Origin: Nanobdellota archaeon
GTDB taxonomy: Archaea; Nanobdellota; Nanobdellia; Pacearchaeales; JAHJTO01
Direction of reading: 5' to 3'
DNA: 64,000 bases
Assembly (NCBI GenBank): GCA_042572295.1
Contig: JBHPFA010000002.1
Span: forward strand, 180 to 64,179
The translations under genes were made by a program, and so were the position numbers. Below, piece by piece: positions 1 to 64,000 of this stretch. How positions within the stretch are numbered: position 1 is the stretch's first letter; every line of letters begins with the position of its first letter. Under the pieces are notes generated by a model. It saw nothing but the letters and a program-made list of their open reading frames with translations. It was not told the origin of the DNA and made no database searches.

Positions 1-660
1 AAGCTTGCTAGAATAGAAGCTCTTGAAAATTGGAAACCAAAAACTAAACTTGGAATGCTAGTTAGGGCTGGAAAAATAAAAGATATTGATGAAATATTTG
101 AAAAAGGATACAAAATTGTTGAACCACAAGTTGTGGATAAACTTTTACCAAATCTCAAAAATGAATTGTTGCTTTTAGGACAATCTAAAGGAAAGTTTGG
201 TGGTGGTAAGAGAAGATTCTGGAAACAAACTCAGAAAAAGACTTCTGAAGGAAATGTACCTCACTTTAGCTGTTTAGCAATAGTTGGAGATCAAAACGGA
301 CACATTGGATTTGGTGTAGGAAAGGCAAAAGAAACACTTCCTGCAAAAGAAAAAGCATTAAGGATTGCTAAGCTTAGCTTAACTCCAATTAAGAGAGGAT
401 GTGGTTCATTTGATTGTACTTGTACTGAAAAACACAGTATCCCTTTCATGATACAAGGTAAAAGGGGAAGTGCTTTGATTAAATTAATGCCTGCTCCTAA
501 AGGAACAGGATTGGTTATAGAGAAGGAATGTAAAAAGATATTGAAATTAGCTGGAATAAAAGATATTTATAGTAAAACTTTTGGACAAAGTAGAACTAAG
601 ATGAATTTAGCAGGAGCTTGTTTTAATTCACTTAAGAATGCTTTGAGGATGAGAGAATGA
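1..660 (+). CDS. rps5: 30S ribosomal protein uS5 (S5P), 5' end cut by window edge
   Basis: Frame 1 is open from base 1 (KLARIEALENWKPKTKLG precedes the ORF-track Met at 55). VGDQNGHIGFGVGKAKE and GSALIKLMPAPKGTGLV are typical uS5. The canonical S5-L30-L15-SecY order follows. Confidence 0.9.
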   Translation, partial: KLARIEALENWKPKTKLGMLVRAGKIKDIDEIFEKGYKIVEPQVVDKLLPNLKNELLLLGQSKGKFGGGKRRFWKQTQKKTSEGNVPHFSCLAIVGDQNGHIGFGVGKAKETLPAKEKALRIAKLSLTPIKRGCGSFDCTCTEKHSIPFMIQGKRGSALIKLMPAPKGTGLVIEKECKKILKLAGIKDIYSKTFGQSRTKMNLAGACFNSLKNALRMRE

Positions 661-1067
661 TAATTGCTGTTAGAATTGCTGGACAAATAAGAGTAAGAAG
701 AACTCAAAAATCTACTCTTGAGTCTCTGATGCTTAAGAGGAAATATACTGCGATAGTTGTTTCCGAGAATGAACTTCCAAGATTAAAAAGTGTTAAAGAT
801 TTGATAACTTTTGGAGAAATCGATGATGAATCTTTGAAGGAATTGGTAATCAAAAGGGGTAAGAAAGGGAAAAAATCAATATCTAATGCTGATGAAATTG
901 TCAAAGGATTAAAAAGTGGAAAGAGACTTAGAGAATTAGGAATAAATCCTTTTTTCACATTGCATCCTCCAAGAGGTGGATTCAAACAAAGTACTAAATT
1001 ACCTTATCCAAATGGAGTTTTAGGTAATAACAAAGATATTTTGAAGCTTGTCAAAAAGATGCTTTAA
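657..1067 (+). CDS. rpl30: 50S ribosomal protein uL30 (L30P)
   Basis: ATGA start/stop overlap with rps5. 136 aa. The N-terminus IAVRIAGQIRVRRTQKSTLESLMLKRKYTAIVV is uL30-like. It sits in the syntenic slot between S5 and L15. Confidence 0.85.
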   Translation: MIIAVRIAGQIRVRRTQKSTLESLMLKRKYTAIVVSENELPRLKSVKDLITFGEIDDESLKELVIKRGKKGKKSISNADEIVKGLKSGKRLRELGINPFFTLHPPRGGFKQSTKLPYPNGVLGNNKDILKLVKKML

Positions 1068-1069
1068 TT

Positions 1070-1513
1070 TTGAAAATGGTAGTAAAAAGAAATAAAAGAT
1101 CAAGGTTGCGTGGAAGCAAAAGTGCTGGACATGGTGCCAAAAAGAAAGGACGTGGCAGTGGTAGCCGTGGTGGAGTTGGTATGGCTGGAACTGGAAAGAA
1201 AGCTGGCCAAAAGTTAAGTTATGTTATGATGAAAATGCCTAAATACCTTGGGAAAAAAGGATTTATTAGGCATGGTACAAAAAAAATCTCATTAAAACCA
1301 ATTAATCTTGGAGATATAAATTTAAAATTAGCAAAATTTGAAAAAGAAGGTGTAGCTAAGAAAACTACTGGTGGATTTGAATTAAACCTATCCAAATACA
1401 AAGTCTTAGCTAAAGGAGACCTTAATCAAAAGATGATTATAACTGCTGGAAGCTTTTCTAAACAAGCAAAAAAGAAAATAGAAGCTAAAGGCGGTAAAGC
1501 ACTCCAAAAATGA
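1070..1513 (+). CDS. rpl15: 50S ribosomal protein uL15 (L15P)
   Basis: Gly/Lys-rich N-terminus RGSKSAGHGAKKKGRGSGSRGGVGMAGTGKK is typical of uL15. The start is TTG 1070 or ATG 1076. It sits in the slot before secY. Confidence 0.85.
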   Translation: MKMVVKRNKRSRLRGSKSAGHGAKKKGRGSGSRGGVGMAGTGKKAGQKLSYVMMKMPKYLGKKGFIRHGTKKISLKPINLGDINLKLAKFEKEGVAKKTTGGFELNLSKYKVLAKGDLNQKMIITAGSFSKQAKKKIEAKGGKALQK

Positions 1514-2841
1514 GTTTAAAAAGAATCTTAGAAAACTTGCCAGAGGTGAAAGGCCCTGCGGAAAAGAAACTTGGATTCAATGTCAAACTTAAGTGGACAT
1601 TGATTATCTTAGCATCTTATTTCGTTCTTGCAAATATCCCTCTTTTCGGACTTGCTTCAAATTCACTTTCAAGATTTGAGTTCTTAGCAATAATTCTTGG
1701 AACTCAGTTTGGTTCAGTTATTTCTTTAGGTATTGGTCCTATTGTTATGGCCTCTATTATATTACAATTGCTTGTAGGGTCTAAGATGCTTAATATTAAT
1801 ATGTCTTCTTCTGAAGGAAAGAAGACTTTCCAAGGATTACAGAAAATATTGATTATTTTCTTTTGTATATTTGAAGCAACAATCTATGTATTAATGAAAG
1901 GATTAGAAGCTGGACCTGGATTTACAGGGATATTAATCTTTCAGCTGTTCCTTGGTGGAATTTTAATTATGTTTATGGATGAAGTAATTAGTAAATGGGG
2001 TTTCGGCTCTGGAGTTAGTTTATTCATCGCAGCAGGAGTTGGATGGCAGTTATTCACAACTGCATTTGGTTTCCTTGGACCTCAGAATACAATAAGTGCT
2101 GTTGGAAGAGTATGGACTTTCTTTGCTTCATTATCTGCAGGAGACACTATTAATGCAACAGTTGCTGCAACTGCAATACTAGCTACAATTTTGGTTTTCT
2201 TAGTAGTTGTATGGGCTCAGGCAATTAAAGTAGAGATCCCCTTGTCTTTTGGAAGAATTAGGGGGTTTGGAATGAGATGGCCTTTAGCATTCTTTTATAC
2301 TTCAAATATTCCAGTAATCTTGACTGCTGCTTTGTTAGCAAATGTACAATTATTTGGAACTTTACTTGAAAACTGGTTAGGGATAAGTGCTGCGTCAGTT
2401 ACTGCTTTTGTCAATCCTCCAAATGTTGTTGAGAATTTGATTAGAGGAAGTTTTAGTGGAGGGATGTTCTTCCAAAGCTTGGTTTACATGGCTTTAATGG
2501 TTGCAGGTTCTATTATGTTTGCAATCTTCTGGGTAAAGACTTCAGGAATGGATGCTTCAAATGTTTCAAATCAGATACTTTCAAGCGGTTTACAGATTCC
2601 TGGATTTAGAAGGGATCCAAGAGTGTTAGAGACTGTTCTAAATAGATATATAATGCCTTTAACAATAATGGGTGGAGCTGCAGTAGGATTGCTTGCAGCA
2701 AGTGCAGATTTGGTTGGAGCATTAGTAAGAGGTACTGGTCTATTATTAGGAGTTATGATTGTTTACAAGCTTTATGAAGAGATTGCACAGCAACATGCAT
2801 ATGATATGTACCCTGCGCTAAGAAAGATAATGGTTAAATAG
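1510..2841 (+). CDS. secY: Preprotein translocase subunit SecY
   Basis: 443-aa polytopic membrane protein in the invariant slot after L15, with a 4-nt overlap. The N-terminal KLGFNVKLKWTLIILASYFVLANIPLFG and C-terminal GTGLLLGVMIVYKLYEE resemble SecY/Sec61-alpha. Confidence 0.95.
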   Translation: MSLKRILENLPEVKGPAEKKLGFNVKLKWTLIILASYFVLANIPLFGLASNSLSRFEFLAIILGTQFGSVISLGIGPIVMASIILQLLVGSKMLNINMSSSEGKKTFQGLQKILIIFFCIFEATIYVLMKGLEAGPGFTGILIFQLFLGGILIMFMDEVISKWGFGSGVSLFIAAGVGWQLFTTAFGFLGPQNTISAVGRVWTFFASLSAGDTINATVAATAILATILVFLVVVWAQAIKVEIPLSFGRIRGFGMRWPLAFFYTSNIPVILTAALLANVQLFGTLLENWLGISAASVTAFVNPPNVVENLIRGSFSGGMFFQSLVYMALMVAGSIMFAIFWVKTSGMDASNVSNQILSSGLQIPGFRRDPRVLETVLNRYIMPLTIMGGAAVGLLAASADLVGALVRGTGLLLGVMIVYKLYEEIAQQHAYDMYPALRKIMVK

Positions 2842-2868
2842 TGTATTAACTGATTATATTTAATTAAA

Positions 2869-3327
2869 ATGGTTATAGGAATTATTGAGACTTACCCCTT
2901 ATGGAGTTTATTAGTCTTATCTTTCTTAATTACATTAGGCCTTACACTTTCTTATAAAAAATTCTCTAATCAAAAAGAGATCAAAGCTTCAAAAGCAAGA
3001 ATAAAAGAGCTACAAAACCAGATAAAAGAAGAAAAAGATCAAGAAAAGGTAATGGCCTTACAAAAAGACATGTTGCAGATAAATATGGAGCATTTGAAGC
3101 ACAGTATGAAGCCAATGATGGTCACTTTCTTGCCATTAATCCTTATTTTTTGGTGGTTGAGAACCACTTTCATACCTTTTGGAGTATTGATTGATTATAA
3201 CTGGGGAATTCCTGGATTTTGTTTTATTTTCAAAGGAATATGTGATGGGGCTGGATGGTTTGTAGTTTATATATTCTCAAGCATGTTTTTTAATATCACT
3301 CTAAGAAAAGTGTTAAAAGTTCAATAA
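2869..3327 (+). CDS. DUF106/EMC3-type membrane protein (archaeal Oxa1-superfamily insertase candidate)
   Basis: 152 aa with a TM - charged coiled coil (KARIKELQNQIKEEKDQEKVMALQKDMLQINMEHLKHSMKPMM) - TM topology. This family usually follows secY/adk in archaea. Confidence 0.6.
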   Translation: MVIGIIETYPLWSLLVLSFLITLGLTLSYKKFSNQKEIKASKARIKELQNQIKEEKDQEKVMALQKDMLQINMEHLKHSMKPMMVTFLPLILIFWWLRTTFIPFGVLIDYNWGIPGFCFIFKGICDGAGWFVVYIFSSMFFNITLRKVLKVQ

Positions 3328-3328
3328 A

Positions 3329-3724
3329 ATGGAAAAAGACGATATGCAAAGCAAGATTTTTGAAATAAGTATGTTAGAGAACAAGCTCAAACAATTAGAT
3401 CAACAACTTAACATGATTGAGCAGCAAATAGCTGAGGATCAAAGATTAGAAGAGAATCTAAAGGATCTTAAGAATAATGAAAAATCTGACGCAATCTTAC
3501 CATTAGGTGGAGGAATATTTGCCCGTGGGAGTTTGAATAAGACTGATAAGCTGCTTGTTAATATAGGGGCAGGCATACTTTCAGAAAAAAGTCTTGATGA
3601 AGCCAGAGAAGGAGTTGGTAAGAGAAAAGATAGACTATTGGAGGCTAAAGAAGAACTAGGAAAGCAGATGCAAAAAATAGTCTTAACAATGTCAGATTTA
3701 GAAAAAACAATTAAAGGCAATTAA
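3329..3724 (+). CDS. pfdA: Prefoldin alpha subunit
   Basis: 131 aa. Two heptad-rich helices flank a beta-hairpin core, AILPLGGGIFARGSLNKTDKLLVNIGAGILSEKSLDEA, which is the prefoldin-alpha pattern. Confidence 0.6.
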   Translation: MEKDDMQSKIFEISMLENKLKQLDQQLNMIEQQIAEDQRLEENLKDLKNNEKSDAILPLGGGIFARGSLNKTDKLLVNIGAGILSEKSLDEAREGVGKRKDRLLEAKEELGKQMQKIVLTMSDLEKTIKGN

Positions 3725-4590
3725 ATTAATTCTTTGAATAATGAGGAAGCATCAATAGATGATTTCTTTGATTGTATTGTGTTTGTACAAAAAATCTTGT
3801 CTACTCCTGCTTTTTTGAGTTTAGATAATGCATTTTCTACAAAAATTCCGTGAACGCAAACAAGTGAAATCGAAGATGCACCTTTCTTTTTAAGAAGTTT
3901 TGCAGTTTCTGCAATTGTGTAACCAGTACTTACTACATCATCTATGATTACCACTTTTTTATCCTTAAAATTAAATTTAGGCATAGAAATCTTGACTTTT
4001 CTCGACGAGAAACGCTCTTTTCTTAAAACAAAGAAAGGAAAGCCTATTTCTTTAGATATTGCGCTAACCCACTGATGAGATTCAATATCTGGGCCTATTA
4101 ATGTGTGATTTGGAAAACTTTTTTTGATAAATCTAGCCAATAAAGATGTTGCATGTATAACTTTTGTTTTTGTTTTGAAAATTTGATTTAATTTTTTGAT
4201 CCTATGTAAATGAGGATCGATTGTTGTCAATGAATCTGCACAATCAAGTAGTTTTGCCATGATTCTGCTTGAAACTGCTTCTCCTGGATTAAAACGTTTA
4301 TCTTGTCTCATAAAAGCCAAGTAAGGAACAAAAACATGGACCTTCTTTGCTCCAAGATCTTTAGCAGTTTTTATTGCTAATAGAAGTTCTAATAAAGATT
4401 TGTTAGGGTTTGGATATAATGATTGTACAAGGAAGACTTCTTTTCCTTTAACTTCTTTAATAAATCTTAGATAGAGTTCTCCATCTGGAAAATTTTTAAT
4501 TTTTATCTGAGAATAAGTAAGATTGCTATGCTTTGCTATTGACTTGGCTAAAGAACCTGAATTAGATAATCCAAACACAATTTTTTTCAT
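3721..4590 (-). CDS. prs: Ribose-phosphate pyrophosphokinase (PRPP synthetase)
   Basis: 289 aa. Contains DGELYLRF and the PRPP-binding loop KVVIIDDVVSTGYTIAETAKLLK. Confidence 0.85.
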   Translation of the reverse strand: MKKIVFGLSNSGSLAKSIAKHSNLTYSQIKIKNFPDGELYLRFIKEVKGKEVFLVQSLYPNPNKSLLELLLAIKTAKDLGAKKVHVFVPYLAFMRQDKRFNPGEAVSSRIMAKLLDCADSLTTIDPHLHRIKKLNQIFKTKTKVIHATSLLARFIKKSFPNHTLIGPDIESHQWVSAISKEIGFPFFVLRKERFSSRKVKISMPKFNFKDKKVVIIDDVVSTGYTIAETAKLLKKKGASSISLVCVHGIFVENALSKLKKAGVDKIFCTNTIQSKKSSIDASSLFKELI

Positions 4591-4689
4591 TATAATCCTC
4601 TTTTTGATGAATTAATCAGTAAAAAGAGATATATAAAAGTTATTAGAGTTTTCAAAAACCTTTTTATAGCTCATTATCGATATAATGAA

Positions 4690-5550
4690 ATGTTAGAGAT
4701 GTTATTAGATCCTAGAAGGGCAGAGAGGAAACCTTGGGAATTATTCTTTATAGGAATGCTTTATGCAGGACTATCTTTGCTTCTTGCAAACTGGCTTTTT
4801 GCAGGGAATCCAGTGTTTGCAAAACACATTAGCATCCTTACAATAACCTTTACTGTTATGTTTAGCCTACCATTCTTTTATTTTATTATAAAATTAGAAG
4901 AAAGAAAAAGTTATAGGGGTGAAAGAAAGAGTTTCATTGGAGAGCATGGTAATGCTTTATCTGCGTTAATGTGGCTCTTCTTGGGTTTTGTTGTTGCTTA
5001 TTCTTTTGTATATATTGCCTTTCCAGAAATATCTGGAGAAACTTTTTCGGCACAAATTGAACAATACTGTAGCATTAACATGCCCTCTCAAATAGATCAG
5101 TGTGTTGACAGTTTTATAACTGGGAATTATGGATTAACAGGAGGAGCTAGTACAACTAAAGACTATGCAATGAGTATTTTTGTAAATAATATTTATGTCC
5201 TAATTTTCAGTATTCTTTTCTCTTTAATTTTTGGTGCAGGGGCGATATTTATTCTTGCATGGAATGCTAGTGTAATTGCTGCTGCAATAGGCATATTTGC
5301 CCAATCTTCACTTGCTAATTTTCCGGTAGCCTTGTCTAGATATATGATTCATGGCCTTCCAGAGATAGGCAGTTACTTTGTTGCAGCCCTGGCTGGAGGA
5401 ATAATAGGGGTTGCATTAATAAGGCATGAAGTTAATAGTAAGAAATTTTGGGATACTATGCGAGATTCCTTTAATTTGATTCTAATAGCCATAGGATTGT
5501 TGATTATTGGAGTTTTAATTGAAGCATTTGTGACTCCTAAGCTATTTTGA
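4690..5550 (+). CDS. SpoIIM/DUF95-family integral membrane protein
   Basis: 286 aa, multi-TM. LIFGAGAIFILAWNASVIAAAIG and HGLPEIGSYFVAALAGG resemble the stage II sporulation protein M family. Confidence 0.55.
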   Translation: MLEMLLDPRRAERKPWELFFIGMLYAGLSLLLANWLFAGNPVFAKHISILTITFTVMFSLPFFYFIIKLEERKSYRGERKSFIGEHGNALSALMWLFLGFVVAYSFVYIAFPEISGETFSAQIEQYCSINMPSQIDQCVDSFITGNYGLTGGASTTKDYAMSIFVNNIYVLIFSILFSLIFGAGAIFILAWNASVIAAAIGIFAQSSLANFPVALSRYMIHGLPEIGSYFVAALAGGIIGVALIRHEVNSKKFWDTMRDSFNLILIAIGLLIIGVLIEAFVTPKLF

Positions 5551-5602
5551 GCATATCTAAAATTTACATAATCTTTATAAATAAAAAGGTGTTTTATTTT
5601 AA

Positions 5603-5767
5603 ATGGCTTATGTTTGTAACCAATGCAATTATAAATTCACTTCTAGTAAACCTTTTCCTCCTAAAAAATGCCCCTATTGTTCTGTAGCAGGAAGTGTAAA
5701 AGCAGAAGTTAGTGCTTCAGACCTACTTAAAGAAGTTGAAGACCTTGTTGAGAAGGATAGAATTTAG
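5603..5767 (+). CDS. Small zinc-ribbon protein (54 aa), absent from the ORF track
   Basis: My own translation runs from ATG 5603 to TAG 5765-5767: MAYVCNQCNYKFTSSKPFPPKKCPYCSVAGSVKAEVSASDLLKEVEDLVEKDRI. It has a CxxC-x14-CxxC pattern. A TATA-like CTTTATAAATA lies about 25 nt upstream. Confidence 0.45.
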   Translation: MAYVCNQCNYKFTSSKPFPPKKCPYCSVAGSVKAEVSASDLLKEVEDLVEKDRI

Positions 5768-5857
5768 ATAGTTAACTTTTTAAATCAGTTTTCTAGTCCT
5801 CTATTATAGATAATGGCGTTGCTAAGGATTTAAAAGCTAAAATATCTAAGATTAAAG

Positions 5858-8515
5858 ATGAATGAAGAGGAGCAAATTCTTGAAGAAAGGAAGAAAAAAG
5901 TAGTTACCTTTTTACAGCAAAAAAAGGAATGGATATACTATTTAGGGCTGGCAATAGTGACTTGGTTTGGAGCCATATTCATAAGAACAGCCAATATTGA
6001 TAAATTAAAGGATGTGACTGGAGGATGGACTCTTGCCCCAGATCTTGACCCTTACTTATTCTTAAGATGGGCTGGAGATATAGTTAGTAAAGGTAGCCTG
6101 CCAGCAATAGACATGATGAGGTACTTTCCTTTAGGATATGAAACTGCTGGAGAATTACCCCTTGTTCCTTATGGGATTGCCTATATTCATAAATTCTTAA
6201 CTTTATTCTCAAGCAATATAGACATATATTATTCTGCAATTATATTTCCAGTAGTTTTCTTTGCAGGAATGACTGTTGTCTTCTTTTTACTTGTTAGGAG
6301 AATTTTTAGGAACTATAAATTTTCAGATTTAACTGCCCTAATAGCTACAGCAATTTTTGTAGTTATTCCTGGTTTCATACATAGAACTGTTGCAGGAGTT
6401 CCAGAAAAGGAGAGCATTGGTTTCTTTTTTATGTTCCTAGCACTTTATTTTATGGTTGTTGCTTGGCAGCAAAAAGAATGGAAAAGGGCCGGATTGTTTG
6501 GATTATTGGCAGGACTTTCGACTGGTTTAATGGGGCTAGCTTGGGGAGGAGTTACATTTCCAATTGTAATTATTTCATTAGCTGCTTTTGTTTACTTTTT
6601 TACTGCAGGTAGTGATAAATTAAAATTCTTAACATACTTTGGGTGGATTGTAGGATTTACTGCATTATTGCTACCCCATGCGCGTTATGGTACTGGCCTT
6701 TTCATGTCTACAACAAGTGGTTTTTCTTATTTTGTATTAGCTCTTTATTTTGTTCATTTAATTATATTTAAAACAAATATTAAATCAAAATTAAATCTTA
6801 ATGAAACAAGAATTCCCAAAAAGCTTATTTCATTATTAACAATATTAGTTTTAGGATTATTAGTAGTCTTAATCTTAATGCCCCAAGTGATTGGAGGAGT
6901 AGCCAATGATGCTTATACACAATTGGTTAAACCTTTTGAAGGCAATAGATTCACAGTTACTGTTGCTGAAAACAATCGTCCTTTTTTTAATTCTTGGAAA
7001 GGATCTTTTGGAGCCTTCTTTTGGGTATTCTTTTTTGGATCAATCTTGCTTTTTTATGAAGGCTTAAAATATTTAAAATCTAAAGATAAAAATTGGTTAA
7101 CAGTAGCTTTTTCATTAATGTTATTTGGAGTTGTTTTTACAAGGATTAAACCAGATTCTATATTGAATGGGTCTAGTCCCCTGAGTGTATTTTTATTTAT
7201 AGGGAGTATGCTGTTATTTTTGGCAGGGTTATTTTACTTTTATTTTAAAGAAAAGGAAGATGCCACTATAGATGCAGGATTAATCTTAGCATTGGCATGG
7301 GTATTCTTTGGTTTGATATCTGCTAGAGGAGCTATCCGTCTTTTGTACTTTGTCTATCCAATTGTTGCATTGGTCGGTTCTTTTGCTACAGTGATAATTA
7401 GTAAAAAATTCTTTGAAATAAAAGACGAAGCGGGTAAAGTGATTATTGGAGTTTTAGCAATAACTATGATTCTAATCTCTTGTTGGAGTGTTTACACTTA
7501 TTCTCAATCTTCTTATAATGAAGTTGCTTATGGTAGTGTCCCTTCTGTATATAACGTTCAATGGCAAAAAGCTATGGGATGGGTTAGAGAAAATACCTCT
7601 GAAGATGCTGTTTTTGCACATTGGTGGGATTATGGTTATTGGGTACAAACCATTGGAGAAAGGGCCACAGTACTGGATGGGGGAAATAGCATTGTTTATT
7701 GGGATCATTTGCTTGGAAGACATGTGCTTACTGGAGAAACTGAAAAAGAAGCTTTTGAATTCTTGAAAACTCATGACGCAACTCATTTATTAATTGATTC
7801 TACAGACATCGGAAAATACTCTGCTTATAGTAGCATTGGATCAGACGAAAATTATGATAGATATAGCTATATTGCAACTTTCAATAATGATCCAAGTGCG
7901 ACACAAGAAAGAAGAAATGAAACATTGTTTGTTTTAAATGGTGGAGCAGTACTCGACGAAGATATTATTTGGAAAGACAAAATTTTTGCAGGAGGATCTG
8001 CAGGTATAGCTGGATTTATTTTACCTATTGAAAACAAAGAAAATGATTCATTATATGACAGATTAAAACAACCACAGGCAGTTATTGTGGATAAGGGTCA
8101 ACAATTACAAGTTCCAATTAAATGTGCTTATTTGGGTGAAAAGAAAATTTTTGAAGGAGAAGGGATAGATGGATGTATCTATCTAATTCCAAGCGTGACT
8201 AATCAAGGGATGCAAAATATAGGGGCAGGATTATGGTTAAGCCCTAGATTAATGAAATCATTACTTATCAAATTATATCTATTTGATGAAGGAGAAGACA
8301 TAAAATTAGCACACACTGAGAATCATCCAGTTATAGATGAATTAAACACTAATTATAACTTAAACTTGCAAGGAATAGCTTTGGTTAATGGAGGGTTAAT
8401 TGGCCCTATAAAGATCTGGGAATTAGACTATCCAGAAGATATTGAGACGAACCCAGAATATTTAGAAAGAGACTATCCAGAAGACAAACCAGGTTTATGG
8501 CAGGTGGGAAGATGA
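5858..8515 (+). CDS. aglB: Oligosaccharyltransferase AglB (STT3 family, GT-C)
   Basis: 885 aa, with a polytopic N-terminal half and a soluble C-terminal domain. The catalytic WWDYG motif is present as HWWDYGYWVQT. Confidence 0.9.
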   Translation: MNEEEQILEERKKKVVTFLQQKKEWIYYLGLAIVTWFGAIFIRTANIDKLKDVTGGWTLAPDLDPYLFLRWAGDIVSKGSLPAIDMMRYFPLGYETAGELPLVPYGIAYIHKFLTLFSSNIDIYYSAIIFPVVFFAGMTVVFFLLVRRIFRNYKFSDLTALIATAIFVVIPGFIHRTVAGVPEKESIGFFFMFLALYFMVVAWQQKEWKRAGLFGLLAGLSTGLMGLAWGGVTFPIVIISLAAFVYFFTAGSDKLKFLTYFGWIVGFTALLLPHARYGTGLFMSTTSGFSYFVLALYFVHLIIFKTNIKSKLNLNETRIPKKLISLLTILVLGLLVVLILMPQVIGGVANDAYTQLVKPFEGNRFTVTVAENNRPFFNSWKGSFGAFFWVFFFGSILLFYEGLKYLKSKDKNWLTVAFSLMLFGVVFTRIKPDSILNGSSPLSVFLFIGSMLLFLAGLFYFYFKEKEDATIDAGLILALAWVFFGLISARGAIRLLYFVYPIVALVGSFATVIISKKFFEIKDEAGKVIIGVLAITMILISCWSVYTYSQSSYNEVAYGSVPSVYNVQWQKAMGWVRENTSEDAVFAHWWDYGYWVQTIGERATVLDGGNSIVYWDHLLGRHVLTGETEKEAFEFLKTHDATHLLIDSTDIGKYSAYSSIGSDENYDRYSYIATFNNDPSATQERRNETLFVLNGGAVLDEDIIWKDKIFAGGSAGIAGFILPIENKENDSLYDRLKQPQAVIVDKGQQLQVPIKCAYLGEKKIFEGEGIDGCIYLIPSVTNQGMQNIGAGLWLSPRLMKSLLIKLYLFDEGEDIKLAHTENHPVIDELNTNYNLNLQGIALVNGGLIGPIKIWELDYPEDIETNPEYLERDYPEDKPGLWQVGR

Positions 8516-9495
8516 TGATACCAATAACAATCTTTTTAATAAGCTTTTTAGCGACCTTTATTTCATTACCTTATCTTATAAGATACTTAAAAAGAACAGG
8601 ATTGGCAGTAAAAGACCAAAATAAAAAGAACAAACCTTTAATCCCTTTTTCTGGAGGACTTTCAGTCATGGGAGGAATATTTTTTGGCCTTGTAGCCTAT
8701 ATCTTTACTAGGACTTTTTTTTATCAAGACTCAACGACTCTTCTTGCCTTTTTTGCAGCAATAACCACCATCTTATTGATCACTTTGGTAGGATTCATAG
8801 ATGATTCAATAGTCAAGAAAAATAAAGAGTCCTCTGCTGGACTAAAGCAATGGCAAAAACCTTTACTTACATTAATTGCAGCTCTTCCTTTGATAATAAT
8901 AAACGCTGGTACTACAAAGATGGCCATTCCATTTATAGGAGTTATCGATTTCGGAGTACTTTATCCACTGTTAATTGTACCAATAATAGTCCTAATAGCG
9001 GCAAATATGGTTAATCTACTTGCAGGATTTAATGGATTGGAATCTGGAATGGGGATTGTTTATGTGGGAATGTTAGGATTGTATGCTGCTTACAATCAAA
9101 GATTTATTGCAGCAGTTATTGCTTGGGCAACCTTTGCTGCTTTACTTGCGTTTTTAAGATTTAACTGGACCCCTGCAAAAATACTCCCTGGAGATTCACT
9201 CACTTATTTGCTTGGAGGAGTTTTAGCATGTATTGCTATTTTGGGGAACATGGAAAAAGCTGTAGGAATAATAGCTATCCCTTTTGCTATAGAATTTTTC
9301 TTAAAATCGAGAAGCAAATTTAAAGCGCACTCTTTTGGAAAATATAAAAATGGAAAAATAATCTCTTTAAATGATAAAAAAGTGCACTCTTTAACACACC
9401 TATTTACCAATAGTGGAAAGTTCACAGAAAAACAAATAGTTGTTTCTTTCATACTTTTTGAATTTATCTTCTCCCTTTTAATTTGGATAATATAG
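8497..9495 (+). CDS. Polyprenyl-phosphate HexNAc-1-phosphate transferase (MraY/WecA/GPT family; AglH-like)
   Basis: 332 aa, polytopic. GFIDDS and AANMVNLLAGFNGLESG are signature motifs of this family. It overlaps the aglB 3' end; ATG 8512 is an alternative start. Confidence 0.8.
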   Translation: MAGGKMMIPITIFLISFLATFISLPYLIRYLKRTGLAVKDQNKKNKPLIPFSGGLSVMGGIFFGLVAYIFTRTFFYQDSTTLLAFFAAITTILLITLVGFIDDSIVKKNKESSAGLKQWQKPLLTLIAALPLIIINAGTTKMAIPFIGVIDFGVLYPLLIVPIIVLIAANMVNLLAGFNGLESGMGIVYVGMLGLYAAYNQRFIAAVIAWATFAALLAFLRFNWTPAKILPGDSLTYLLGGVLACIAILGNMEKAVGIIAIPFAIEFFLKSRSKFKAHSFGKYKNGKIISLNDKKVHSLTHLFTNSGKFTEKQIVVSFILFEFIFSLLIWII

Positions 9496-9496
9496 G

Positions 9497-10744
9497 ATGG
9501 CGAACTTAAAAAAAACAGAAAATAGTTTTATTAGGGGAGGATTTGGCCTTTTAGTAGCATTTGGATTTTTTAGTTTTGCCAACTTTTTATACCACTTTTT
9601 TACAGCAAGAGTCTTAGGACCAGCAGATTATTCTATTATTGCCTCACTTTTTTCTTTGATTTATTTAATTGCAATAGGGGCCCAGTCTATCCAGACCACA
9701 ATCACAAAATTTGTTTCTGAGTTTAAAGCTAAAAAGGAGTATGGAAAGATTAATTCTCTTTTCAGTAGGTCTCTAAAGAAAATATCATTGTATGCGATAA
9801 TTATTTTTGTAGTCTTTATGATTCTAAGCCCCATAACTTCTTGGTTTTTACACGTACCCTTGACTCCAGTATTAATAACTGGAATATCGGTTATTTTTGC
9901 AATACTGCTTCCAATAAATAGGGGTTTTCTTCAAGGATTGCAAAAGTTTGGGTCCTTGGGAATGAACATGGTTTATGAAGGCCTATTAAAGATCCTAGTA
10001 GTGGTGCTTTTAGTTTATTTAGGATTTAGAGTTAATGGTGCAATGTCTGCAGTTGCAATATCTATAATGGCTGCATTTGTACTGTCATTTATTCCATTAA
10101 AACCTTTAATAACCAAAAAAAGGTCTCCGGTTGATTCAAAAAGATTGTATAAGTATAGTGGGCCAGTGATATTTACTATGCTGAGCATCACCGCCCTGTA
10201 TTCTTTTGATTTACTACTTGTAAAACATTTCTTAAGCCCCTTACAAGCAGGACATTATTCTGCATTATCTTTGCTAGGTAAGATAATCTTCTTTGGAGCA
10301 ACATCTATTGCTTTGATAATGTTTCCAAAAAGCGTAGAATTATTCTCTAAGAAAAAAGAGACCAAGGGAATATTAATGAAGTCTTTAGCCTTTGTGATGA
10401 TAACAGGAACTCTTACAATAGGAATCTACCATCTTTTTTCAGAAGAAATAATAAGTATTCTGTTTGGAGCATCTTATCTCCCAGTAGCCAATTTATTAAG
10501 TCTTTTTGGATTATTCATGCTCTTGCTTTCATTAATTTATATTTTAGCACTCTACAAATTAAGCATAGAAAAGAAAAAGTTTGTAGTGTTATTGGGGGCC
10601 TTTAACATATTAGAAATAGGATTAATTTGGGTATTCCATAATTCTATACTTCAAATATTGATAATGTTGAATATACTTAGCTTCACTCTTCTACTGTTAC
10701 TTTCAATATTTTTATATAAAACGTTTAAGGGGGTCAAAAGATAA
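9497..10744 (+). CDS. MOP-superfamily polysaccharide/oligosaccharide flippase (Wzx-like)
   Basis: 415 aa with about 12 hydrophobic segments. It sits directly after the initiating transferase and before the GT2 genes. Confidence 0.65.
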   Translation: MANLKKTENSFIRGGFGLLVAFGFFSFANFLYHFFTARVLGPADYSIIASLFSLIYLIAIGAQSIQTTITKFVSEFKAKKEYGKINSLFSRSLKKISLYAIIIFVVFMILSPITSWFLHVPLTPVLITGISVIFAILLPINRGFLQGLQKFGSLGMNMVYEGLLKILVVVLLVYLGFRVNGAMSAVAISIMAAFVLSFIPLKPLITKKRSPVDSKRLYKYSGPVIFTMLSITALYSFDLLLVKHFLSPLQAGHYSALSLLGKIIFFGATSIALIMFPKSVELFSKKKETKGILMKSLAFVMITGTLTIGIYHLFSEEIISILFGASYLPVANLLSLFGLFMLLLSLIYILALYKLSIEKKKFVVLLGAFNILEIGLIWVFHNSILQILIMLNILSFTLLLLLSIFLYKTFKGVKR

Positions 10745-10745
10745 A

Positions 10746-11525
10746 ATGAGGATTTCAATAATAATTCCTGCACATAATGAAGAAAAAAGAATAAAGAGAA
10801 CCCTTTTAGAATATGGCAGGTATTTTAGGGTCCTCAAGAACAAAAGATTATTAGATTTTGAAATAATAGTTGTATTAAATGCTTGTACTGATAATACTTT
10901 AAAAGAAGTACAAGGTGTGAAGAAAAAATTTAAAGAGATTAAGATATTAAACTTCAAGCCTGGTGGAAAGGGTTTTGCTATCATTAAAGGATTTAATGAT
11001 GCATTAAAAAGAAAAAATGATCTGATAGGTTTTGTCGACGCAGATATGGCCACAAAACCAAAAGATTTTCACGATTTAATCAAAGGAATCAAAAATTCTG
11101 ATGGAGCTATTGCTAGTAGGTATGTAAAAGGATCTAAAATATGCCCCCAACAGTCTTTGAGTAGGATAATTGCATCTAGAATGTTCAATTTTTTAATAAA
11201 GATCATTTTATTTTTGAACTATAAAGATACTCAATGTGGGGCAAAAATATTTAAGAGAGCAGTTATTAAAAGCTCAATGCCTAAATTAAACATTACAAAA
11301 TGGGCTTTTGATGTCAATCTCCTTTATGTTTGCAAAAGAAATAAATTTGATATAAAGGAATTGCCAACTATCTGGAGTGATAAAGAATATAGTAAACTAA
11401 ATCTTAAAGATTGCGGAATACAGATGTTTTTTTCATTAGTAAGGCTCAGGCTAATTTACTCCCCCTTTAAGGGAATAATCCGCGTTTATGACAACTTAAC
11501 AAGATTTTTAGGAAAAAGTCATTGA
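10746..11525 (+). CDS. GT2 glycosyltransferase, dolichyl-phosphate hexose synthase (Dpm1)-like
   Basis: RISIIIPAHNEEKRIKRTL, VVLNACTDNT and FVDADMATKP (DxD) form the GT-A family 2 pattern. Confidence 0.8.
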   Translation: MRISIIIPAHNEEKRIKRTLLEYGRYFRVLKNKRLLDFEIIVVLNACTDNTLKEVQGVKKKFKEIKILNFKPGGKGFAIIKGFNDALKRKNDLIGFVDADMATKPKDFHDLIKGIKNSDGAIASRYVKGSKICPQQSLSRIIASRMFNFLIKIILFLNYKDTQCGAKIFKRAVIKSSMPKLNITKWAFDVNLLYVCKRNKFDIKELPTIWSDKEYSKLNLKDCGIQMFFSLVRLRLIYSPFKGIIRVYDNLTRFLGKSH

Positions 11526-11535
11526 ATAATAAAAA

Positions 11536-12465
11536 ATGAAAAAAATAAGCTTTTTAATTGCAGCACATAATGAAGAAAAAATTATAGCTGAAACGCTAGA
11601 GAACTTACTTAAAGTGCCTTATAAAAATTATGAAGTGATTATTGGATTGGATGGTTGCACAGATAATACAGAAGAAATTGTAAAAAAATATTCTAAGAAA
11701 TTTAAAAAAATAAAATACTTCAAATTAAACCTAAGAAGAGGAAAACCAGAAGTTATTGATAATATAATAAAAAGGGCTACAGGGGAAATAATCATAATTA
11801 ACGACGCTGATTGGAAATTCAAAGTAGGTAGTAAAAAATTAATGGATAAGTTTATTTCAGTATTTGATAATCCTCAAGTGGGAGGGATTGTAGAATCTTT
11901 CCCAGTAGAATGGGAAAGAAGCAAATTAAACAAAGGAAACATTGGTTATTTAATGGTAGCTTATAGCTCTTACTTCTGGATAAACTTTCAGAAAGAGAAT
12001 CTTACAATTAAAAAGGGGGATCATTGGGTCATCAAAGACCCTTTCATGTTTTTAACAAATATATTCAGGAAAAAATTATATCAAAAAAATTTCTCCTTGG
12101 GAGATGATTTTGAAAGAACTAAGAATATCTTAGAAAAAGGTTATGACTTGGTGATTTTTAAGGATATTAATATGCCTAGAAGAATTGCAGTCTATAATAA
12201 AATTAGAGTTTTAGATATATTCAAACAAAAGATAAGAACAGCTATTGCAAGGAAGCAATTAAATGAGATTTCTCAAACAAAATTGCCTTTTTTGAATTAT
12301 TATATAAAATTAGGAAAGTATATGCTATTTAAATCGTGGAAAGAAGGTTTCAATGTGGGCTTTTTAATTTTACTTTGGATGTTTTTGACAGGTTTAGGAG
12401 AATTAATCTCTAAATTCAAGAAAGGTGATACTAAGAAAGGATGGGAATTGAGGATGAAAAGGTAA
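11536..12465 (+). CDS. GT2 glycosyltransferase
   Basis: ISFLIAAHNEEKIIAETLENLL, GLDGCTDNT and IIINDADWKF, plus a C-terminal TM segment. Confidence 0.7.
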   Translation: MKKISFLIAAHNEEKIIAETLENLLKVPYKNYEVIIGLDGCTDNTEEIVKKYSKKFKKIKYFKLNLRRGKPEVIDNIIKRATGEIIIINDADWKFKVGSKKLMDKFISVFDNPQVGGIVESFPVEWERSKLNKGNIGYLMVAYSSYFWINFQKENLTIKKGDHWVIKDPFMFLTNIFRKKLYQKNFSLGDDFERTKNILEKGYDLVIFKDINMPRRIAVYNKIRVLDIFKQKIRTAIARKQLNEISQTKLPFLNYYIKLGKYMLFKSWKEGFNVGFLILLWMFLTGLGELISKFKKGDTKKGWELRMKR

Positions 12466-12466
12466 A

Positions 12467-13630
12467 ATGAAGAAGATAACTATAATGTATGAGTTTTTAT
12501 CAGAACCGGGGGGTCTTGAAAGAGTATTAAAGTTTCAAGGCAAGGCATTATCTAAGCATGGTTTTGAGGTAATGTATGCTTTTGCATTTGTCGACCCTAA
12601 ATTGAAGAATTATCTGAAGGGGTTTAAAATAATTGAATATTCTCCTTCAATAATCAAAAATGAACCTTTACAAATAATGAGTAGTGTTTTCAAACCTTCC
12701 TCACTAAAACATTTAGAATCAAGCGATTTAATTATAGTTCATTCTTTTCCAGGATCTACTATTGCTAATAGGCTCTTTAGGAAGAAGAATATCCCCTATA
12801 TCCAATATATCCACCACCAACCCCAATTTCTTTACAATTCTAATATTCAATGGGCCAAGAATACTTGGAAAAGAAGAATTGCTTTTTTCTTAGGAAGAAT
12901 ATTTGGAAGATATCTAAGAATGAAAGATAAAAAAGCAGTCAAAGATGCTAAAGAGATATTAGTAAACAGCAATATGGTTAGAAAAATTGTAGGGCAAATC
13001 TATGGTAGAAGAGGAGTTTTATGCTATCCACCAATAGATCCACTATTTATGAAAAAGGTGAAAAATCCTCGTGCTACTCTGAAAAAATATGGGCTTTCTG
13101 AAGATTTCATACTTGCTTCTGGAAGAATAGTGAATCAGAAAAGATTTGATTATTTAATAGATGCTTTTTCATACATACAAAAAGATTTTCCTAAATTAAG
13201 TTTGGTATTTGCAGGAAAAGTTGATAAAAAATATCAAGGATTTTTAGAAAATCTCGCTAAAGAGAAGGGCATTAAGGACATAAAATTCTTGGGTTCCATA
13301 AAATTAAAAGAACTAAAAAATCTTTATTCAAAGGCAAAGATAACTGTATTAACTTGTCCAAAAGAATATTTTGGTTTAGTCCCTCCAGAAGCCATTGCTA
13401 ATGGGTGTCCAGTAATTGCTTGGAGAGATAATTCTGGTCCTCAAGAGACTGTTAAAGAGGGAATTAATGGTTTTTTGGCTAAGCCTTACAGTGCCAAAGA
13501 CTTCGGAGATAAAATGAAAAAGGCTTTAAGGAAAAAATGGAATAAACAAAAAATAAAGAAGAGCATATTAAGATTTTCTGAAAAAAATATTGAAAAAGAT
13601 TTCATAAAAGTAGTTAAAAAAGTATTATGA
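12467..13630 (+). CDS. GT4 (GT-B) glycosyltransferase
   Basis: The C-terminal EYFGLVPPEAIANGCPVIAW is the E-x7-E region typical of GT4 retaining transferases. Confidence 0.8.
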   Translation: MKKITIMYEFLSEPGGLERVLKFQGKALSKHGFEVMYAFAFVDPKLKNYLKGFKIIEYSPSIIKNEPLQIMSSVFKPSSLKHLESSDLIIVHSFPGSTIANRLFRKKNIPYIQYIHHQPQFLYNSNIQWAKNTWKRRIAFFLGRIFGRYLRMKDKKAVKDAKEILVNSNMVRKIVGQIYGRRGVLCYPPIDPLFMKKVKNPRATLKKYGLSEDFILASGRIVNQKRFDYLIDAFSYIQKDFPKLSLVFAGKVDKKYQGFLENLAKEKGIKDIKFLGSIKLKELKNLYSKAKITVLTCPKEYFGLVPPEAIANGCPVIAWRDNSGPQETVKEGINGFLAKPYSAKDFGDKMKKALRKKWNKQKIKKSILRFSEKNIEKDFIKVVKKVL

Positions 13631-13687
13631 CTGAATGTATACTTTCTAAGAGATAGAGTATAACAACATTTTTAAACCATTTTTATT

Positions 13688-15097
13688 TTGATAGAGAGTA
13701 TGAAGATTTTGTTGATAAGTCCTAATTGCAAAAGAAAACTTGGAAAAAGTTTTAGAGTTTCTCCAGTGCTTTATCCCTTGGGTTTGGCATATCTTGCAGC
13801 AGTTTTAAGAAGAGATAAGCAAAAAGTTAAGATTTTAGATGCTGAAGCTTTGAATTTTAAAATGAAGCAAATAATGGACTATGTTGAGAGCTATAGGCCA
13901 GATGTTGTGGGATTTAGTGTAAAGACTCCTGCAGTCTATAATGTTTTTCGCATGGCCAAGAAGATTAAAGAAAAATATCCTCAAATAAAAATCGTTGTTG
14001 GTGGGCCTCATCCGTCTGCTATCCCTGAAGAATCTGCAAAGGAAGAATTTATTGATTTTGTAGTCGTCGGAGAAGGAGAATTAACGATGTTGGAGTTAGT
14101 TAATGAGTTAAATGGTAAAAAGAATTTTAAGAAAATTAATGGGCTGGTTTTTAGAAATAAAAAAAATAAAGTCATAGTTAATAAACCAAGAGAGCAAATA
14201 CATGACCTTGATGCATTGCCCTATCCTGCTTTTGATTTATTGCCCTTAGAGAAATATGTTTCTATAAATAGTAAAGACAAGAAGTTCATAAACATCTTAA
14301 CTTCTAGGGGTTGTCCTGGAAGATGTATTTTTTGTAATAAACGTGTTTTTGGTAATAATTGCCGTATGAGGAGTGCAAAGAATTTAATTCAAGAGATAGA
14401 ATTTTTGATTAAAACCTATGGTTATAAGGAATTCCATATTGTAGATGATTTATTTACAAATGACAGACAAAGAGTAATTGATTTTTGTAATCTGGTTATT
14501 AAAAAGAAGCTAAGAATAAAATGGAAATGTGGTAATGGGGTGAGGGTAGGCACTATTGATTTAGAACTTTTAAGACTCATGAAAAGATCTGGTTGTTATT
14601 CTTTAAGTTATGGCATAGAATCTGGAAATCAAAAAATATTGAATAATTTAAGAAAAGGTCAAACACTGCAACAATGTAAAAATGCTGTAACTTTAACCAA
14701 AAAGGTAGGGATTGATTGTATAGGGTTTTTCATATTTGGAGGTCTTGGAGAAGATAAAAAGACAATGAGAGAAACTCTTAACTTTGCAAAGAGTCTTGAT
14801 TTGGATTTGGCGCAATTTATGATAGTAGTGCCTTATCCTGGAACACTAATTAGAGAAGTTATAGAGCAAGAAGGAAAATTACTTGTAGATAGTTGGGAAA
14901 AATATGATCATCTTGAAGGAAAAGCTATTTTTGAGCATGGGAAACTTAAAGCTAAAGATATGGAAGAAATGCATAAAAAGGCATATAAGGAATTTTATAG
15001 AAGACCCCAATATCTCCTAAAAAAGATTTTTAAGAAAAGAACTTGGAATGAATTTAAAGGTGAATTAAGTGGCTTTTTAGCATTATTAGAGATGTAA
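13688..15097 (+). CDS. B12-binding-domain radical SAM enzyme (class B)
   Basis: An N-terminal Rossmann-like B12-type domain (VGFSVKTPA...VVGGPHPSA) is followed by TSRGCPGRCIFCN (CxxxCxxC). The likely true start is ATG 13700, which lies ~25 nt after a TATA-like CATTTTTAAACC. Confidence 0.8.
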   Translation: MIESMKILLISPNCKRKLGKSFRVSPVLYPLGLAYLAAVLRRDKQKVKILDAEALNFKMKQIMDYVESYRPDVVGFSVKTPAVYNVFRMAKKIKEKYPQIKIVVGGPHPSAIPEESAKEEFIDFVVVGEGELTMLELVNELNGKKNFKKINGLVFRNKKNKVIVNKPREQIHDLDALPYPAFDLLPLEKYVSINSKDKKFINILTSRGCPGRCIFCNKRVFGNNCRMRSAKNLIQEIEFLIKTYGYKEFHIVDDLFTNDRQRVIDFCNLVIKKKLRIKWKCGNGVRVGTIDLELLRLMKRSGCYSLSYGIESGNQKILNNLRKGQTLQQCKNAVTLTKKVGIDCIGFFIFGGLGEDKKTMRETLNFAKSLDLDLAQFMIVVPYPGTLIREVIEQEGKLLVDSWEKYDHLEGKAIFEHGKLKAKDMEEMHKKAYKEFYRRPQYLLKKIFKKRTWNEFKGELSGFLALLEM

Positions 15098-15106
15098 AGT
15101 ATTCTT

Positions 15107-16708
15107 TTAATCCCACTTAAGCTCGTAAATAATTAAAAGTGGTTGTTTTTGTTCTTGGTCTGCAAAAAATGCTTGGACAGGAATTGCTGATTCATTATGG
15201 CGTTGTGGCCAATCATAAGCCCATTGTGGTGTAAATCCTGGTTCAAATGAGGAAATAACTAGATACTTTGGTTTATTCTCATTAATTTCTTCATTAAACT
15301 TGGTTTCATTTTCATTAGAGCCATTTACATAAAAGTCATAGACTTTTCTTTCTGCGTAATATGCATGCTGAGTTATAGAAGCAGTCACTATTGTGTCTTC
15401 TGGTGAAGAATGTTCTTTCATCCATACTCCTGAATCCCTTACAGGGGCATAAGAGTCTATTTTCATTTTTGTAATTCCATCTGCATGCAGGACTTGGTTA
15501 TACATGCCAAGACCCAAGACTAAAAGTATCAAAAGAACAACTATTTTTTTATTTTTCAAAAAATATCCAATGTAATTAGAGGTCGTTATGATCCCTTTAC
15601 TTGTAAAGACAAGCATTGCAGTTAATAATGGAAAAAACCACCTATATTCAAATGATTGAGCCCTTATTAAAAATATGAAGATAATGAAAACTGAAATCAT
15701 TAAAAGGAAATTAAACAAATCTGCTTTCAACTCTAAATCTTCTTTGTCAACTTTACAGTGCATTAATTTCTTTTTGTTTATAAAAAAGTCGACTAGAACC
15801 AATATTAAGCCGATTATAATGAAATAAAACAATATTGAAGGGAGCCAAGGTATAACTGATTGATAAAAACCATGGAATACTGTTAAATTACTCCAAGCGA
15901 GTGGTCTTTGAGTGTTTACATAAAAACTAACTAAAGTCTGCAACCGCTCTGAAAATATGAATGCTAAAACGGCAGCAACACCGAGAGAGACTATAGATAT
16001 TAAATACTTTTTATTGAGAAGGTGTGATTTGTTGATCCATAAAACAAAAAGTATTATTGCTGGAATAAAAGGCATGTTTCCTGGCCTAAAGATTACTGAA
16101 ATTATAGATAATAACGCAATAATTAACAAAGAATATTTTGGTTTAATGAAGAAAGCTTCCTCTTTTTTAAGATAAACTTTGAATAGTAGATAAAATGCTA
16201 AAAACTGAAATATCAAAGCAAAATTCTCAGTATGGAATCTGTTACTATAAAAGACATGTTCCCATAAAACTGTTATTATTGCTGTTGAGATTAATGCAAC
16301 CCTTCTATCCTTATACATTTCTTTTATACATAAGTAAGTTAAAAAAATAACAATCAATGAAGGAATGAATAATGCTATAAAACGTATTACTACTTCATTA
16401 TTTATTCCTAAAATGAAGAATGCAGACATTAGTAAAGGATATCCTGGAAGTCTTATACTCTCTAATTGAAAATCCATGATTCCTGCATAAGATTTTGCTG
16501 AAGACATGTATACTCCTTCATCAAACCATAATGGTTGGTCCCTTGTAATAAAGAAATAATAGAAACGAATTATGAAAGCGAATAAAAATATACCTAGTAA
16601 TGAAAGATTATAGGGATTTTTGAGCCAGTTCTTTATCTTTTCTCCTATCCTTGGAGCTTTAACATTATGAATTTCTTTTTCTTCTATTTTTTTTTCTTCT
16701 TCAGTCAT
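15107..16708 (-). CDS. GT-C fold glycosyltransferase (ArnT/PMT, GT39/GT83-like)
   Basis: 533 aa, polytopic. A first-loop acidic motif (QPLWFDEGVYMSS) and a soluble C-terminal domain match the architecture of polyprenyl-phosphate-sugar dependent transferases. Confidence 0.6.
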   Translation of the reverse strand: MTEEEKKIEEKEIHNVKAPRIGEKIKNWLKNPYNLSLLGIFLFAFIIRFYYFFITRDQPLWFDEGVYMSSAKSYAGIMDFQLESIRLPGYPLLMSAFFILGINNEVVIRFIALFIPSLIVIFLTYLCIKEMYKDRRVALISTAIITVLWEHVFYSNRFHTENFALIFQFLAFYLLFKVYLKKEEAFFIKPKYSLLIIALLSIISVIFRPGNMPFIPAIILFVLWINKSHLLNKKYLISIVSLGVAAVLAFIFSERLQTLVSFYVNTQRPLAWSNLTVFHGFYQSVIPWLPSILFYFIIIGLILVLVDFFINKKKLMHCKVDKEDLELKADLFNFLLMISVFIIFIFLIRAQSFEYRWFFPLLTAMLVFTSKGIITTSNYIGYFLKNKKIVVLLILLVLGLGMYNQVLHADGITKMKIDSYAPVRDSGVWMKEHSSPEDTIVTASITQHAYYAERKVYDFYVNGSNENETKFNEEINENKPKYLVISSFEPGFTPQWAYDWPQRHNESAIPVQAFFADQEQKQPLLIIYELKWD

Positions 16709-18630
16709 TTTGTTGATTCAATACGCTCCCAAGCGTCTTGATAAGTTTTATTCTTTAGCTTGATGTCCCAATGAACATTAACCCACATATATAATCTTGC
16801 AAAAGCTAGTTGCATAGTCCAAAATGCTTCTTTAAGACTTTTGGGATAACTCAATAACCAAATGATTCCTTTAGCTTCATTTGTGAAGTTCTTAACTCTT
16901 GGAGTCGTCTTAGTGTCAACATATTTCTCAAGCGTTTCATGAGCCTTGCTTGTCCTTATCTTTTGAGTTATCCAATCTTTCCAATTACTTACATTTGTAA
17001 CATAAACGTGTGCTTTATCAGAATATCCAATTTTATATCCTCTCTCCCAAAAGGAATAGGGAATTACAGAATCTTCAGCTACATCCAAAGGTATCTGATC
17101 TATTTTGTTCTTTCTAAATGCAAATAAATATCCAGAGCATTCTATGAAAGAATTTGAAGCAGATGCGTTTTTTCTCAGTAGGTGGGCAGCATAAAATAAA
17201 AAGTTCGCCCAGTAACCATACTTTGTTTTCTTATCTTCAACAGGAACAGGCCTTCCAGTAGCAGCTCCAATTTCTGGATCATAAAAAAGATTAACCATCT
17301 CTTCGATAGCGTCTTTATTTATGTAAACATCACCATCTGTCAATATAAGTAAATCAGTTTTCCATTTTTTAAAGAAGAGATTTAATGCATAACTCTTCCC
17401 TTTTCCAGGATCTTTAAAAATTTTCAATCTTTTATCTTTTTTAGCATATTTTCTTGCGATATCCAAAGTTTCTTTATCTGGAGCAGATACCACAATCTCA
17501 TAATTATGGCGTGTTCTTTGATTTAATGCTGATTTTATTGCCCTTTCTATCATTGGCTCTTTGAAAGAAGTGATTAATAATGTAACTTTTTGTGAGAGGT
17601 TTCTATTTATTGCAGTCATAATTTCCTTAACAGATATTTTCTGTATGCTTTTACAATCATGATTGTAACAAGCAACACAACGGGATTTAGCAACAACCTT
17701 TTCTCCTAAACCATACATATCCAATTCTGTAGGAGATGTAGGGCCCACAAAACAAATAGTCTTTCTCTTTAATGCAAGCGCAATATGTAATCCAAGACTA
17801 TCTGAGGTAATAAATAAGCTACACACACTGATCAAAGCAGGAAATTCAATAAGATCATTCCCACATCCAGTGGTTATTATTGGAGATTTTGATAAGCTCA
17901 TGATTTCTTTATTCCTTTCAATCTCTGCAGGACCTCCAAAAAGAAGAATTTTTGCTTTGTATTTTTTATATAACATATCTATCAGCACAGCTGTCTTTTT
18001 TGCTGAAAGGGCTTTTGGCCACCTATCTGCAGCACCAGTATTCATCCCAATAATAAGCTCGGATCTAGAAAGATTATGTCTTCTTAGAAAGTCTTTAGCA
18101 AAATCTCTTTGGCCTTTTGTCAATCTCAAAAAAGGTTCATATTTTTTAGAATCAACTCCCACTATCTCTGACATTATCTGCTTATGGGTCTTCTTATTCT
18201 TCTTTTTTAGAAGATCATTTTGAGGTTTCGGACCTATAGCAGACATATTATACCACTCTTTTGCTGTAATGGTTGGTAAAACATGTTCATCTTTGATAGT
18301 AAAACCAATAAGCTCTTTAGTATTTAGAGAATTTGCAAACTTTGTGTTTTCTTTATCTTCTTCAAGGTTTATTACGAGATCAAAAGAATGTTTTTGCAGT
18401 TTCTGCCTGTTATCCTGATCAAAAACTTCTGTTACATAAGGATTATTTGTGAATAATGGCTTGACTTTTCTATCTGTAAACCAAAAGATCTTTGGATTTT
18501 GAGAGCTATATTTTTCTTTTAAAGCTTGGGCAATAAAAGTAGTCCTCAATACATCCCCCATAGCCCCTACCTTTATTATTAAGATCCTCATATATTGGAA
18601 GGGCTTATAGAGATTTATAAACTTTCTCAA
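16705..18630 (-). CDS. Fusion protein: GT9 heptosyltransferase-family domain + GT2 domain
   Basis: The N-terminal ~340 aa carry MRILIIKVGAMGDVLRTTFIAQALKEKY and FITSDSLGLHIALAL, the GT9 ADP-heptose:LPS heptosyltransferase pattern. The C-terminal ~290 aa carry VTLLITSFKEPMIERAIKSALNQ and LILTDGDVYI (GT2). Confidence 0.75.
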   Translation of the reverse strand: MRKFINLYKPFQYMRILIIKVGAMGDVLRTTFIAQALKEKYSSQNPKIFWFTDRKVKPLFTNNPYVTEVFDQDNRQKLQKHSFDLVINLEEDKENTKFANSLNTKELIGFTIKDEHVLPTITAKEWYNMSAIGPKPQNDLLKKKNKKTHKQIMSEIVGVDSKKYEPFLRLTKGQRDFAKDFLRRHNLSRSELIIGMNTGAADRWPKALSAKKTAVLIDMLYKKYKAKILLFGGPAEIERNKEIMSLSKSPIITTGCGNDLIEFPALISVCSLFITSDSLGLHIALALKRKTICFVGPTSPTELDMYGLGEKVVAKSRCVACYNHDCKSIQKISVKEIMTAINRNLSQKVTLLITSFKEPMIERAIKSALNQRTRHNYEIVVSAPDKETLDIARKYAKKDKRLKIFKDPGKGKSYALNLFFKKWKTDLLILTDGDVYINKDAIEEMVNLFYDPEIGAATGRPVPVEDKKTKYGYWANFLFYAAHLLRKNASASNSFIECSGYLFAFRKNKIDQIPLDVAEDSVIPYSFWERGYKIGYSDKAHVYVTNVSNWKDWITQKIRTSKAHETLEKYVDTKTTPRVKNFTNEAKGIIWLLSYPKSLKEAFWTMQLAFARLYMWVNVHWDIKLKNKTYQDAWERIESTK

Positions 18631-19735
18631 CCTTGCTTGCTATTTTATCCCAGGTTAAGTTAGAAGTAAATTTTTTAGCCCTTTTTCTCAAAAGGCCAAG
18701 TTTTCCATGATTATCTGAAGCATAAGTTATCTTCTTTGCAAGATCTTCAGAGTCCCCAATATCGAAAATAAACCCGTTTTTGCCATGTTTTACTAGTTCT
18801 TTTCCAGCCTTTGTAGAAGAGCTTATTACTACCTTCCCCGCAGCCATTGCCTCAATAAGAGACTGAGGCATCCCTTCCCTTTTACTCGGTAAAACGAATA
18901 TTCCTGCTTGAGACATAAGAGAAACCTTCTTCTTTAAAGAATAAACAGGCCCTAAGAACTTGACCCTTTTACCCAAATTTAATTCAGAGATCACTTCTTT
19001 TACAATTTTTCCATATTCTTCTTCTAATGGCCCTACTAATAGAAGCTTGGTTTTTTTGGGCAATAATGCCAACGCCCTAATTAGAGTAATAATGTCTTTT
19101 ATAGGAGCAATTCTTCCTAAAAAAAGAAGAGTGTTCTTATCACCCTTTTTGTTTGCTCTTAGAAACTCTTTATCAATCCCATTATAGATAGTGACTATGT
19201 TTTCTTTTTTTGCTTTTAGGCCTATAAGGAAGGGTTTTTCCCATTCAGTTATTGCAATTATCTTACTATAAGAATTCAGAATCGCTTTTCCCAATAGAAA
19301 ATCATATAGGGCAATTACTTTATTCAATAAACCACTTCTTAGGTCTTTTTCTACAAAAGGAGCATGAGTAGTCAATACTGCTTTTGCTTTGATTGATTTT
19401 GCTATAATTGGGAGGAATGTAGAATGGGGGTGCCTATAAACTTGTGAGTCGATTATGTCTGGTTTTAATTTGATTAATGAGGGAAGAAAATTCCAAAATA
19501 AGGTGCTCTCACCAAGAGATTTTCCAAGAAGCATTAATGCTGGAAATCTATGTATCTTTATTCCTTCAAACTTTTCATAATTTGAAGAAGTCTTATCAGT
19601 ATTTTTTATTAGGTTTGAAGAAAATACATGAACTTCATGACCTTTCCTTATCATTTCTTTTGCTACCTTATGTACCCTATTCCAGGTTCCACAAATACTT
19701 GGATGGCTAAATTGGCAAAAATATGCTATTTTCAT
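18605..19735 (-). CDS. GT4 (GT-B) glycosyltransferase
   Basis: 376 aa. Contains SKREGMPQSLIEAMAAGKVVISS (E-x7-E region). Confidence 0.8.
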   Translation of the reverse strand: MKIAYFCQFSHPSICGTWNRVHKVAKEMIRKGHEVHVFSSNLIKNTDKTSSNYEKFEGIKIHRFPALMLLGKSLGESTLFWNFLPSLIKLKPDIIDSQVYRHPHSTFLPIIAKSIKAKAVLTTHAPFVEKDLRSGLLNKVIALYDFLLGKAILNSYSKIIAITEWEKPFLIGLKAKKENIVTIYNGIDKEFLRANKKGDKNTLLFLGRIAPIKDIITLIRALALLPKKTKLLLVGPLEEEYGKIVKEVISELNLGKRVKFLGPVYSLKKKVSLMSQAGIFVLPSKREGMPQSLIEAMAAGKVVISSSTKAGKELVKHGKNGFIFDIGDSEDLAKKITYASDNHGKLGLLRKRAKKFTSNLTWDKIASKVEKVYKSL

Positions 19736-19841
19736 TTTTTTAATTGAGGGAATAATCTCACTAATTCTTATAAGAATAGGAAGTATTTATTCCTAACCTA
19801 TTATTAGCAATTACCTTTAAAAAGCTTCATTATTAGTTATT

Positions 19842-20885
19842 TTGATGAGATTGGGATACCTGTTAAAACAAGCAAGATACTATAAAAAATTAGAGGGAAG
19901 TATGAACAGAATGTTTATTAATTTTCTATTTGCGAGAACCCCTTTATCTAGACTCGTGAACACTCCAATGTATAATTGGATTTACAGAAAAAGAATGGAG
20001 AAGTTTACAAAAGGGCATAATCCAACTCTTCTTACTATTGAAAACACTAATGCTTGTAATGCTAAATGTATCATGTGCCCCCATAATAAAATGAAGAGGC
20101 CAGTAAAAATCATGAGCTTGAGGGACTTTAAAAAAGTGGTAGACAAAGTTATGAAGAGTTATCCAAAAATTAAGAGGCTTACTATAACTGGATTTGGAGA
20201 GACGACAGCAGATAAAGGCTTGGTGGAAAAAATAAAGTATGTTAATAAACATTATCCTAAATTAAAAATAGATTTTTTTACAAATGGATCCTTATTCACT
20301 AAAGAATTATCCGAGGCTATATTAAAAACAAGAGTGCATCGAATAAATTTTAGTATAAATGCTATGGAAAGGAATTATAAAAAAATAACTGGTCTTGATT
20401 ACAAAAAAGTTAGAAGCAATATATTATATTTTATTAAAAGAAAAAGAGAATTAAAAAAGGAATTTCCTTTAGTAAATTTCTCACTTATGATACTCAAGGA
20501 AAATGTGGACGATATTGAAGACTTCATAAAATTATGGACTCCTTACGGAGATTCTGTAATGACCTACTTGCCTCTTGATTGGGCGAGTAATAAGAAAATA
20601 GAGACTGTAGAAAATCCTATTCAAAATAAGAAAAAATGGGCTTGCATCCCTTTGTGGCAAAGTGTGAGTGTTGATGCTGAAGGAAATGTGATTATGTGTT
20701 GTCAAGATTATGAATCTAGAGTTAAATTTGGAAATGTACTCAAACAGCCAATAAAAGAAATAATGAATAGTCCAAAATTCGAAAAAATAAGAGAATTACA
20801 TAAAAAAGGTAATTATTCAATGCCAGTTTGTAATACTTGTGATAATTGGGTCAATTCTAGTTTATGGTGGTGGGCACCTAATTAA
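19842..20885 (+). CDS. Radical SAM enzyme with C-terminal Cys-rich (SPASM/twitch-like) extension
   Basis: ENTNACNAKCIMCPH provides CxxxCxxC. The C-terminal cysteines are WACIP, MCCQDY and PVCNTCDNW. ATG 19845 lies ~25 nt after CCTTTAAAAAGC. Confidence 0.7.
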   Translation: MMRLGYLLKQARYYKKLEGSMNRMFINFLFARTPLSRLVNTPMYNWIYRKRMEKFTKGHNPTLLTIENTNACNAKCIMCPHNKMKRPVKIMSLRDFKKVVDKVMKSYPKIKRLTITGFGETTADKGLVEKIKYVNKHYPKLKIDFFTNGSLFTKELSEAILKTRVHRINFSINAMERNYKKITGLDYKKVRSNILYFIKRKRELKKEFPLVNFSLMILKENVDDIEDFIKLWTPYGDSVMTYLPLDWASNKKIETVENPIQNKKKWACIPLWQSVSVDAEGNVIMCCQDYESRVKFGNVLKQPIKEIMNSPKFEKIRELHKKGNYSMPVCNTCDNWVNSSLWWWAPN

Positions 20886-21643
20886 TTCTTTCTTGCAATA
20901 AGTACAAGAGAGTAACTAAAATAAGAATCTAGAAAAGAGCCCCTTTCTTTTTTAAGTCTTTTATAATTTCTATTCTTTCTTGTCAGTAAAAGAAATGGAT
21001 TAACATATCTAAAAGATTTGAAAAAAGAGTCTCCAATGAACTTTATTTTCCTGAGATTTAATCTTAAAGCTATTTTTTTGAGTTCTAGTCTAGAAAAAGG
21101 ATATTCTTCCCCATATTTCCATTTTTTAATTAATTGTAAAAGAGTTTTATGTAACCTATAAGGGAAACACCACTTATTTGGAACAGAAATTACAATCATT
21201 CCCTTATCATTTACCAAGTCTAAATGGGATTTAATGACTAAAGTTCTCTCTTTTCCTATAAAATGTTCTGCAAGTCCAAAAGATAAAGAAAGATCATACT
21301 TCCCTTTTAATTTAGGAGATAGTTTAAGAGCATCTGCTAAAAGAAAATTGGCCTTACACTTATTTCGCTTAAAGAATTCTTTGCTTCTTTCAAGAGCTTT
21401 TTTTGAATAGTCCAGTATAGTTACTTTAGATCCTTTCTTTGCAAATAATAAGGCATTTGTCCCCCCACCAGCACCTACTTCGATGACTTTTAAATTCTTG
21501 AAGGTCCCAAAATTTTTTAGAACTTCTTTTTCGATCCTTTGCCACCTTATCCCTTTCTCTTCTCTAATCAAATTATATCTATCTTCTTCTTCAGAAGTCT
21601 CTTTCCAAAGAGAATCCCAAAGTTGTGGAGTATTTTTTTGCAT
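20882..21643 (-). CDS. Class I SAM-dependent methyltransferase
   Basis: Motif I is VIEVGAGGGTNALLFAKKGSKVTILDYS. Confidence 0.7.
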   Translation of the reverse strand: MQKNTPQLWDSLWKETSEEEDRYNLIREEKGIRWQRIEKEVLKNFGTFKNLKVIEVGAGGGTNALLFAKKGSKVTILDYSKKALERSKEFFKRNKCKANFLLADALKLSPKLKGKYDLSLSFGLAEHFIGKERTLVIKSHLDLVNDKGMIVISVPNKWCFPYRLHKTLLQLIKKWKYGEEYPFSRLELKKIALRLNLRKIKFIGDSFFKSFRYVNPFLLLTRKNRNYKRLKKERGSFLDSYFSYSLVLIARKN

Positions 21644-21667
21644 ATTTAATAATTAAAAATTAAGTAT

Positions 21668-22285
21668 TTAAATTTTTTTAGCCACTGCTAAAAAGTTATT
21701 TGATCCAAACCAATCAATATCAAAAGCTTTTATTGGAAAAAACCTCCAAAGATAAGGAACATTCTTAAAATTCCTTACTTTAATCACCTTAAATCCTGCC
21801 ATATTTAAGGCCATTACCATGCTCCTCTTAGTAAATGGAGACTTGTGTGTGGGATCATTATAAAAATCATTAAAATTCTTATTCCAATCTGGAGTCAAAA
21901 GAAATATCTTTCCTCCTTTCTTTAAGCATCTATTGGCCTCTTTTAAAAAATCTAAAGGCTCTTTTAAATGTTCTATAATGGACTTTGCAAAAAAGAAATC
22001 AATCTCTCCTTGTTTAAATGGAAATTTAGATTGATCCAAGTTTATCTTTTTACACTCAACACCCTTAGATCTCAATCTATCAAAATAAAAAGAGTCTTTA
22101 TCTAAGACAGTTACCTTGTAACCTTTTTTTTGAAATGCTAGAGAATTACTCCCATTTCCAGAGCCCACATCACAAAGTTTTCCAGGTCTCTTAAAGAATC
22201 TTTTATGAACCCATCCTGCAAAAAGAGCCTCAAAATGAGTATTAGTGGCATTTGCTTTCAAATTTTGATGATTATAACTCTCCAT
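21668..22285 (-). CDS. Class I SAM-dependent methyltransferase
   Basis: Motif I is LCDVGSGNGSNSLAFQKKGYKVTVLD, with a downstream IIEHL. Confidence 0.7.
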   Translation of the reverse strand: MESYNHQNLKANATNTHFEALFAGWVHKRFFKRPGKLCDVGSGNGSNSLAFQKKGYKVTVLDKDSFYFDRLRSKGVECKKINLDQSKFPFKQGEIDFFFAKSIIEHLKEPLDFLKEANRCLKKGGKIFLLTPDWNKNFNDFYNDPTHKSPFTKRSMVMALNMAGFKVIKVRNFKNVPYLWRFFPIKAFDIDWFGSNNFLAVAKKI

Positions 22286-22296
22286 TTTATTGAAAA

Positions 22297-23625
22297 TCAG
22301 GGTATTAATCTTTCGTCTAGCAATTTATAGGCCAAATCCTGGTAATGTAAAAGCTCAGGAATAGTTACGCTTGATAAGTTTATTTCAGTTTTATCATAAT
22401 AAGTTGTTTTTTCCATTTGTTCTAAATCGTCTGGATCAAGCAAGCCTTTTTCAACAGCCATCCTGTAAGCTTCTGTGCCTGGAACTGGAGTTAATAACAT
22501 GAATTTCATTTGTTCAGTGTTTAATTCCTTAGCAAAGTCTAAAGTTTGTTGAAGGGTTTCATGAGTGTCTCCAGGTAAGCCCAAAACATAACTAGTAGTT
22601 ATTGGAACTCCTTCATCTTTTAGAATCTTTACAGCATTTCTTATTTCATCTTTAGTTTCTTTCTTTTTTATTACTTTAAGCATCTCCTCATTTCCAGTTT
22701 CTACACCTATTGCTGCTGAAAGGCACCCTGATTCTTTCAGAGTATGTGCTAATTCTTGATTAACAGAATCTGCCCTAATCTGTACAATATATTTCATATT
22801 CAAACCTGAAGAGATCATCCTCTTGCCAAGTTCTATTGCTCTTTGAGGTTTAACTGCAAATTGATCATCATAGAAATAAAGGTTGTTTATGCCCTTCTTA
22901 GAAAGTGTCCCGAATTCTTCGATTACATTATCAATAGAGTGGAATCTTAATTTACGCTCCCAGGTAACCTTAGAAGCACAAAAAATACAGTCATAAGGGC
23001 AACCCCTTGTTGTAAAGATTCCTGCATGTGGCTCTTCTCCAAAAAATGCAGGGTCCTTATATTTCTTTAAGTCTAACAAATCCCAAGCAGGGCGTGGCAA
23101 TGCATCCAAATCTTTAATAAAAGCTGTTTTTGGATTAGTCATTACCTTGCCATTTTCTTTATATGCCAAATTGGGCGTTTTGGTGACATCTTGCTTAGAT
23201 TCTAAAGAGTTTAACAATTTTAAGAAAGCTTCTTCTCCTTCTCCAAGAATACCATAATCAATACCCTCATATTTGCAATCTTGGGGCCTTCCAGTAATAT
23301 GTGGACCCCCAACCATGGTTACTAGATCTTTATTGGCTTTTTTTAAGTCTCTACAAATCCTTGTAATAGTTGGAAAACGTGGAGTTAATGTAGAAAATCC
23401 TACATATTTTGCATTTTTAGATAATATCTTTTCAGCTACTTGAGGAATACTCTTGAAATCATATAATTCTAGATCTAAAACTTCTGGTTCATAAGCTCCC
23501 TTTTCTCTAATATAAGAACTTAACAGGGCTAGATTTGTTGGAGTTCTTAAAACTCCTTGTTTTTTCCATTGTTCTGATTTGTATAAGTTTGGAGCCCTTA
23601 CAAGCAATACTTTCTCCCTATCCAT
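22297..23625 (-). CDS. B12-binding-domain radical SAM enzyme (class B)
   Basis: An N-terminal B12-type domain (VGFSTLTPRF...MVGGPHITG) is followed by TTRGCPYDCIFCAS. Confidence 0.8.
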   Translation of the reverse strand: MDREKVLLVRAPNLYKSEQWKKQGVLRTPTNLALLSSYIREKGAYEPEVLDLELYDFKSIPQVAEKILSKNAKYVGFSTLTPRFPTITRICRDLKKANKDLVTMVGGPHITGRPQDCKYEGIDYGILGEGEEAFLKLLNSLESKQDVTKTPNLAYKENGKVMTNPKTAFIKDLDALPRPAWDLLDLKKYKDPAFFGEEPHAGIFTTRGCPYDCIFCASKVTWERKLRFHSIDNVIEEFGTLSKKGINNLYFYDDQFAVKPQRAIELGKRMISSGLNMKYIVQIRADSVNQELAHTLKESGCLSAAIGVETGNEEMLKVIKKKETKDEIRNAVKILKDEGVPITTSYVLGLPGDTHETLQQTLDFAKELNTEQMKFMLLTPVPGTEAYRMAVEKGLLDPDDLEQMEKTTYYDKTEINLSSVTIPELLHYQDLAYKLLDERLIP

Positions 23626-23700
23626 AAATTAAAATCTGAAAAGAGGTTATTTAAGCATTTCTATAGTAAAGACTAAATACCTTCTTTTTCTAAAATCGAT

Positions 23701-24564
23701 ATGAAAATTGAAGGATTAGGTAGGATTTACATAATCCATTATGTGAAACTAAAAGAAAGACGTGATTATTTGGAAAAAAGGCTCAATGAATTGGGTTTAG
23801 GAAAATATGCCCATTGGATTCTTATGACTAAAAATGGGAGATTTACAAAAAAAGAGTTGGCCATACATGATCCAAGTAAAAAGGCCTTGAAAGAAAGGGA
23901 GAAGATATTAGAAATGGTGCTTCCAAAAATTGGTGAGATAGATAAGATTATGATGTTGCAACATATCCAGATTATGAAAATGATTGCTCAAAGGAAAAAT
24001 GATAAGATTTCCATGGTTCTTGAAGATGATGCTCTTCTCTCAGATGATTTTCCATTAAAATTAAGCCATGCGATTAAAAAGCTTAGAGAAATAAAATGGG
24101 ATATTTGTTATTCTGATCAAGGATCTGCTTTAGTGGAGCCCAAAGTTCAAAGAAAGAAAGGGGAAAGAGTTTCTTTATATAACCCTCCAAATAAAATGGC
24201 AAATACAACTGGATCTTATCTGATAACTCCAAAATCTGCTAAGAAATTCTTGAAACTTATGAAAAAAATAACAATAGGTCCAGATCTTGAATTGAGTTAT
24301 ACTCAGAAAAAATATGGATTGAAGGTTTATTGGACTGTTCCTTTCCTTACCCACCAAGGTTCAATTGAAATGATCTATGATTCTAATGTAAGAAAGAGCT
24401 CTTTGTTTAGTGTGGGCTTAAAATTCATTAAAAAAATAGAAAGAATAAGCCCTTTTTGTGCTAACGGAATGAGACATTTACTCAAAAGAATTATGGATTT
24501 ATTATATAAGTCTAGATTTCTTCTCTGGGTGAAGGACAAACTAAAAAAGGTTTTGAGATACTAA
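23701..24564 (+). CDS. GT25-family glycosyltransferase (LOS/LPS-type)
   Basis: IYIIHYVKLKERRDYLEKRLNELGL and MVLEDDALLSDDF fit the GT25 pattern. Confidence 0.55.
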   Translation: MKIEGLGRIYIIHYVKLKERRDYLEKRLNELGLGKYAHWILMTKNGRFTKKELAIHDPSKKALKEREKILEMVLPKIGEIDKIMMLQHIQIMKMIAQRKNDKISMVLEDDALLSDDFPLKLSHAIKKLREIKWDICYSDQGSALVEPKVQRKKGERVSLYNPPNKMANTTGSYLITPKSAKKFLKLMKKITIGPDLELSYTQKKYGLKVYWTVPFLTHQGSIEMIYDSNVRKSSLFSVGLKFIKKIERISPFCANGMRHLLKRIMDLLYKSRFLLWVKDKLKKVLRY

Positions 24565-24612
24565 TTTTACATTACAGCTAAATTTAAATAGTGTTGTTAA
24601 GAGTAGTTTTTT

Positions 24613-25551
24613 ATGAAAGTATTAGTAACTGGATCATCTGGATTCTTAGGAAGACACTTAACAAAAAAGCTTGAATCTGAAGGACAGGAAGTTGTTGCAT
24701 TAAACAGTAAAGAATGTGACTTAACTCAACAAGGTTCTTTGGAAAGAAAGCTAGAAGGATCCAAATTTGAACATATATACCACTTAGCAACCTATACACG
24801 TGCAGGGCCTTTTTGTGCGAAACATCCTGGAGAAATGTGGGTAAGGAATCAAAAGATAGACACAAATGCTTTAGATTTTTGGAGAGAAAAACAGCCTCAA
24901 GCAAAAATGACTGCAATAGGAAGTAGTTGTGCATATGACCCTTCCTTACCTTTTGTAGAAGAGAATTACCTTAAAGGAACTCCTCTGGGTAATTTTTTTA
25001 GTTATGGTAATTCTAAAAGAATGCTTCTAGTAGGTTTACAATCATTGAATAAAGAATTTGGTTTGAAATATAATTGTCCAATACCTACAACCCTATATGG
25101 TCCAGACTATCATTTAGATGGAAGACCACTTCATTTTGTTTATGATTTAATGAGAAAAATAATAAGAGCAAAAAAGAATCCAGATAAACCAGTGGTTTTA
25201 TGGGGAGATGGTAGCCAAGAAAGAGAAATAATTCATGTTAATGATTTTATTAATATTATGGAAGGTGTAGACTCTAAAGAAGAGAATCAATTGTACAATT
25301 TAGGATCTGGTAAGGGATACACTATAAAAGATTTTGCTCAAATGATTTGTGGAGAAGTAGGATATGATTTTTCTGAGGTCCAGTTTGATACAACAAAAAA
25401 TGTGGGTGCAAAATCTAAAGTCTTCCCACTTGATAAGATGAAAAAACTTTATGGCAAGGAATATCAAGAAAAAGATATGTCAGAAGGGATAAAAGAGTCT
25501 GTTTCTTGGATGCTTGAACATAAAGATCATTTTCTAAGCAATTATGATTAA
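24613..25551 (+). CDS. SDR-family NDP-sugar epimerase/reductase (GDP-L-fucose synthase-like)
   Basis: MKVLVTGSSGFLGRHL is the Rossmann motif. YGNSKRM is the YxxxK motif. TTLYGPDYH resembles Fcl/WcaG-type 3,5-epimerase-4-reductases. Confidence 0.7.
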   Translation: MKVLVTGSSGFLGRHLTKKLESEGQEVVALNSKECDLTQQGSLERKLEGSKFEHIYHLATYTRAGPFCAKHPGEMWVRNQKIDTNALDFWREKQPQAKMTAIGSSCAYDPSLPFVEENYLKGTPLGNFFSYGNSKRMLLVGLQSLNKEFGLKYNCPIPTTLYGPDYHLDGRPLHFVYDLMRKIIRAKKNPDKPVVLWGDGSQEREIIHVNDFINIMEGVDSKEENQLYNLGSGKGYTIKDFAQMICGEVGYDFSEVQFDTTKNVGAKSKVFPLDKMKKLYGKEYQEKDMSEGIKESVSWMLEHKDHFLSNYD

Positions 25552-25553
25552 AT

Positions 25554-26282
25554 TCATAATTTAGATATAACCTTTCTAATAAGTTCTAGGTCTTTGTCAG
25601 TTTTTTCTATAGACTTGGTTACTTCAAGAGTGATATCTGCATCTTTTGGTAAGATTGAAAAGACTTTTTCCAAATCAACATCAGAATCTGAAAAATCCTG
25701 ATGTTCTTTATATGGTGAAAATTTTTGCCCACCTAAATGAAAATGTGCAGGCTTTAGTGCTATTAATTCTTTTAATACCGAAATATAATCAAGATCTTGA
25801 CTTAAGGCATAATTGATTGCATGGTTGATATCTAAACAAAAATCCTTTCCAGTATTTTGAAGAAAAGGCACTATTTGTTTTGGAGAGGAAAAAAAGGATG
25901 TCCTCCCCTTCAAATTCATGGCGTTATTATTCTCAATTAAAATTCGCTTATCTGTTAGAACGTTTAATAGCTTAGAAGACTGTTCCATTGAACAATTAGG
26001 ATTTTGGATTAAGCCTGGATGAAGGATTATCTTATCTGATTTACAAGAATCTGCTAATTTTATCGCAAAATTGAAAGCTTCTAAATTAAAGGCTTCTTTT
26101 TCTTTATCTGAAGCATTTACTTCAAAGCTCTCATGCATAGAATGTATGATTATTGGTATTTTAACCCCTTTGAGAAAGTCAAAATTATCTGAAGAAGAGG
26201 CCATAATCTCAATAAAGTCTGCTTTTGTCTTAAAATACTCTATAAATGGAGGGTCATAATAGGATTTAACACCGATTCTCAT
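25554..26282 (-). CDS. Xylose-isomerase-like TIM-barrel protein (sugar/sugar-phosphate isomerase or epimerase candidate)
   Basis: 242 aa with an alternating beta/alpha pattern. IILHPG, ILIEN and HFHLGG are strand-end His/Glu motifs reminiscent of the AP-endonuclease-2/xylose-isomerase TIM family. The call is weak. Confidence 0.4.
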   Translation of the reverse strand: MRIGVKSYYDPPFIEYFKTKADFIEIMASSSDNFDFLKGVKIPIIIHSMHESFEVNASDKEKEAFNLEAFNFAIKLADSCKSDKIILHPGLIQNPNCSMEQSSKLLNVLTDKRILIENNNAMNLKGRTSFFSSPKQIVPFLQNTGKDFCLDINHAINYALSQDLDYISVLKELIALKPAHFHLGGQKFSPYKEHQDFSDSDVDLEKVFSILPKDADITLEVTKSIEKTDKDLELIRKVISKL

Positions 26283-26392
26283 AACTCCATTTATTAGACC
26301 ATCTTTTTAAATATAGAGTATAGAGTTTATAGTTTAAGACATATAATAAGGGACAATAATGTTTAAAAGTAAAAATTCGGCTTTATTCCTTA

Positions 26393-26962
26393 ATGGCTGA
26401 GTCAATTGAATCAAAATTGAAGGGTTTTGAAACCGGGCTAAAGGGAGTATACTTATTTAAGCCCTATTTATTTAGAGACTTTAGAGGGGCTTATTCTGAA
26501 ACTTTTAATGAGAGGGATTACTCAAGAGAAATAAAGAAAGTTACAGGTAAGGAAGTAAAATTTGTCCAAGATAGCCTTTCTCGTAGCTTTAAGAACGTTC
26601 TAAGAGGGATACATGGGGATGACAAGACTTGGAAGCTTATAAGCTGCCCAATGGGTAGAATGTACACTGTAATTGTAAATTGTGATAAAAAGGATAAAGA
26701 TTACGGGAAGTGGCAATCTTTTGATTTGTCTCAGGAAACCATGTCCCAAGTTTTAGTGCCTCCAAAATTTGGTACATCACACATTGTTTTAAGTGATTGG
26801 GCAGTTTTTCAATATAAACAATCTACATACTATGATCCTAAGAATTTGAAGCAATTCACTTATAGGTATGATCATCCAGAATTCAATATTTGGTGGCCAA
26901 TTAAAAAACCAATATTATCCAAAAGAGATGAGCAGGCTAATACAGATCTTGCTGGAAAATAA
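26393..26962 (+). CDS. RmlC-like cupin NDP-4-keto-6-deoxy-sugar 3,5-epimerase
   Basis: FRDFRGAYSETFNERDY, VQDSLSRSFKNVLRGIHGD and KLISCPMGRMYTVIV follow the dTDP-4-dehydrorhamnose 3,5-epimerase pattern. Confidence 0.8.
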   Translation: MAESIESKLKGFETGLKGVYLFKPYLFRDFRGAYSETFNERDYSREIKKVTGKEVKFVQDSLSRSFKNVLRGIHGDDKTWKLISCPMGRMYTVIVNCDKKDKDYGKWQSFDLSQETMSQVLVPPKFGTSHIVLSDWAVFQYKQSTYYDPKNLKQFTYRYDHPEFNIWWPIKKPILSKRDEQANTDLAGK

Positions 26963-26973
26963 AGGAAAAGATT

Positions 26974-27912
26974 ATGGCAGAAAAGGTTCTAATAACTGGA
27001 GGAGCAGGTTATCTAGGTAGTGTTCTAAGCGAGCACCTCTTAAAAAAAGACTATGAAGTGACTTGTCTCGACAATTTAATGTACAGACAAAATTCTGTTC
27101 TAAATCTTACTAGTAATTCTAAATTTAATTTTATTTATGGAGATTCTAGGGATAAGGAGTTATTGAAGGAATTAATTCCAAAAAATGATGTTTTAATCCC
27201 CTTAGCAGCCATAGTTGGGGCAGGGGCTTGTAAAATAAGACATTTTGAAGCTGAAACAACTAATCTTGAAGCAGTTGTTAAAATGAATGATCTTAGGAGT
27301 AAAAATCAAAAATTAATTTATCCTACTACCAATAGTGGATATGGAATTACTACTGGAGAAAAATTTTGTACTGAAGAAACCCCCTTAAGCCCAATCTCCC
27401 ATTATGGTAGGACAAAAGTTGGGGCCGAAAAAGCAATACTAGATTCAGATAAAAAAGGAGTTACCTTTAGATTAGCTACAGTTTTTGGAGTTTCTCCAAA
27501 GATGAGAACTGATTTATTAGTTAACGATTTTGTATTGAGGGCAATAAGAGATAGGTTCTTAGGATTATTCGAACCACATTTTATGAGAAATTATATCCAC
27601 GTTAGAGATGTTGCAAGAGCATTTGAACATGCTATCGAAAAATATGACACTATGGACGGAGCATATAATGTCGGAGATGACAAAATTAACATGTCAAAAC
27701 TTCAACTTGCTAAAAGAATAAAAGAACATCTACCTAACTTAGAGATTTCTGAAATGGGGGGTAGTGATCCTGATAAAAGAAATTATATAGTCTCTAATGA
27801 AAAAATAAAAAAGACTGGATTTGATTGTAAGATTAGTTTAGACGATGGTATAAAAGAATTAATTAAAGCTTATGAGATACTTCTCAAATTAGATCCTACA
27901 AAAAATAATTAA
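26974..27912 (+). CDS. SDR-family NDP-sugar epimerase/dehydratase/reductase
   Basis: KVLITGGAGYLGSVLSEHLL (GxxGxxG) and HYGRTKVGAE (YxxxK). Confidence 0.75.
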   Translation: MAEKVLITGGAGYLGSVLSEHLLKKDYEVTCLDNLMYRQNSVLNLTSNSKFNFIYGDSRDKELLKELIPKNDVLIPLAAIVGAGACKIRHFEAETTNLEAVVKMNDLRSKNQKLIYPTTNSGYGITTGEKFCTEETPLSPISHYGRTKVGAEKAILDSDKKGVTFRLATVFGVSPKMRTDLLVNDFVLRAIRDRFLGLFEPHFMRNYIHVRDVARAFEHAIEKYDTMDGAYNVGDDKINMSKLQLAKRIKEHLPNLEISEMGGSDPDKRNYIVSNEKIKKTGFDCKISLDDGIKELIKAYEILLKLDPTKNN

Positions 27913-27913
27913 T

Positions 27914-28456
27914 ATGGCTCGTGCAATTTTTTTAGATAGAGATGGAGTAGTATGTGAAGACACTAATATGTTTTACCAAGGAACCCCCCTCTTAAAACCA
28001 GAAGATTTCAAATGGATTCCTGGATCAAAAGAAGCATTAAAATTGCTTTCTAACTTAGAATTTAAAGTTGCTTTAGTTACAAATCAATCCATAATAAATA
28101 AAGGCCTTCTTAGCGAAGAAGAATTCTTGAAAACTAATAATTCCCTTTATGGGGAAATGTCAAAAAATAATATAAATATAGAAAGAATTTATTATTGTAA
28201 GCATACTCCTAAAGAAAATTGTGAATGTAGGAAACCAAAAATAGGACTATTAATCCAGGCAGAAAAAGAATTGGGAGTTTCTCTTAAAGATTGTTATGTT
28301 ATTGGAGACAAAACTTCTGATATAAAAATGGGGGAAGATGCTGGTTGTAAAACGATTCTCGTTAAAACAGGATATGGAGGTAGAGATGACTCTTTCGAGG
28401 TAAATCCAGATTTTATAATGGATAACCTTTATGAAGCCATTAAGATATTAAAATGA
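27914..28456 (+). CDS. gmhB: D-glycero-D-manno-heptose 1,7-bisphosphate phosphatase (GmhB, HAD family)
   Basis: AIFLDRDGVV is HAD motif I. VTNQS, the Zn-site-like CKHTPKENCECRKPKIGLL and GDKTSDIKMGEDAGC complete the match. 180 aa is the typical GmhB size. Confidence 0.8.
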   Translation: MARAIFLDRDGVVCEDTNMFYQGTPLLKPEDFKWIPGSKEALKLLSNLEFKVALVTNQSIINKGLLSEEEFLKTNNSLYGEMSKNNINIERIYYCKHTPKENCECRKPKIGLLIQAEKELGVSLKDCYVIGDKTSDIKMGEDAGCKTILVKTGYGGRDDSFEVNPDFIMDNLYEAIKILK

Positions 28457-30516
28457 AAGCACTAATACTTGCTGGAGGTTTTGGAACAAGATTAAAAGAA
28501 ATTACTAAAGGTGTTCCTAAACCAATGGCACCTATTGCAGGCAAACCCTTTTTACACCACCAAATAAGACTACTTAGAGAACAAGGAATTACAGATATAG
28601 TCCTTGCAGTGCATTATATGAGTGATAAGATAAAAGCATATTTTGGAAATGGAAAGAGACATGGCGTAGATATTTCTTATGCTGAAGAAGAAATGCCTTT
28701 GGGAACAGGTGGAGCAATAAGAAATGCAAAAAGATATCTCGGAAATAATAAATTTGCCGTATTTAATGGAGATACTTATACTGGGATGAGTATTAAGAAC
28801 TTTAATAAATTTCATGAAGAAGTTGGTGAAGACTTTAGCATGGCAGTAACTTCTCATAATGAACCAGAACATCATGAGATTATTGAAATAAAGGACAATA
28901 TGGTAAAAACTCTTCATGAAAGAGGAAAATGTCCAAAAAATCTTGAATGCTTAATAAATAGTGGGGCCTATTTATTGGAACCAAACATATTTGATTATAT
29001 CGAAGAAGGAAGAAATATTTCTCTTGAAAAGGAAGTTTTTCCGAGAATTGTTGGTGAAGGTAAATTAGCTGCTTATAAACATACAGAGTATTTTATAGAT
29101 ATTGGTAGACCTGAAACTTATAAACAATTCAAAAAAGAAATGGTTAATGCCATGTTAATGAAAAAAACAGATTCTATAAGGAGTGCTATGAAAAGAATGG
29201 ACCGAAATGAAGAAGGTCTTGTATTTATTGTAGATGAAAACGAAAAACTAACAGGGATTGTAACCCCACATTTTATCAATAGTGCATTTATTAATGGGAA
29301 AACAAACCTCGAAGATAAACTTGAAAAAGTAATGCTTACTGAAGGCTTGGCTTTTGGAAATGAAAGTGATTCTCCTGAAAAAATAGCAGAAATAATGCTT
29401 CCCCGTACAAATAGGCTTCCGATACTTAATTCTCAAGGAAAAATTACAGACATAGTTTACAGACAAGAGGTATTGGGACCAAAAGAGTCTCCGACCTATA
29501 GGGCAATTTCTCCTTTAAGAATAAGTTTTTCAGGAGGGGGGACAGATAAAGAAGATTATTTCACAAGATTTGGTACAGGGGTTGTGATAAATGCGACAAT
29601 TGACAAATATTGTCATGCGACCACCAAACTAAGGCATGATAAATTGATAAGCATAAATCCTGGTGGCGAAGATGAAGAATTGCTAGACTTGAAAAAGGAA
29701 AAATTTGAATATAACGGCAGGTGGGATCTTGCAAAAGCAGTCGTTAAAGTGATGAATCCTGATTTTGGATTCGATCTTCATGCTTATAACGATGTTCCTC
29801 CAGGAAGAGGACTTGGTTCTTCTGGAAGTTTTGCAGTAATGCTTACTGAATTGATTGGACAAATGCGTGGAGAATACTTAACAAATGATCAAATAGCTAA
29901 ATTAGCAAGAAAAGCTGAAATAGAAGAATTAAAAATAAAAGGCGGATGGCAAGACCAATATGCTGCAAAAGTGGGGGGCTTTAATTTAATGGAATTTTCA
30001 CAAAATAAAATAACTCCTTCTTCACTTGCACTTTCTCCAGAAGTTGTAAGAGAGTTAGAAGAGAGCCTATTGCTCTGTTATATTGGAAAAACACATAATT
30101 CTGGAGAAATACATGCTGAACAAGAAAAGAATTTTCAAAAAGATGAAAAAAGAATACGTGGGGGTCTTGAAAAGTTAACTTCTATCGCAACGATTATAAG
30201 AGATTCTCTAGTTTCTAAAAATCCTTCAAAAGTTGGAGAGATTGGGAATTATTTACATGAAGCTTGGTTAATTAAAAAGGGGTTAAGTGGATCTATTTCT
30301 AATAATGAAATAGATGATTTGTATAACCTTGGATTAAAAAATGGGGCTACTGGGGGGAAACTTCTTGGAGCAGGAAACGGGGGATATCTTCTCTTCTTTT
30401 CACCTCCTGAGAGAAAAAGTTTGTTGGAAAAAGAACTATATAAAAATAAAAGAGAAATAATGAAGTTCCATTTTGAGCGACAACCTGCAGGAACACAGGT
30501 TTGGCCAGTCTATTAA
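28453..30516 (+). CDS. Tri-domain fusion: sugar-1-P nucleotidyltransferase (HddC-like) + CBS pair + GHMP sugar kinase (HddA-like)
   Basis: The N-terminal [34 protein letters not shown] is the NTP-transferase domain. The middle [31 protein letters not shown]...[15 protein letters not shown] is a CBS pair. The C-terminal [12 protein letters not shown] and [15 protein letters not shown] are the GHMP kinase domain. It overlaps gmhB by 4 nt. Confidence 0.8.
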   Translation: [687 protein letters not shown]

Positions 30517-30553
30517 TATGATAACCTTCAGTAAAACTTAAATAAGTTAGATA

Positions 30554-31435
30554 TTGGAGATATGTATGAAGACTCCAATAAGGGTTTCTATAATCATCCC
30601 CACATATAATGAAGAAAAAGATATCTCAGAAGCAATAGCCTCCTTATTAAAACAGTCATTTAAAGATTTTGAAATAATAATAGTGGATGATGGTTCAATT
30701 GATAACACTCTCCAAATAATCAAAAATTTCTCTAAAAAAGATAAAAGAGTGAAAATAATTCCTGGAAAGCATAAAGGTCCTGGATTTTCTAGAAACCTTG
30801 GAGCTAAAAAGGCTAAAGGAAAAATTTTAGTATTTGTCGACGCAGATATGACCTTTGACAAAGATTATATTAAGAATTTAATTGCTCCTTTAACAAAAAA
30901 TAAACAGATAATTGGATCAACTCACGAATTGGAGATGGTTAAAAATACTAAAAACATTTGGAGCAGGTGTTGGGGGAAAATAAGATTTGATAAAGAAAGT
31001 GCTAAAGACGCTAGAATTTTTAGGGCAATAAACAAAAATAAATTTTTTGATATGGGTGGTTTTGATTCAAAATATGGGTATGCAGATGATCAAACCTTCT
31101 GGTTTAAGTATGGTAAAAGGCCATTTGCTGCAAAAAAAACAAGCTGTTACCATAAAAATCCCGAAACTTTAAAATCAGTTTACAAGCAAAGTAAATGGAT
31201 TGGCGCTTCTATAGAAAATTTTTGGTTAAAAGTCCCAATAGTCAAATATTTAGTTCCCCTAGTTATGCTTATTTTTTTCCCTTTAGCAGTCCCAATACTT
31301 GGATTGAAAAAAAGTATCAAAAATAAGGATTTTAAATTATTTTTCCCTTGGATGTTGATATTCATGACAGTTAGATACTTTGGTACAATCTCAGGAATCT
31401 TTAGAGAAATATATCTTGGGAGGAATATTAGATAA
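30554..31435 (+). CDS. GT2 glycosyltransferase with C-terminal TM segments
   Basis: VSIIIPTYNEEKDISEAIASLLKQ, IIVDDGSIDNT and FVDADMTFD. ATG 30565 is an alternative start. Confidence 0.8.
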   Translation: MEICMKTPIRVSIIIPTYNEEKDISEAIASLLKQSFKDFEIIIVDDGSIDNTLQIIKNFSKKDKRVKIIPGKHKGPGFSRNLGAKKAKGKILVFVDADMTFDKDYIKNLIAPLTKNKQIIGSTHELEMVKNTKNIWSRCWGKIRFDKESAKDARIFRAINKNKFFDMGGFDSKYGYADDQTFWFKYGKRPFAAKKTSCYHKNPETLKSVYKQSKWIGASIENFWLKVPIVKYLVPLVMLIFFPLAVPILGLKKSIKNKDFKLFFPWMLIFMTVRYFGTISGIFREIYLGRNIR

Positions 31436-31436
31436 G

Positions 31437-32003
31437 ATGGATGCTCGATTAAAAAGTGACAAATTAAGATTTAAACTCATAAATAGATTCTTAATCGGGA
31501 AAGATATTTTGGATATTGGATCTTGCGAAGGATTCTTACACAGATTACTTGTTGAGAATAATCCTAATAAAAAGATTTTTACATTAGATTCTAATCAGAA
31601 GGCAGATTATTCATTTAGTTTAGATAAACCCAAAAAAATAAAAAAGAAATTTGACACAATTGTTGCCGGGGAAGTTATAGAACACCTCGAATCACCCATT
31701 AAATTTGTTAGATATTGTAAAAGCCTACTTAAGAATAAGGGGAGACTTATAATAACTACTCCTAACGCCATAGGCCTGCAATATTTAAGGAATCCTGGTT
31801 GGTGTGTCCATTACAAAGGTTATCGGGGCCACACCCAAGCATTTACAAAAGATATGATAAAAAGGATTTGTGAAGATGAAAAGTTAAAGGTTATCCAGGA
31901 AAAATATATTAATGCTTTTTGGATGGGCAATCCCTTGAAATACTTGTCTTGGATAATAAAAAGATTAAGACCAGATATAATGGTTGTGGCCGAAAAAATT
32001 TAA
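31437..32003 (+). CDS. Class I SAM-dependent methyltransferase
   Basis: Contains ILDIGSCEGFLHRLL and VAGEVIEHLESP. I prefer ATG 31437, 1 nt after the upstream stop, over the ORF-track TTG 31380, which would overlap the GT2 gene by 56 nt. Confidence 0.7.
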   Translation: MDARLKSDKLRFKLINRFLIGKDILDIGSCEGFLHRLLVENNPNKKIFTLDSNQKADYSFSLDKPKKIKKKFDTIVAGEVIEHLESPIKFVRYCKSLLKNKGRLIITTPNAIGLQYLRNPGWCVHYKGYRGHTQAFTKDMIKRICEDEKLKVIQEKYINAFWMGNPLKYLSWIIKRLRPDIMVVAEKI

Positions 32004-32022
32004 TACTTTTAATTTATCGAGA

Positions 32023-32802
32023 TTATAGTTTTTTCTTCGTACTTATGTTCCCTATTTTTCTATATATTAAGACCAAGTTTTTAAGAAATACTATAGGAGT
32101 TATTATTGACATCAATATGAGATACGTCCCAGGGATGTTGAAGACTATTGTTATAAATAAGAATGAAAAGGGGTTATTGGGCCTTAATAACTCCATAGTA
32201 TAATCCTTTACTGTTTTTATTAATCCTTTTTTCTGACCATAGGCTGTGGCAACCATATAGCTCTCTCTCATCTTGTATATTAAATCAAGTCTTTTTTCAT
32301 TTGCAAAAGTTTCGTATACTTTAAGTTTGTTGAGATTATCTAATAACAAAAAGATTGAGGTAGAGATACCTAAATACAAATAAGCAATATTTCCATTAGT
32401 GTTATAAATCCCCCACCCTAATGCCAGTACTAATAACCCTCTGTGGATATAGTGGAAAAGCCTATCAAGATATGTTCCACCAATAGTAGTTATTTTTTTT
32501 GCTTTTGCGATTTCTCCATCAACATAATCTAGTAATACTGCAAAATGATACAAAATGGCTCCAAAAACCATATAAGAATATCCTCCGAGACCTATAAAAA
32601 AACATGCAACAACTCCTAAAAATCCCCAAGTAAAACTTATTTGATTTGGTGTTAAAGGAGTAAATCTTGCAAAAATGTATGCGACATAACTTGAAAAAGG
32701 TCCTAGAATTCGAATGTTTATGGGGTGTTTACCCCAATCATCTGATGCATCTTTTATTTGCTGTAAAGTAATTTTCTTATCCATTCTTAAACAAGCCCTC
32801 AC
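32023..32802 (-). CDS. CDP-alcohol phosphotransferase-family membrane protein
   Basis: Polytopic. LDYVDGEIAKAKKITTIGGTYLDRLFH matches D-x2-DG-x2-A(R/K)-x8-G-x3-D-x3-(D), with His in place of the last Asp. It overlaps the upstream rSAM gene by 4 nt. Confidence 0.7.
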   Translation of the reverse strand: MRACLRMDKKITLQQIKDASDDWGKHPINIRILGPFSSYVAYIFARFTPLTPNQISFTWGFLGVVACFFIGLGGYSYMVFGAILYHFAVLLDYVDGEIAKAKKITTIGGTYLDRLFHYIHRGLLVLALGWGIYNTNGNIAYLYLGISTSIFLLLDNLNKLKVYETFANEKRLDLIYKMRESYMVATAYGQKKGLIKTVKDYTMELLRPNNPFSFLFITIVFNIPGTYLILMSIITPIVFLKNLVLIYRKIGNISTKKKL

Positions 32803-34274
32803 ATATATTTTTTCTTATAAATTTTACTTAACTCCAAAAATGCTTCATTTCCTTTTTGATCAAACTTTTCTGCGAGTTCAATCTTTGGCCACATTTCTTT
32901 CTGGAATCTTACGTAAAGAGGGAATGTTCTTTGAAGTCCTTTAACTTGCTCCCTGTTTAACTGGGGCATGTCCAATCCTGCATCAGAACGATAATCTCCA
33001 GCATAACCTTCTCTTGGAATGTATCCCTTTTTGACCGAATGATCCCATAAAGGGGTTCCCCTATATGCACAAAAAATATTTGTTATAAGATTATCTGCCT
33101 GACAATCCCTATTAAGTTGAATTGTATCAAAAACAAGGTCTCTTGTTTCTTCTGGGAAGCCAATTATGTTATTTGCACAAATTCTTATTCCAGATTGTCT
33201 TGCTATTTCAAATGCATTGATTATCTTTTTGTTATCCACATAACGATTAAGCATTTTCCTCCTAAACTCATCATTTCCATGTTCTAAACCAATACTAATT
33301 CCTTCACAACCTATTTCTTTTAGTTTACTTACTCTATCAAGCTTAACTGTTTCTGGCCTTGTTTCAATCCAAAAAGGCAATCCAATTTCCTTGTATCCTT
33401 TAATAAAATCATCAAATCTTTTAGGACCCATTTGTAGAAAATTTTCTGCAACAAGGTAAAGATATTCTAAACCAAACTCTTCTTTCTTAGTTTTTAATTC
33501 ACTCATGAAATTCTCTATAGATCTTTGTCTAGGGTATCTTCCTATTCCTTTGTAATGTGCTTGTAATTTATCGTTACAACAGAATGCACAATGGTAAGTA
33601 CAACCCCTATTCAATTCTACAGGGCCACTTATGTTAATCTTTCCACCCATTGGCTTAAAGAACCTTTTCTTTTCATAAATACTCCAATCTTGGTCTGGTA
33701 ATGAATCAAGATCTGCAAGTGGAGCAAGAGGATTTTTTATTATGCCTCCATCTTTCTTTAACCAAATATTATCTGTACGAGAATAATCTTCTTTTGATCT
33801 TATTTTATTTGCAAGATCGACTATTGCCTTTTCACCTTCTCCAACACAAATCATATCGATAGAATCTTCTTTTAGAATATCTTCGAGACCCATTGTTGCA
33901 TGTATTCCCCCGACAATTTTGGGAGTTTTTAAGTCTTTGATGCTATTTAATAAATTTAAAGCAATATGGTAGGTAGGCTCTACGACTGAAACTCCTATTA
34001 AATCTGGTTTAAATGAATCTATAGATTTGTGAAAATCTTTTACAAGGTTTTCTTTCTTTTCAGTTATTCCAAGCTCCTCAAGATTGGTTTCTTTTACTTG
34101 AAGAGATTCGACTCTTGCTTCATCCCCTGTTTTTTCCCTTGTTCTATAAAAAGTTGTGTCAAACAAAGCTGTTTCATGTCCCGCTTTTTTTAAACAAGAA
34201 GACAAAAGAGAAGGTCCGATAGGTATTAAATTGTCCATAAAACTATTTGCATAAACTAGAAGTACTTTTGACAT
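32799..34274 (-). CDS. B12-binding-domain radical SAM enzyme (class B)
   Basis: An N-terminal B12-type domain (IGVSVVEPTY...IVGGIHATM) is followed by LNRGCTYHCAFCCN. Confidence 0.8.
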   Translation of the reverse strand: MSKVLLVYANSFMDNLIPIGPSLLSSCLKKAGHETALFDTTFYRTREKTGDEARVESLQVKETNLEELGITEKKENLVKDFHKSIDSFKPDLIGVSVVEPTYHIALNLLNSIKDLKTPKIVGGIHATMGLEDILKEDSIDMICVGEGEKAIVDLANKIRSKEDYSRTDNIWLKKDGGIIKNPLAPLADLDSLPDQDWSIYEKKRFFKPMGGKINISGPVELNRGCTYHCAFCCNDKLQAHYKGIGRYPRQRSIENFMSELKTKKEEFGLEYLYLVAENFLQMGPKRFDDFIKGYKEIGLPFWIETRPETVKLDRVSKLKEIGCEGISIGLEHGNDEFRRKMLNRYVDNKKIINAFEIARQSGIRICANNIIGFPEETRDLVFDTIQLNRDCQADNLITNIFCAYRGTPLWDHSVKKGYIPREGYAGDYRSDAGLDMPQLNREQVKGLQRTFPLYVRFQKEMWPKIELAEKFDQKGNEAFLELSKIYKKKYM

Positions 34275-34275
34275 T

Positions 34276-35766
34276 TTAAGTTACTCTTCCCAAAATTAAA
34301 TCTGCCTTATCTCCATGTCTTTTCAGAAATTGTTTGAACTTTGATTCCCATGCTCCAGGATTTTTCTTTTTTATATATTCATTGAAAGCTGTTGTTTTTT
34401 CTATAACTAATTTCTCAAGTTCTCCTGGAGAGATTATATAATCAGCAGAAGTTGGAGGAATTTTTATTGCAACATGTTTTAGGTCCCCTTTTACTCCAGA
34501 ATCAAGATATCCTTTTTCTTTACAGATTTTATGTAATCTGGAACCAATCATTGGATGAGCAAGGAAAAGAGAGGCGCTATCAAATCCTACTTCATAAGGA
34601 TAATTGAAAGTATCTTCCATCTCTTCTCTTTTTTCTCCAGGAAATCCAACGATGAACAACCCATGAACTTGTACACCCTTATCATGACATATATCAATCA
34701 AACTTTTTACTTTTTCTTTTGATGGGACCCTTTTGTTAATTATTTCTTTTCTAACTCTTTCATTTCCAGACTCCACAGCAAAAGTAAGTTGATAGGCTCC
34801 AGATTGGGCCATTAAATCTATCATCTCTTCATCCAATGTTTGAATCATAAGCCCATTTGGAGTACACCAAGAAAGATTATAGGGTTTTAATCTTTTAAAT
34901 AATTCTTTTGCCCTAGGTTTGTGTGCTGTTAAGTTATCATCTGCAAACTGTATTTCTTTAACTCCATAATTTTTTGTTAAGTCATCAATTTCTTCAATTA
35001 TGTTATCAACAGATCTTGTCCTAAAATGATGCCCCCAATAATTTACAGTAGAACAAAAAACACAATCAAATGGACAGCCCCTAGAAGTCATAACTTGTTC
35101 AACACGGTCTTCTTTTGAGAATGGGCCAAAGGGAACTCCTATTTGGATATAACGTTCCATATTTATCATATCTCTTGCAGGTTGGGGTAAGGCATTTAAG
35201 TCTTTTATCCTATTAATTAGTGGATTTACTATGGCTTCTCCATTTTTTTTATAGGCTACTCCATCAAAAGATAAGGAAGTCTCTCCTTTATTGAGAGCCT
35301 CAAGAAGGTTTAGTGCCCTATATTCTCCTTCCCCTATCACAACATAATCTACTGATTTGTTCATTATTGATTCTTTTGGAGCAAGTGAAGGGTGTATTCC
35401 TCCCAAAACAACTGAAATATCTGGATTTATTTTTTTAACTAAATTACAATGGTCTATAGCATTTTCTTGATGAGCTGAAAACATCGAAGTTATTCCCACT
35501 ATATCTGGATTATAATCCTTTATTCTGTTGGAAATTTCCTCTTTTGATAATCCATAGGTAAGATAATCTCCATTTATACTTGTTTTATGGTATCCCTCAC
35601 AAGGGGAGTCTAAAATTTTAACATCATAGCCCTTATCTCTTAATAATGCACCCATATATAAGAAACCTAGGGGGGTTGTAAGCCTTCTTGCACTATCTTT
35701 GGGCATAGTATTCGAAGGATTCAAAAATAAGACTTTTCTATATTTACCCTTTGCCATCTTAAACAC
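34276..35766 (-). CDS. B12-binding-domain radical SAM enzyme (class B)
   Basis: An N-terminal B12-type domain (VGITSMFSAH...VLGGIHPSL) is followed by TSRGCPFDCVFCS. Only 1 nt separates it from the downstream rSAM gene. Confidence 0.8.
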   Translation of the reverse strand: MFKMAKGKYRKVLFLNPSNTMPKDSARRLTTPLGFLYMGALLRDKGYDVKILDSPCEGYHKTSINGDYLTYGLSKEEISNRIKDYNPDIVGITSMFSAHQENAIDHCNLVKKINPDISVVLGGIHPSLAPKESIMNKSVDYVVIGEGEYRALNLLEALNKGETSLSFDGVAYKKNGEAIVNPLINRIKDLNALPQPARDMINMERYIQIGVPFGPFSKEDRVEQVMTSRGCPFDCVFCSTVNYWGHHFRTRSVDNIIEEIDDLTKNYGVKEIQFADDNLTAHKPRAKELFKRLKPYNLSWCTPNGLMIQTLDEEMIDLMAQSGAYQLTFAVESGNERVRKEIINKRVPSKEKVKSLIDICHDKGVQVHGLFIVGFPGEKREEMEDTFNYPYEVGFDSASLFLAHPMIGSRLHKICKEKGYLDSGVKGDLKHVAIKIPPTSADYIISPGELEKLVIEKTTAFNEYIKKKNPGAWESKFKQFLKRHGDKADLILGRVT

Positions 35767-35807
35767 TATAGAGGGTGCTTTTTAAACTTTACTTTAGAAT
35801 GACGACA

Positions 35808-36518
35808 CTATTGATTTTCTATCGATTTTAATGCTCTTGGGATGTCTTCTTTTTTGTCAATTTCAGACCATGCCAAGTTTAAATCTACAAAACCATACCA
35901 GGGAGAAATTTTGCTTGCATTATATGCACAATCCTCATAATATTCATCAAGATTTCCCTGTTCGAGGTTTTCTTTATGAAGATTAAACATAATATCCATA
36001 AATTCTTTTGAGAACTTTGAAATTCCTGTAAACTCAAAGGGGTTTTTTCCAGGATTCTTTTTTCCTAAATAAGTTATTTTATTTGATGAATCTAAAAGCA
36101 CATAAACTTCATCATTACTCCCACAACATTTTGTAAGAACTACTTTTGATTTATCATCTGAATTGATTAGCTTATTTATTATTTCCCCATCATAAACTAT
36201 GTCTCCATCAAGAACAAGACATTCCTTAGAATTTCTCAAAGCAGTATAAAGAGAATGCATACTCCCTGTTGTTTCATAAGATTTATTAAAGACATATGAA
36301 AGTTCTATGTCTCCCTTCCATTTTTCAAGATATTCTTTTATTATCTCTCCTTTGAATCCTAAAGCAATTGTTGCTTTTTTAACACCTGCTGCAGCAAGAG
36401 CTTCTAATGAATATTGAATAAGAGGTTTTCCTTTTATCTCTAAAAGGGGCTTCGGCTTTCCATTTAATATTTCTTTAAGCCTTGTCCCCATGCCTGCTGC
36501 TAAAATTATTGCTTCCAT
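35808..36518 (-). CDS. LicC/PntC-like nucleotidyl(cytidylyl)transferase
   Basis: MEAIILAAGMGTRLKEILNGKPKPLLEIKGKPLIQYSLE is the NTP-transferase G-loop. 236 aa. It starts 1 nt after the stop of the ppd-like gene. Confidence 0.75.
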   Translation of the reverse strand: MEAIILAAGMGTRLKEILNGKPKPLLEIKGKPLIQYSLEALAAAGVKKATIALGFKGEIIKEYLEKWKGDIELSYVFNKSYETTGSMHSLYTALRNSKECLVLDGDIVYDGEIINKLINSDDKSKVVLTKCCGSNDEVYVLLDSSNKITYLGKKNPGKNPFEFTGISKFSKEFMDIMFNLHKENLEQGNLDEYYEDCAYNASKISPWYGFVDLNLAWSEIDKKEDIPRALKSIENQ

Positions 36519-36519
36519 T

Positions 36520-37638
36520 TTAATCTCTTAAAGAACCCAAAAAAGATTCTTTGTTTTCTAAGGGTGTTTTTGTTGGCCTTCCAAGATCTTTTCTTGATTC
36601 AGAATTTACTTTTATTATTAGAAGAACTGGACCTTTCAAGTCATTGATTTTTTTCATTGATTCTTCTAATTCTTTTTTGGTTTCTATTTGTAATGCAAAA
36701 GCATAACCACTTGCTAAAGCTATACTTTTAAAATCAACATTATCTGAAATTGTTGGTTGTCCCCCTGTAGAACCGTGTGCCCCATTATCAAATATGAAAT
36801 GATAAAGATTATTTGGTTTTTGATAGCCTATTGTTGCCATTGATCCAAGCTGCATTAAGATTGCTCCATCGCCATCAAATGCAAAAATCTTCTTTTGTGG
36901 TTTTTGAAGAGCAACTGAATTGGCAAGAGAAGCTACACACCCCATGCTTCCGACCATGTAGAAGTCCTTTGGATCTTGATTTTTAGAAATACGGTATTCA
37001 AATAGCTCTCTTGAAGTTTTTCCAGTTGTAGATATTATTGCTTCCGAACCAGATGAAAAATCAATAATTGTTTTTATGGCTTCTTCCCTAGACATTTCAA
37101 AACTTCTTATTTTCTTAGTTTTAGTAGGATAATCATCAATAACTCCTTTTTTGATGATTAATGCCACTGGAGCTTGCTTTTTGAAGGCCTCTTCTTTCAT
37201 CTTAGCTATAACTTTTTCTGCTTCTTTAGGATTGTCTGGAAGAATTTCGTAAGGGACCTCTAAGCAGTCAAGAAGATTGAAAGTTATTCTTCCCATTTTT
37301 TTATGCTGTGGTTCATCTTTTTTCCCGGGCTCTCCCCTTAATCCTATCATTAAAAGCATTGGAATACTATAGACCTCTTTGTCACATAAAGAAGTAAGTG
37401 GATTTACACATTTTCCAAGGCCTGAATTCTGCATATATACTACACCTAATTTTCCTGTTGAGAGATTATATCCTGCACATATGGCTGTAGCCTCACATTC
37501 ATTTACTGCTACGATATTTGTTAAGTCTTTAGCTTCTGCTAAATAACTCATCCATCCCTTGAAAGTACTATCTGGAACTCCTGAAAAAAATGAAATTTCA
37601 TGTTTCTTAAATATCTCTGAAAGAGATGTAAAATCCAT
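36520..37638 (-). CDS. ppd: Phosphonopyruvate decarboxylase (ThDP-dependent)
   Basis: 372 aa, the short ThDP-enzyme size typical of Ppd. The ThDP motif is FDGDGAILMQLGSMATIG...IFDNGAHGSTGGQ. It sits next to PEP mutase and the AEP transaminase. Confidence 0.85.
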   Translation of the reverse strand: MDFTSLSEIFKKHEISFFSGVPDSTFKGWMSYLAEAKDLTNIVAVNECEATAICAGYNLSTGKLGVVYMQNSGLGKCVNPLTSLCDKEVYSIPMLLMIGLRGEPGKKDEPQHKKMGRITFNLLDCLEVPYEILPDNPKEAEKVIAKMKEEAFKKQAPVALIIKKGVIDDYPTKTKKIRSFEMSREEAIKTIIDFSSGSEAIISTTGKTSRELFEYRISKNQDPKDFYMVGSMGCVASLANSVALQKPQKKIFAFDGDGAILMQLGSMATIGYQKPNNLYHFIFDNGAHGSTGGQPTISDNVDFKSIALASGYAFALQIETKKELEESMKKINDLKGPVLLIIKVNSESRKDLGRPTKTPLENKESFLGSLRD

Positions 37639-37659
37639 ATAATCTCCATAAGCGATATG

Positions 37660-37667
37660 TTTATAAG
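37660..37667. promoter_or_regulatory. Single central TATA-like element (TTTATAAG) in the 50-nt ppd / AEP-transaminase divergent gap
   Basis: The box centre (37663.5) is 25.5 nt from the ppd start codon (CAT at 37636-37638) and 25.5 nt from ATG 37689. No other A/T box fits between the two genes. Confidence 0.4.
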
Positions 37668-37676
37668 TTTTTTTAT

Positions 37677-38789
37677 GTGTCTCGATTTATGGAAAGAAAG
37701 GTATTAATGACTCCTGGACCTGCTACGACTTCTCGAGGAGTGAAAGAAGCACAAGTAGTTCCAGATATTTGCCCTAGAGAGGAAGAATTTGGAAGAGTTA
37801 TGGAAGATATTAGGGAAAAATTGATTAGAATAGCTGGAGGAGATGAGAATTATGAGTGTGTTTTGATGGGGGGCCCTGGTACTGCTGGAATGGAAGCTAC
37901 GCTTAGTTCAGTTGTAAATGGCAAGGTTCTAATTATCAACAACGGAGCCTATGGTGAAAGGTTTGTCAAAATAGCTAAATGCTATAATATGGATTTTAAA
38001 GAAGTAGTCTTTGGTTGGGATGAAGAAATTAATCCTGAAAAAGTTGAGGCAGAGATTGATGAAGGAGTCAAATACATTGTTATGATCCATCATGAAACAA
38101 CTACTGGAATTCTTAATCCTGTTGAAAAGATTTCAGAATTAGCCAAAAAACATAATTGTGTTTTTATTCTTGATGCAATCTCTAGTTTTGCAGGTCTTCC
38201 TATAGATGTAAAAAAACTCAATGTTGATTTTCTTATATCTTCAAGTAATAAATGTATTCAAGGCATGCCAGGAATATGTTTTATTATATGCAAAAAAGAA
38301 GAACTTGTAAAATTAAAAGAGGTTCCAAAAAGAGGTTTTTACTTAAACATGTATTTGGAACATGAATATGTTAAATTAAAGAAACAAACAAGATTTACCC
38401 CTCCCGTTCAAACTGCCTATGCTTTAAAAAAGGCAATTGAAGAATTTTTTGAAGAGGGAGCTGAAAAAAGATATGGGAGATATCAAGAAAATAATAAGAT
38501 CCTTTTAGAAGGTATGGCAAAATTGGGTTTCAAAAAAATATTCCCTGACCATTTTGAGGAAAGTGGTTTGTTAACTACCTTTTTTGACCCAGATAATAAA
38601 AATTATTCATTTGATAAAATGCATGATGGTTTATACAAGAGAGGATTTACTATTTATCCTGGAAAAATAAAAGAAAAAACATTCAGACTTTCTAATTTAG
38701 GTGATTTGAATATAGAAGATATTAAAAAGTTTATTGAAGAACTTAAAAAAGTAATGAAAGAAATGGATTTAGAATTAATTAGCGCTTAA
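37677..38789 (+). CDS. phnW: 2-aminoethylphosphonate:pyruvate aminotransferase-like class V aminotransferase
   Basis: LMTPGPATTS, and SSSNKCIQGMPG carrying the PLP lysine. About 365 aa. The ORF track starts at GTG 37677; ATG 37689 (MERKVLMTPGP) is more likely. Confidence 0.8.
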   Translation: MSRFMERKVLMTPGPATTSRGVKEAQVVPDICPREEEFGRVMEDIREKLIRIAGGDENYECVLMGGPGTAGMEATLSSVVNGKVLIINNGAYGERFVKIAKCYNMDFKEVVFGWDEEINPEKVEAEIDEGVKYIVMIHHETTTGILNPVEKISELAKKHNCVFILDAISSFAGLPIDVKKLNVDFLISSSNKCIQGMPGICFIICKKEELVKLKEVPKRGFYLNMYLEHEYVKLKKQTRFTPPVQTAYALKKAIEEFFEEGAEKRYGRYQENNKILLEGMAKLGFKKIFPDHFEESGLLTTFFDPDNKNYSFDKMHDGLYKRGFTIYPGKIKEKTFRLSNLGDLNIEDIKKFIEELKKVMKEMDLELISA

Positions 38790-40496
38790 TATGTCTTTAA
38801 CAGAATAAAGATCTTTTTCATTGTGTATTTCTAACCATCCACCATGTGTTTCATGTATTGCGATTTTAAATCCCCGATTTATCATTTCTTGAATCATATC
38901 TGTATCAACAGCCTCTTTAAAATTAATTGAATCATGGAACCTTCCTTGAGAATTTTTTTTACAGTCTTCATAGACTTTGATAAGATTTTCTGCCCCCACT
39001 TTTGAAAACTTTGCAAGACCCAAATATTCGTGAGTCATTTCTTCAGTTGAAATATTTCTCCCAATCTTAAGGGCTTCATCATTGTGTGTCCTAAACCTTT
39101 GATATGCTAATTTATTGTTGTTCTTTGTAATAACACAATCTAATTTTTTATCGACTTCGTGCTCGTGGTAAAGATAAGAGTTATCTACAACAATAACAAT
39201 ATCTTCTTTTCTCCCAAGAATTTCTTTTACAAGTATTTCATCAAGAAGGATATCTGAATTAACATAAATAAACCCATTTTTCATCTTATCTTTCGCTTCC
39301 ATTATACTATGGAGCATTCCTTCTGAACTATAATTTTCTTTTTGAAAATAATTAATTCCTTTGAGGTTGAATTTTTCTTTTTGATAACCAATTATTACAT
39401 TAATATCATCCAACCCCTGTGCTTTAAACGCTGAGATTTGATGTTCCAATAAAGTTTTACCATTAATTTGAATTAGTGCTTTAGGAATATCTCCAGTAGA
39501 CTCAAAAGGTTGATGGGCCCCTGCTGCAGGAATTATCACTGTTGGTTTTGGAGATATTGATTTATCTTTTTCCTTAATATCAAGAAACCCTACTTTTTCA
39601 AAAACTTCTTTGGTTGTAACAATATAAGGATCTGCTTCAAGAGATCTTTTATTTTCCAAGATGATCCTTCCAACATTCTGCATTGCCTTATAAGAAGATC
39701 TCAACATATGGTTCGCATATATGACTACATTAAATCCTTTTTCTTTAAATTCCTCTTCATAAATAGAATTATAAGTTGTAGGAACACAAACAAGAGGTTT
39801 TTTAAGATTTAGTTCATGGCATAACTTTTTGTAGCCTTCTGCAAACTCAAAAATACCTTTAGGAGATATTGATTTTGAATGGATCATAATCCCATCCACT
39901 CCTGCTAGAAGGTATTTTCTTGCCCTGTATAAAGCATCTTCTACAGATTTCCCTGCAATAAGGCTTTCTATCCTTGCTATAATCATAAAATCTTTAGATC
40001 TTTGTATTTTTTTCCCAGTCATTATTTTGTTAGCAAATTTGTCTGGATCTTCTTGATCTTGGTTTGTTCCACCTTCAAGACTATTCCTTTTTGGAAATAT
40101 TTTATCTTCGATTATAATTGCGGAGACTCCTGTTTTTTCTAATTTAGGAATTAAATACTCAAAATGATGGATATCTCCCCCCGTATCCCCATCTACAATC
40201 ATAGGTTTATTAGTTACTTCAAGTATTTCTGAGATAGTTCTTAATCTTGAATCAAAACTGATTATTTCTATATCTGGATGCCCTTTAGAAGCGGAATCTG
40301 TTAGGCTGCTTTCCCAGAAAAAGTCAAATTCTTCAGATTTATCACATTTATCTTGAGTACAACATTTTAAATCGTTTACAATAAGGCCACTTAGAGCGTT
40401 ATGGACTTCCATACCCTTTATAAGTTTGTTAGATTTTAACAATTCTGATAATTTTCGTCTTCTCTCTTCAGGCGTTATTAGATGTCTTAAAGTCAT
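38775..40496 (-). CDS. pepM: Fusion protein: phosphoenolpyruvate mutase (N-terminal) + nucleotidyltransferase domain (C-terminal)
   Basis: The N-terminal ICL/PEP-mutase barrel carries the discriminating EDKxxxxxNS motif as AIIIEDKIFPKRNSLEG, plus MIVDGDTGGD. The C-terminal ~260 aa (TVIIPAAGAHQPFESTGDIPKALIQINGKTLLEHQI) form an NTP-transferase fold. Confidence 0.9.
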   Translation of the reverse strand: MTLRHLITPEERRRKLSELLKSNKLIKGMEVHNALSGLIVNDLKCCTQDKCDKSEEFDFFWESSLTDSASKGHPDIEIISFDSRLRTISEILEVTNKPMIVDGDTGGDIHHFEYLIPKLEKTGVSAIIIEDKIFPKRNSLEGGTNQDQEDPDKFANKIMTGKKIQRSKDFMIIARIESLIAGKSVEDALYRARKYLLAGVDGIMIHSKSISPKGIFEFAEGYKKLCHELNLKKPLVCVPTTYNSIYEEEFKEKGFNVVIYANHMLRSSYKAMQNVGRIILENKRSLEADPYIVTTKEVFEKVGFLDIKEKDKSISPKPTVIIPAAGAHQPFESTGDIPKALIQINGKTLLEHQISAFKAQGLDDINVIIGYQKEKFNLKGINYFQKENYSSEGMLHSIMEAKDKMKNGFIYVNSDILLDEILVKEILGRKEDIVIVVDNSYLYHEHEVDKKLDCVITKNNNKLAYQRFRTHNDEALKIGRNISTEEMTHEYLGLAKFSKVGAENLIKVYEDCKKNSQGRFHDSINFKEAVDTDMIQEMINRGFKIAIHETHGGWLEIHNEKDLYSVKDILSAN

Positions 40497-40530
40497 AGAT
40501 TTTGGAACATTAGTTCTCTTTTAAGCTTTT

Positions 40531-42111
40531 CTATACCTTGGCCATACTTTGTCTTTTTTTTGCCAATTTACTATTTATTGCATCAAGAATCATAAAGTCA
40601 TTCTTATCCAATCCCTTAAACAAAATGACTAATAATCCATAAGAAATTAAAAATAAAATGAAAAGTAAAATTAAAGAAAATAGATTAATTGTGAATAGAG
40701 ATCTTAGATAAACTAAAAATGCTGAGGCAATTATGCCTGCTAGAAAAATATTGATCATCTTTCTTCTGACAAAAATGTGTTTTAAATAATACTTTGATTG
40801 GGCGAGGAAAAGAAGGTTTAGGAATATTATGGAGATTAATGTTGCTAAAGCTGCACCATTTATTCCTAAAGAATTTTCTATGAACAGAACATAGGGCATA
40901 GGGACCAATATCGCATTAAGGATAACATTCATTATGAAGGCAAGAGTAATGTTAAACAATACCAGTTTGGATTTTCCAATTATATAGATTAGCTGGGTGG
41001 GGACTATAAAAACAGCCGAGATAAAAGCCCCTATTGCAAGAATTCTCAAGGCATTTGCTGCAGCAAGATACGCTGGACCAAATATTATATTGATTATTGC
41101 TCCAGGAAATAATATAATCAGTGAAAATGCAGTTATATTAATTAAAAATATCCACTTTGTAACTTGTTTACTTGTCTCAATTATCACCTTTGTTCTTTTC
41201 TTGGAATATTCCCTGCTTATTAAGGGGAAGAAAAGTTGCATGAACAATTCAGGAGCTATGGCTAATAATAAAGCTATTGGAACTGCTGCCTGATATATTC
41301 CTACTTCAACTACTGATTTATAGAAGCCTATAGCAAAGGTATCTACCCAATAGAGTAATATGAGTATCACTCCTGAAAACAAAAGTGGAAAAGAATAACT
41401 GAAAAAGAGTTTTCTTGTTTTTACTTTTTCTTTTTTATTCAAATCACTTTTAATAAAGAGCTCAGGTATTTTACGTTTAGAGACGAAATAAGACACCATT
41501 AAAACAACAATCATTCCAAATAAATAAGAAAGAATTGTAGAGCCCCCCTTAACACCCATAAAAATAAGTAATACAATAATAATGAATTTTGAAAGAGGAT
41601 TTATAATATTTGCTATAAATGAATGGATGGATATTTTTTCATAAGCCCTTAGTGCCCCTATAAATGGAGAGGTAAGCATTGTTGCAGGTATTATGAAACT
41701 TGCGACTTTAAAATAAAATATAAGTTGAGAGTTGTTGAAAACATTCAACGCAAGGGGTTCTGATAGAAAAAATAGTAATATCCCTGAAAGTATGCTTGAA
41801 AAGGTTAGAATTATCAAAGAAAGATTGAAGATATATGTAACCTTGTTAGACTTCCCTTTTGCACGATAAATCGGAATAAATCTTGCGAGACCCTCCGAAA
41901 GACCCAATGCTGCAACTGCTATGAACCATCCACTAATCATTAAAGCTATGGAAAATAAACCATAAACCTCTGGACCAAAATACCTTGCAATTATAACTCT
42001 GTATAAGTAACCTATGATTTTTGACAATACAAGACTTAGGAATACAATTCCAGAGGTTTTAACTAAAAGTTTTAAATTAAGATGTAGTCCCTCTTTTTGT
42101 TTACTGGCCAT
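40531..42111 (-). CDS. MOP-superfamily polysaccharide flippase (Wzx/RfbX-like)
   Basis: 526 aa with about 14 hydrophobic segments. The N-terminal RVIIARYFGPEVYGLFSIALMI is typical of polysaccharide biosynthesis (Polysacc_synt) proteins. Confidence 0.7.
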   Translation of the reverse strand: MASKQKEGLHLNLKLLVKTSGIVFLSLVLSKIIGYLYRVIIARYFGPEVYGLFSIALMISGWFIAVAALGLSEGLARFIPIYRAKGKSNKVTYIFNLSLIILTFSSILSGILLFFLSEPLALNVFNNSQLIFYFKVASFIIPATMLTSPFIGALRAYEKISIHSFIANIINPLSKFIIIVLLIFMGVKGGSTILSYLFGMIVVLMVSYFVSKRKIPELFIKSDLNKKEKVKTRKLFFSYSFPLLFSGVILILLYWVDTFAIGFYKSVVEVGIYQAAVPIALLLAIAPELFMQLFFPLISREYSKKRTKVIIETSKQVTKWIFLINITAFSLIILFPGAIINIIFGPAYLAAANALRILAIGAFISAVFIVPTQLIYIIGKSKLVLFNITLAFIMNVILNAILVPMPYVLFIENSLGINGAALATLISIIFLNLLFLAQSKYYLKHIFVRRKMINIFLAGIIASAFLVYLRSLFTINLFSLILLFILFLISYGLLVILFKGLDKNDFMILDAINSKLAKKRQSMAKV

Positions 42112-42160
42112 TATTAATTAAGAAAAGATAAGTAGTTGATAAATGTTTTTATGACTCTTT

Positions 42161-42982
42161 TTATGGCTTGAGATTAAAATATTCCTTTAAGGCTTCTTTC
42201 CAAGACCTAAGACTTACTTTTTTAGAAGTTAATGCCTCACTATGTGAACGGAGGATGCCTTCTTGTTGGGAAAGTTTATTTTTTATTATCTTGGATTTAG
42301 AATTTATTCCTTTAATAGAGATTATTTCATTAAGTATGTCTTCTGGAGTCGCAATCCCTCTATTTACTACATGAAAGATGCCCTTAAATCCATTTTGTAT
42401 AAGTTCTTTCATTTTATCAATAAAATCTGGCAAGTAGGTTGGAGATCCTGTTTGATCTGTCACTACTTTTACTTCTTCCCCTTTTTCTAAAGAATTAATC
42501 ATTCTTTTAATGAAATCGATCTTCTTGCTATTATTTGTTCCGAAAATCCACCCAGTCCGGATTATTAAGTAATTAGGAGTTATAATTGGAAGAGACTTTT
42601 CTGCAAGATACTTCGTTTGGCCATAAATATTTTGGGGTTGAGGAGTATCTTCTTCATTAAAAGATTTATTTACAGGCCCATTAAAGATCGCTCCAGTAGA
42701 TAATAGGATTATAGGGATATTTCTTTTTGCGGCCTCTTTTGCAAGATTAATGACTCCATTAACATTTACTTCATGTGCTTGAGAGGGATTTTTTTCACAT
42801 GAACGGATATCTTTAGAAGATAAACAAAGAATCCCGGAGGGATTTATCTCATCACAGACTTTTTTAATATTCTTGGAATTTGTCACGTCTAATTCTCTAT
42901 GTGATTTTTTTACACCAAAATCTAATTGGCTCCCTATAACTCCTTCACTGCCAGTTATTAGAATACGTGAAAGATCAACCAT
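42161..42982 (-). CDS. RmlD-like NDP-4-keto-sugar reductase (SDR)
   Basis: ILITGSEGVIGSQL, YGQTKYLAE (YxxxK) and a size of 273 aa resemble dTDP-4-dehydrorhamnose reductase. Confidence 0.65.
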   Translation of the reverse strand: MVDLSRILITGSEGVIGSQLDFGVKKSHRELDVTNSKNIKKVCDEINPSGILCLSSKDIRSCEKNPSQAHEVNVNGVINLAKEAAKRNIPIILLSTGAIFNGPVNKSFNEEDTPQPQNIYGQTKYLAEKSLPIITPNYLIIRTGWIFGTNNSKKIDFIKRMINSLEKGEEVKVVTDQTGSPTYLPDFIDKMKELIQNGFKGIFHVVNRGIATPEDILNEIISIKGINSKSKIIKNKLSQQEGILRSHSEALTSKKVSLRSWKEALKEYFNLKP

Positions 42983-44210
42983 TTTTTACCAATTCTAATT
43001 TGGGAAATGGAACTATCATTGTAAACTCTGGAAAAATTTCCTTTAGTTTCGTTATAAAATGATCTTTGTAATTCCAAGAAAGAAGAAAGAAGATAGGATT
43101 TTGTTCTGTTTTAAGAGAATCAAATGACTTTACGGGAACATGAACTCCAGGAGTCAACTTTCCTTGTTTTAGAGGTGTGTCGTCAACTAAATAGGCTATA
43201 TCTTCGATACCTATACCACAATAATTCAATATAACTACTCCTCTTGCTGGACCTCCAAGCCCAATTAACTTACTGCCTTTTTGTTTTTCTTGATCTATAA
43301 GTTTTCTTAATTCTTTTTTAAATTCCTTCACTTTTGGATCCACAGAATCATATATTTGAGGATTCGTTAAACCCTGTTCAGATTCTTCTTTTAAGAGATT
43401 AGTAACTGCTTCAGACACGCTTGAAGATCCTTCCATTTTTTGTGCATAAATACGAAGAGATCCTCCTTGTGTGGGAATCTTTTCGACACCTACAACCTTT
43501 AGATTTGCTTGTTTAAATGTGGATATCAAAGAATGAAGCGAAAACGAATATACGTGTTCATGATATATAGTATCGAACTCTCCTTTGAGAATCGTTTCTA
43601 AAGCATATGCTCCTTCCATTACCAAAGTGCCATTGGGGCTTAGAATTCTTTCTACACCTTGGAGTAAGTCGACTACGTCTGGGGTGTGAGGTATAACATT
43701 TAATGCAACAATTAAATCATAGTGTCCTTTATCTTCTAAAATCTTTGCTGCAGTAGATGTATTGAAAAATTCTGGAATATAATCCACTCCCTTTTCTTTA
43801 TTCATATCAACTAAATTCTTTGCAGGATCTACCCCTAGGACTTGATCTGTTTTTTCCTTAAGAAAAGAGAGAAGAGTTCCATCATTAGAACCTATCTCTA
43901 AAATTTTCGTGTCTTGAGTTATACTGAAATGAGAATTTAGATTATCTGCTACTTCCCTTAAATGTTTTATATTTGATGCAGATCCTGAGGAAAGGTGTAA
44001 ATAATTTGAAAATAATTTTTCTGGAGGGACTATATCTTCTATTTGAACTAACAAACAAGATTCACAATATGCAAGATTTAAAGGATATGCTTTTTCATTT
44101 GGCAACTCTTCTTCACTTATGAAAGCATTTACCGGAGGGATATCTCCTAGCTCTAGAAATCTTTTTAGTTTTCCAGTTTTACAAACTTTACAATTTGGGA
44201 AGTTATCCAT
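42975..44210 (-). CDS. NDP-hexose C-methyltransferase (TylCIII-like; Zn-ribbon + SAM MTase + C-methyltransferase C-terminal domain)
   Basis: An N-terminal Zn ribbon (CKVCKTGKLKRFLELGDIPPVNAF...CESC) is followed by ILEIGSNDGTLLSF and a C-terminal Rossmann-like domain (LIGLGGPARGVVILNY). Confidence 0.75.
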   Translation of the reverse strand: MDNFPNCKVCKTGKLKRFLELGDIPPVNAFISEEELPNEKAYPLNLAYCESCLLVQIEDIVPPEKLFSNYLHLSSGSASNIKHLREVADNLNSHFSITQDTKILEIGSNDGTLLSFLKEKTDQVLGVDPAKNLVDMNKEKGVDYIPEFFNTSTAAKILEDKGHYDLIVALNVIPHTPDVVDLLQGVERILSPNGTLVMEGAYALETILKGEFDTIYHEHVYSFSLHSLISTFKQANLKVVGVEKIPTQGGSLRIYAQKMEGSSSVSEAVTNLLKEESEQGLTNPQIYDSVDPKVKEFKKELRKLIDQEKQKGSKLIGLGGPARGVVILNYCGIGIEDIAYLVDDTPLKQGKLTPGVHVPVKSFDSLKTEQNPIFFLLSWNYKDHFITKLKEIFPEFTMIVPFPKLELVKNG

Positions 44211-44211
44211 T

Positions 44212-45018
44212 TTATTTTTTTAATTTTGGAAATAAGTGATTATGAGAGATATTCATTTTTGCTAAAATAAACTTTCCTAACACCAAAAAGGTTTGTAATG
44301 CATAAAGTGCTGCATTACTCAATACATGGGAAGTATGGGCACTCTTGTAGTCTGCTTCTACTGGAACCTCTCTAACCTTCACCCCATAATATGCTGCTTG
44401 AGCAATTATCTCAAAACTAAAAAGATAATTGTTGGTATTTGCCATATAGGGGACCTTCTTTAAAAACTCTTTTCCATAAACACGAAAACCTGTGTGGAAC
44501 TCTGTTAAGGGAAGTCCTAAAATGACTCTGTCAAAAAAACTTAAGAACTTATTACCCAAAAACCTAACAAGAGGCATTCCGTTTTCCAAAGCTTTCTTTG
44601 GTTGCTGAAATCTTGAGCCCAAAATAAGTTGAGCGCCTTTATTCATAGGTTCAATAGCGTGAAATATTGATTTGGGGTCAAATTGTGCACCGTCTCCGTG
44701 TATCTCAAAAACGTAGTCTGCTCCCATAGACAATGCCTTTTTAAGGCCTTCTTTTAAATTCCCCCCATAGCCCCTATTTGGAGTGTGTCTAAAAACCTTT
44801 AATCCCAATTTTTTGGCAACTTGAGAAGTGTTATCTTTTGAACCGTCATCCATCACAATTATATCACTTAAAACTCCTTTTGGAATCCTTTCATACGCAC
44901 GGGGCAACATCTTTGCACAATTATATGCTAAAATCACTCCGATAATCTTTGGTTTCTTTGAACGATTTAAAGTCTTACCTCTCATTTTGATATTTTTTAA
45001 AAGAATTTCAGGCCTCAT
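44212..45018 (-). CDS. GT2 glycosyltransferase, polyprenyl-phosphate hexose synthase-like
   Basis: IIGVILAYNCAKMLPRAYERI, IVMDDGSKDNT and EIHGDGAQFDP. Confidence 0.8.
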   Translation of the reverse strand: MRPEILLKNIKMRGKTLNRSKKPKIIGVILAYNCAKMLPRAYERIPKGVLSDIIVMDDGSKDNTSQVAKKLGLKVFRHTPNRGYGGNLKEGLKKALSMGADYVFEIHGDGAQFDPKSIFHAIEPMNKGAQLILGSRFQQPKKALENGMPLVRFLGNKFLSFFDRVILGLPLTEFHTGFRVYGKEFLKKVPYMANTNNYLFSFEIIAQAAYYGVKVREVPVEADYKSAHTSHVLSNAALYALQTFLVLGKFILAKMNISHNHLFPKLKK

Positions 45019-46069
45019 TAACCCATCTAGGGCCTGAAGCCAAGCTATAAGTTATCAATTTTTCTTTTATTAATTTTTTCATAACTTCAACATTATAGTA
45101 TTTTTCATTATCCATGTCTTTCAATAAACCTGCTTTAAAGGCTTCTTCTATTTCTTTTAAGCCATCTTCTATTGAGTATTTTGCTTCAAAATTGAATATC
45201 TTTTCAAATTTTTTGAAACTTGCCCTATAAGATCTAACATCTTTACCTACATCCACTCTTTCTACTTTACTATTGGGGAAATAAGCTTGAATTACTTTTA
45301 CAAGGTCTTTTATTCTAAAATTTAGATTTTTATTACCTACATTAAATATTTGTTTATTAGTTATGGCCTTGTCTTCATCCATTATGGTGATAATGGATCT
45401 TGAAGCGTCTTTTACATGAAGGAATGGCCTGTACTGCATGCCTTCTCCGTGTAAGAAAAGAGGTTTTCCTTGTAGGATTCTTTTAGCCATAACATTAACT
45501 GCTAAATCAAACCTCATACGTGGAGAATATCCAAAAAGTGTAGCGAATCTAAGCATTGTTGTTGAAAAACTAGGGTCTGCCAAACCTAACAAAACATTTT
45601 CACATTGTAATTTTGATAAAGCATATAGAGTTACTGGGCCTACTGGAGATTGCTCATCAAGCATGTTATCTCCGCTTGCACCATAAACACTACAAGATGA
45701 AATAAATATGAATTGTTTTACACCTTCCACTTTTGCCCTTCTTGCAAGAGAGACTGTTGCTAAGAAATTAGACTGAATTGTAAGATTTGGATCTAAGTCT
45801 CCAGAAGGATCATTTGACATTCCAGATAAATGGATTACCGTATCTACTCCTTTAAGTAAATCTGGTAGATTTTCATGGTGTGAGACATCTATGTCTGTTA
45901 GCTTTAGGTTTGGATGGTCTATAAATCCCTTTAGGGGCTCTTTTCCAAAGTAGAATTGGTCTACTATATGTACTTTGTGTCCTCTTTCAAGAAGCATAGG
46001 CACTAAAACTGAACCGAGATAGCCTGCGCCACCTGTAACTAACACCTTTTTTGCTTTCTGCTCTCCCAT
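45008..46069 (-). CDS. SDR-family NDP-sugar epimerase/dehydratase
   Basis: KVLVTGGAGYLGSVLVPMLLERGHKV, SSCSVYG and LYALSKLQCE (S...YxxxK triad). Confidence 0.8.
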   Translation of the reverse strand: MGEQKAKKVLVTGGAGYLGSVLVPMLLERGHKVHIVDQFYFGKEPLKGFIDHPNLKLTDIDVSHHENLPDLLKGVDTVIHLSGMSNDPSGDLDPNLTIQSNFLATVSLARRAKVEGVKQFIFISSCSVYGASGDNMLDEQSPVGPVTLYALSKLQCENVLLGLADPSFSTTMLRFATLFGYSPRMRFDLAVNVMAKRILQGKPLFLHGEGMQYRPFLHVKDASRSIITIMDEDKAITNKQIFNVGNKNLNFRIKDLVKVIQAYFPNSKVERVDVGKDVRSYRASFKKFEKIFNFEAKYSIEDGLKEIEEAFKAGLLKDMDNEKYYNVEVMKKLIKEKLITYSLASGPRWVNEA

Positions 46070-46145
46070 CTTAGTTAAAGTTTTGTTCTATCATTTATAA
46101 ACTTTTGTGCACTATTTTATTGATATTTGGTAAGTATCTAAAAGT

Positions 46146-47969
46146 TTATTCTTCTTGCTTATAAATCAAATAAAAAGGGAATATTGTAGAGATTATTGCT
46201 AAAAAGATCATAGAAAACAAGACAACGTATGCAAAAAAATTCAATGTTTTGTCCAAAATCCCTTTGACCTCATAATAGTCATATGCTTGGGTAGGATTAC
46301 GGTCCCTAGGTAGATCATAAAAGAAAAAACTATGTGTATTTTCCACTTGTGCTAAAATTTCTGGATTCATAAGGATTTGGGTTTCATAAATTCTAAAATA
46401 TGGTGTGCTTTTAGATTCATACCTTCTATTTTTTGGAGAACCACCTCCAAAGATATCTGTTCTTTGATTTACATCACTAAATAAGTTTACAAAATTTTCA
46501 GCAGATTCATTAAGTTCTGGTTGATTTTTGATAGTCCCCCAACCACAATCATCTGGTACACATTCTATAAAGAATGTATGAACATTAACTTTCTGAGAAT
46601 CACTGCTTTGATCAGAGTTCATAACTTGAGAAAAGGTATTTGCATTAATGTACTTTTTACCACTTAACATCCAGGAAGTGTATCCTGTATAAATCCTAGA
46701 GTCTACAATAACAAGATTATTATCACCAATTTTTTCTGAAAAAGAAGTTATTTTTTCGACAGCACTTTTTGAGGACAAGCTTTCTCCAAGTTGATTAATT
46801 GAAAAAATCATCATTAAAAGTAAAAGAATAATCAACACATATTTGCCTTTGGAGAATTTTCTTAAAAATTTATTTAAATTAAATAATGAAATTCCCCCAA
46901 AAATTGCAAATAAGGGAATAAAAGAAGTATAATGTGTTTGTAAAAGAACAGATAAAATAATTATGGGTAATGGAAATAGTATCAATCCCAAAATGAATAA
47001 TTTTCTCAAATCCTTTCTATTGATTTTAGAGAAATAAACTAACCCTATCCCAAAAATTCCAAGTATTAAATTAAAAGGATCTTCTTCGAAAAAATAATGG
47101 CCAAAAACTGTTTTTACTCCTGAAAAGATTAAGGGTAGTTGAAACCCTTTCTCGTGTGCTAAACCTGGACCTTGATAAAATTCCTTATTAATATCAAGAT
47201 ACATTGAAAAGGGAAGATCCACTAATTGTTTTTCTTTAAAAAGAAAATAATTATGTGCTAAAACTGGCATGAAACAAACTAATAAAATAAGGCCAAAGAT
47301 AAAAAATCTTTTTAGATTCTCTTTAAAGAGATTCTTATCTAATTTATAATTTTTATAAAGTATTATTAACATGAAAAAGGCGAAGACTAAATCAAATAGG
47401 GGTGTAATAATCTTGGCTAAAGAAGCGATTCCCAAAAAAAGTGCGGCCAAAAGAGAAATCTTGCCACTTGATTTATACTCCTTTAAAAATAAGTAAGTCC
47501 CTATTAAAATAAAGAACATCATTGTTTGATCCATATAAACTGCAGTCCAATGTATGTGGAAAGGAGATATGGCCATTAAAAATGAGGCAAATAATCCTAC
47601 TTTTCTATTAAAAAGTTCTGATCCAAGTAGGTATACTAAAATAATTGATAATGAGCCAAAAATAATTGATAAAAATCTCGCACTAAATAAATGGACTCCA
47701 AAGATCTTGTAAGAAATGTCTGTTAAGTAAAACCATACTGGACCTTGAGTCATAACACTAAGTGGTTTTAGCTCAGAAATACCTAAAGCATGTGAACCAT
47801 GGACTACTTCATCAGGAACTGGTGGAACATGAGAAGCCACCAGAAATCTTAAGAGGATACCCAATATCAAAATAAGAATAACCCATTTTCTTTTATCACT
47901 TGAAAAAAGAAAATCTATTGCTTTATTGATAAAACCTTCATTTGTCTTACTAGAGATTTCTCCAGCCAT
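46146..47969 (-). CDS. GT-C fold glycosyltransferase (ArnT/PMT-like)
   Basis: 607 aa, polytopic. A first-loop acidic motif (VPPVPDEVVHGSH), a soluble domain and a C-terminal TM. Confidence 0.6.
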   Translation of the reverse strand: MAGEISSKTNEGFINKAIDFLFSSDKRKWVILILILGILLRFLVASHVPPVPDEVVHGSHALGISELKPLSVMTQGPVWFYLTDISYKIFGVHLFSARFLSIIFGSLSIILVYLLGSELFNRKVGLFASFLMAISPFHIHWTAVYMDQTMMFFILIGTYLFLKEYKSSGKISLLAALFLGIASLAKIITPLFDLVFAFFMLIILYKNYKLDKNLFKENLKRFFIFGLILLVCFMPVLAHNYFLFKEKQLVDLPFSMYLDINKEFYQGPGLAHEKGFQLPLIFSGVKTVFGHYFFEEDPFNLILGIFGIGLVYFSKINRKDLRKLFILGLILFPLPIIILSVLLQTHYTSFIPLFAIFGGISLFNLNKFLRKFSKGKYVLIILLLLMMIFSINQLGESLSSKSAVEKITSFSEKIGDNNLVIVDSRIYTGYTSWMLSGKKYINANTFSQVMNSDQSSDSQKVNVHTFFIECVPDDCGWGTIKNQPELNESAENFVNLFSDVNQRTDIFGGGSPKNRRYESKSTPYFRIYETQILMNPEILAQVENTHSFFFYDLPRDRNPTQAYDYYEVKGILDKTLNFFAYVVLFSMIFLAIISTIFPFYLIYKQEE

Positions 47970-48432
47970 TTTTCCCCCCCTTTATTAAAAAATAAATTAA
48001 TGAAATTTTCTTGAGGTAAAAGCCCCTGTATATTGAATGAATTGTGTCTAAAAATAAATGAAATAATGCCCCTATTAAAACATAAATGAAAAAAGGATTG
48101 AGGAAGGACAATAAAATAATTACAATGAAGGATTCAATTGTGTGGAAAACATATAACCTTTTTCTTTTATTGATTATGCCTTCTCTACATTGTTTTAAAT
48201 AGGCTTTATAGAACCAATTGAAAGCTCTTCTAACATTCAGATCTTTTTTATTAATGACATAAATGAACCAATGGTCTACATCTATGAAAAATCCTGCTGC
48301 TATAATTATCAATGCTTGAAATGGGTTTATTAATTCAAAAAATATTAAAATTGCACTAAATATCAATGTTAGAACTAAGTGAGTTTTGGGTAACATCTTA
48401 TTCCTTTGTGATCTGTTGTATAATGTTTGCAA
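47950..48432 (-). CDS. DUF457/YdjM-like membrane-bound putative metal-dependent hydrolase
   Basis: 160 aa, 4 TM. The His/Asp positions KTHLVLT, FIDVDHW, VFHT and FHLFLDT resemble DUF457. It overlaps both neighbours. Confidence 0.4.
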   Translation of the reverse strand: MQTLYNRSQRNKMLPKTHLVLTLIFSAILIFFELINPFQALIIIAAGFFIDVDHWFIYVINKKDLNVRRAFNWFYKAYLKQCREGIINKRKRLYVFHTIESFIVIILLSFLNPFFIYVLIGALFHLFLDTIHSIYRGFYLKKISLIYFLIKGGKNGWRNL

Positions 48433-50152
48433 ATGCTGGTCTTGTGATTAATACTCCGATGCTGATTCCTATCAGAGTAGTTAATGCGAATCCCCGGATT
48501 ATTCCTGCTCCTGCCCACCACAGAGGTATCATTGCTACAAAGGTTGTTGCAAATGCTCCCATGATTATGAAAAAAGCTCTTTTGATCCTTTCTTTTAGAC
48601 TGAATCTAACTGCTTGTTTTCTAGCTTCATCAATAATTATTACTTGGTCATCCACTCCAGTACCTATTGCGGCAATTATTCCTGCAATACTTGCAAGATC
48701 TAGATTCCACCTAATTAATGCTGCAGCCCCAAGAATAATTACTACCTCACTAAGTAAAGTAAGTATTACTGGTAGGACTAATTTAATATCTCTATATCTA
48801 ACAAAAATAATTATTGCTACTGCAACAATTGCAGCCAAGCCTGCTAAGATTACATTTTTGATGAATTCTTTTCCCAATAAAGAAGATATAGAATCTAATT
48901 TCTCTATACTTAATTTAACTGGAAGGCTTCCTGTAACAAGAACTGTTTGAAGGTGTATCATGTTGGCCATGGCATCATCAAAGGCTTCCTGTTGTGTTGC
49001 TCCTGATCCTGGACCAGTGATTGCTATATTTGTTGTTGCTTTCCCTTTAAGGTTAGCACTTATTTGAAGGGTGTCTACAAGAGAATCATCCAAGTATAAA
49101 TCTAAAGGTTCACTTAAAATCCTACTCCCTGAGGCAGTTATATTTTCTGAAAGTTCTCCTGTTAGTTCTGCTTGTTTTTTTGCAGCTTTTTGGCTTAAGT
49201 AAATAACAAATTCAAAAGTACAGACTTGTCCTTGTCCAGAAGGTTGACATTCCCTTATACCTGCACATTTAGCATCATTTCTACAAACACTTGTTATGTC
49301 TTCTTTTCCGCCAATGAATACTGTATCATTCCCAATCTTTGCTTCAAACTTTCCTTGTTGTCCTATTAATTCTTCCAACTCTGCAGGTGTTGTTCCTGCG
49401 ACTTCAATAAGCATGAACGTATTTCCACTTAAATCTGTTGCAGATCTAACAATAACATCTGAAAGACCAAAAACATTAAGCCTTTCTTTAGTGATTGTAA
49501 TTAAGTCATCCATATCCCCTGTAGAGAAGTTCCCTACAGGTTTTACCAAAGCCTTTGATCCCCCTGACAAATCTAATCCTGCTTTAATATTAGACTTGGG
49601 AATAGGTCCTGCAGTCATATCTAAGGAAGTTGTAAAGAAAACATATTTTCCTTTATTTGTTTGTAAGTCCAACTTTACTTTAGGTTCTAATTTATTTTTC
49701 AAAGAATAAAATCCTGTTTGATCTTCAATTTCTTCTCCGTTTACTTCTAAAACAACAATCCCTTTAGCAAGACCTTCTGCACTTGCTTCTTTTAATACAG
49801 AAGTAATTGTGAGATTTTCATCAATTTCAAAACCTACTTTAAAACTTTCATATTCGAAGGTTTCATTTTCAGTTTCTATAGTCCACCCAATAGGTTCTAT
49901 TTCTTTAAAGATCTCATTTGTAACTTCACTGAATTCAATTAAAGAGGTTATTTTTTGCCCATTAACACTACTAATTATTTCTCCCCTTTCTATCCCCTCT
50001 AATGAAGCTTGAGAGTTGGGAGCAATAGTTTTTATTTGAACTCCTTCTTTAAAATAACCTGTTGGATTTATTGCAATAACTGATGCTATTAAAATGAATA
50101 CTACTAACCATAATCTAAATGTCATTCTCATTTTCTTTTCTCCATATACCAC
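48398..50152 (-). CDS. secD: Protein-export membrane protein SecD
   Basis: 584 aa: an N-terminal TM, a large extracytoplasmic domain and a 5-TM C-terminal block with AAIGTGVDDQVIIIDE. Confidence 0.8.
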   Translation of the reverse strand: MVYGEKKMRMTFRLWLVVFILIASVIAINPTGYFKEGVQIKTIAPNSQASLEGIERGEIISSVNGQKITSLIEFSEVTNEIFKEIEPIGWTIETENETFEYESFKVGFEIDENLTITSVLKEASAEGLAKGIVVLEVNGEEIEDQTGFYSLKNKLEPKVKLDLQTNKGKYVFFTTSLDMTAGPIPKSNIKAGLDLSGGSKALVKPVGNFSTGDMDDLITITKERLNVFGLSDVIVRSATDLSGNTFMLIEVAGTTPAELEELIGQQGKFEAKIGNDTVFIGGKEDITSVCRNDAKCAGIRECQPSGQGQVCTFEFVIYLSQKAAKKQAELTGELSENITASGSRILSEPLDLYLDDSLVDTLQISANLKGKATTNIAITGPGSGATQQEAFDDAMANMIHLQTVLVTGSLPVKLSIEKLDSISSLLGKEFIKNVILAGLAAIVAVAIIIFVRYRDIKLVLPVILTLLSEVVIILGAAALIRWNLDLASIAGIIAAIGTGVDDQVIIIDEARKQAVRFSLKERIKRAFFIIMGAFATTFVAMIPLWWAGAGIIRGFALTTLIGISIGVLITRPAFANIIQQITKE

Positions 50153-51042
50153 TTAAGCAATGAAGCATTCATCAACCAAGTAGCAATCAAATCTACTGAA
50201 AGCCCTATAGATAATACAAGGAATACTTGTTTCAAAACGGGTGAAACAACTAAAAAGTATGCAACTAAAACTGCAACTAATGAAGTGATAGTCATTGTTA
50301 AACCAGTTTTTAATGCTCCCAAAAATCTTTGATTTAAGGGTTCTTCTTTTCTTTTCAAAACTCTTGTTGTAAGCAAAATATCTGTATCTACACTGTAACC
50401 GATTAACATTAAGAATGCTGCAAGCCCTGCCGTAGATATCCTTATACCTGCAAAATTGATTATTGCTAGTGGAACGACTAAATCCATGAATGCTGATAAT
50501 ACTACATAAGTACTTGGTAATGCTGATCTAAAGATTATGAAGACTACAATAACCATGAAGATAAAAGCCAGAACTACTGAGAAAATTAATTCCCTATAGA
50601 AAGAATTACTTAAGGAAGATCCTGTAAACTCTAAACTTGAGTTTTCAGTATCTAATTCATAATCTAATAATTTTTCAACAGCAGATTTTAGTTCATTATG
50701 ATCTCCTTGAGTTTCTAGAGTTATTGCAATTTGCTTGCCACTTGTAAAATCAGTTAGTTTCCTTAAGATAATGTCTTCAAATTCAGGCTTTAGTTCTTTT
50801 TCTAAATCCTCTAGTGAAAGGCCTTCACCAAAAATAGTTAAGGTTGTTCCCCCTGTAAGAGTCACATCTTTATTTACAATATCTCCAGTGTTTGCATAAA
50901 AAACAAATAGGTAAATTAGAGCTACAGAAATCAATAAAGCTGGAACTATTAAGAATAATTTGTAATACTTATCGTAATTAAATCTGAAGGGTTCTTTCTT
51001 TACCTCTTCTTTAGTTTCATTATGACTTTCTTCTTGATCCAT
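50128..51042 (-). CDS. secF: Protein-export membrane protein SecF
   Basis: 304 aa. The RND-like TM block carries LIGYSVDTDILLTTRVLKRKE. It overlaps secD by 25 nt. Confidence 0.8.
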   Translation of the reverse strand: MDQEESHNETKEEVKKEPFRFNYDKYYKLFLIVPALLISVALIYLFVFYANTGDIVNKDVTLTGGTTLTIFGEGLSLEDLEKELKPEFEDIILRKLTDFTSGKQIAITLETQGDHNELKSAVEKLLDYELDTENSSLEFTGSSLSNSFYRELIFSVVLAFIFMVIVVFIIFRSALPSTYVVLSAFMDLVVPLAIINFAGIRISTAGLAAFLMLIGYSVDTDILLTTRVLKRKEEPLNQRFLGALKTGLTMTITSLVAVLVAYFLVVSPVLKQVFLVLSIGLSVDLIATWLMNASLLKWYMEKRK

Positions 51043-51063
51043 AAAAATTGAATTATATGAATA

Positions 51064-51071
51064 TTTAAAAA
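51064..51071 (+). promoter_or_regulatory. TATA-box candidate (TTTAAAAA) for tRNA-Gly
   Basis: The box ends 23 nt before the first tRNA base (51095). The same TTTAAAA-type box sits at the same spacing before the other stand-alone RNA genes in this window. Confidence 0.5.
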
Positions 51072-51094
51072 GCTTTAGTTAGTTAGGGGATTGA

Positions 51095-51166
51095 GCGCCG
51101 ATCATCTAATGGCTAGGATAGTTGCCTTCCAAGCAACTTGTCTGGGTTCGAATCCCAGTCGGCGCA
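51095..51166 (+). tRNA. tRNA-Gly (anticodon TCC at 51128-51130)
   Basis: Hand-folded cloverleaf. Acceptor GCGCCGA/TCGGCGC, D-stem ATCT/GGAT, anticodon stem GTTGC/GCAAC with loop CTTCCAA, T-arm CTGGG-TTCGAAT-CCCAG, discriminator A. No encoded CCA. Confidence 0.9.
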
Positions 51167-51198
51167 TGTTTTTCTCCAAATATGCCATTAAGAATAAA

Positions 51199-51273
51199 CG
51201 AGACTGGAAGGATTCGAACCTTCGACCTACGCCTTAGGAGAGCGCCGCTCTATCCAGACTGAGCTACAGTCCC
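51199..51273 (-). tRNA. tRNA-Arg (anticodon CCT; plus-strand AGG at 51236-51238)
   Basis: The reverse complement folds as acceptor GGGACTG/CAGTCTC (one G-U), D-arm GCTC-AGTCTGGATA-GAGC, anticodon loop CTCCTAA and T-arm GAAGG-TTCGAAT-CCTTC. Confidence 0.9.
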
Positions 51274-51295
51274 ATGAATTAACTTAAGAAGTTGG

Positions 51296-51305
51296 TTTTA
51301 AAATT
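51296..51305 (-). promoter_or_regulatory. TATA-box candidate for tRNA-Arg
   Basis: The minus strand reads AATTTTAAAA, 23-32 nt upstream of the tRNA 5' end at 51273. Confidence 0.45.
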
Positions 51306-51389
51306 GTATCGGATTGCTGAGGAGCAATTTATTTTTAAAAAGTATACAAAGGTTTAAAAGTGCCACCCTCTTTTTGTGTTTGAAAATAG

Positions 51390-52265
51390 ATGTGGGCTCG
51401 TCAGGCATGTGATAAAACAAAAATGTTTGTAAGATTAAAAAAACTTTGGGGACAGAAGAGATATCTTAAAAGATTTAGCCAGATAACAAAATATTTTACT
51501 TGTAGAGTTAAATCTATGGAGCTTGCAGTGCTTTATGCTTGTAACCAAAATTGTCCAGGGTGTTATGCTGGTGACTTGAAAAGTCCGGCCTACCTAACTA
51601 GGGATCAAATTAGAGAGATTATGAGGAAGTATAGGCCCTTCCATGTAAACATTACGGGTGGAGAGCCCCTTTTAAGAAAAGATATTTTTGAGATTATAGA
51701 AGGGATGCCGAAAGGAGTTGTAATCAGCCTTGTTACGAATGGGAAACTACTTACTAAAGAAAAATTAAGAAAATTGAAAAAGGCAGGACTTAATACACTT
51801 CAATTAAGCTATGGGGCAAATTATGATAACAATCTTGAAGTCATTAAGTCCAAAGCTGCAAGAGGAGTAAATATTTGTTTAAGTGTCACAAATACAAAGA
51901 AAAATAAAAAATATATTGAACAGGCCATTAAAGAGGCTAAATTAAATAAATGGCATGTTCTGTACAATCTTCCCTCTGGAAGTATAGCTAAGAATTTTGA
52001 TAGAGAGACTTACTTCAAATACAGAAATAATCCACTTATTAGGGAAGATAATATGTTCTGGGCTGGATGGAATAAGTGTCCTGCCGGAAACGAAAAAATA
52101 TATGTAACTGCAAAAAATGAATTAATGCCTTGTGATAGGTTACATGATGTATATCCTAATCTAAAAACCATGAGAAAAGAATTTAAACGTAAACCTTGGT
52201 GTAGTAGATTAGGAGATGTAAGAAATGAAGAATCCACTTGTGTCGGTTGTGCTTCCTGCACATAA
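51390..52265 (+). CDS. Radical SAM enzyme (small, non-B12 type)
   Basis: AVLYACNQNCPGCYAGD provides CxxxCxxC. ITGGEPLLRKD is the SAM-binding GGE motif. There are C-terminal Cys residues (CPAGN, MPCD, CVGCASC). The TATA-like GGTTTAAAAGTG lies ~30 nt upstream of ATG 51390. Confidence 0.7.
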   Translation: MWARQACDKTKMFVRLKKLWGQKRYLKRFSQITKYFTCRVKSMELAVLYACNQNCPGCYAGDLKSPAYLTRDQIREIMRKYRPFHVNITGGEPLLRKDIFEIIEGMPKGVVISLVTNGKLLTKEKLRKLKKAGLNTLQLSYGANYDNNLEVIKSKAARGVNICLSVTNTKKNKKYIEQAIKEAKLNKWHVLYNLPSGSIAKNFDRETYFKYRNNPLIREDNMFWAGWNKCPAGNEKIYVTAKNELMPCDRLHDVYPNLKTMRKEFKRKPWCSRLGDVRNEESTCVGCASCT

Positions 52266-53043
52266 TGAAGAAAAATATATTGGAGTATGTATTGAATCAC
52301 TTCTTAAACAGTCATATAATCCTATTGAGATATTTATAGTAAATGATGGTAGTACAGATAACACTGCTGAGGTTGTTAAAAAATATCCAGTAACACTTTT
52401 AAGCCAAAAAAAGAGTGGACCTGGCGCGGCATGGAACCTTGGAATGAAGCATGCTAAGGGTAAGGTCTTAATGTTCTGGGCATCAGACCATATCTATGGT
52501 GAGAATTACATTAAAGATTTAATAAAGCCAATTCTTGAAGGAGATTGTGTAAGGACGCTGCACTTAAAAGAAAAGATAGCCAATAAAAACAAACTTTGGG
52601 GTAGAGCCTGGGGAGAAAGAGATTATACAAGTATGAAAGACAAAGGGGTAAATACTGCTTCCCTCACATTAAGAGAAGTTTATGAAAAATCTGGAGGATT
52701 TGATCCTACAAAAGGCTATGCAGATGACCAATCAATTTATCATAAAATGGGCATTAAAGCAAAATTGATAGATACTGATGTGCAGCATTTTAATCCTGAA
52801 TCTTTAAAAGAGACATTTGCCCAAACAGTTTGGATTGCCACCTCCCACAAACATCCTTTGTTGATTGTCTTGGGATTGCCCTTATTTCCAGCTTATGCAG
52901 TCTACAAATCAATAAAGCACCTAAGAAAAGATCCTTATATTCATTTCTTCTGGTTTTTGCCATTCTTTTATTCAGTAAAATATTTAGGGTTCTTTACTGG
53001 GGCATTAAGAAAAATGATCTTTGGAAAGGTTACTAGGATATAA
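52225..53043 (+). CDS. GT2 glycosyltransferase
   Basis: VSVVLPAHNEEKYIGVCIESLLKQ and IVNDGSTDNT. It starts 41 nt inside the rSAM gene. Confidence 0.8.
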   Translation: MKNPLVSVVLPAHNEEKYIGVCIESLLKQSYNPIEIFIVNDGSTDNTAEVVKKYPVTLLSQKKSGPGAAWNLGMKHAKGKVLMFWASDHIYGENYIKDLIKPILEGDCVRTLHLKEKIANKNKLWGRAWGERDYTSMKDKGVNTASLTLREVYEKSGGFDPTKGYADDQSIYHKMGIKAKLIDTDVQHFNPESLKETFAQTVWIATSHKHPLLIVLGLPLFPAYAVYKSIKHLRKDPYIHFFWFLPFFYSVKYLGFFTGALRKMIFGKVTRI

Positions 53044-53053
53044 AATTAATATT

Positions 53054-53638
53054 TTATTTTTTTCTTATCTCAACTAACATTGTTGGACCAAATGGCAGTT
53101 TTAGATGAGATAATAAGTATAACATCTGATTAATTAATCCAGGCAAATTAGGTGTTTTACCTGATGTGAATGTTCTAATCAAATATAATGGAATCAAGGC
53201 TCCAAAAAGAAATTTAATCTTATATTTGATATGTAAATTTCTATTTTTCTTAAAAAATTTTCTTATATCTCTGCTGTGGTATCTTCGATAATGTCCAAGA
53301 GATTTGTCATAATCTGACCAAAGCCATTTGTAGGCTGGCACTGTAATAATAACCTTTCTTTTTGAAACTCTTATAGACTCAAGTAATGCTTTTTCCCAAT
53401 CTTCAATATGCTCTATAACATCAGATAAAATTACTGTATCAAAAGAATTGTTTTCATAAGGTAAGTCTGTTGCTCCTTCATCAATGTTTACTGCATTTGG
53501 AATCATATGGGTGCCGCAACCAACATTTAGGCAACTTCCTTTAATTAACTTCTCTATTATCTCCCTTTTATATCTAAAATAAAAATTTGATTTTCCCTCT
53601 AACCAATTTATATTAACTTTGTCCATTTCAATTTCCAC
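53054..53638 (-). CDS. Class I SAM-dependent methyltransferase
   Basis: CLNVGCGTHMIPNAVNID and FDTVILSDVIEHIEDW. Confidence 0.7.
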   Translation of the reverse strand: MEIEMDKVNINWLEGKSNFYFRYKREIIEKLIKGSCLNVGCGTHMIPNAVNIDEGATDLPYENNSFDTVILSDVIEHIEDWEKALLESIRVSKRKVIITVPAYKWLWSDYDKSLGHYRRYHSRDIRKFFKKNRNLHIKYKIKFLFGALIPLYLIRTFTSGKTPNLPGLINQMLYLLSHLKLPFGPTMLVEIRKK

Positions 53639-54363
53639 CAGAGTTTAAACATATATAACAAAATATTGGATTCTCTTTTTATACTTAACTTCGTCCATTG
53701 CATCTCCTTCCATTTAATAGGGATTATTCTTATCCTATAACCCAACCTGGATGCATAAATTAACATTTCTGCATCCCAAAACATACTTCTTTGTTTATTT
53801 CCAATTCCAGTATTCCTCAAAATGTGCTTGATTGTATTTTTATGAAAGGCTTTGAAACCACAAAAATGATCTCTACTGCCTCTTGAAATTTCAAAAAACA
53901 TAAACTTTGTAAGATAATTTAAAAATTTGCTTGCCCACCACCTTTTTCTAGTTCTTTTTGTTTTACTCAACCGATTGTATCTGTCACCGATGACTACTGT
54001 CTTTTCATCAACCAAGGAAAATAACTTTGGTAAGTCAGTTATATCTGTAGAAAGATCTGTATCTGTAAAGGCAAGTACATTGCCCTTGGCATGTTTAAAG
54101 CTTCTGATTAAATTTTCTCTTCTTGTTGGTTTTTTGCCTTCGTAGTTAATAACTCTTACCTCCTTGAAGGATTTAGCTAGATTTTCTGCTATTTTTCTTG
54201 TGTTATCCTCGGAGCAGTCATTTACTATGATTAGTTCAAATGAGAATTTTGGATCTTTTTTCCTATGGTCCCTTAGAGAATATAGAATCTTCTGCATGTT
54301 CTCCTTTAAACATCGTTCTTCATTATAACAGGGAACAAACAGGCTAAACATTTTATTTATCAT
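53608..54363 (-). CDS. GT2 glycosyltransferase
   Basis: FSLFVPCYNEERCLKENMQKI, IIVNDCSEDNT and AFTDTDLSTD. Confidence 0.8.
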   Translation of the reverse strand: MINKMFSLFVPCYNEERCLKENMQKILYSLRDHRKKDPKFSFELIIVNDCSEDNTRKIAENLAKSFKEVRVINYEGKKPTRRENLIRSFKHAKGNVLAFTDTDLSTDITDLPKLFSLVDEKTVVIGDRYNRLSKTKRTRKRWWASKFLNYLTKFMFFEISRGSRDHFCGFKAFHKNTIKHILRNTGIGNKQRSMFWDAEMLIYASRLGYRIRIIPIKWKEMQWTKLSIKRESNILLYMFKLWWKLKWTKLI

Positions 54364-54479
54364 TCAATAATTAATATCTTACTTATCATAAAAGGCGTTT
54401 ATAAATTTACTTACTTTCCAATATATACCCCATTATAAGAAGCATTTATTGGGTAAATTTTGAAGTTCAGAGTTAATAA

Positions 54480-55016
54480 TTATCTCTTGCCAAAGAATGA
54501 AAAGCTTTTTTTCTGAACTCTTGGTTTCGCCCTAACAAACCAAACTTTAATACCATAAGCAGCTGCCGATTTTGCTTGTACAAAATCAGAAGTAATTAAG
54601 GTTGCTTCCTTTCCGAATGCAAGACTTCTTATCAAAGCATCAATTTCTCCAGATTTAGCATATTTTATTTCATGTGCAGTTGGACGAGGAGGTGCAAATT
54701 CAATTTTTAGAGAGTACTTATTCTTGAATTTATGAAGTTTAGCTAATTCATCCAATCCATCAAATCCTATTTCTTTCCCAATATTTGCTTGATGTTCTAA
54801 TTCTGCAATAGAAGCGTCGGGAATGATTACTTTTCCACGTAAGCCTTTTTTCTCTATCAAAAAGGATAATTTCTTTGCAGCAATTATGCTTGTGTCGATA
54901 ACATACTTACCTAAGAAACCACCTGTTTTCTTTTTGGGAATCTGTTTCTTAACGGGTTTTTTCGCTACCTTTTTTATTGGCTTCTTAACCTTCTTTTTAT
55001 TCACCTTATTTTTCAT
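54480..55016 (-). CDS. PIN-domain protein with Lys-rich N-terminal tail
   Basis: YVIDTSIIA, IIPDASIAELEHQANIGKEIGFDGLDEL and GEIDALIRSLAFGKEATLITSDFVQAKSAAAYGI resemble the N-terminal PIN module of archaeal PIN-ATPase-KH proteins. Here only the PIN part is present, after a KKKVKKPIKKVAKKPVKK tail. Confidence 0.55.
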   Translation of the reverse strand: MKNKVNKKKVKKPIKKVAKKPVKKQIPKKKTGGFLGKYVIDTSIIAAKKLSFLIEKKGLRGKVIIPDASIAELEHQANIGKEIGFDGLDELAKLHKFKNKYSLKIEFAPPRPTAHEIKYAKSGEIDALIRSLAFGKEATLITSDFVQAKSAAAYGIKVWFVRAKPRVQKKSFSFFGKR

Positions 55017-55070
55017 ATTAATGTTAAGACTTTGTTATTTAAAAATGTCCCCTTAGCTATTTTGTTTCAA

Positions 55071-55154
55071 TGCGGAGAGGAGGGTTCGAACCTCCGTAGG
55101 CACTAAGCCATCGCGTCTTGAGCGCGACCCGTTTGACCGCTCCGGCATCCCCGC
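55071..55154 (-). tRNA. tRNA-Leu (anticodon CAA; plus-strand TTG at 55118-55120), class II with long variable arm
   Basis: Reverse complement: GCGGGGATGCCGGAGCGGTCAAACGGGTCGCGCTCAAGACGCGATGGCTTAGTGCCTACGGAGGTTCGAACCCTCCTCTCCGCA. Acceptor GCGGGGA/TCTCCGC (G4-U69 and G5-U68 wobbles), anticodon stem TCGCG/CGCGA with loop CTCAAGA, T-arm GGAGG-TTCGAAC-CCTCC. Confidence 0.9.
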
Positions 55155-55178
55155 ATTCAATTTTAAGAACTGCTCTAC

Positions 55179-55184
55179 TTAAAA
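55179..55184 (-). promoter_or_regulatory. TATA-box candidate for tRNA-Leu(CAA)
   Basis: The minus strand reads CTCTTTTAAGTAG, with the TTTTAA core 25-30 nt upstream of the tRNA 5' end (55154). Confidence 0.45.
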
Positions 55185-55375
55185 GAGTTTTGTTTAAAGG
55201 AAAAGATTGGCAGGCTTGCTCATAATGAAACAACTAGCAAACAGTAAGCAAGACACCGAAGTGTCAAAAAGTCTACCAGACCTGTCAATCCCTTCCAGAA
55301 CCTCCAAATAAAAAGCATATTTAAAGTTAATTGAGAGATTAAGCGAATTATTGGAGGTTTTTTCAAAGAGAAAGC

Positions 55376-55386
55376 TTTTTAAAATA
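55376..55386 (+). promoter_or_regulatory. TATA-box candidate for the 55411 ORF / L21e-RpoF-S13 operon
   Basis: TTTTTAAAATA ends 25 nt before ATG 55411, implying a leaderless or near-leaderless transcript. Confidence 0.45.
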
Positions 55387-55410
55387 GATTTAGCAGATTA
55401 ACATAAGAAA

Positions 55411-55779
55411 ATGGTTGAAGAAAAGGCTGGAAAAGAGACAAAATTGGGCGGAAATATAGCCCTTGTAGGCTTTGAAATATTGGAACCAGTGGAATTAATA
55501 GTCATAAAGAAGATGGTAGGCAATTACGTGCGTAAACTTGGGAATAATGGTAAATATAAGGAAATGAGATTAACGCTTCAACAACACCCCCATGGCAAGT
55601 CCTTTAAGCATGAAATACAGGGCCTTGCATTATTTGAAGAAGGAAGATTCCATAGTGAAGCTATGGAATGGAATATTTACAATGCACTTGCTCAAGTTTG
55701 TGATAAACTCCTAGAACAGTCTCGTAAAAAGGAAGATATCACTAGACTAAAGAAGCAAGAAGGAGTAAAAGAGCAATAA
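55411..55779 (+). CDS. Hypothetical protein with HPF/RaiA (ribosome hibernation factor, S30AE)-like pattern
   Basis: 122 aa. The order of predicted elements, NIALVGF (b1), EPVELIVIKKMVGNYVRKL (a1), KEMRLTLQQ (b2), FKHEIQGLALF (b3), GRFHSEAME (b4) and WNIYNALAQVCDKLLEQSRKKED (a2), parallels E. coli YfiA/HPF (..[32 protein letters not shown]). The match is by eye only. Confidence 0.4.
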   Translation: MVEEKAGKETKLGGNIALVGFEILEPVELIVIKKMVGNYVRKLGNNGKYKEMRLTLQQHPHGKSFKHEIQGLALFEEGRFHSEAMEWNIYNALAQVCDKLLEQSRKKEDITRLKKQEGVKEQ

Positions 55780-55780
55780 A

Positions 55781-56035
55781 ATGTTAAAGAGAAAAAGTAT
55801 CAGAGAAAAAGGAAAGCTAGGGCTTAGTAAGCTCTTTGTTAAAATGCAACCAGGAGATAAAGTGTCTTTGATAAGAAATCTTACATTTACACAAGATTTC
55901 CCTAAGAGATTTCAAGGAAAGACAGGAACTGTCCTTGAGAGTAGAGGGATTAGTTGTGTGGTCAAGATTTATGATGGTAAAAGGCCAAAAACCCTGATTG
56001 TAAAAAGGATAAATTTAAAAAAGCTTTCAAACTGA
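55781..56035 (+). CDS. rpl21e: 50S ribosomal protein L21e
   Basis: 84 aa. SH3-like GDKVSLIRN...FPKRFQGKTGTVLESRG...YDGKRPKTLIVKRINLKKL. The conserved L21e-RpoF-DUF655 order follows. Confidence 0.85.
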   Translation: MLKRKSIREKGKLGLSKLFVKMQPGDKVSLIRNLTFTQDFPKRFQGKTGTVLESRGISCVVKIYDGKRPKTLIVKRINLKKLSN

Positions 56036-56049
56036 TTTTTTTAGCTAAA

Positions 56050-56376
56050 ATGATAAAAGATAAGACTGCCGTGTCCCTAACAGAGGTAAAGGAAATTCTT
56101 AGTGAGCACCCTCCAATTGAAGATAATAAGAGGGCTGAAGCAGTTCTTAAGTACATCAAAAAGTTCTCAAAAAGCAAGCCTGAGAAAGGAAAAGCTTTGT
56201 TAAAAGTATTAGAAGATTTGGATTTGATTAAATTAAAGAAAGAACACTTGGCAAAGATCGTTGATTTAATGCCTGAAGATGCAGAAGATTTGAAAAAGAT
56301 ATTTGTTGGATCAGAAGTCACTTTGGATCAAGATGAAATCAATACAATACTCGAAAGGGTTAAACAACACAAATAA
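56050..56376 (+). CDS. rpoF: DNA-directed RNA polymerase subunit Rpo4 (RpoF)
   Basis: 108 aa, helical, Rpb4-like (SLTEVKEILSEH...LKKEHLAKIVDLMPEDAEDLKKIF). It sits in the syntenic slot after L21e. Confidence 0.7.
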   Translation: MIKDKTAVSLTEVKEILSEHPPIEDNKRAEAVLKYIKKFSKSKPEKGKALLKVLEDLDLIKLKKEHLAKIVDLMPEDAEDLKKIFVGSEVTLDQDEINTILERVKQHK

Positions 56377-56378
56377 AA

Positions 56379-56918
56379 ATGGAAAACAGAGAAGAACGAG
56401 CAATTATTTTAGACTTTTTACCAAATGGGTATCCTTTGGAAGGGAAAATGCTTCCAATAGCCCAAGCAATTGGTCTAAAGAGTTTCACACTATTACAATT
56501 GGTACCTCGAAGAGGAATCACCCTTGAATTGAAGGAAGAAGTTTATATTGGATCAGGAAAACGAGATAAAATTTCTTATATCTTTGGCAGGTTGCCAAAA
56601 GATAAAATTACTGAAACGGCTAAGATAGAGCTTAAAGAGTTCATATCTCAAATCGTTACAGAAGGAGAAGAAAAATTTGTTGGATTTTTCAATAATGCAA
56701 ATCCAATTAATACAAGACTTCATCAGTTGGAATTACTTCCGGGATTCGGAAGAAAACACACTGATGCAATAATCAAAGAAAGACAAGAAAATGCTTTCAA
56801 GTCTTTTGAAGATATCAAAACAAGAGTAAAATCCTTGCCAGATCCGAGAAAATCAATCGAGAAAAGATTGTTTGAAGAGCTTACTGAACTTGTAAAAGTA
56901 AAGCTTTTTGTTGCATAA
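56379..56918 (+). CDS. DUF655-family conserved archaeal protein (OB + helix-hairpin-helix, nucleic-acid binding)
   Basis: RAIILDFLPNGYP...QLELLPGFGRKHTDAIIKERQ are typical DUF655 motifs. It holds the conserved position after rpoF. Confidence 0.7.
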   Translation: MENREERAIILDFLPNGYPLEGKMLPIAQAIGLKSFTLLQLVPRRGITLELKEEVYIGSGKRDKISYIFGRLPKDKITETAKIELKEFISQIVTEGEEKFVGFFNNANPINTRLHQLELLPGFGRKHTDAIIKERQENAFKSFEDIKTRVKSLPDPRKSIEKRLFEELTELVKVKLFVA

Positions 56919-56919
56919 A

Positions 56920-57405
56920 ATGGGAAAACAAAAACCACAACACATTGAAGATGAAAATGAAAGTAATGTAATCTTAGTTAGAATTCACTCCACAGATATT
57001 CCTGGAAACTTTAGTCTTTATTCTGGATTAGTTAGAATAAAAGGAGTTTCTTGGGCTTTTGCGAATGCTCTTTGTCATATTCTTAAATTAGATAGAACTA
57101 GAAAAATTTCTTCATTAAAAGAAGCTGAGATAGAACAGATAGTTAAATTTTTGAAAAATCCAAAAGTTCCTGAATGGTTAATGAACAGAAAAAGAGATAG
57201 AGAAACAGGAGAATCAAAACATCTTACACTTACTGACCTTGACTTAACAAAAGAATGGGATATCAGAAGAATGAAAAAAATAAAATCTTACAAAGGTTGG
57301 AGACATGCTCTTGGACAACCAGTAAGAGGACAGAGAACAAAGGCACACTTCCGTGAAAAAGGAAAAGCTGTTGGTGTTAAGAAAGCTAAGGGGGGCAAGA
57401 AGTAA
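56920..57405 (+). CDS. rps13: 30S ribosomal protein uS13
   Basis: ILVRIHSTDIPGN, GVSWAFANALCHILKLD and YKGWRHALGQPVRGQRTKAHFR. I prefer ATG 56920, just after the upstream stop, over the ORF-track TTG 56908. Confidence 0.9.
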   Translation: MGKQKPQHIEDENESNVILVRIHSTDIPGNFSLYSGLVRIKGVSWAFANALCHILKLDRTRKISSLKEAEIEQIVKFLKNPKVPEWLMNRKRDRETGESKHLTLTDLDLTKEWDIRRMKKIKSYKGWRHALGQPVRGQRTKAHFREKGKAVGVKKAKGGKK

Positions 57406-57436
57406 ACTTTTTAAAAGGGTTTGATTAAAAAATAAA

Positions 57437-57955
57437 ATGACTGGAATAAGAAGACAAAAGAAAAAATATTCAAGACCAAGAAAGGCGTTTGAAACTGAAA
57501 GAATCTCAGAGGAGAATGCAGTTATTAAGAAATATGGCCTTAAGAATAAAAGAGAGATTTGGAAGGCAGAAGCCCAAGTCGCAAGATTAAGAAATATTGC
57601 TAAAAGTTTAATTACTGCTTCAGACGAAGAACAAGAATCATTTATTTCAAAATTGGTTGAAAGAGGATTCTTATCTAGTGGAAGCAAAATTGACAATGTT
57701 TTAGATATGAAGAGAGAAGATTATTTAAGTAGGAGATTACAAACAGTTGTCCACAAGAAAGGTTTCGGAAGAAGCCCTAAACATGCAAGACAAATGGTTA
57801 CACATAGGTTCATAAGAATCAAAGACAGAATCGTAACAGTGCCTTCTTATATTGTTGATTTGAAGGAAGAAAAATTAGTTACAGTAAAGGCTATGAAAGC
57901 AAAAGCTGCACCAAAGCCAATGATGGAGGAAAAACAAAATGAATCCAAGAAATAA
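57437..57955 (+). CDS. rps4: 30S ribosomal protein uS4
   Basis: RRQKKKYSRPRKAFETERI, YGLKNKREIWKAE and an S4 RNA-binding domain (LQTVVHKKGFGRSPKHARQMVTHRFIRI). Confidence 0.9.
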   Translation: MTGIRRQKKKYSRPRKAFETERISEENAVIKKYGLKNKREIWKAEAQVARLRNIAKSLITASDEEQESFISKLVERGFLSSGSKIDNVLDMKREDYLSRRLQTVVHKKGFGRSPKHARQMVTHRFIRIKDRIVTVPSYIVDLKEEKLVTVKAMKAKAAPKPMMEEKQNESKK

Positions 57956-58340
57956 AGATGATAGACAAAGTGTTATTGGAATTGCATACATTTATGCTAC
58001 CTATAACAATACAATAATCCACATTACAGATTTAGCAAATAACACAATAGCACAAATTTCTGGTGGGAAAGCTACTAAACACAGTAGACTAAAAGCAACA
58101 CCAACTGTTGCTATGTTCGCTGCAAAAAGAGCTGCAGAGATTGCTAAAGAAGCTGGAATCACTGATCTGTATGTAAAGATAAGTTCTAAGGCTGGAGCTT
58201 CAAATCCAGGGCCTGGAGCCAATTCAGCAGTTAAAAGACTAGGAAAAGAAGGTTTAAGAATCATAAACATCTTAGATAAAATACCTATGCCACGTGGTGG
58301 TCCAAAAGCCAAGGGTGGAAAAAGAGGTAGGAGAGTATAA
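57939..58340 (+). CDS. rps11: 30S ribosomal protein uS11
   Basis: GIAYIYATYNNTIIHITD, and PGPGANSAVKRLGKEGLRIINILDKIPMPRGGPKAKGGKRGRR. Confidence 0.9.
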   Translation: MNPRNKDDRQSVIGIAYIYATYNNTIIHITDLANNTIAQISGGKATKHSRLKATPTVAMFAAKRAAEIAKEAGITDLYVKISSKAGASNPGPGANSAVKRLGKEGLRIINILDKIPMPRGGPKAKGGKRGRRV

Positions 58341-59123
58341 ATGATAGAAATATTAAAAAATGAAGATTTGAAATTAAGTTTTATTTTAAGAGATGCAGGG
58401 AATAGTTATGCTAACGCCTTGAGAAAAAGTTCTAATGAAATTCCAATATTGGCAGTAGATACCGTTGAGATTTCAAAAAATGATTCTGCATTATTTGATG
58501 AAATGCTTGCCCATAGAATAGGGTTAATCCCCTTAAAATCTGAGAAAAAGACATTCACAGAAACAGAAAAATGTACTTGTAAGGGAAAAGGATGTATGAA
58601 ATGTACAGTTGCATTAACTATGCAAGTTAGTGGAGAAACTGCTACTAGTGCTGATCTTAAAAGTAAAACAGTATCAGCAATTCATCCAGATACCCCTCTT
58701 ACTTTATTACAAAAAGGGCAAGAGATTGAATTGGTTGCTGAAGCAAGACTTGGAAGAGGAGTAGATCATGCAAAGTACTCTCCAGGATTAGTTTGGATCC
58801 GTGTAGTGCCACATATAGAACTGTCCAAAGATAAATCTTCCCTTAAACCATGTGCAGAAAAATGTCCTAAAAATGTTTATCAATTAGACCCAAAGGTTGA
58901 AGTGAAGAATTTAATGAACTGTGATCTTTGTATGGCTTGTGTTGAAGAATGTGAAAAACACAATGGCAAAGAAAAAATCAAAGTTTGGGGCGATGAAAAA
59001 GATTTCATTGTAGAAATTGAAAGTTGGGGACAACTTAAACCTAAGGAGATTTTGACTGAATCTTGTACTGCGCTAAAGAAAAATATCGATGAGTTTTTGA
59101 AAGAAGCTTCTAAGATTAAATAA
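58341..59123 (+). CDS. rpoD: DNA-directed RNA polymerase subunit Rpo3 (RpoD)
   Basis: 260 aa. ANALRKSSNEIPILAVDTVEISKNDSALFDEMLAHRIGLIPL is the Rpb3/RpoD dimerisation domain. A Cys-cluster domain is present (CAEKCPKNVY...CDLCMACVEEC). It holds the slot after S11. Confidence 0.85.
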   Translation: MIEILKNEDLKLSFILRDAGNSYANALRKSSNEIPILAVDTVEISKNDSALFDEMLAHRIGLIPLKSEKKTFTETEKCTCKGKGCMKCTVALTMQVSGETATSADLKSKTVSAIHPDTPLTLLQKGQEIELVAEARLGRGVDHAKYSPGLVWIRVVPHIELSKDKSSLKPCAEKCPKNVYQLDPKVEVKNLMNCDLCMACVEECEKHNGKEKIKVWGDEKDFIVEIESWGQLKPKEILTESCTALKKNIDEFLKEASKIK

Positions 59124-59127
59124 TAAC

Positions 59128-59211
59128 GCGGGGATGCCGGAGCGGTCAAACGGGTCAGGTTAAGGTCCTGATAGCTTAGTGCTTACGGAGGTTCGAGTCC
59201 TCCTCTCCGCA
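59128..59211 (+). tRNA. tRNA-Leu, class II, apparent anticodon AAG (59162-59164)
   Basis: GCGGGGATGCCGGAGCGGTCAAACGGGTCAGGTTAAGGTCCTGATAGCTTAGTGCTTACGGAGGTTCGAGTCCTCCTCTCCGCA. It has the same length and fold as the 55071-55154 gene. Anticodon stem TCAGG/CCTGA with 7-nt loop TTAAGGT puts A-A-G at positions 34-36. It starts 4 nt after the rpoD stop. Confidence 0.8.
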
Positions 59212-59232
59212 TTGAAGAAAATATAAATCAAA

Positions 59233-59598
59233 ATGGTAAGTCAAACAAAAATTAAGGATAGAGTAAGGAAAAAAGAAAATCCTGAAATGAAAGAAGTAGT
59301 TTCTGCTCTAAGAAAGAAAAGTGCTTTCTGGCAAGAAGTTGCTACTTTATTAGTTAAACCTAAGAAAAGAAGTATTAAGGTTAATTTAGGGAAGTTGGAT
59401 AAGGAAACAAAAGCAGGGGAAGTTGTTATAGTTCCTGGAAAAATACTTTCATCTGGAGAATTAAGTCACAAATTAACACTTGGAGCATTTTCATTTTCAG
59501 AGAAGGCCTTAGAAAAAATGAAGGCTGTTAAAGTTATGAGTTTAGATAAAATGGCTGATAGCTATAAAGATGGAAAAGGAGTAAAATTAATTGTTTAA
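59233..59598 (+). CDS. rpl18e: 50S ribosomal protein L18e
   Basis: 121 aa. FWQEVATLLVKPKKRSIKVNLGKL and VVIVPGKILSSGELSHKLTLGAFSFSEKA. It holds the slot before L13. Confidence 0.85.
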   Translation: MVSQTKIKDRVRKKENPEMKEVVSALRKKSAFWQEVATLLVKPKKRSIKVNLGKLDKETKAGEVVIVPGKILSSGELSHKLTLGAFSFSEKALEKMKAVKVMSLDKMADSYKDGKGVKLIV

Positions 59599-59599
59599 A

Positions 59600-59998
59600 A
59601 TGGAAGTTGTTATTGATGCTGAAGGTGCAATTATTGGGAGATTAGGTACTTTTGTAGCTAAGCAAGCATTAATTGGGAATGAAGTAAGAATATTAAATTG
59701 TGAAAAAGGAATTATCACTGGAAGTAAAGAAGCATTACAAGCTGTTTACTTAAGTAGGAAATGGAGAGGAGGGTATGCACAAAAAGGGCCTTACTTTTCA
59801 AAAAGTCCTGAAAAAATTGTTAAAAGATCTTTTAGAGGAATGCTTCCTTGGAAAACAACAAGGGGAAAAGATGCATTCAAGAGAATAAAATGTTATTCAG
59901 GAGTTCCTGAAGAATTTGAGAAAAAGGAAAAGAAAGAATTTAAGAGGACTTTAAAGAAACCATATTTAACAGTTAAAGAAGTTTCAAAATTAATGTAA
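59600..59998 (+). CDS. rpl13: 50S ribosomal protein uL13
   Basis: VIDAEGAIIGRLGTFVAKQAL and RSFRGMLPWKTTRGKDAFKRIKCYSGVP. I prefer ATG 59600 over the ORF-track TTG 59591. Confidence 0.9.
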   Translation: MEVVIDAEGAIIGRLGTFVAKQALIGNEVRILNCEKGIITGSKEALQAVYLSRKWRGGYAQKGPYFSKSPEKIVKRSFRGMLPWKTTRGKDAFKRIKCYSGVPEEFEKKEKKEFKRTLKKPYLTVKEVSKLM

Positions 59999-59999
59999 A

Positions 60000-60455
60000 A
60001 TGGCAGAAGCTAAAAAAACTAAAAAGAAGAAAGTAAAGGTAGTCAAGGCTCCGGTTTTAACTATCGCTGGGAAAAGAAAGACTTCTATTGCAAAGGCTAC
60101 TATTAAGGCCGGAAATGGAAAAATAATGATTAACAACAAACATTTGGCAAATTTTCCTTACTTAAGAAAACTTTACATCTCTGAGCCTTTAAGGATTGCA
60201 GAAGACGTTCTTAAAGAAGAAGCAAGTAAATTTGACATCAGTGTTAATGTAAAGGGTGGAGGAATGGAATCTCAAACAGAAGCTGCCCGTTTAGCAATTG
60301 GAAGAGCTTTAGTTGGATTCACAAAGAATAATACTCTTAAGGAAGCATTTGTCAATTATGACAGAGCAATCTTAGTAGCAGATGTAAGAAGAAAAGAAAT
60401 GAGGAAGCCTGGAGACAGTAAAGCAAGAAAGAGAAGGCAAACCTCTTACCGTTAA
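60000..60455 (+). CDS. rps9: 30S ribosomal protein uS9
   Basis: GKRKTSIAKATIKAGNGKIMIN, GGGMESQTEAARLAIGRAL and a C-terminal RKPGDSKARKRRQTSYR. Confidence 0.9.
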   Translation: MAEAKKTKKKKVKVVKAPVLTIAGKRKTSIAKATIKAGNGKIMINNKHLANFPYLRKLYISEPLRIAEDVLKEEASKFDISVNVKGGGMESQTEAARLAIGRALVGFTKNNTLKEAFVNYDRAILVADVRRKEMRKPGDSKARKRRQTSYR

Positions 60456-60488
60456 ACATAAAAACTATGATTTGGAGATAAATATAAG

Positions 60489-60686
60489 ATGATAATACCA
60501 ATTAGATGTTTCACATGCGGAAAACCTATTGCACATTTGTGGGATAAGTTTAAACAGCGTGTTGAAGCAGGCGAAGAAGCAAAGAAGGTTCTTGAAGAAC
60601 TTGGTCTAGAAAGATATTGCTGTAGATCAATGTTCATGGGACATGTTGACTTACTTGAGATTGTAAGCAAGTTCAAGAAAGCTTAA
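60489..60686 (+). CDS. rpoN: DNA-directed RNA polymerase subunit Rpo10 (RpoN)
   Basis: 65 aa. MIIPIRCFTCGKPIAHLW...GLERYCCRSM is the Rpb10/RpoN zinc motif. Confidence 0.9.
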   Translation: MIIPIRCFTCGKPIAHLWDKFKQRVEAGEEAKKVLEELGLERYCCRSMFMGHVDLLEIVSKFKKA

Positions 60687-60751
60687 GCACTGTTACTTTA
60701 AAGTAGTTACTTATAACAAGATTTAAATAGTTCTATTGAATATGCTCTTTA

Positions 60752-61936
60752 ATGAAAGATCAAGTAAAAACAATTCTCGAAGGCATTGAATCAACATTTC
60801 TTTCTGATGAAAAATATAATGGGAAAAACCCAAAAGAAGATCTAAAATTAGTCAATTATCTGAAGTCTCAATATTACATGGGAACTGGCGATGCTTGGGA
60901 GATCATTAAGCTAGTACGTAATCCTTTAACTTATTCAAATGAGATAAATAAAAAATTGGGAGATGTCAAATACAAAGCAACACCTGAAAGAGTTGTTGGA
61001 GTGTGTAAGTCAGCCCATAAATTAGAAAGAATAGTTAATGAGTATCTAGATATTAGAGGATTCGTAGATGGCCTAAATGACAATTTCTGGACAGATAAAA
61101 TAGGCTTGACTATGTCGACTTTCTTTTGGAGTACTGAAAACCCTGGATTTGAAAAAGAAATAAATGAACTAGAAGTTCCATTTAAGAACCCTGAAGACCC
61201 TCTTAATTTTTCATATAAAGAGACTAAAGAGGCTATAACAAATATTTTTTTGGAAGCAAATAAGAAAGGAATTGATAATGACCAAGATTTTGGAAAATTC
61301 GTTGGAGATTATATCTCTAAAAAAAATGAGGAAGAAGATATAAGCCATTTAGGTAATAGAAGCGCCATGATATGGGAAATTTATAAAAGATTTTTGAATA
61401 CTGCAATCAAGGAATTTGATTGGGAAGGAGGATTATCAAAAGCGGAATATTCTAGTGAGGTAAAACACATCAGTAAAGCATTCTTACCTTCAGAGAAGAT
61501 TATAAAGAATGTTCTTAGAGATCAAGTAAGTGATAGAATTATGTATAGGAGACAAGCATTAGAGGGTTATTTAACAAATCCTGCTTTTGTGGAAGGTCCA
61601 GTTGAAAGCTATGATAATTTAATGGATTATTTTAAGGAAATGATTGCAGTTCATGGGAAAAATATTGAAGATACTAAGATAAAACTTGGCTCTAAAAACA
61701 TTGGAGATAAGGAGATTAGAGAATATGAAGAAGAATTTGAAAGAAAGGGGATAAAATGGCTTGATTTGTCCTATAACCAAACTTTCCTTAATGAAGATAT
61801 TCCTTACTATGTCACAAAAATAGCTTACGTTAAAGAAGAAAAAGAAAAATTACAAGTCTACAAATTCTTATATAAGAACTGTAATTCTGAGAAAAAGTTT
61901 GTCAAGAGATTATTGAATATTGAAGAAGAAAAATAG
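60752..61936 (+). CDS. Hypothetical protein (394 aa, acidic, no family recognised)
   Basis: A long ORF with the local codon bias and no TM segments. I recognise no motif. Confidence 0.5.
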   Translation: MKDQVKTILEGIESTFLSDEKYNGKNPKEDLKLVNYLKSQYYMGTGDAWEIIKLVRNPLTYSNEINKKLGDVKYKATPERVVGVCKSAHKLERIVNEYLDIRGFVDGLNDNFWTDKIGLTMSTFFWSTENPGFEKEINELEVPFKNPEDPLNFSYKETKEAITNIFLEANKKGIDNDQDFGKFVGDYISKKNEEEDISHLGNRSAMIWEIYKRFLNTAIKEFDWEGGLSKAEYSSEVKHISKAFLPSEKIIKNVLRDQVSDRIMYRRQALEGYLTNPAFVEGPVESYDNLMDYFKEMIAVHGKNIEDTKIKLGSKNIGDKEIREYEEEFERKGIKWLDLSYNQTFLNEDIPYYVTKIAYVKEEKEKLQVYKFLYKNCNSEKKFVKRLLNIEEEK

Positions 61937-61949
61937 GTAAATCGCAACC

Positions 61950-61957
61950 TTTAAAAA
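61950..61957 (+). promoter_or_regulatory. TATA-box candidate (TTTAAAAA) for 5S rRNA
   Basis: The box ends 20 nt before the predicted 5S 5' end (61978). It has the same sequence as the tRNA-Gly box. Confidence 0.5.
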
Positions 61958-61977
61958 GTGTTAATTCTCGGTAAAAT

Positions 61978-62090
61978 TGAGGAAGATCCTAATAAGCTGG
62001 AAACACCCGTTCCCATCTGAACACGGAAGTTAAGCAGCTTGTGTTATGGAGTGTACTGGCTTCGGTCGGGAAATCTATAAGTCATCCTCA
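61978..62090 (+). rRNA. 5S ribosomal RNA (ends approximate)
   Basis: The conserved core AAACACCCGTTCCCATCTGAACACGGAAGTTAAGC and GTACTGGCTTCGGTCGGGAA is present. The terminal helix pairs TGAGGA (61978-61983) with TCCTCA (62085-62090). The stretch is GC-richer than its surroundings. Confidence 0.85.
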
Positions 62091-62147
62091 CTTATACTCC
62101 TTTTACGTTAGATTTATTAAGACTTTTTTACTATTTTATTCATTAAA

Positions 62148-62948
62148 ATGGGTGTGTTAAGTAGTTTTGGATTATGGATAAGTAGGTCTGCATTGATCTT
62201 CTTTCTAATTGCTGCAATCTTTACTGCGGGGCTTGTAGACTTAACAAAGAGTGATACAGTTAATTCTGCATTTGAATCGTTGGTTGAAAGTGCTAGTGGT
62301 GGACAATTAAATTTAGAGGAATTAGCTAAAGATATACATCCAGAAGTTGTTAATTTATGTGAAGAAGGAAATAAAGAGACAGTTTCAATACCTGCAGAGG
62401 AAGGGATAAATCTAGAATTTAATTGTGATGATGTTAAATCTAAAGGAGTGGCTGAAGTTAAGAGTGTTCTTGTAAATGAAGTAATCTCTTCAAATATTCC
62501 AGAATCCTCAGAAGATCTTTGTCAAGAAGATAACTGTCTTGGTAATTTTGTAAAGACAATAATTAGCAGTCCTCTTCAAGGAATGTCTATGATTTTGGAT
62601 GAGGATTTTAATAAAGCTGTATCCAAACTTCCTTTAATTCTTTTTATTATTGCGATCCTTGGTGCAATTGGATTAGTTGTATTCTCTTCTGGAATTAGTG
62701 GTAGAATAATGGGTCTCGGATATCCACTTGCAGTAGCTGGTTTGCCTTATTTCGGATTAAGATTGCTAGGTCCTAAAGTTGGAGAAAATTTATCTGGCAA
62801 TGCAGCTTTAATAATTCAGGAGATTCTAGCGAGTGTATCTCTTAGATTCATGATAGTATTGATATTGGGAATTGCCCTATTAGTCATAGGGCTTATCTTG
62901 AAATTCTCATTAGAAGCTGGAAAGAAGAAAGTCGGTGCAAAGAAATAA
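62148..62948 (+). CDS. Hypothetical membrane protein (N-terminal TM, Cys-containing extracytoplasmic domain, 3 C-terminal TM)
   Basis: Hydrophobic segments FGLWISRSALIFFLIAAIFTAGLV, LPLILFIIAILGAIGLVVF, YPLAVAGLPYFGL and FMIVLILGIALLVIGLIL. No family recognised. Confidence 0.5.
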   Translation: MGVLSSFGLWISRSALIFFLIAAIFTAGLVDLTKSDTVNSAFESLVESASGGQLNLEELAKDIHPEVVNLCEEGNKETVSIPAEEGINLEFNCDDVKSKGVAEVKSVLVNEVISSNIPESSEDLCQEDNCLGNFVKTIISSPLQGMSMILDEDFNKAVSKLPLILFIIAILGAIGLVVFSSGISGRIMGLGYPLAVAGLPYFGLRLLGPKVGENLSGNAALIIQEILASVSLRFMIVLILGIALLVIGLILKFSLEAGKKKVGAKK

Positions 62949-63809
62949 TTATTTATTCTTGATGATATAATAAATTTCATTAGAGGTATCTAATTTTGTA
63001 AATTTTAGATTGAGTCTTTTTAACATTAATTCAAACCAAGTTCTTTGTTTGAATTTCATTTCTTTTTGAGATATTGTTTTTGTGGCAAAGCTTGTTATAA
63101 TCCATTTACTTTTTATTGAGGTTAGGAGGGCTTCTACGAGCCTATATTTTCTTTTCTTCGAAAATTCTATAGACTCTATTAACTTAAACATAAAACAAAC
63201 ATCTGTATCCGATAATTTCTTCAATTTATCAAGAGAATCTTCTTCACTTAAATCTAGGATGCTTGCTTTTCCATTTAACCCTTTACTTTTCATTAAATTA
63301 AAATAATCATTTAAGAAGTCTACATCTTCTTTGTTAATCTCAGTTGCAGTATATTGTATTTTCTTAAGGTTCATCCAAGGAAAGGATAAGGGATTTAGTC
63401 CAGAACTTAAATCAAGTATACTTTTAGGATTGGAAGTTATTAAAAATATATCTTTGTATAAACTTTCATAATGTGAGAGTCTTTCTCTAGTCGATATATT
63501 TGTTTTTAAGATTTTTTTGTATACTTCTAAATCTTCAGATTCTTTAAGCTCTTGTAAAAACTTTTCTCTCAAGACTTTCTTTCCTTTTTGAAAAACCCCA
63601 TGAGATTTATGCAGGCCTTTTCTCACTTCTTTGACTGCTTGTTTAAAGAGAGTAGATCTAATCCCTTTTTCTTCTAGTTGTTTTTGGACTTTGGGATTTC
63701 TTTTAAAGAAAAGATTCATTTCCCTCTTAGCAATACTATCTGCAAGTCCTGCAAACTCTTTCTTCTTTTTTATAGATTCTAAAAAGAGTTTTCTCTTATG
63801 TTCTTCCAT
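62949..63809 (-). CDS. FmrO-family (ArmA/RmtB-like) 16S rRNA methyltransferase homologue
   Basis: The protein is colinear with ArmA/RmtB. NISTRERLSHYESLYKDIF matches HASTKERLAELDTLYDFIF. ILDLSSGLNPLSF matches VLDIACGLNPLAL. DVCFMFKLIESIE matches DLALIFKLLPLLE. WIITSFATKTISQKEMKFKQRTWFE matches MAVSFPTRSLGGRGKGMEANYAAWFE. The C-terminal NEIYYIIKNK matches TELIYLIKKNG. Confidence 0.7.
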   Translation of the reverse strand: MEEHKRKLFLESIKKKKEFAGLADSIAKREMNLFFKRNPKVQKQLEEKGIRSTLFKQAVKEVRKGLHKSHGVFQKGKKVLREKFLQELKESEDLEVYKKILKTNISTRERLSHYESLYKDIFLITSNPKSILDLSSGLNPLSFPWMNLKKIQYTATEINKEDVDFLNDYFNLMKSKGLNGKASILDLSEEDSLDKLKKLSDTDVCFMFKLIESIEFSKKRKYRLVEALLTSIKSKWIITSFATKTISQKEMKFKQRTWFELMLKRLNLKFTKLDTSNEIYYIIKNK

Positions 63810-63833
63810 CTAAAAATAAAGAATTTGAAGTTT

Positions 63834-64000
63834 TTAAGCTGATGGCCTCATAGGGCCTGTTGCAATATCAAGAGGAGATTTGATTTTCTTTAATTCCTCT
63901 GTTGAAACATGAGTATATATCTGAGTTGTTGAAAGACTACTGTGTCCAAGCAATTCTTGGATAAAACGAATGTCTGTTCCAGCTTCTAAAAGATGTGTAG
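63834..64000 (-). CDS. Tyrosine recombinase/integrase (XerA/XerC/D-like), C-terminal 55 codons only; rest lies beyond the window
   Basis: My reverse-strand translation: [54 protein letters not shown]-stop. It contains the LLGH...Y catalytic box. Not in the ORF track. Confidence 0.8.

Follow-up and report, generated by a model that had tools for sequence, protein, structure and literature searches.

Among described systems, the agl clusters of Haloferax volcanii (HVO_1517-1531 and HVO_2046-2061) comprise about 15-16 ORFs, and the single N-glycan pathway of this organism employs AglB, a second GT-C enzyme (AglS), the flippase-type AglR and the Dol-P-sugar synthase AglD (PMC3871713). The GDP-heptose pathway of Campylobacter has been described as well (PMC10680097), while Ppm::NTP_transf_3 fusions and the activation of 2-aminoethylphosphonate as CMP-AEP are established (PMC6697681). 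Here we describe an island of ~48 kb (5858-54363) that adjoins AglB and contains roughly 40 genes, devoted to unusual sugars, to a phosphonate moiety and to numerous methylation reactions. It lies within a stretch of 64,000 nucleotides, hereafter the window, from a DPANN/Nanoarchaeota MAG of the Woese/Pacearchaeota type. We consider it probable that the island is a cell-surface glycosylation locus of a DPANN archaeon, situated in a conserved slot and composed of modules, each inherited and swapped as a whole.

Extent and content of the island

The Pfam scan covered each of the 43 ORFs with 100 aa or more in 5858-54363. Glycan-related families were found in 40 of these 43 consecutive ORFs versus none of the ~22 flanking ORFs, a difference in density far beyond chance. 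The original prediction had proposed a glycoconjugate island on the basis of family counts, and HMM searches recovered every one of them, so the island is real. There are seven GT2 domains (10746, 11536, the C-terminal half of 16705-18630, 30554, 44212, 52225, 53608), two GT4 (12467, 18605), one GT9 (the N-terminal half of 16705-18630) and one GT25 (23701). One initiating transferase (Glycos_transf_4; 8497), two MOP/Polysacc_synt flippases (9497, 40531), four SDRs (24613, 26974, 42161, 45008) and one RmlC-like cupin (26393) were identified. Modifying enzymes comprise five SAM methyltransferases (20882, 21668, 31380, 42975, 53054) and six radical SAM enzymes, namely four B12-binding (13688, 22297, 32799, 34276), one SPASM (19842) and one small protein (51390), all six with the CxxxCxxC motif. 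Three GT-C enzymes (STT3/AglB at 5858, 15107-16708 without a Pfam match, PMT_2 at 46146) and both the heptose and the phosphonate module complete the set.

The coding fraction of the island is 98%, its composition is indistinguishable from that of the flanks, and it contains no mobility genes; no S-layer gene was found within the window. Ribosomal-protein blocks do lie on both sides, as predicted. However, the island is not wedged directly between them, since it is separated from them by other housekeeping genes: on the left SecY, YidC-like, prefoldin, PRPP synthetase and SpoIIM occupy 4.3 kb, and on the right PIN, tRNA-Leu, RpoF and DUF655 occupy 2.5 kb. With roughly 40 genes the island is indeed unusually large if compared to the H. 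volcanii clusters. Relatives are represented by single contigs of only 0.75-0.83 Mb, supporting a small source genome. Judged by these contigs, the island would occupy roughly 4-6% of it, in line with the very large investment that had been anticipated for a small genome.

The AglB core

In this and the following lists, percentages are identities in the named loci of relatives (L numbers).

4690-5550 (+): SpoIIM-family membrane protein, left anchor (PF01944, 65 bits)
5858-8515 (+): AglB/STT3 oligosaccharyltransferase, GT-C no. 1 (PF02516, 53.5 bits; cut-off 24.5)
8497-9495 (+): polyprenyl-phosphate HexNAc-1-P transferase (GPT; AglH/WecA/MraY family), initiating enzyme (PF00953, 115.8 bits)
9497-10744 (+): MOP-family (Wzx/AglR-like) flippase 1 (PF01943, 37.7 bits; PF13440, 36.1 bits)
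10746-11525 (+): GT2 a (PF00535, 70.3 bits)
11536-12465 (+): GT2 b (PF00535, 81.1 bits; 44% in L164)
12467-13630 (+): GT4 a (PF00534, 120 bits; 36% in L164)
13688-15097 (+): B12-binding radical SAM 1, class B, probable methylase (PF02310, 89 bits; PF04055, 70 bits)
15107-16708 (-): ArnT/PMT-like GT-C no. 2 (homologue annotation, AF2 model, Foldseek)
16705-18630 (-): GT9 (heptosyltransferase-like)::GT2 fusion (PF01075, residues 75-323; PF00535, residues 353-506)
18605-19735 (-): GT4 b (PF00534, 120.1 bits; 39-41% in L164, L167)
19842-20885 (+): radical SAM/SPASM (PF04055, 64.6 bits; PF13186, 56.2 bits)

AglB, named 'STT3 domain-containing protein' by NCBI (MFC1685660.1), carries WWDYG at residues 589-593 and D62-L-D64 after TM1. 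Relatives consistently place SpoIIM ahead of AglB/GPT; this order, with AglB and/or GPT, was seen for about 25 of the 80 SecY-anchored relatives and also in L164. GPT shares 72% identity with its counterpart in L001, the closest relative, and flippase 1 is a conserved core member whose orthologues adjoin AglB-GPT in L001, L006, L037 and L045. Orthologues of GT2 a (51-54% in L001, L006, L027, L164) and of the radical SAM/SPASM protein (60-65% in L164, L167) were found as well, while L164 and L169 encode the two parts of the GT9::GT2 fusion separately. B12-binding radical SAM 1 has its CxxxCxxC at residue 209, and its top NCBIfam match is HpnJ (249 bits, below cut-off).

The 15107-16708 ORF is the only one of the island without a match in the Pfam scan. 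Its GT-C fold was nevertheless confirmed by modeling: the AF2 model has a pLDDT of 93.2, and the top 24 Foldseek matches are all GT-C. NCBI lists an identical protein as 'ArnT family glycosyltransferase', PF13231 is found in about 25 of 112 homologues, and W61-D63-E64 is invariant among the homologues compared. The family looks almost DPANN-specific.

Methylation and heptose genes

20882-21643 (-): SAM methyltransferase 1 (Methyltransf_25/31/11; 65% in L167)
21668-22285 (-): SAM methyltransferase 2 (Methyltransf_23/11)
22297-23625 (-): B12-binding radical SAM 2 (PF04055, 93.3 bits; PF02310, 62.5 bits; 67% in L167)
23701-24564 (+): GT25, NCBI name 'glycosyltransferase family 25 protein' (PF01755, 39.8 bits; cut-off 24; 56% in L167)
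24613-25551 (+): GDP-fucose-synthase-like SDR, candidate heptose C4 reductase (NF047922, 143 bits, below cut-off)
25554-26282 (-): xylose-isomerase-like TIM-barrel, putative sugar isomerase/epimerase (PF01261, 41.3 bits; no match in NCBIfam search)
26393-26962 (+): RmlC-fold 3,5-epimerase (PF00908, 138.6 bits)
26974-27912 (+): short-chain dehydrogenase, SDR2 (PDB 6VO6, 54.6% identity, 336 bits, 165/302 aligned residues)
27914-28456 (+): GmhB-like HAD-IIIA heptose-1,7-bisphosphate phosphatase (NF006506, 151 bits; cut-off 178)
28453-30516 (+): HddC (sugar-1-P guanylyltransferase)::CBS::HddA (heptose-7-P kinase) fusion (PF00483, CBS, GHMP kinase)
30554-31435 (+): GT2 c (PF00535, 128.9 bits)
31380-32003 (+): SAM methyltransferase 3 (Methyltransf_23, 52.4 bits)

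Most sugar-enzyme assignments of the island score below the NCBIfam equivalog cut-offs. Among PDB entries, the 24613 SDR is closest to GDP-fucose synthases (98 bits). The 26393 epimerase is closest to GDP-4-keto-heptose epimerases of Campylobacter jejuni (PDB 7m14, 8dcl, 8db5 and others, 114-120 bits) and reaches at most 96 bits against dTDP-rhamnose RmlC. The SDR2 match, PDB 6VO6, we take to be the GDP-heptose C4-dehydrogenase Cj1427. The GmhB-like protein exceeds the TIGR01662 cut-off (85.9 versus 44.6 bits). For the HddC::CBS::HddA fusion the top NCBIfam matches are HddA (201 bits) and HddC (154 bits), and PDB comparison gave 4n3o (heptose-7-P kinase, 165 bits) and 6jq8 (6-deoxy-manno-heptose pathway, 118 bits); a 690-aa fusion of the same type, 60% identical, exists in L167. 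GmhA, the first heptose enzyme, is absent from the window, and thus the heptose module is incomplete within it.

Phosphonate cassette

32023-32802 (-): divergent CDP-alcohol-phosphotransferase-like (CDPOH) membrane protein (PF01066, 30.1 bits; cut-off 22)
32799-34274 (-): B12-binding radical SAM 3 (PF04055, 77.7 bits; PF02310, 48.5 bits)
34276-35766 (-): B12-binding radical SAM 4, Sden_1168/PhpK-like methyltransferase family (NF038361, 373.8 bits)
35808-36518 (-): stand-alone nucleotidyltransferase, PntC/LicC-like (PF12804, 61.7 bits; PF00483, 56.4 bits)
36520-37638 (-): phosphonopyruvate decarboxylase, Ppd (TIGR03297, 442 bits; cut-off 312.5)
37677-38789 (+): 2-aminoethylphosphonate aminotransferase, AEPT (TIGR03301, 395.8 bits; cut-off 360.8)
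38775-40496 (-): PEP mutase (Ppm)::NTP_transf_3 (PntC-type) cytidylyltransferase fusion (TIGR02320, 338.6 bits; cut-off 319.55)
40531-42111 (-): MOP-family flippase 2, adjoining the cassette (PF01943, 86.2 bits)

Ppm, Ppd and AEPT all score above their NCBIfam equivalog cut-offs. The Ppm fusion shows EDKIFPKRNS at residue 130 (motif EDKxxxxxNS), and its C-terminal domain matches LicC (PDB 1jyk; PF12804, 36.7 bits). B12-binding radical SAM 4 matches NF038361 with an E-value of 1.4e-111, its bit score being below the cut-off of 575. Some of its homologues are fused with NTP_transferase or Aminotran_5, and such Rosetta-stone fusions support the phosphonate reading of the cassette. The 32023-32802 protein is a candidate transferase of the CMP-activated phosphonate. 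However, in its motif (DxxDGxxA[K/R]...GGxYxDxxx[H/S]) the last of the four catalytic Asp residues known from the canonical form is not conserved, and therefore its reaction is uncertain. Its gene adjoins a B12-radical-SAM gene in the window and in L082, L117, L165, L166 and L168.

The cassette is collinear in L082 at 53-69% identity, and the whole of it is also present in an Omnitrophota bacterial genome. B12-binding radical SAM 3 shares 69% identity with the L082 and L168 proteins and 58% with that of L166, the Omnitrophota locus, B12-binding radical SAM 4 is 57-62% identical in DPANN and 50-55% in bacterial loci, and the stand-alone nucleotidyltransferase 50-58% in L082 and L168. The orthologue of flippase 2 (54%) in the closest syntenic relative likewise lies beside the phosphonate cassette, next to CDPOH (L168), while non-orthologous MOP genes hold this position in L082 and L166.

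Right part and SecDF anchor

42161-42982 (-): RmlD-like NDP-4-keto-6-deoxyhexose reductase (PF04321, 161.9 bits; TIGR01214, 154 bits, below cut-off 224)
42975-44210 (-): NDP-hexose 3-C-methyltransferase, TcaB9/MtmC type, zinc-binding N-terminus (PF08421, PF08484, Methyltransf_23)
44212-45018 (-): GT2 d (PF00535, 64.6 bits)
45008-46069 (-): SDR epimerase/4,6-dehydratase-like (PF01370, 151.1 bits)
46146-47969 (-): PMT_2/ArnT-family GT-C no. 3 (PF13231, 61.2 bits; cut-off 26.1)
47950-48432 (-): small 4-TM protein, weakly YdjM/DUF457-like, right anchor (YdjM, E 0.0093, sub-threshold)
48398-51042 (-): SecD (N-terminal PDZ domains) and SecF, right anchor (PF02355, PDZ domains)
51095-51274: tRNA-Gly(TCC) (+) and tRNA-Arg(CCT) (-) (ARAGORN, Rfam)
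51390-52265 (+): small radical SAM 6 (PF04055, 63 bits; 61% in L167)
52225-53043 (+): GT2 e (PF00535, 108.3 bits; 61% in L167)
53054-53638 (-): SAM methyltransferase 5 (Methyltransf_11, 36.1 bits; 63% in L167)
53608-54363 (-): GT2 f, polyprenyl-phosphate sugar synthase-like (ArnC/GtrB/DPM-like; PF00535, 87.1 bits; 59% in L167)

The 3-C-methyltransferase matches PDB 4rv9 (D-mycarose 3-C-methyltransferase, 252 bits) and TcaB9 (214 bits). Top NCBIfam matches were sub-threshold both for the 45008 SDR (GalE, dTDP-glucose dehydratase) and for GT2 f (PgfS, ArnC, dolichyl-phosphate hexose transferase). GT-C no. 3, named 'ArnT family glycosyltransferase' by NCBI, has a DE motif at residue 53. The 4-TM protein had been called DUF457, a name whose one basis is the sub-threshold YdjM match (E 0.009); the gene belongs to the right anchor and is not a glycan gene. 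Among the 30 relatives whose sequence extends 5 kb or more beyond SecD, 12 have a YdjM-like gene following it, and 25 carry variable glycan genes downstream. Relatives keep either PIN-SecF-SecD or the RNAP/r-protein block followed by SecF-SecD. The tRNA pair separates SecF from a displaced four-gene block; the small radical SAM 6 orthologue of L167 sits between the heptose and phosphonate modules.

Conservation and origin

The slot is limited by the SecY-...-SpoIIM block and by the YdjM-like-SecDF / RNAP-ribosomal-protein block. Both anchors recur in relatives, SecY...SpoIIM-AglB-GPT on the left and YdjM-like-SecDF beside the RNAP/r-protein block on the right. The two were seen on one contig only in this window, around the island, and in L051, where they are joined with zero island between; the other loci were viewed within +/-10 kb. 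Pacearchaeota contig L164 is collinear with 4690-20885, and on the 48.6-kb contig SRR27710297_18307 one run of 29 kb comprises 23 genes of the island, of which 19 are 50-69% identical. Thus island genes are co-inherited and not scattered, and this is a modular glycan locus of conserved position: relatives retain its place on the chromosome and a large share of its genes.

The original prediction also took the many classically bacterial LPS/capsule families to suggest an old, compositionally ameliorated horizontal acquisition. Flank-like composition and cross-domain likeness (54.6% identity of SDR2 to PDB 6VO6; the Omnitrophota cassette) are consistent with this. However, named nearest neighbors, assessed for three genes, are DPANN plus one Paceibacterota label for the 15107-16708 GT-C; every named one among the best 120 SDR2 homologues (56-70% identical) is DPANN or 'archaeon'; and for B12-binding radical SAM 4 (34276) they are mixed archaeal and bacterial. 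Given the composition, the absence of mobility genes and the mostly DPANN neighbors, a bacterial origin would be ancient at best, and by these comparisons the island genes belong to the resident gene pool of the lineage.

Proposed function and comparison with known systems

The lineage-conserved core (~5.9-20.9 kb; AglB, HexNAc-1-P transferase, MOP flippase, GT2/GT4/GT9, ArnT-like GT-C, B12-radical-SAM, radical-SAM/SPASM) would assemble a dolichyl-phosphate-linked glycan on the cytoplasmic side and then flip it, whereupon AglB would move it onto Asn of surface proteins. The analysis directly shows gene families, motifs, the fold of the 15107-16708 GT-C, synteny and co-inheritance; substrates, step order and the choice between protein and lipid acceptors are what we infer. 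One donor cassette may yield GDP-D-glycero-D-manno-heptose via GmhB and the HddC::CBS::HddA fusion, which C4 oxidation, 3,5-epimerization and C4 reduction of the Campylobacter type would then modify; another would be a 3-C-methyl-6-deoxyhexose set. In the third, PEP mutase, phosphonopyruvate decarboxylase and aminotransferase would produce 2-aminoethylphosphonate, which the Ppm-fused and stand-alone nucleotidyltransferases may activate with CMP. Two B12-radical-SAM enzymes are probable methylases of the phosphonate, and the candidate CDP-alcohol-transferase-like protein, encoded beside the second flippase, might attach it to an acceptor lipid or glycan. Outer-face residues probably derive from the two ArnT/PMT-type GT-Cs and the polyprenyl-phosphate-sugar-synthase-like GT2, and five SAM methyltransferases would decorate the product.

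At least two lipid-linked pathways had been predicted from the surplus of flippases and GT-Cs. The placement of flippase 1 in the AglB core and of flippase 2 beside the phosphonate cassette fits this idea. However, H. volcanii uses a second GT-C and a flippase in one pathway, and extra enzymes of these kinds are therefore no proof of a second end product. Two separate pathways are plausible, yet not required by the gene content. We propose that the two ArnT/PMT-type GT-Cs and the synthase-like GT2 of the island parallel AglD/AglR/AglS of Haloferax. The 26393 epimerase and the 26974 SDR resemble enzymes of GDP-heptose modification in C. jejuni. Taken together, the locus is real but a broadly familiar kind of surface-coat locus.

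Extent and gene content of the island

The Pfam scan covered all window ORFs of 100 aa or longer, and the NCBIfam scan covered thirty island ORFs. The island at 5858-54363 comprises 43 protein genes and two tRNAs and is 98% coding. Its family inventory by Pfam is exactly that of the original prediction: seven GT2 domains, two GT4, one GT9 (fused to a GT2), one GT25, one initiating transferase of the Glycos_transf_4 family, two MOP flippases, four SDRs, one RmlC-like cupin, five SAM methyltransferases and six radical SAM enzymes, four of which are B12-binding (B12-rSAMs). Non-glycan genes are SecD, SecF and one small protein with four TM segments. The latter had been called DUF457; its status as a small non-glycan gene stands, but the DUF457/YdjM assignment is sub-threshold (E 0.009).

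Segments of the island
5858-20885: core, with AglB, GPT (HexNAc-1-P transferase, 8497), MOP1 (flippase, 9497-10744), GT2a, GT2b, GT4a, B12-rSAM1, ArnT-like GT-C, GT9::GT2, GT4b and rSAM/SPASM
20882-24564: segment b, with two methyltransferases, B12-rSAM2 and GT25
24613-30516: heptose module, with GmhB-like protein, HddC::CBS::HddA, SDR, RmlC-fold epimerase and GDP-fucose-synthase-like reductase
32023-42111: phosphonate cassette, with Ppm::NTP_transf_3 (PEP mutase fusion), Ppd (phosphonopyruvate decarboxylase), AEPT (AEP aminotransferase), stand-alone nucleotidyltransferase, two B12-rSAMs, CDP-OH (CDP-alcohol-transferase-like protein) and MOP2 (flippase, 40531-42111)
42161-46069: segment e, with RmlD-like reductase, 3-C-methyltransferase, GT2d and SDR
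46146: segment f, PMT_2/ArnT GT-C
51390-54363: block past SecDF and two tRNAs, with rSAM6, GT2e, MT5 and polyprenyl-phosphate-sugar-synthase-like GT2f

The island does lie between ribosomal-protein blocks, as was claimed, but it is not directly wedged between them, since further housekeeping genes take up 4.3 kb on the left and 2.5 kb on the right. Single contigs of relatives span 0.75-0.83 Mb; the island would thus account for roughly 4-6% of the genome, and with about 40 glycan genes the predicted large investment holds. GT9 and GT2 form one 641-aa ORF in the window (16705-18630, -) and are unfused in two relatives (L164 6256-8483; L169 7671-9998).

Some features of the flanks are worth recording as well. 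A 5S rRNA gene (61979-62090, +; 68 bits) stands alone, with neither a 16S nor a 23S rRNA gene in the window. The gene at 62949-63809 (-) matches FmrO, the family of aminoglycoside-resistance-type 16S rRNA methyltransferases, with 63.5 bits, and homologues are found near SecY in two relatives (L043, ~17828; L056, ~17711). Two ORFs, at 60752-61936 (+; 394 aa) and 62148-62948 (+; 266 aa), gave no family match even at E = 1, the shorter having about 4 TM segments.

A probable fixed chromosomal site with variable content

The island is probably a fixed-site locus; its flanks are conserved and its content varies among relatives. We compared the loci of relatives over +/-10 kb, 80 of them SecY-anchored and 80 SecD-anchored metagenomic loci. 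All SecY relatives come from DPANN MAGs labelled Woesearchaeota, Pacearchaeota or Nanoarchaeota, the best with 78% identity. Seven window proteins match NCBI proteins labelled 'Nanoarchaeota archaeon' exactly (including AglB, MFC1685660.1, and PMT_2, MFC1685695.1), and none of them has a relative at 90% identity or more. At the left border, S5-L30-SecY-YidC-SpoIIM runs into AglB and/or GPT in about 25 of the 80 SecY-anchored loci, several of which extend further into MOP1 and GT2a. At the right border, one side of the SecD loci recurrently consists of PIN-SecF-SecD or of an RpoF-DUF655-S13-S4-S11-RpoD block followed by SecF-SecD. Thirty of these loci extend 5 kb or more beyond SecD, and 25 of them have glycan genes there; the content differs and includes GT2, MOP, PMT_2, SDR, C-MT, HddA/GmhB, B12-rSAM, Ppm and CDP-OH genes. 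In one relative (L051), SpoIIM-GPT directly precedes YdjM-like-SecD-SecF, i.e., both anchors abut with no island at all.

Scattering of the island genes among relatives had been named as refuting evidence; instead, three relatives keep much of the island together. Window positions 4690-20885 have a collinear counterpart in the Pacearchaeota contig Ga0172379_10000113 (L164). Contig SRR27710297_18307 (L167/L168) holds 23 island genes in a single 29-kb run, 19 of them at 50-69% identity, covering the GT-C, GT25, heptose, phosphonate and MOP2 segments. On this contig the rSAM6-GT2e-MT5-GT2f block sits between the heptose and the phosphonate module; consequently, window positions 51390-54363 belong to the same system, displaced past SecDF. 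A JGI contig carries SecD followed by ~20 kb with CDP-OH, SDRs, a 6VO6-like gene, LicD, MOP, B12-rSAM and Ppm.

Several details of these loci deserve mention. A PIN gene is located near upstream of SecF in several metagenomic relatives; in the window, PIN (54480-55016, -) is separated from SecF by two tRNAs and the four-gene glycan block. The SecD of the window (48398-50152, -) shows PDZ matches in its N-terminal 170 residues, and many SecD relatives align only from about residue 108-127, thus this extension varies or has diverged. The conserved glycan core of two relatives additionally contains QueC-like genes and genes resembling nucleoside 2-deoxyribosyltransferases (L164 2476-3195 and 5776-6222; L169 6746-7426 and 8568-8978), neither of which is present in the window.

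A predicted AglB-dependent core and three GT-C enzymes

The locus is a predicted AglB-dependent agl cluster. AglB matches PF02516 with 53.5 bits (cut-off 24.5), carries WWDYG at 589-593 and has about 12 N-terminal TM segments; directly 3' of aglB lie the initiating transferase (PF00953, 115.8 bits), a MOP flippase candidate (PF01943) and GT2/GT4 genes. This arrangement is also kept in five loci of relatives (L001, L006, L027, L045 and L164).

The second GT-C enzyme (15107-16708) is without Pfam or NCBIfam match and was therefore checked separately. NCBI lists a 100%-identical protein as 'ArnT family glycosyltransferase', PF13231 is present in about 25 of the 112 homologues, and W61-D63-E64 of the first loop are invariant. 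The AlphaFold model (pLDDT 93.2, pTM 0.90) has only GT-C proteins among its top 24 PDB matches, including STT3, AglB, PglB, ALG9/12, ArnT and Pmt4. Homologue names and fold matches hence confirm the third GT-C that had been claimed beside AglB and the PMT_2/ArnT protein. A BLASTP comparison of this 533-aa protein with the PMT_2 protein of the window was not significant, and its family profile found nothing among the PDB sequences. The same ORF had been considered as a Wzy polymerase, which was ruled out because its model matches GT-C folds only. Wzy, Wzz, Wza and ABC exporter families were absent from every window ORF in the Pfam scan; without polymerase, chain-length or export component, the locus does not represent a Wzx/Wzy-dependent polysaccharide pathway.

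Taken together, the HexNAc-1-P transferase would prime dolichyl phosphate, and the GT2, GT4, GT9 and GT25 enzymes would lengthen the glycan with ordinary donors, a GDP-heptose epimer and a 3-C-methyl-6-deoxyhexose. Flipping would fall to a MOP protein, and transfer onto Asn to AglB. Outside the cell, the two ArnT-type GT-Cs would probably add further residues, with GT2f as the likely Dol-P-sugar synthase, in parallel to AglD/AglR/AglS of Haloferax.

Predicted heptose and 3-C-methyl sugar modules

A heptose module had been predicted, and a candidate one is present; it is incomplete within the window, as no SIS-domain ORF, and thus no GmhA, was found anywhere in the 64-kb window. The GmhA gene may be located elsewhere in the genome. 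HddA, HddC and GmhB are the best NCBIfam matches of their genes (201, 154 and 151 bits), all below the equivalog cut-offs of 600, 300 and 178 bits. In the PDB, the HddC::CBS::HddA fusion matches 4n3o, a heptose-7-P kinase, and 6jq8, a protein of the 6-deoxy-manno-heptose pathway. This fusion of 687-690 aa is shared by the window (28453-30516, +) and L167 (10945-13017) at 60% identity, and nucleotidyltransferase and kinase are separate genes in other relatives, e.g. L124. The SDR of the module (SDR2, 26974-27912) is 54.6% identical (336 bits) to PDB 6VO6, which we take to be the GDP-heptose C4-dehydrogenase Cj1427. The closest structural relatives of the RmlC-fold epimerase are C. jejuni GDP-4-keto-heptose epimerases, ranked above RmlC, and a GDP-fucose-synthase-like SDR is a candidate C4 reductase. 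At the level of homology, the trio of putative C4 dehydrogenase, 3,5-epimerase and C4 reductase is therefore present, and the same enzyme logic has been described for C. jejuni capsule heptoses (PMC10680097). In segment e, the 3-C-methyltransferase matches D-mycarose 3-C-methyltransferase 4rv9 with 252 bits. The specificities of the sugar enzymes are mostly predicted from best matches below threshold.

Transketolase genes, split or whole, occur inside or beside the glycan/phosphonate cassettes of relatives (L082 20265-21466; L165 4678-7972; JGI 3300072015 contig), one of these loci having a transaldolase gene too. Such enzymes might supply sedoheptulose-7-P for heptose or catalyze a TPP-dependent sugar-branching step; neither is encoded in the window.

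The phosphonate cassette

The predicted PEP mutase Ppm matches TIGR02320 with 338.6 bits (cut-off 319.55) and carries EDKIFPKRNS at residue 130, in agreement with the defining motif EDKXXXXXNS (PMC6697681). Ppd (TIGR03297, 442 vs. 312.5 bits) and AEPT (TIGR03301, 395.8 vs. 360.8 bits) also score above their cut-offs. Residues 321-439 of the Ppm protein correspond to PF12804 and match LicC 1jyk, and a second PF12804 gene stands alone at 35808. Judged by family and motif matches, the putative PEP mutase, Ppd, AEPT and PntC-type cytidylyltransferase of an AEP/Pnt pathway are all present.

B12-rSAM4 scores 374 bits, below the cut-off of 575, against the Sden_1168 'P-methyltransferase' NCBIfam family, and no LicD was found in the window. 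The CDP-OH protein matches PF01066 with 30.1 bits. The canonical CDP-alcohol phosphotransferase signature is DxxDGxxAR...GxxxDxxxD, while the CDP-OH motif reads DxxDGxxA[K/R]...GGxYxDxxx[H/S/other], with the fourth Asp replaced by His, Ser and others across homologues.

CDP-OH homologue genes with the non-canonical motif
Window, 32023-32802 (-)
L081, 15027-15701
L082, 4712-5464
L117, 19511-20263

The CDP-OH gene abuts a B12-rSAM gene in six contexts, archaeal as well as bacterial, and the coding ends overlap at some loci. Moreover, some B12-rSAM homologues are fused to a nucleotidyltransferase or an aminotransferase. Because of this adjacency and these fusions, we place the B12-rSAMs in the phosphonate branch, where they would act. 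AEP would be synthesized and subsequently CMP-activated, the latter being established Pnt logic (PMC6697681), and CDP-OH with its non-canonical motif would be the candidate transferase.

One might go further and speculate that the cassette at 32023-42111 makes an undescribed methylated aminoethylphosphonate. The two B12-rSAMs would methylate the CMP-activated intermediate at C or P, the non-canonical CDP-OH would attach the phosphonate to a lipid-linked or membrane acceptor, and the cassette would be exchanged whole between DPANN archaea and bacteria that are ultra-small or belong to candidate phyla (Omnitrophota, Riflebacteria). With all parts taken together, this proposal is tentative and rather doubtful. 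If true, cobalamin-auxotrophic, lipid-scavenging episymbionts would gain a phosphatase-resistant, lineage-variable surface head group. We found no description of an rSAM/CDP-OH phosphonate cassette, of such a DPANN locus or of the reaction in the literature, which is weak negative evidence; PMC6697681 does not use the term 'radical SAM', and PMC8942020 uses it once, for Campylobacter. According to PMC8942020, only 1.6% of RefSeq archaeal genomes carry Ppm.

Alternative products of the locus

The region at 32-40.5 kb could instead be a secondary-metabolite cluster of the phosphonate/phosphinate antibiotic type inside the glycan locus. PhpK/Sden_1168-type B12-rSAMs and Fom3-like chemistry indeed belong to antibiotic pathways (PMC8158854), and Fom1 is likewise a Ppm-cytidylyltransferase fusion (PMC6697681). 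However, the pairing of AEPT with a PntC-type nucleotidyltransferase marks phosphonyl tailoring of the cell surface (PMC6697681), a membrane CDP-OH protein is present in every cassette context, often along with a flippase, LicD or GTs, and genes for resistance, export or peptide ligation are lacking. We thus consider an antibiotic cluster unlikely and a surface-decoration cassette the better reading.

A related question is how many lipid-linked products the island makes. At least two separate pathways had been proposed, one for an N-glycan and one for another glycoconjugate. The second product could be an LPS-core-like heptose glycolipid or a phosphonoglycan/phosphonolipid, for which a dedicated flippase and GT-C would be available. 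The two flippases do occupy different places, MOP1 within the conserved core and MOP2 next to the phosphonate cassette, and they are only 25% identical. The Ppm cassettes of L082, L166 (Omnitrophota) and the JGI contig also have a MOP gene nearby, the island encodes three GT-Cs, and the CDP-OH enzyme could make a phosphonolipid. Nevertheless, a second pathway is not required, because the single N-glycan pathway of Haloferax volcanii already comprises AglB, the GT-C AglS, the flippase-type AglR and the Dol-P-Man synthase AglD (PMC3871713). In addition, separate polymerase and export genes (Wzy, Wzz, Wza, ABC exporter) are missing from all ORFs, the sole Wzy candidate being a GT-C, and the MOP genes adjoining Ppm are not orthologous across loci: L168 has a MOP2 orthologue at this position, L082 and L166 do not. 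Two pathways are therefore possible, though on balance we would not count on them.

Origin of the island

Several of the island families, namely GT9, GT25, HddA/HddC, RmlC/D and Ppm, are best known from bacterial LPS/capsule loci, SDR2 resembles a protein of known structure at 54.6% identity, and the phosphonate cassette is common to the window and an Omnitrophota bacterium. The island might thus be envisioned as a recent acquisition, either mobile or bacterial, or as a chimera of bacterial and archaeal DNA from assembly or binning. In contrast, the island equals its flanks in composition (GC 0.322 vs. 0.330, GC3 0.248 vs. 0.240, RSCU r = 0.97), no integrase, transposase or flanking direct repeat was found, and repeats within the window are only short or paralogue-derived. 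Archaeal housekeeping genes border the island on both sides of one contig, and the same arrangement recurs in independently assembled relatives. Thus mobility genes, flanking repeats and deviant composition are all lacking, a recent mobile or horizontal origin was rejected, and we regard this scenario, chimera included, as highly improbable. Recent in-situ duplication was rejected as well, since no two island paralogues share more than 42% identity.

Nearest neighbours were sampled for three genes: GT-C no. 2, SDR2 and B12-rSAM4. Named members among the 112 detectable homologues of GT-C no. 2 are all DPANN except for one 'Paceibacterota' label, and every named protein among the top 120 matches of SDR2 (56-70% identity) is labelled Nanoarchaeota, Pacearchaeota or 'archaeon'. 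The best matches of B12-rSAM4 reach 62-66%, and the two contexts viewed (L081 and L082, both 62%) are archaeal; lower named matches stem from Promethearchaeia (60%), Riflebacteria (55%) and Omnitrophota (50%). The Omnitrophota cassette is complete, with MOP, Ppm::NTP, Ppd, two orthologous B12-rSAMs, AEPT, NTP, an extra B12-rSAM and CDP-OH. Comparing L166 5310-15129 with window positions 32023-40496, the B12-rSAM pair is 50% and 58% identical and Ppm, Ppd and AEPT 33-37%. The far better conservation of the rSAM pair across domains suggests that it moves as its own sub-cassette. Since the cassette is common to DPANN loci and Omnitrophota and B12-rSAM4 has mixed neighbours, these comparisons clearly point to inter-domain exchange. 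The old, ameliorated bacterial acquisition originally proposed may fit, being consistent with the composition; the sampled neighbours are largely archaeal. The island genes are now part of a DPANN-resident pool, and we assign neither direction nor date to the transfer.

Significance

DPANN archaea combine minimal genomes with host-attached life, in which host recognition and virus evasion take place at the cell surface. To our knowledge, the lineage studied here has no cultured representative. The locus needs four cobalamin-dependent enzymes, though the cell presumably cannot make cobalamin. Together with its estimated 4-6% share of the genome and a conserved core with swappable cassettes, this suggests strong, diversifying selection on surface chemistry. 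An aglB-linked glycosylation cluster with content varying between relatives has been described before (PMC5867893). Three features are distinctive here: the scale relative to the genome, the probable fixed DPANN site flanked by two housekeeping blocks, and the combination in one locus of predicted Campylobacter-type heptose chemistry with a branched methyl sugar and a phosphonate cassette rich in radical SAM enzymes. The locus adds to the very small set of archaeal phosphonate pathways and offers experimental candidates, namely the Cj1427-like dehydrogenase and the cross-domain cassette of Ppm::PntC, B12-rSAMs and CDP-alcohol transferase.

Comparison with known systems

The nearest agl systems are the Haloferax volcanii clusters (aglJ-aglM, HVO_1517-1531; agl5-agl15, HVO_2046-2061) and the variable clusters of Haloferax (PMC3871713, PMC5867893). 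Both they and the island link GTs, a flippase-type MOP protein, nucleotide-sugar enzymes and a methyltransferase to aglB, and the second GT-C (AglS) and Dol-P-sugar synthase that serve extracellular steps in Haloferax (PMC3871713) have predicted counterparts in the island. In both, gene content varies between relatives (PMC5867893). However, the island comprises about 40 glycan genes instead of about 15 in a genome of roughly 1 Mb, contains heptose, 3-C-methyl-sugar and phosphonate cassettes with six radical SAM enzymes, uses a GPT of the AglH type instead of AglJ for initiation, and lacks the low-GC/mobile-element signature of the variable Haloferax cluster.

The heptose module parallels the capsule heptose pathway of C. 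jejuni (GmhA, HddA, GmhB, HddC, then Cj1427/Cj1430/Cj1428), with HddA-, GmhB- and HddC-like enzymes, a C4 dehydrogenase 54.6% identical to 6VO6, an RmlC-fold epimerase and a GDP-fucose-synthase-like reductase, here known from homology. It differs in that it resides in an archaeon without capsule export machinery, HddC and HddA are fused via CBS, and GmhA is missing from the locus.

Bacterial O-antigen and capsule loci are fixed chromosomal sites with conserved flanks around variable cassettes. The island shares conserved flanks around GT, flippase and nucleotide-sugar cassettes that vary among relatives, which here are species- or genus-level relatives, while O-antigen and capsule loci vary between strains. 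In contrast to these loci, it includes AglB and shows neither Wzy/Wzz/export genes nor a compositional anomaly.

Finally, the phosphonate cassette resembles bacterial Pnt clusters (Ppm::PntC, Ppd, AEPT, LicD/GTs; Rice et al. 2019) in its EDKxxxxxNS Ppm fused to NTP_transf_3, its Ppd and AEPT and its glycan neighbourhood, and it resembles Fom1/Fom3 of fosfomycin biosynthesis in placing a predicted nucleotidyl-activated phosphonate beside a putative B12-rSAM methylase. Unlike both, it belongs to a DPANN archaeon and possesses, instead of LicD, a non-canonical CDP-OH abutting a B12-rSAM, along with two conserved B12-rSAMs.

What the first reader, a model, noticed from the sequence alone, without database searches (positions are those of the whole stretch)
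13688..35766. Six radical-SAM enzymes, four with B12-binding domains, inside one glycan island
Seen: CxxxCxxC motifs preceded by B12-type Rossmann domains occur in 13688-15097 (CPGRCIFC), 22297-23625 (CPYDCIFC), 32799-34274 (CTYHCAFC) and 34276-35766 (CPFDCVFC). There is also a SPASM-like rSAM at 19842-20885 (CNAKCIMC) and a small rSAM at 51390-52265 (CNQNCPGC). Established: class B rSAM enzymes methylate unactivated C or P centres (GenK/GenD1 on aminoglycoside sugars, Fom3 and PhpK on phosphonates) or carry out other radical rearrangements. Inference: this density in a protein/lipid glycosylation locus predicts several radical C-methylations or carbon-skeleton edits on sugars and on the phosphonate head group. 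Such chemistry is not described for archaeal surface glycans. It also implies cobalamin dependence, which a reduced genome would probably need to satisfy by uptake.
Basis: partly seen in the sequence, partly recalled or inferred. Interest (0 to 1): 0.75.

Follow-up and report, generated by a model that had tools for sequence, protein, structure and literature searches.

The report
Radical-SAM enzymes tailoring archaeal surface glycans
A small archaeon's cell-surface sugar gene island really does carry six radical-SAM enzymes, four of the vitamin-B12 type. Two of them belong to a widespread, uncharacterised gene module that most likely edits an activated phosphonate group before it is attached to the cell surface.

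Summary
All six ORFs are radical-SAM proteins, and four have an N-terminal B12-binding Rossmann domain above Pfam's threshold. None reaches the curated cut-off of any named family, and housekeeping families (MiaB/RimO, HemN, MoaA) score far below theirs. The four B12-type proteins are only 24-32% identical to each other. Each has its own orthologues with conserved context. R1 (13688-15097) lies in the AglB N-glycosylation operon in DPANN relatives and next to a GT1 gene in an Asgard relative. The closest relative of R3 lies between an NDP-sugar dehydratase/epimerase and a DegT aminotransferase. R5 and R4 (34276-35766, 32799-34274) sit in a tight operon, Ppd-NTP transferase-R5-R4-CDP-alcohol phosphotransferase, next to a PEP mutase::nucleotidyltransferase fusion and an AEP transaminase. 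This module recurs in archaea and bacteria. R5 is found fused to the nucleotidyltransferase (three proteins) and to the transaminase (one protein). The best reading is Fom1/Fom3-like radical tailoring, probably C-methylation, of a nucleotide-activated aminoethylphosphonate before transfer to a lipid or glycan. The chemistry, actual cobalamin binding and cobalamin uptake remain untested. I rate it a new variant of a known kind, of moderate to high interest.

The parts
13688..15097 (+). R1: class-B (B12-domain) radical-SAM protein, last gene of the AglB-GT4-flippase-GT2-GT2-GT1 operon
   Evidence: Pfam B12-binding 89 bits plus Radical_SAM. Best NCBIfam hit is HpnJ, 249 bits against a 578 cut-off. 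Orthologues of 50-68% identity: L124 and L125 lie in the same STT3 operon, and L126 (Helarchaeota) lies next to a GT1 gene.
19842..20885 (+). R2: radical-SAM protein with a SPASM/twitch auxiliary-cluster domain
   Evidence: Pfam Radical_SAM plus SPASM. The C-terminal domain is closest to BtrN in the PDB (5e-11). No NCBIfam cut-off is reached.
22297..23625 (-). R3: class-B radical-SAM protein, first gene of a minus-strand trio with two class-I methyltransferases (21668-22285, 20882-21643)
   Evidence: Pfam. The radical-SAM domain is closest to AprD4 (PDB 6fd2, 1.5e-30). It is a rare subfamily; the nearest relative (50% identity) lies between an NDP-sugar dehydratase/epimerase and a DegT aminotransferase.
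32799..34274 (-). R4: class-B radical-SAM protein in the phosphonate operon
   Evidence: Pfam. AF2 model pLDDT 90, with full-length Foldseek matches to MgmA, TsrM and OxsB. Orthologues of 46-75% identity lie next to CDP-OH_P_transf, NTP transferase or Ppm cassettes in L081, L121, L123, L130 and L131.
34276..35766 (-). R5: class-B radical-SAM protein, sister family of Sden_1168, in the phosphonate operon
   Evidence: NCBIfam Sden_1168 374 bits against a 575 cut-off. AF2 model pLDDT 89.8. Orthologues lie next to Ppm/Ppd/AEPT/NTP transferase. Fusions NTP2::R5 and AEPT::R5 exist.
51390..52265 (+). R6: small radical-SAM protein overlapping the start of a GT2 gene (52225-53043)
   Evidence: Pfam Radical_SAM. 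Only the N-terminal half resembles MoaA, viperin or BlsE. The block R6/GT2e/MT4/GT2f is conserved in L081 at 57-64% identity.
38775..40496 (-). PEP mutase fused to a PF12804 nucleotidyltransferase (PntC-type architecture)
   Evidence: TIGR02320 338.6 bits, above the 319.55 cut-off. EDKIFPKRNS motif at residue 130. NTP_transf_3 domain at residues 321-439.
36520..37638 (-). Phosphonopyruvate decarboxylase
   Evidence: TIGR03297 442 bits, above the 312.5 cut-off.
37677..38789 (+). 2-aminoethylphosphonate aminotransferase
   Evidence: TIGR03301 395.8 bits, above the 360.8 cut-off.
35808..36518 (-). NTP2: stand-alone nucleotidyltransferase directly upstream of R5
   Evidence: Pfam NTP_transf_3 and NTP_transferase. 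Fused to R5 orthologues in P0021, P0033 and P0072.
32023..32802 (-). CDP-alcohol phosphotransferase family protein, overlapping the end of R4 by 4 nt
   Evidence: Pfam PF01066 30.1 bits, above the 22 cut-off. Conserved beside R4/R5 in L081, L121, L123, L129, L130 and L131.
40531..42111 (-). Polysacc_synt (MOP-type) flippase upstream of the PEP mutase gene
   Evidence: Pfam. Conserved in L081, L084 and L121.
5858..13630 (+). AglB/STT3, GT4 (AglH-like), flippase, two GT2 and one GT1 gene preceding R1
   Evidence: Pfam. The same order occurs in L124.

Best explanation
The island is the surface-glycan and phosphonate-decoration locus of a Nanoarchaeota (DPANN) archaeon. The six radical-SAM proteins are tailoring enzymes from six distinct, conserved and uncharacterised families. 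They are not housekeeping enzymes or recent duplicates.

The best-resolved part is the minus-strand operon. PEP mutase, phosphonopyruvate decarboxylase and AEP transaminase make 2-aminoethylphosphonate. A nucleotidyltransferase then activates it as a nucleotidyl (CMP-type) phosphonate; this is either the domain fused to PEP mutase or NTP2. R5 and then R4 carry out radical modifications on this activated head group. The most likely chemistry is cobalamin-mediated C-methylation after H-abstraction by 5'-deoxyadenosyl radical, as Fom3 does on CMP-hydroxyethylphosphonate made by Fom1. The CDP-alcohol phosphotransferase moves the modified phosphonyl group to a lipid or glycan hydroxyl, and the adjacent flippase exports the product.

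R1 acts within AglB-dependent N-glycan assembly, on an NDP-sugar or lipid-linked sugar. R3 acts on an NDP-sugar, together with two class-I methyltransferases. R2 is a BtrN-like dehydrogenase or epimerase candidate. R6 works with a GT2 glycosyltransferase.

Shown: domain content, curated family membership of Ppm, Ppd and AEPT, class-B fold, conserved synteny and gene fusions. Inferred: substrates, order of steps, methyl transfer and cobalamin use.
For: Domains and motifs. No named family's cut-off is reached, and housekeeping families score far below theirs. Ppm, Ppd and AEPT pass curated equivalog cut-offs, and Ppm has the EDKxxxxxNS motif. Ppm::PF12804 fusion is the PntC-type architecture described in PMC6697681.

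Operon Ppd-NTP2-R5-R4-CDPOH: the four gene junctions are 1, 41 and 1 nt gaps and a 4-nt overlap (coordinates).

Contexts of ten R5 loci (the window plus nine orthologous loci) with at least 50% identity: NTP2 adjacent in 9, AEPT in 7, CDP-OH transferase in 6, R4 in 5, and Ppm within 10 kb in 5 (a sixth contig is truncated at Ppd). At least 14 further contigs carry both R4 and R5 orthologues, judged by matching contig lengths.

Rosetta-stone fusions: NTP2::R5 three times and AEPT::R5 once. R4 is linked to a Ppm/Ppd/AEPT/NTP/CDP-OH cassette without R5 in an alphaproteobacterium.

True Sden_1168-family members also sit beside Ppm, Ppd or aminotransferase genes. The R5 clade is next to the Sden_1168 clade in the tree.

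Class-B fold of R5 and R4. R1 lies in STT3 operons in L124 and L125 and next to a GT1 gene in all four loci. R3's relative lies between NDP-sugar enzymes. R2 resembles BtrN. The R6/GT2 block is conserved.

Fom1/Fom3 precedent: PMC6697681 and PMC9204698.
Against: No member of any of the six families has been characterised, so the chemistry rests on analogy. Three R5 loci (L081, L123, L130) have no Ppm, Ppd or AEPT within 10 kb. The module may therefore also act on a phosphate ester or on scavenged AEP.

A Scalindua R4 homologue (47% identity) has no phosphonate genes nearby and lies next to an LPG-synthase-like membrane protein. The closest named family to R5 is annotated as a P-methyltransferase, not a C-methyltransferase.

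AprD4 ranks as high as the cobalamin enzymes in the fold searches, and it does not use cobalamin. No sequence criterion for cobalamin binding exists. The tree has no support values.
Confidence: 0.6

Rival explanations
1. Some or all of the four B12-domain proteins are not methyltransferases. They would use the class-B scaffold for dehydration or deoxygenation (AprD4-like), oxidation, epimerisation, ring contraction (OxsB- or HpnJ-like) or cyclisation (BchE-like) of sugars or the phosphonate. Cobalamin might not be involved.
For: R3's radical-SAM domain matches AprD4 best (1.5e-30). AprD4 is among the top Foldseek matches for R5 and R4. The top NCBIfam hits for R1, R3 and R4 are HpnJ and BchE, which are not methylases. 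The island already has four class-I methyltransferases and a TylC3-type C-methyltransferase.
Against: All four pass Pfam's B12-binding threshold. Most characterised class-B enzymes are methyltransferases (PMC12931638, PMC9204698). The closest phosphonate precedents (Fom3, PhpK, SD_1168) are methyl transferases.
Confidence: 0.25
2. R5 is a P-methyltransferase like PhpK or SD_1168 and makes a methylphosphinate head group rather than a C-methylated phosphonate.
For: The best named family is NF038361, 'Sden_1168 family B12-binding radical SAM P-methyltransferase', matched over the full length at 374 bits. R5's clade lies next to that family. NTP2 weakly resembles Sden_1164 from the same Shewanella cluster.
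Against: The score is below the 575 cut-off. The physiological substrate of SD_1168 is unknown and C-methylation is also proposed for it (PMC9204698). P-methylation needs an H-phosphinate, and no genes for making one were recognised; the cassette is a plain Ppm/Ppd/AEPT route to AEP.
Confidence: 0.1
3. R4, R5 and the CDP-alcohol phosphotransferase build a modified membrane-lipid head group (a phosphonolipid or phospholipid), not a glycan decoration.
For: The CDP-OH_P_transf family is mainly lipid head-group synthases. The best NCBIfam hits of the window protein are DIPP synthase and archaetidylinositol-phosphate synthase. The Scalindua R4 homologue lies next to LPG_synthase_TM. Some loci lack glycosyltransferases directly beside the module.
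Against: In the window, L081, L121 and L130 the module is embedded among glycosyltransferases and a Polysacc_synt flippase. L129 also has LicD, a glycan phosphotransferase. This rival differs from the best explanation only in the acceptor.
Confidence: 0.3
4. The radical-SAM genes are peptide (RiPP) maturases that happen to lie in the island.
For: B12-type and SPASM radical-SAM enzymes are typical of RiPP clusters. ApyD and RiPP C-methyltransferase models give partial hits. A Theionarchaea locus has three R1-like genes next to a PqqD gene.
Against: The window has no PqqD/RRE gene, no recognisable precursor peptide, and no protease or ABC exporter. Every neighbour is a glycan, NDP-sugar or phosphonate gene. 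The synteny of orthologues is with STT3, glycosyltransferases and Ppm.
Confidence: 0.03
5. They are housekeeping radical-SAM enzymes (MiaB/RimO, HemN/HemW, MoaA, tRNA modification).
For: Weak partial hits to these families exist.
Against: Scores are 20-70 bits against cut-offs of 180-650 and cover only the shared radical-SAM core. The genomic context is conserved with glycan genes.
Confidence: 0.02

Closest known systems
Fom1/Fom3 of fosfomycin biosynthesis (cytidylyltransferase::PEP mutase plus a cobalamin-dependent radical-SAM C-methyltransferase acting on CMP-2-hydroxyethylphosphonate)
   Same: PEP mutase fused to a nucleotidyltransferase, a phosphonopyruvate decarboxylase, and a class-B radical-SAM enzyme in one cluster. 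R5 is even found fused to the nucleotidyltransferase in relatives, which points to a nucleotidylated phosphonate as substrate.
   Different: The fused domain here is PF12804 at the C-terminus, not PF01467 at the N-terminus. An AEP transaminase is present instead of the alcohol dehydrogenase, so the intermediate is AEP and not HEP. There are two radical-SAM enzymes rather than one. A CDP-alcohol phosphotransferase and a flippase point to a cell-surface conjugate, not a free antibiotic. Sequence relationship to Fom3 was not tested.
Sden_1168 (SD_1168) family, NCBIfam NF038361
   Same: Closest named family to R5, aligned over the full length. True members also lie beside Ppm, Ppd or aminotransferase genes.
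   Different: R5 and its orthologues score 359-374 bits against a cut-off of 575 and form a separate clade. The native function of SD_1168 is itself unknown (PMC9204698).
Phosphonyl tailoring (Pnt) pathway: PntC cytidylyltransferases and LicD or phosphotransferases that decorate bacterial surfaces with AEP (Rice et al. 2019, PMC6697681)
   Same: Ppm::PF12804 fusion, Ppd, AEPT, a phosphotransferase and glycan genes. The cassette here is a member of this kind.
   Different: A term search of that paper found no methyltransferase, and the branch-point inventory (PMC8942020) mentions radical SAM once, for a Campylobacter cluster; neither describes class-B radical-SAM enzymes as part of the pathway. 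Here two of them are inserted between activation and transfer.
Sugar-modifying class-B radical-SAM enzymes of antibiotic and lipid pathways (GenK, GenD1, Fms7, MoeK5; HpnJ on hopanoid-linked glucosamine) and AprD4 and BtrN
   Same: R1 and R3 share the architecture and sit among NDP-sugar and glycosyltransferase genes. HpnJ is the best profile hit of R1 and R3. AprD4 is the best structural-sequence hit of R3's core, and BtrN of R2's auxiliary domain.
   Different: All scores are far below the family cut-offs. The context is primary cell-surface N-glycosylation (an AglB operon) in archaea, not secondary metabolism.

Membership tests
Class-B (cobalamin-dependent) radical-SAM enzymes | CX3CX2C radical-SAM core | tested here: met
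   for all six proteins.
Class-B (cobalamin-dependent) radical-SAM enzymes | N-terminal Rossmann-type B12-binding domain (PF02310) above the gathering score | tested here: met
   R1 89, R3 62.5, R4 48.5 and R5 80.5 bits against a 32.1 cut-off. Absent in R2 and R6.
Class-B (cobalamin-dependent) radical-SAM enzymes | Full-length fold like the cobalamin-bound structures (TsrM, TokK, OxsB, MgmA, CysS) | tested here: met
   R5 and R4 models, TM 0.60-0.69 and E 1e-23 to 1e-14. R1 and R3 were not modelled. AprD4, which does not use cobalamin, matches equally well.
Class-B (cobalamin-dependent) radical-SAM enzymes | Actual binding and use of cobalamin | not testable with these tools
   No sequence criterion is known. 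Needs biochemistry.
Sden_1168 family P-methyltransferase (NF038361) | Score at or above the curated cut-off of 575 bits | tested here: not met
   R5 373.8 bits. Its Riflebacteria orthologue scores 359, and true members score 587-1037.
PhpK family P-methyltransferase (TIGR04479) | Score at or above 600 bits | tested here: not met
   R1 144.5, R3 147.7, R5 126.6 and R4 70.6 bits.
HpnJ (TIGR03471) | Score at or above 577.6 bits | tested here: not met
   R1 249.4, R3 169.3 and R5 169.7 bits.
BchE (TIGR02026) | Score at or above 481 bits | tested here: not met
   R1 221.8, R5 143.9, R3 140.4 and R4 110.6 bits.
AprD4 diol dehydratase (NF033070) | Score at or above 500 bits | tested here: not met
   R3 120.8 bits, radical-SAM domain only.
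Fom3-type C-methyltransferase | Sequence membership | not tested
Fom3-type C-methyltransferase | Partner enzyme that nucleotidylates the phosphonate substrate, encoded with PEP mutase | tested here: met
   Ppm::NTP_transf_3 fusion and NTP2. NTP2::R5 fusions.
MiaB/RimO methylthiotransferases, HemN/HemW, MoaA (housekeeping) | Curated cut-offs (251-357, 205-653, 231-325 bits) | tested here: not met
   At most 60, at most 39 and at most 70 bits respectively.
SPASM/twitch radical-SAM enzymes (BtrN-like) | C-terminal auxiliary Fe-S domain | tested here: met
   R2: PF13186 56 bits against a 21.5 cut-off. BtrN 5e-11. NF033640 twitch model scores 62 against 170, so that model's cut-off is not met.
AEP phosphonyl-tailoring (Pnt) cassette | PEP mutase with the EDKxxxxxNS motif, Ppd and AEP transaminase above curated cut-offs, and a nucleotidyltransferase fused to or beside Ppm | tested here: met
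   TIGR02320 338.6 above 319.55, TIGR03297 442 above 312.5, TIGR03301 395.8 above 360.8. Motif found. PF12804 domain found.

The most novel reading that the evidence does not exclude
R5 and R4 define a widespread, two-enzyme, cobalamin-dependent radical step. It sits between nucleotidyl activation and transfer in cell-surface phosphonate tailoring. It would produce C-alkylated or otherwise rearranged aminoethylphosphonate head groups that have not been reported on any glycan or lipid. The module is shared by DPANN, Asgard and Theionarchaea archaea and by Omnitrophota, Riflebacteria and Alphaproteobacteria. Separately, R1 would be the first radical-SAM enzyme operating inside the archaeal AglB N-glycosylation pathway. 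Genome-reduced symbionts would then depend on externally supplied corrinoids to build their surface.
Probability: 0.4. Interest if true: 0.75.

Novelty: new variant of a known kind. Interest (0 to 1): 0.6.

Why it matters
Cell-surface phosphonates are a large and poorly understood sink of biological phosphorus. The published tailoring scheme has three steps: activation by PntC, transfer, and export. A conserved pair of class-B radical-SAM enzymes between activation and transfer would add new head-group chemistry to that scheme. It would also give the orphan SD_1168-like enzymes a physiological setting. For archaeal biology, radical-SAM genes embedded in AglB operons of DPANN archaea, and next to glycosyltransferase genes in an Asgard archaeon, predict N-glycan sugars with unactivated-carbon modifications made without oxygen. 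If cobalamin is truly required, surface biogenesis in genome-reduced symbionts would be tied to corrinoid supply from hosts. The families are well populated (hundreds to thousands of homologues), which makes them tractable targets for enzymology.

Tried and rejected
1. I looked up the window's own R5 protein (maximal ORF and the NCBI version) in the contig index. It is not on record. The rest of the 162-kb contig and genome could therefore not be searched for btuFCD or cob genes. No such gene is among the window ORFs that were scanned.

2. The genome-contig scan with an R5 alignment returned mostly distant paralogues of 39% identity or less, and only one orthologue. The metagenome scan gave four orthologous loci.

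3. The SD_1168 primary paper (PMC4362910) is not held.

4. I looked for a sequence rule for cobalamin binding in a 2025 review and found none.

5. The housekeeping hypothesis is rejected on scores.

6. The RiPP hypothesis is rejected for lack of a precursor, RRE or exporter, and because of the glycan synteny.

7. Recent duplication is rejected as the source of the density. The four B12 proteins are 24-32% identical and fall into four clades.

8. Rfam and tRNA scans found no riboswitch and nothing that marks the island as mobile.

9. Literature searches for C-methylated AEP, for DPANN plus phosphonate, and for AglB plus radical SAM found nothing relevant. The library lacks most subscription journals.


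Full report
**Setting.** The window is 32% G+C and archaeal. Ribosomal-protein and SecY genes lie at 55-2841, and RpoD (Rpb3-type, Pfam-confirmed) at 58341-59123. The neighbouring small ORFs at 55411-60455 look like ribosomal-protein genes but were not scanned. These genes flank a roughly 48-kb island at 5858-54363. NCBI names the identical proteins 'B12-binding domain-containing radical SAM protein [Nanoarchaeota archaeon]', on a 162-kb contig.

**Island content.**
- AglB/STT3, an AglH-like GT4, two Polysacc_synt flippases and about 14 glycosyltransferases.
- dTDP/GDP-sugar epimerases, reductases and dehydratases, and an HddC::HddA-like heptose-activation fusion.
- A TylC3-type C-methyltransferase and four class-I methyltransferases.
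- SecDF.
- A complete 2-aminoethylphosphonate (AEP) cassette.

**Observation.** It is confirmed.
- All six ORFs contain Pfam Radical_SAM (E 1.6e-17 to 1.7e-26).
- Four carry an N-terminal B12-binding domain above the gathering score. I call them R1 (13688-15097), R3 (22297-23625), R4 (32799-34274) and R5 (34276-35766).
- R2 (19842-20885) has a SPASM domain.
- R6 (51390-52265) is a bare core.
- The motif strings are exactly those reported.
- AlphaFold2 models of R5 and R4 are confident (pLDDT 89.8 and 90.0). They superpose over their full length on TsrM, MgmA/QCMT (9CCB), TokK, CysS and OxsB.
- They also superpose on AprD4, which has the same two-domain shape but does not use cobalamin. The fold is therefore class B, but cobalamin binding itself is not proven. 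A recent review offers no sequence rule for it.

**Not housekeeping, not duplicates.**
- None of the six reaches the curated cut-off of any NCBIfam model.
- MiaB/RimO, HemN/HemW and MoaA score at most 60, 39 and 70 bits against cut-offs of 180-650.
- The four B12-type proteins are only 24-32% identical to one another.
- Each groups with its own orthologues from other organisms in a distance tree (no support values).
- The class as a whole is very large. R3 alone has 60,390 cluster representatives at E of 0.001 or below.

**R5 and R4: a conserved module tied to phosphonate tailoring.**

The local operon runs on the minus strand (coordinates):
- flippase 42111-40531
- PEP mutase::PF12804 nucleotidyltransferase 40496-38775
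- phosphonopyruvate decarboxylase 37638-36520
- nucleotidyltransferase NTP2 36518-35808
- R5 35766-34276
- R4 34274-32799
- CDP-alcohol phosphotransferase 32802-32023

The junctions from Ppd to the phosphotransferase are gaps of 1, 41 and 1 nt and a 4-nt overlap. The AEP transaminase is convergent at 37677-38789. Ppm, Ppd and the transaminase pass the curated equivalog cut-offs, and Ppm has the diagnostic EDKIFPKRNS motif. A Ppm::PF12804 fusion is the PntC-type architecture of bacterial surface phosphonate tailoring (PMC6697681).

R5 has 1,559 homologues at E of 1e-10 or below, and R4 has 837. Orthologues of 46-75% identity occur in Nanoarchaeota, Promethearchaeia, Theionarchaea, Omnitrophota, Riflebacteria, Brocadiales/Scalindua and Alphaproteobacteria.

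I examined ten R5 loci with at least 50% identity: the window plus nine orthologous loci.

| Neighbour of R5 | Loci out of 10 |
|---|---|
| NTP2-type nucleotidyltransferase | 9 |
| AEP transaminase | 7 |
| CDP-alcohol phosphotransferase | 6 |
| R4 | 5 |
| Ppm within 10 kb | 5 (a sixth contig is cut at Ppd) |

- An Omnitrophota operon reads flippase-Ppm::NT-Ppd-R5-R4-AEPT-NTP2-(R4-like)-CDP-OH transferase-MT-...-(R5-like)-GT2-MT-GT1.
- An alphaproteobacterium has Ppm::NT-Ppd-AEPT-NT-CDP-OH transferase divergent from AP_endonuc_2-R4, without R5. Each enzyme is therefore linked to the cassette independently.
- R5 occurs as a fusion behind the NTP2-type nucleotidyltransferase in three separate protein clusters, and behind the AEP transaminase in a fourth.

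These Rosetta-stone fusions are the strongest evidence that R5 works directly before or after nucleotidyl activation of AEP.

**Closest named relative of R5.**
- It is the Sden_1168 family: 374 bits over the full length, against a cut-off of 575.
- True members from Streptomyces and a cyanobacterium score 587-1037 bits and also sit beside Ppm, Ppd or aminotransferase genes.
- SD_1168 transfers methyl to a phosphinate in vitro. Its physiological substrate is unknown, and C-methylation is also considered (PMC9204698).

**Mechanism proposed (inference).** The steps are as follows.
1. AEP is made by Ppm, Ppd and the transaminase.
2. AEP is converted to a nucleotidyl (CMP-type) phosphonate.
3. It is modified by R5 and then by R4.
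4. The modified phosphonyl group is transferred by the CDP-alcohol phosphotransferase to a lipid or glycan hydroxyl and flipped outward.

By analogy with Fom1/Fom3, the likeliest chemistry is H-abstraction by 5'-deoxyadenosyl radical followed by methyl transfer from methylcobalamin to carbon. In that pathway a cytidylyltransferase::Ppm fusion supplies CMP-hydroxyethylphosphonate to a class-B C-methyltransferase.

Caveats:
- Three loci (L081, L123, L130) have the R4/R5 genes plus the transferase (and NTP2 in two of them) but no Ppm within 10 kb. The module may also accept a phosphate ester or scavenged AEP.
- A Scalindua R4 homologue has no phosphonate neighbours.
- Non-methylating class-B chemistry cannot be excluded.

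**R1.**
- It ends the AglB-GT4-flippase-GT2-GT2-GT1 operon.
- Orthologues of 50-68% identity are mainly from Nanoarchaeota and Pacearchaeota, with one from Helarchaeota.
- L124 repeats the synteny PRPP synthase-SpoIIM-STT3-GT4-flippase-GT2-R1-GT1.
- L125 has R1 and two more B12 genes in an STT3 locus.
- In Helarchaeota, R1 sits beside a GT1 gene among NeuB and epimerase genes.
- R1 is adjacent to a GT1 gene in all four loci.
- Its best profile hit is HpnJ (249 bits against 578). HpnJ acts on a lipid-linked amino sugar and clusters with Fom3 and MoeK5 in published networks.
- I infer a radical modification of an NDP-sugar or a lipid-linked sugar during N-glycan assembly.

**R3, R2 and R6.**
- R3 heads a trio with two class-I methyltransferases. 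It is a rare subfamily. Its nearest relative (50% identity) lies between an NDP-sugar dehydratase/epimerase and a DegT/EryC1 aminotransferase. Its core is closest to the diol dehydratase AprD4. Deoxygenation is therefore as plausible as methylation.
- R2's auxiliary domain is closest to BtrN, an aminocyclitol dehydrogenase.
- R6 overlaps a GT2 gene. The block R6/GT2/MT/GT2 is conserved at 57-64% identity in L081.

**Density.** The clustering is a lineage-spanning trait and not chance.

| Locus | Radical-SAM genes |
|---|---|
| L081 | 8 in 21 kb |
| L121 (Omnitrophota) | 5 B12-type in 21 kb |
| L125 | 4 B12-type in 21 kb |
| L130 | 4 in 21 kb |

**Comparison with the literature.**
- The phosphonate-tailoring papers describe nucleotidyl activation and phosphotransfer. 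They do not describe class-B radical-SAM enzymes as part of the pathway. The only mention found is a 'radical SAM' gene next to ppm-ppd in Campylobacter.
- No paper in the searchable library combines AglB, N-glycosylation, archaea and radical SAM. None combines DPANN with B12 and radical SAM.
- The library omits most subscription journals, so this is absence of evidence only.

**Verdict.**
- The specific chemistry and the cobalamin-uptake corollary remain untested.
- I rate it a new variant of a known kind. The enzyme class and the phosphonate cassette are both known. They are combined here in an undescribed, widely conserved module, with a further class-B enzyme embedded in archaeal N-glycosylation operons.

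Noticed in passing
window 62949-63809 (-), with 5S rRNA at 61979-62090: An ORF hits Pfam FmrO (63.5 bits). This is the 16S rRNA methyltransferase family known from aminoglycoside producers and resistance. It lies in an archaeon, next to a lone 5S rRNA gene.
   Followed up: no
window 27914-30516 and 16705-18630: A HAD phosphatase, an HddC-like nucleotidyltransferase::HddA-like GHMP kinase fusion, and a GT9 (heptosyltransferase)::GT2 fusion. Together they suggest a GDP-heptose route feeding the archaeal glycan.
   Followed up: partly
window 42161-46069 (-): A TylC3-type NDP-hexose C-methyltransferase (Methyltransf_13/14) with RmlD-like and epimerase/dehydratase genes. A conventional, non-radical route to a C-branched sugar sits in the same island.
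   Followed up: no
protein P0069: An R5 orthologue is interrupted by an intein/HNH insertion between its B12 domain and its radical-SAM core.
   Followed up: partly
L122 8923-11491, L131 9154-11488, window 25554-26282: In the two bacterial loci examined, the R4 homologue is directly preceded by an AP_endonuc_2 (xylose-isomerase-like TIM barrel) gene. The window has one such gene 6.5 kb from R4. It may be a functional partner.
   Followed up: no
L123 3340-7546: In a Theionarchaea contig, three R1-like B12 radical-SAM genes followed by a PqqD gene (a RiPP-like arrangement) lie right beside the CDP-OH transferase-R4-NTP2-R5 module.
   Followed up: no
proteins P0365, P0367, P0371: Giant proteins of about 2,100-2,300 residues contain up to four B12 radical-SAM-like stretches.
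   Followed up: no
window 3721-8515 compared with L124 124-6536: The island starts at the same place in a relative (PRPP synthase ... SpoIIM-STT3). In the window the island lies between SecY/prefoldin and the RpoD gene cluster. It is therefore a stable chromosomal locus and not an obviously mobile element. tRNA genes lie at 51095-51274 and 55070-55155.
   Followed up: partly
window 38775-38789: The AEP transaminase gene (+) overlaps the 3' end of the convergent PEP mutase gene (-) by 15 nt.
   Followed up: no
window 48398-50152 (-): The SecD-like protein carries N-terminal PDZ domains.
   Followed up: no
window 35808-36518 (-): NTP2 gives a weak hit (41 bits) to NF038362 'Sden_1164 family'. 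The Shewanella cluster that holds Sden_1168 may therefore have a parallel pair of a nucleotidyltransferase-like protein and a B12 radical-SAM enzyme.
   Followed up: no
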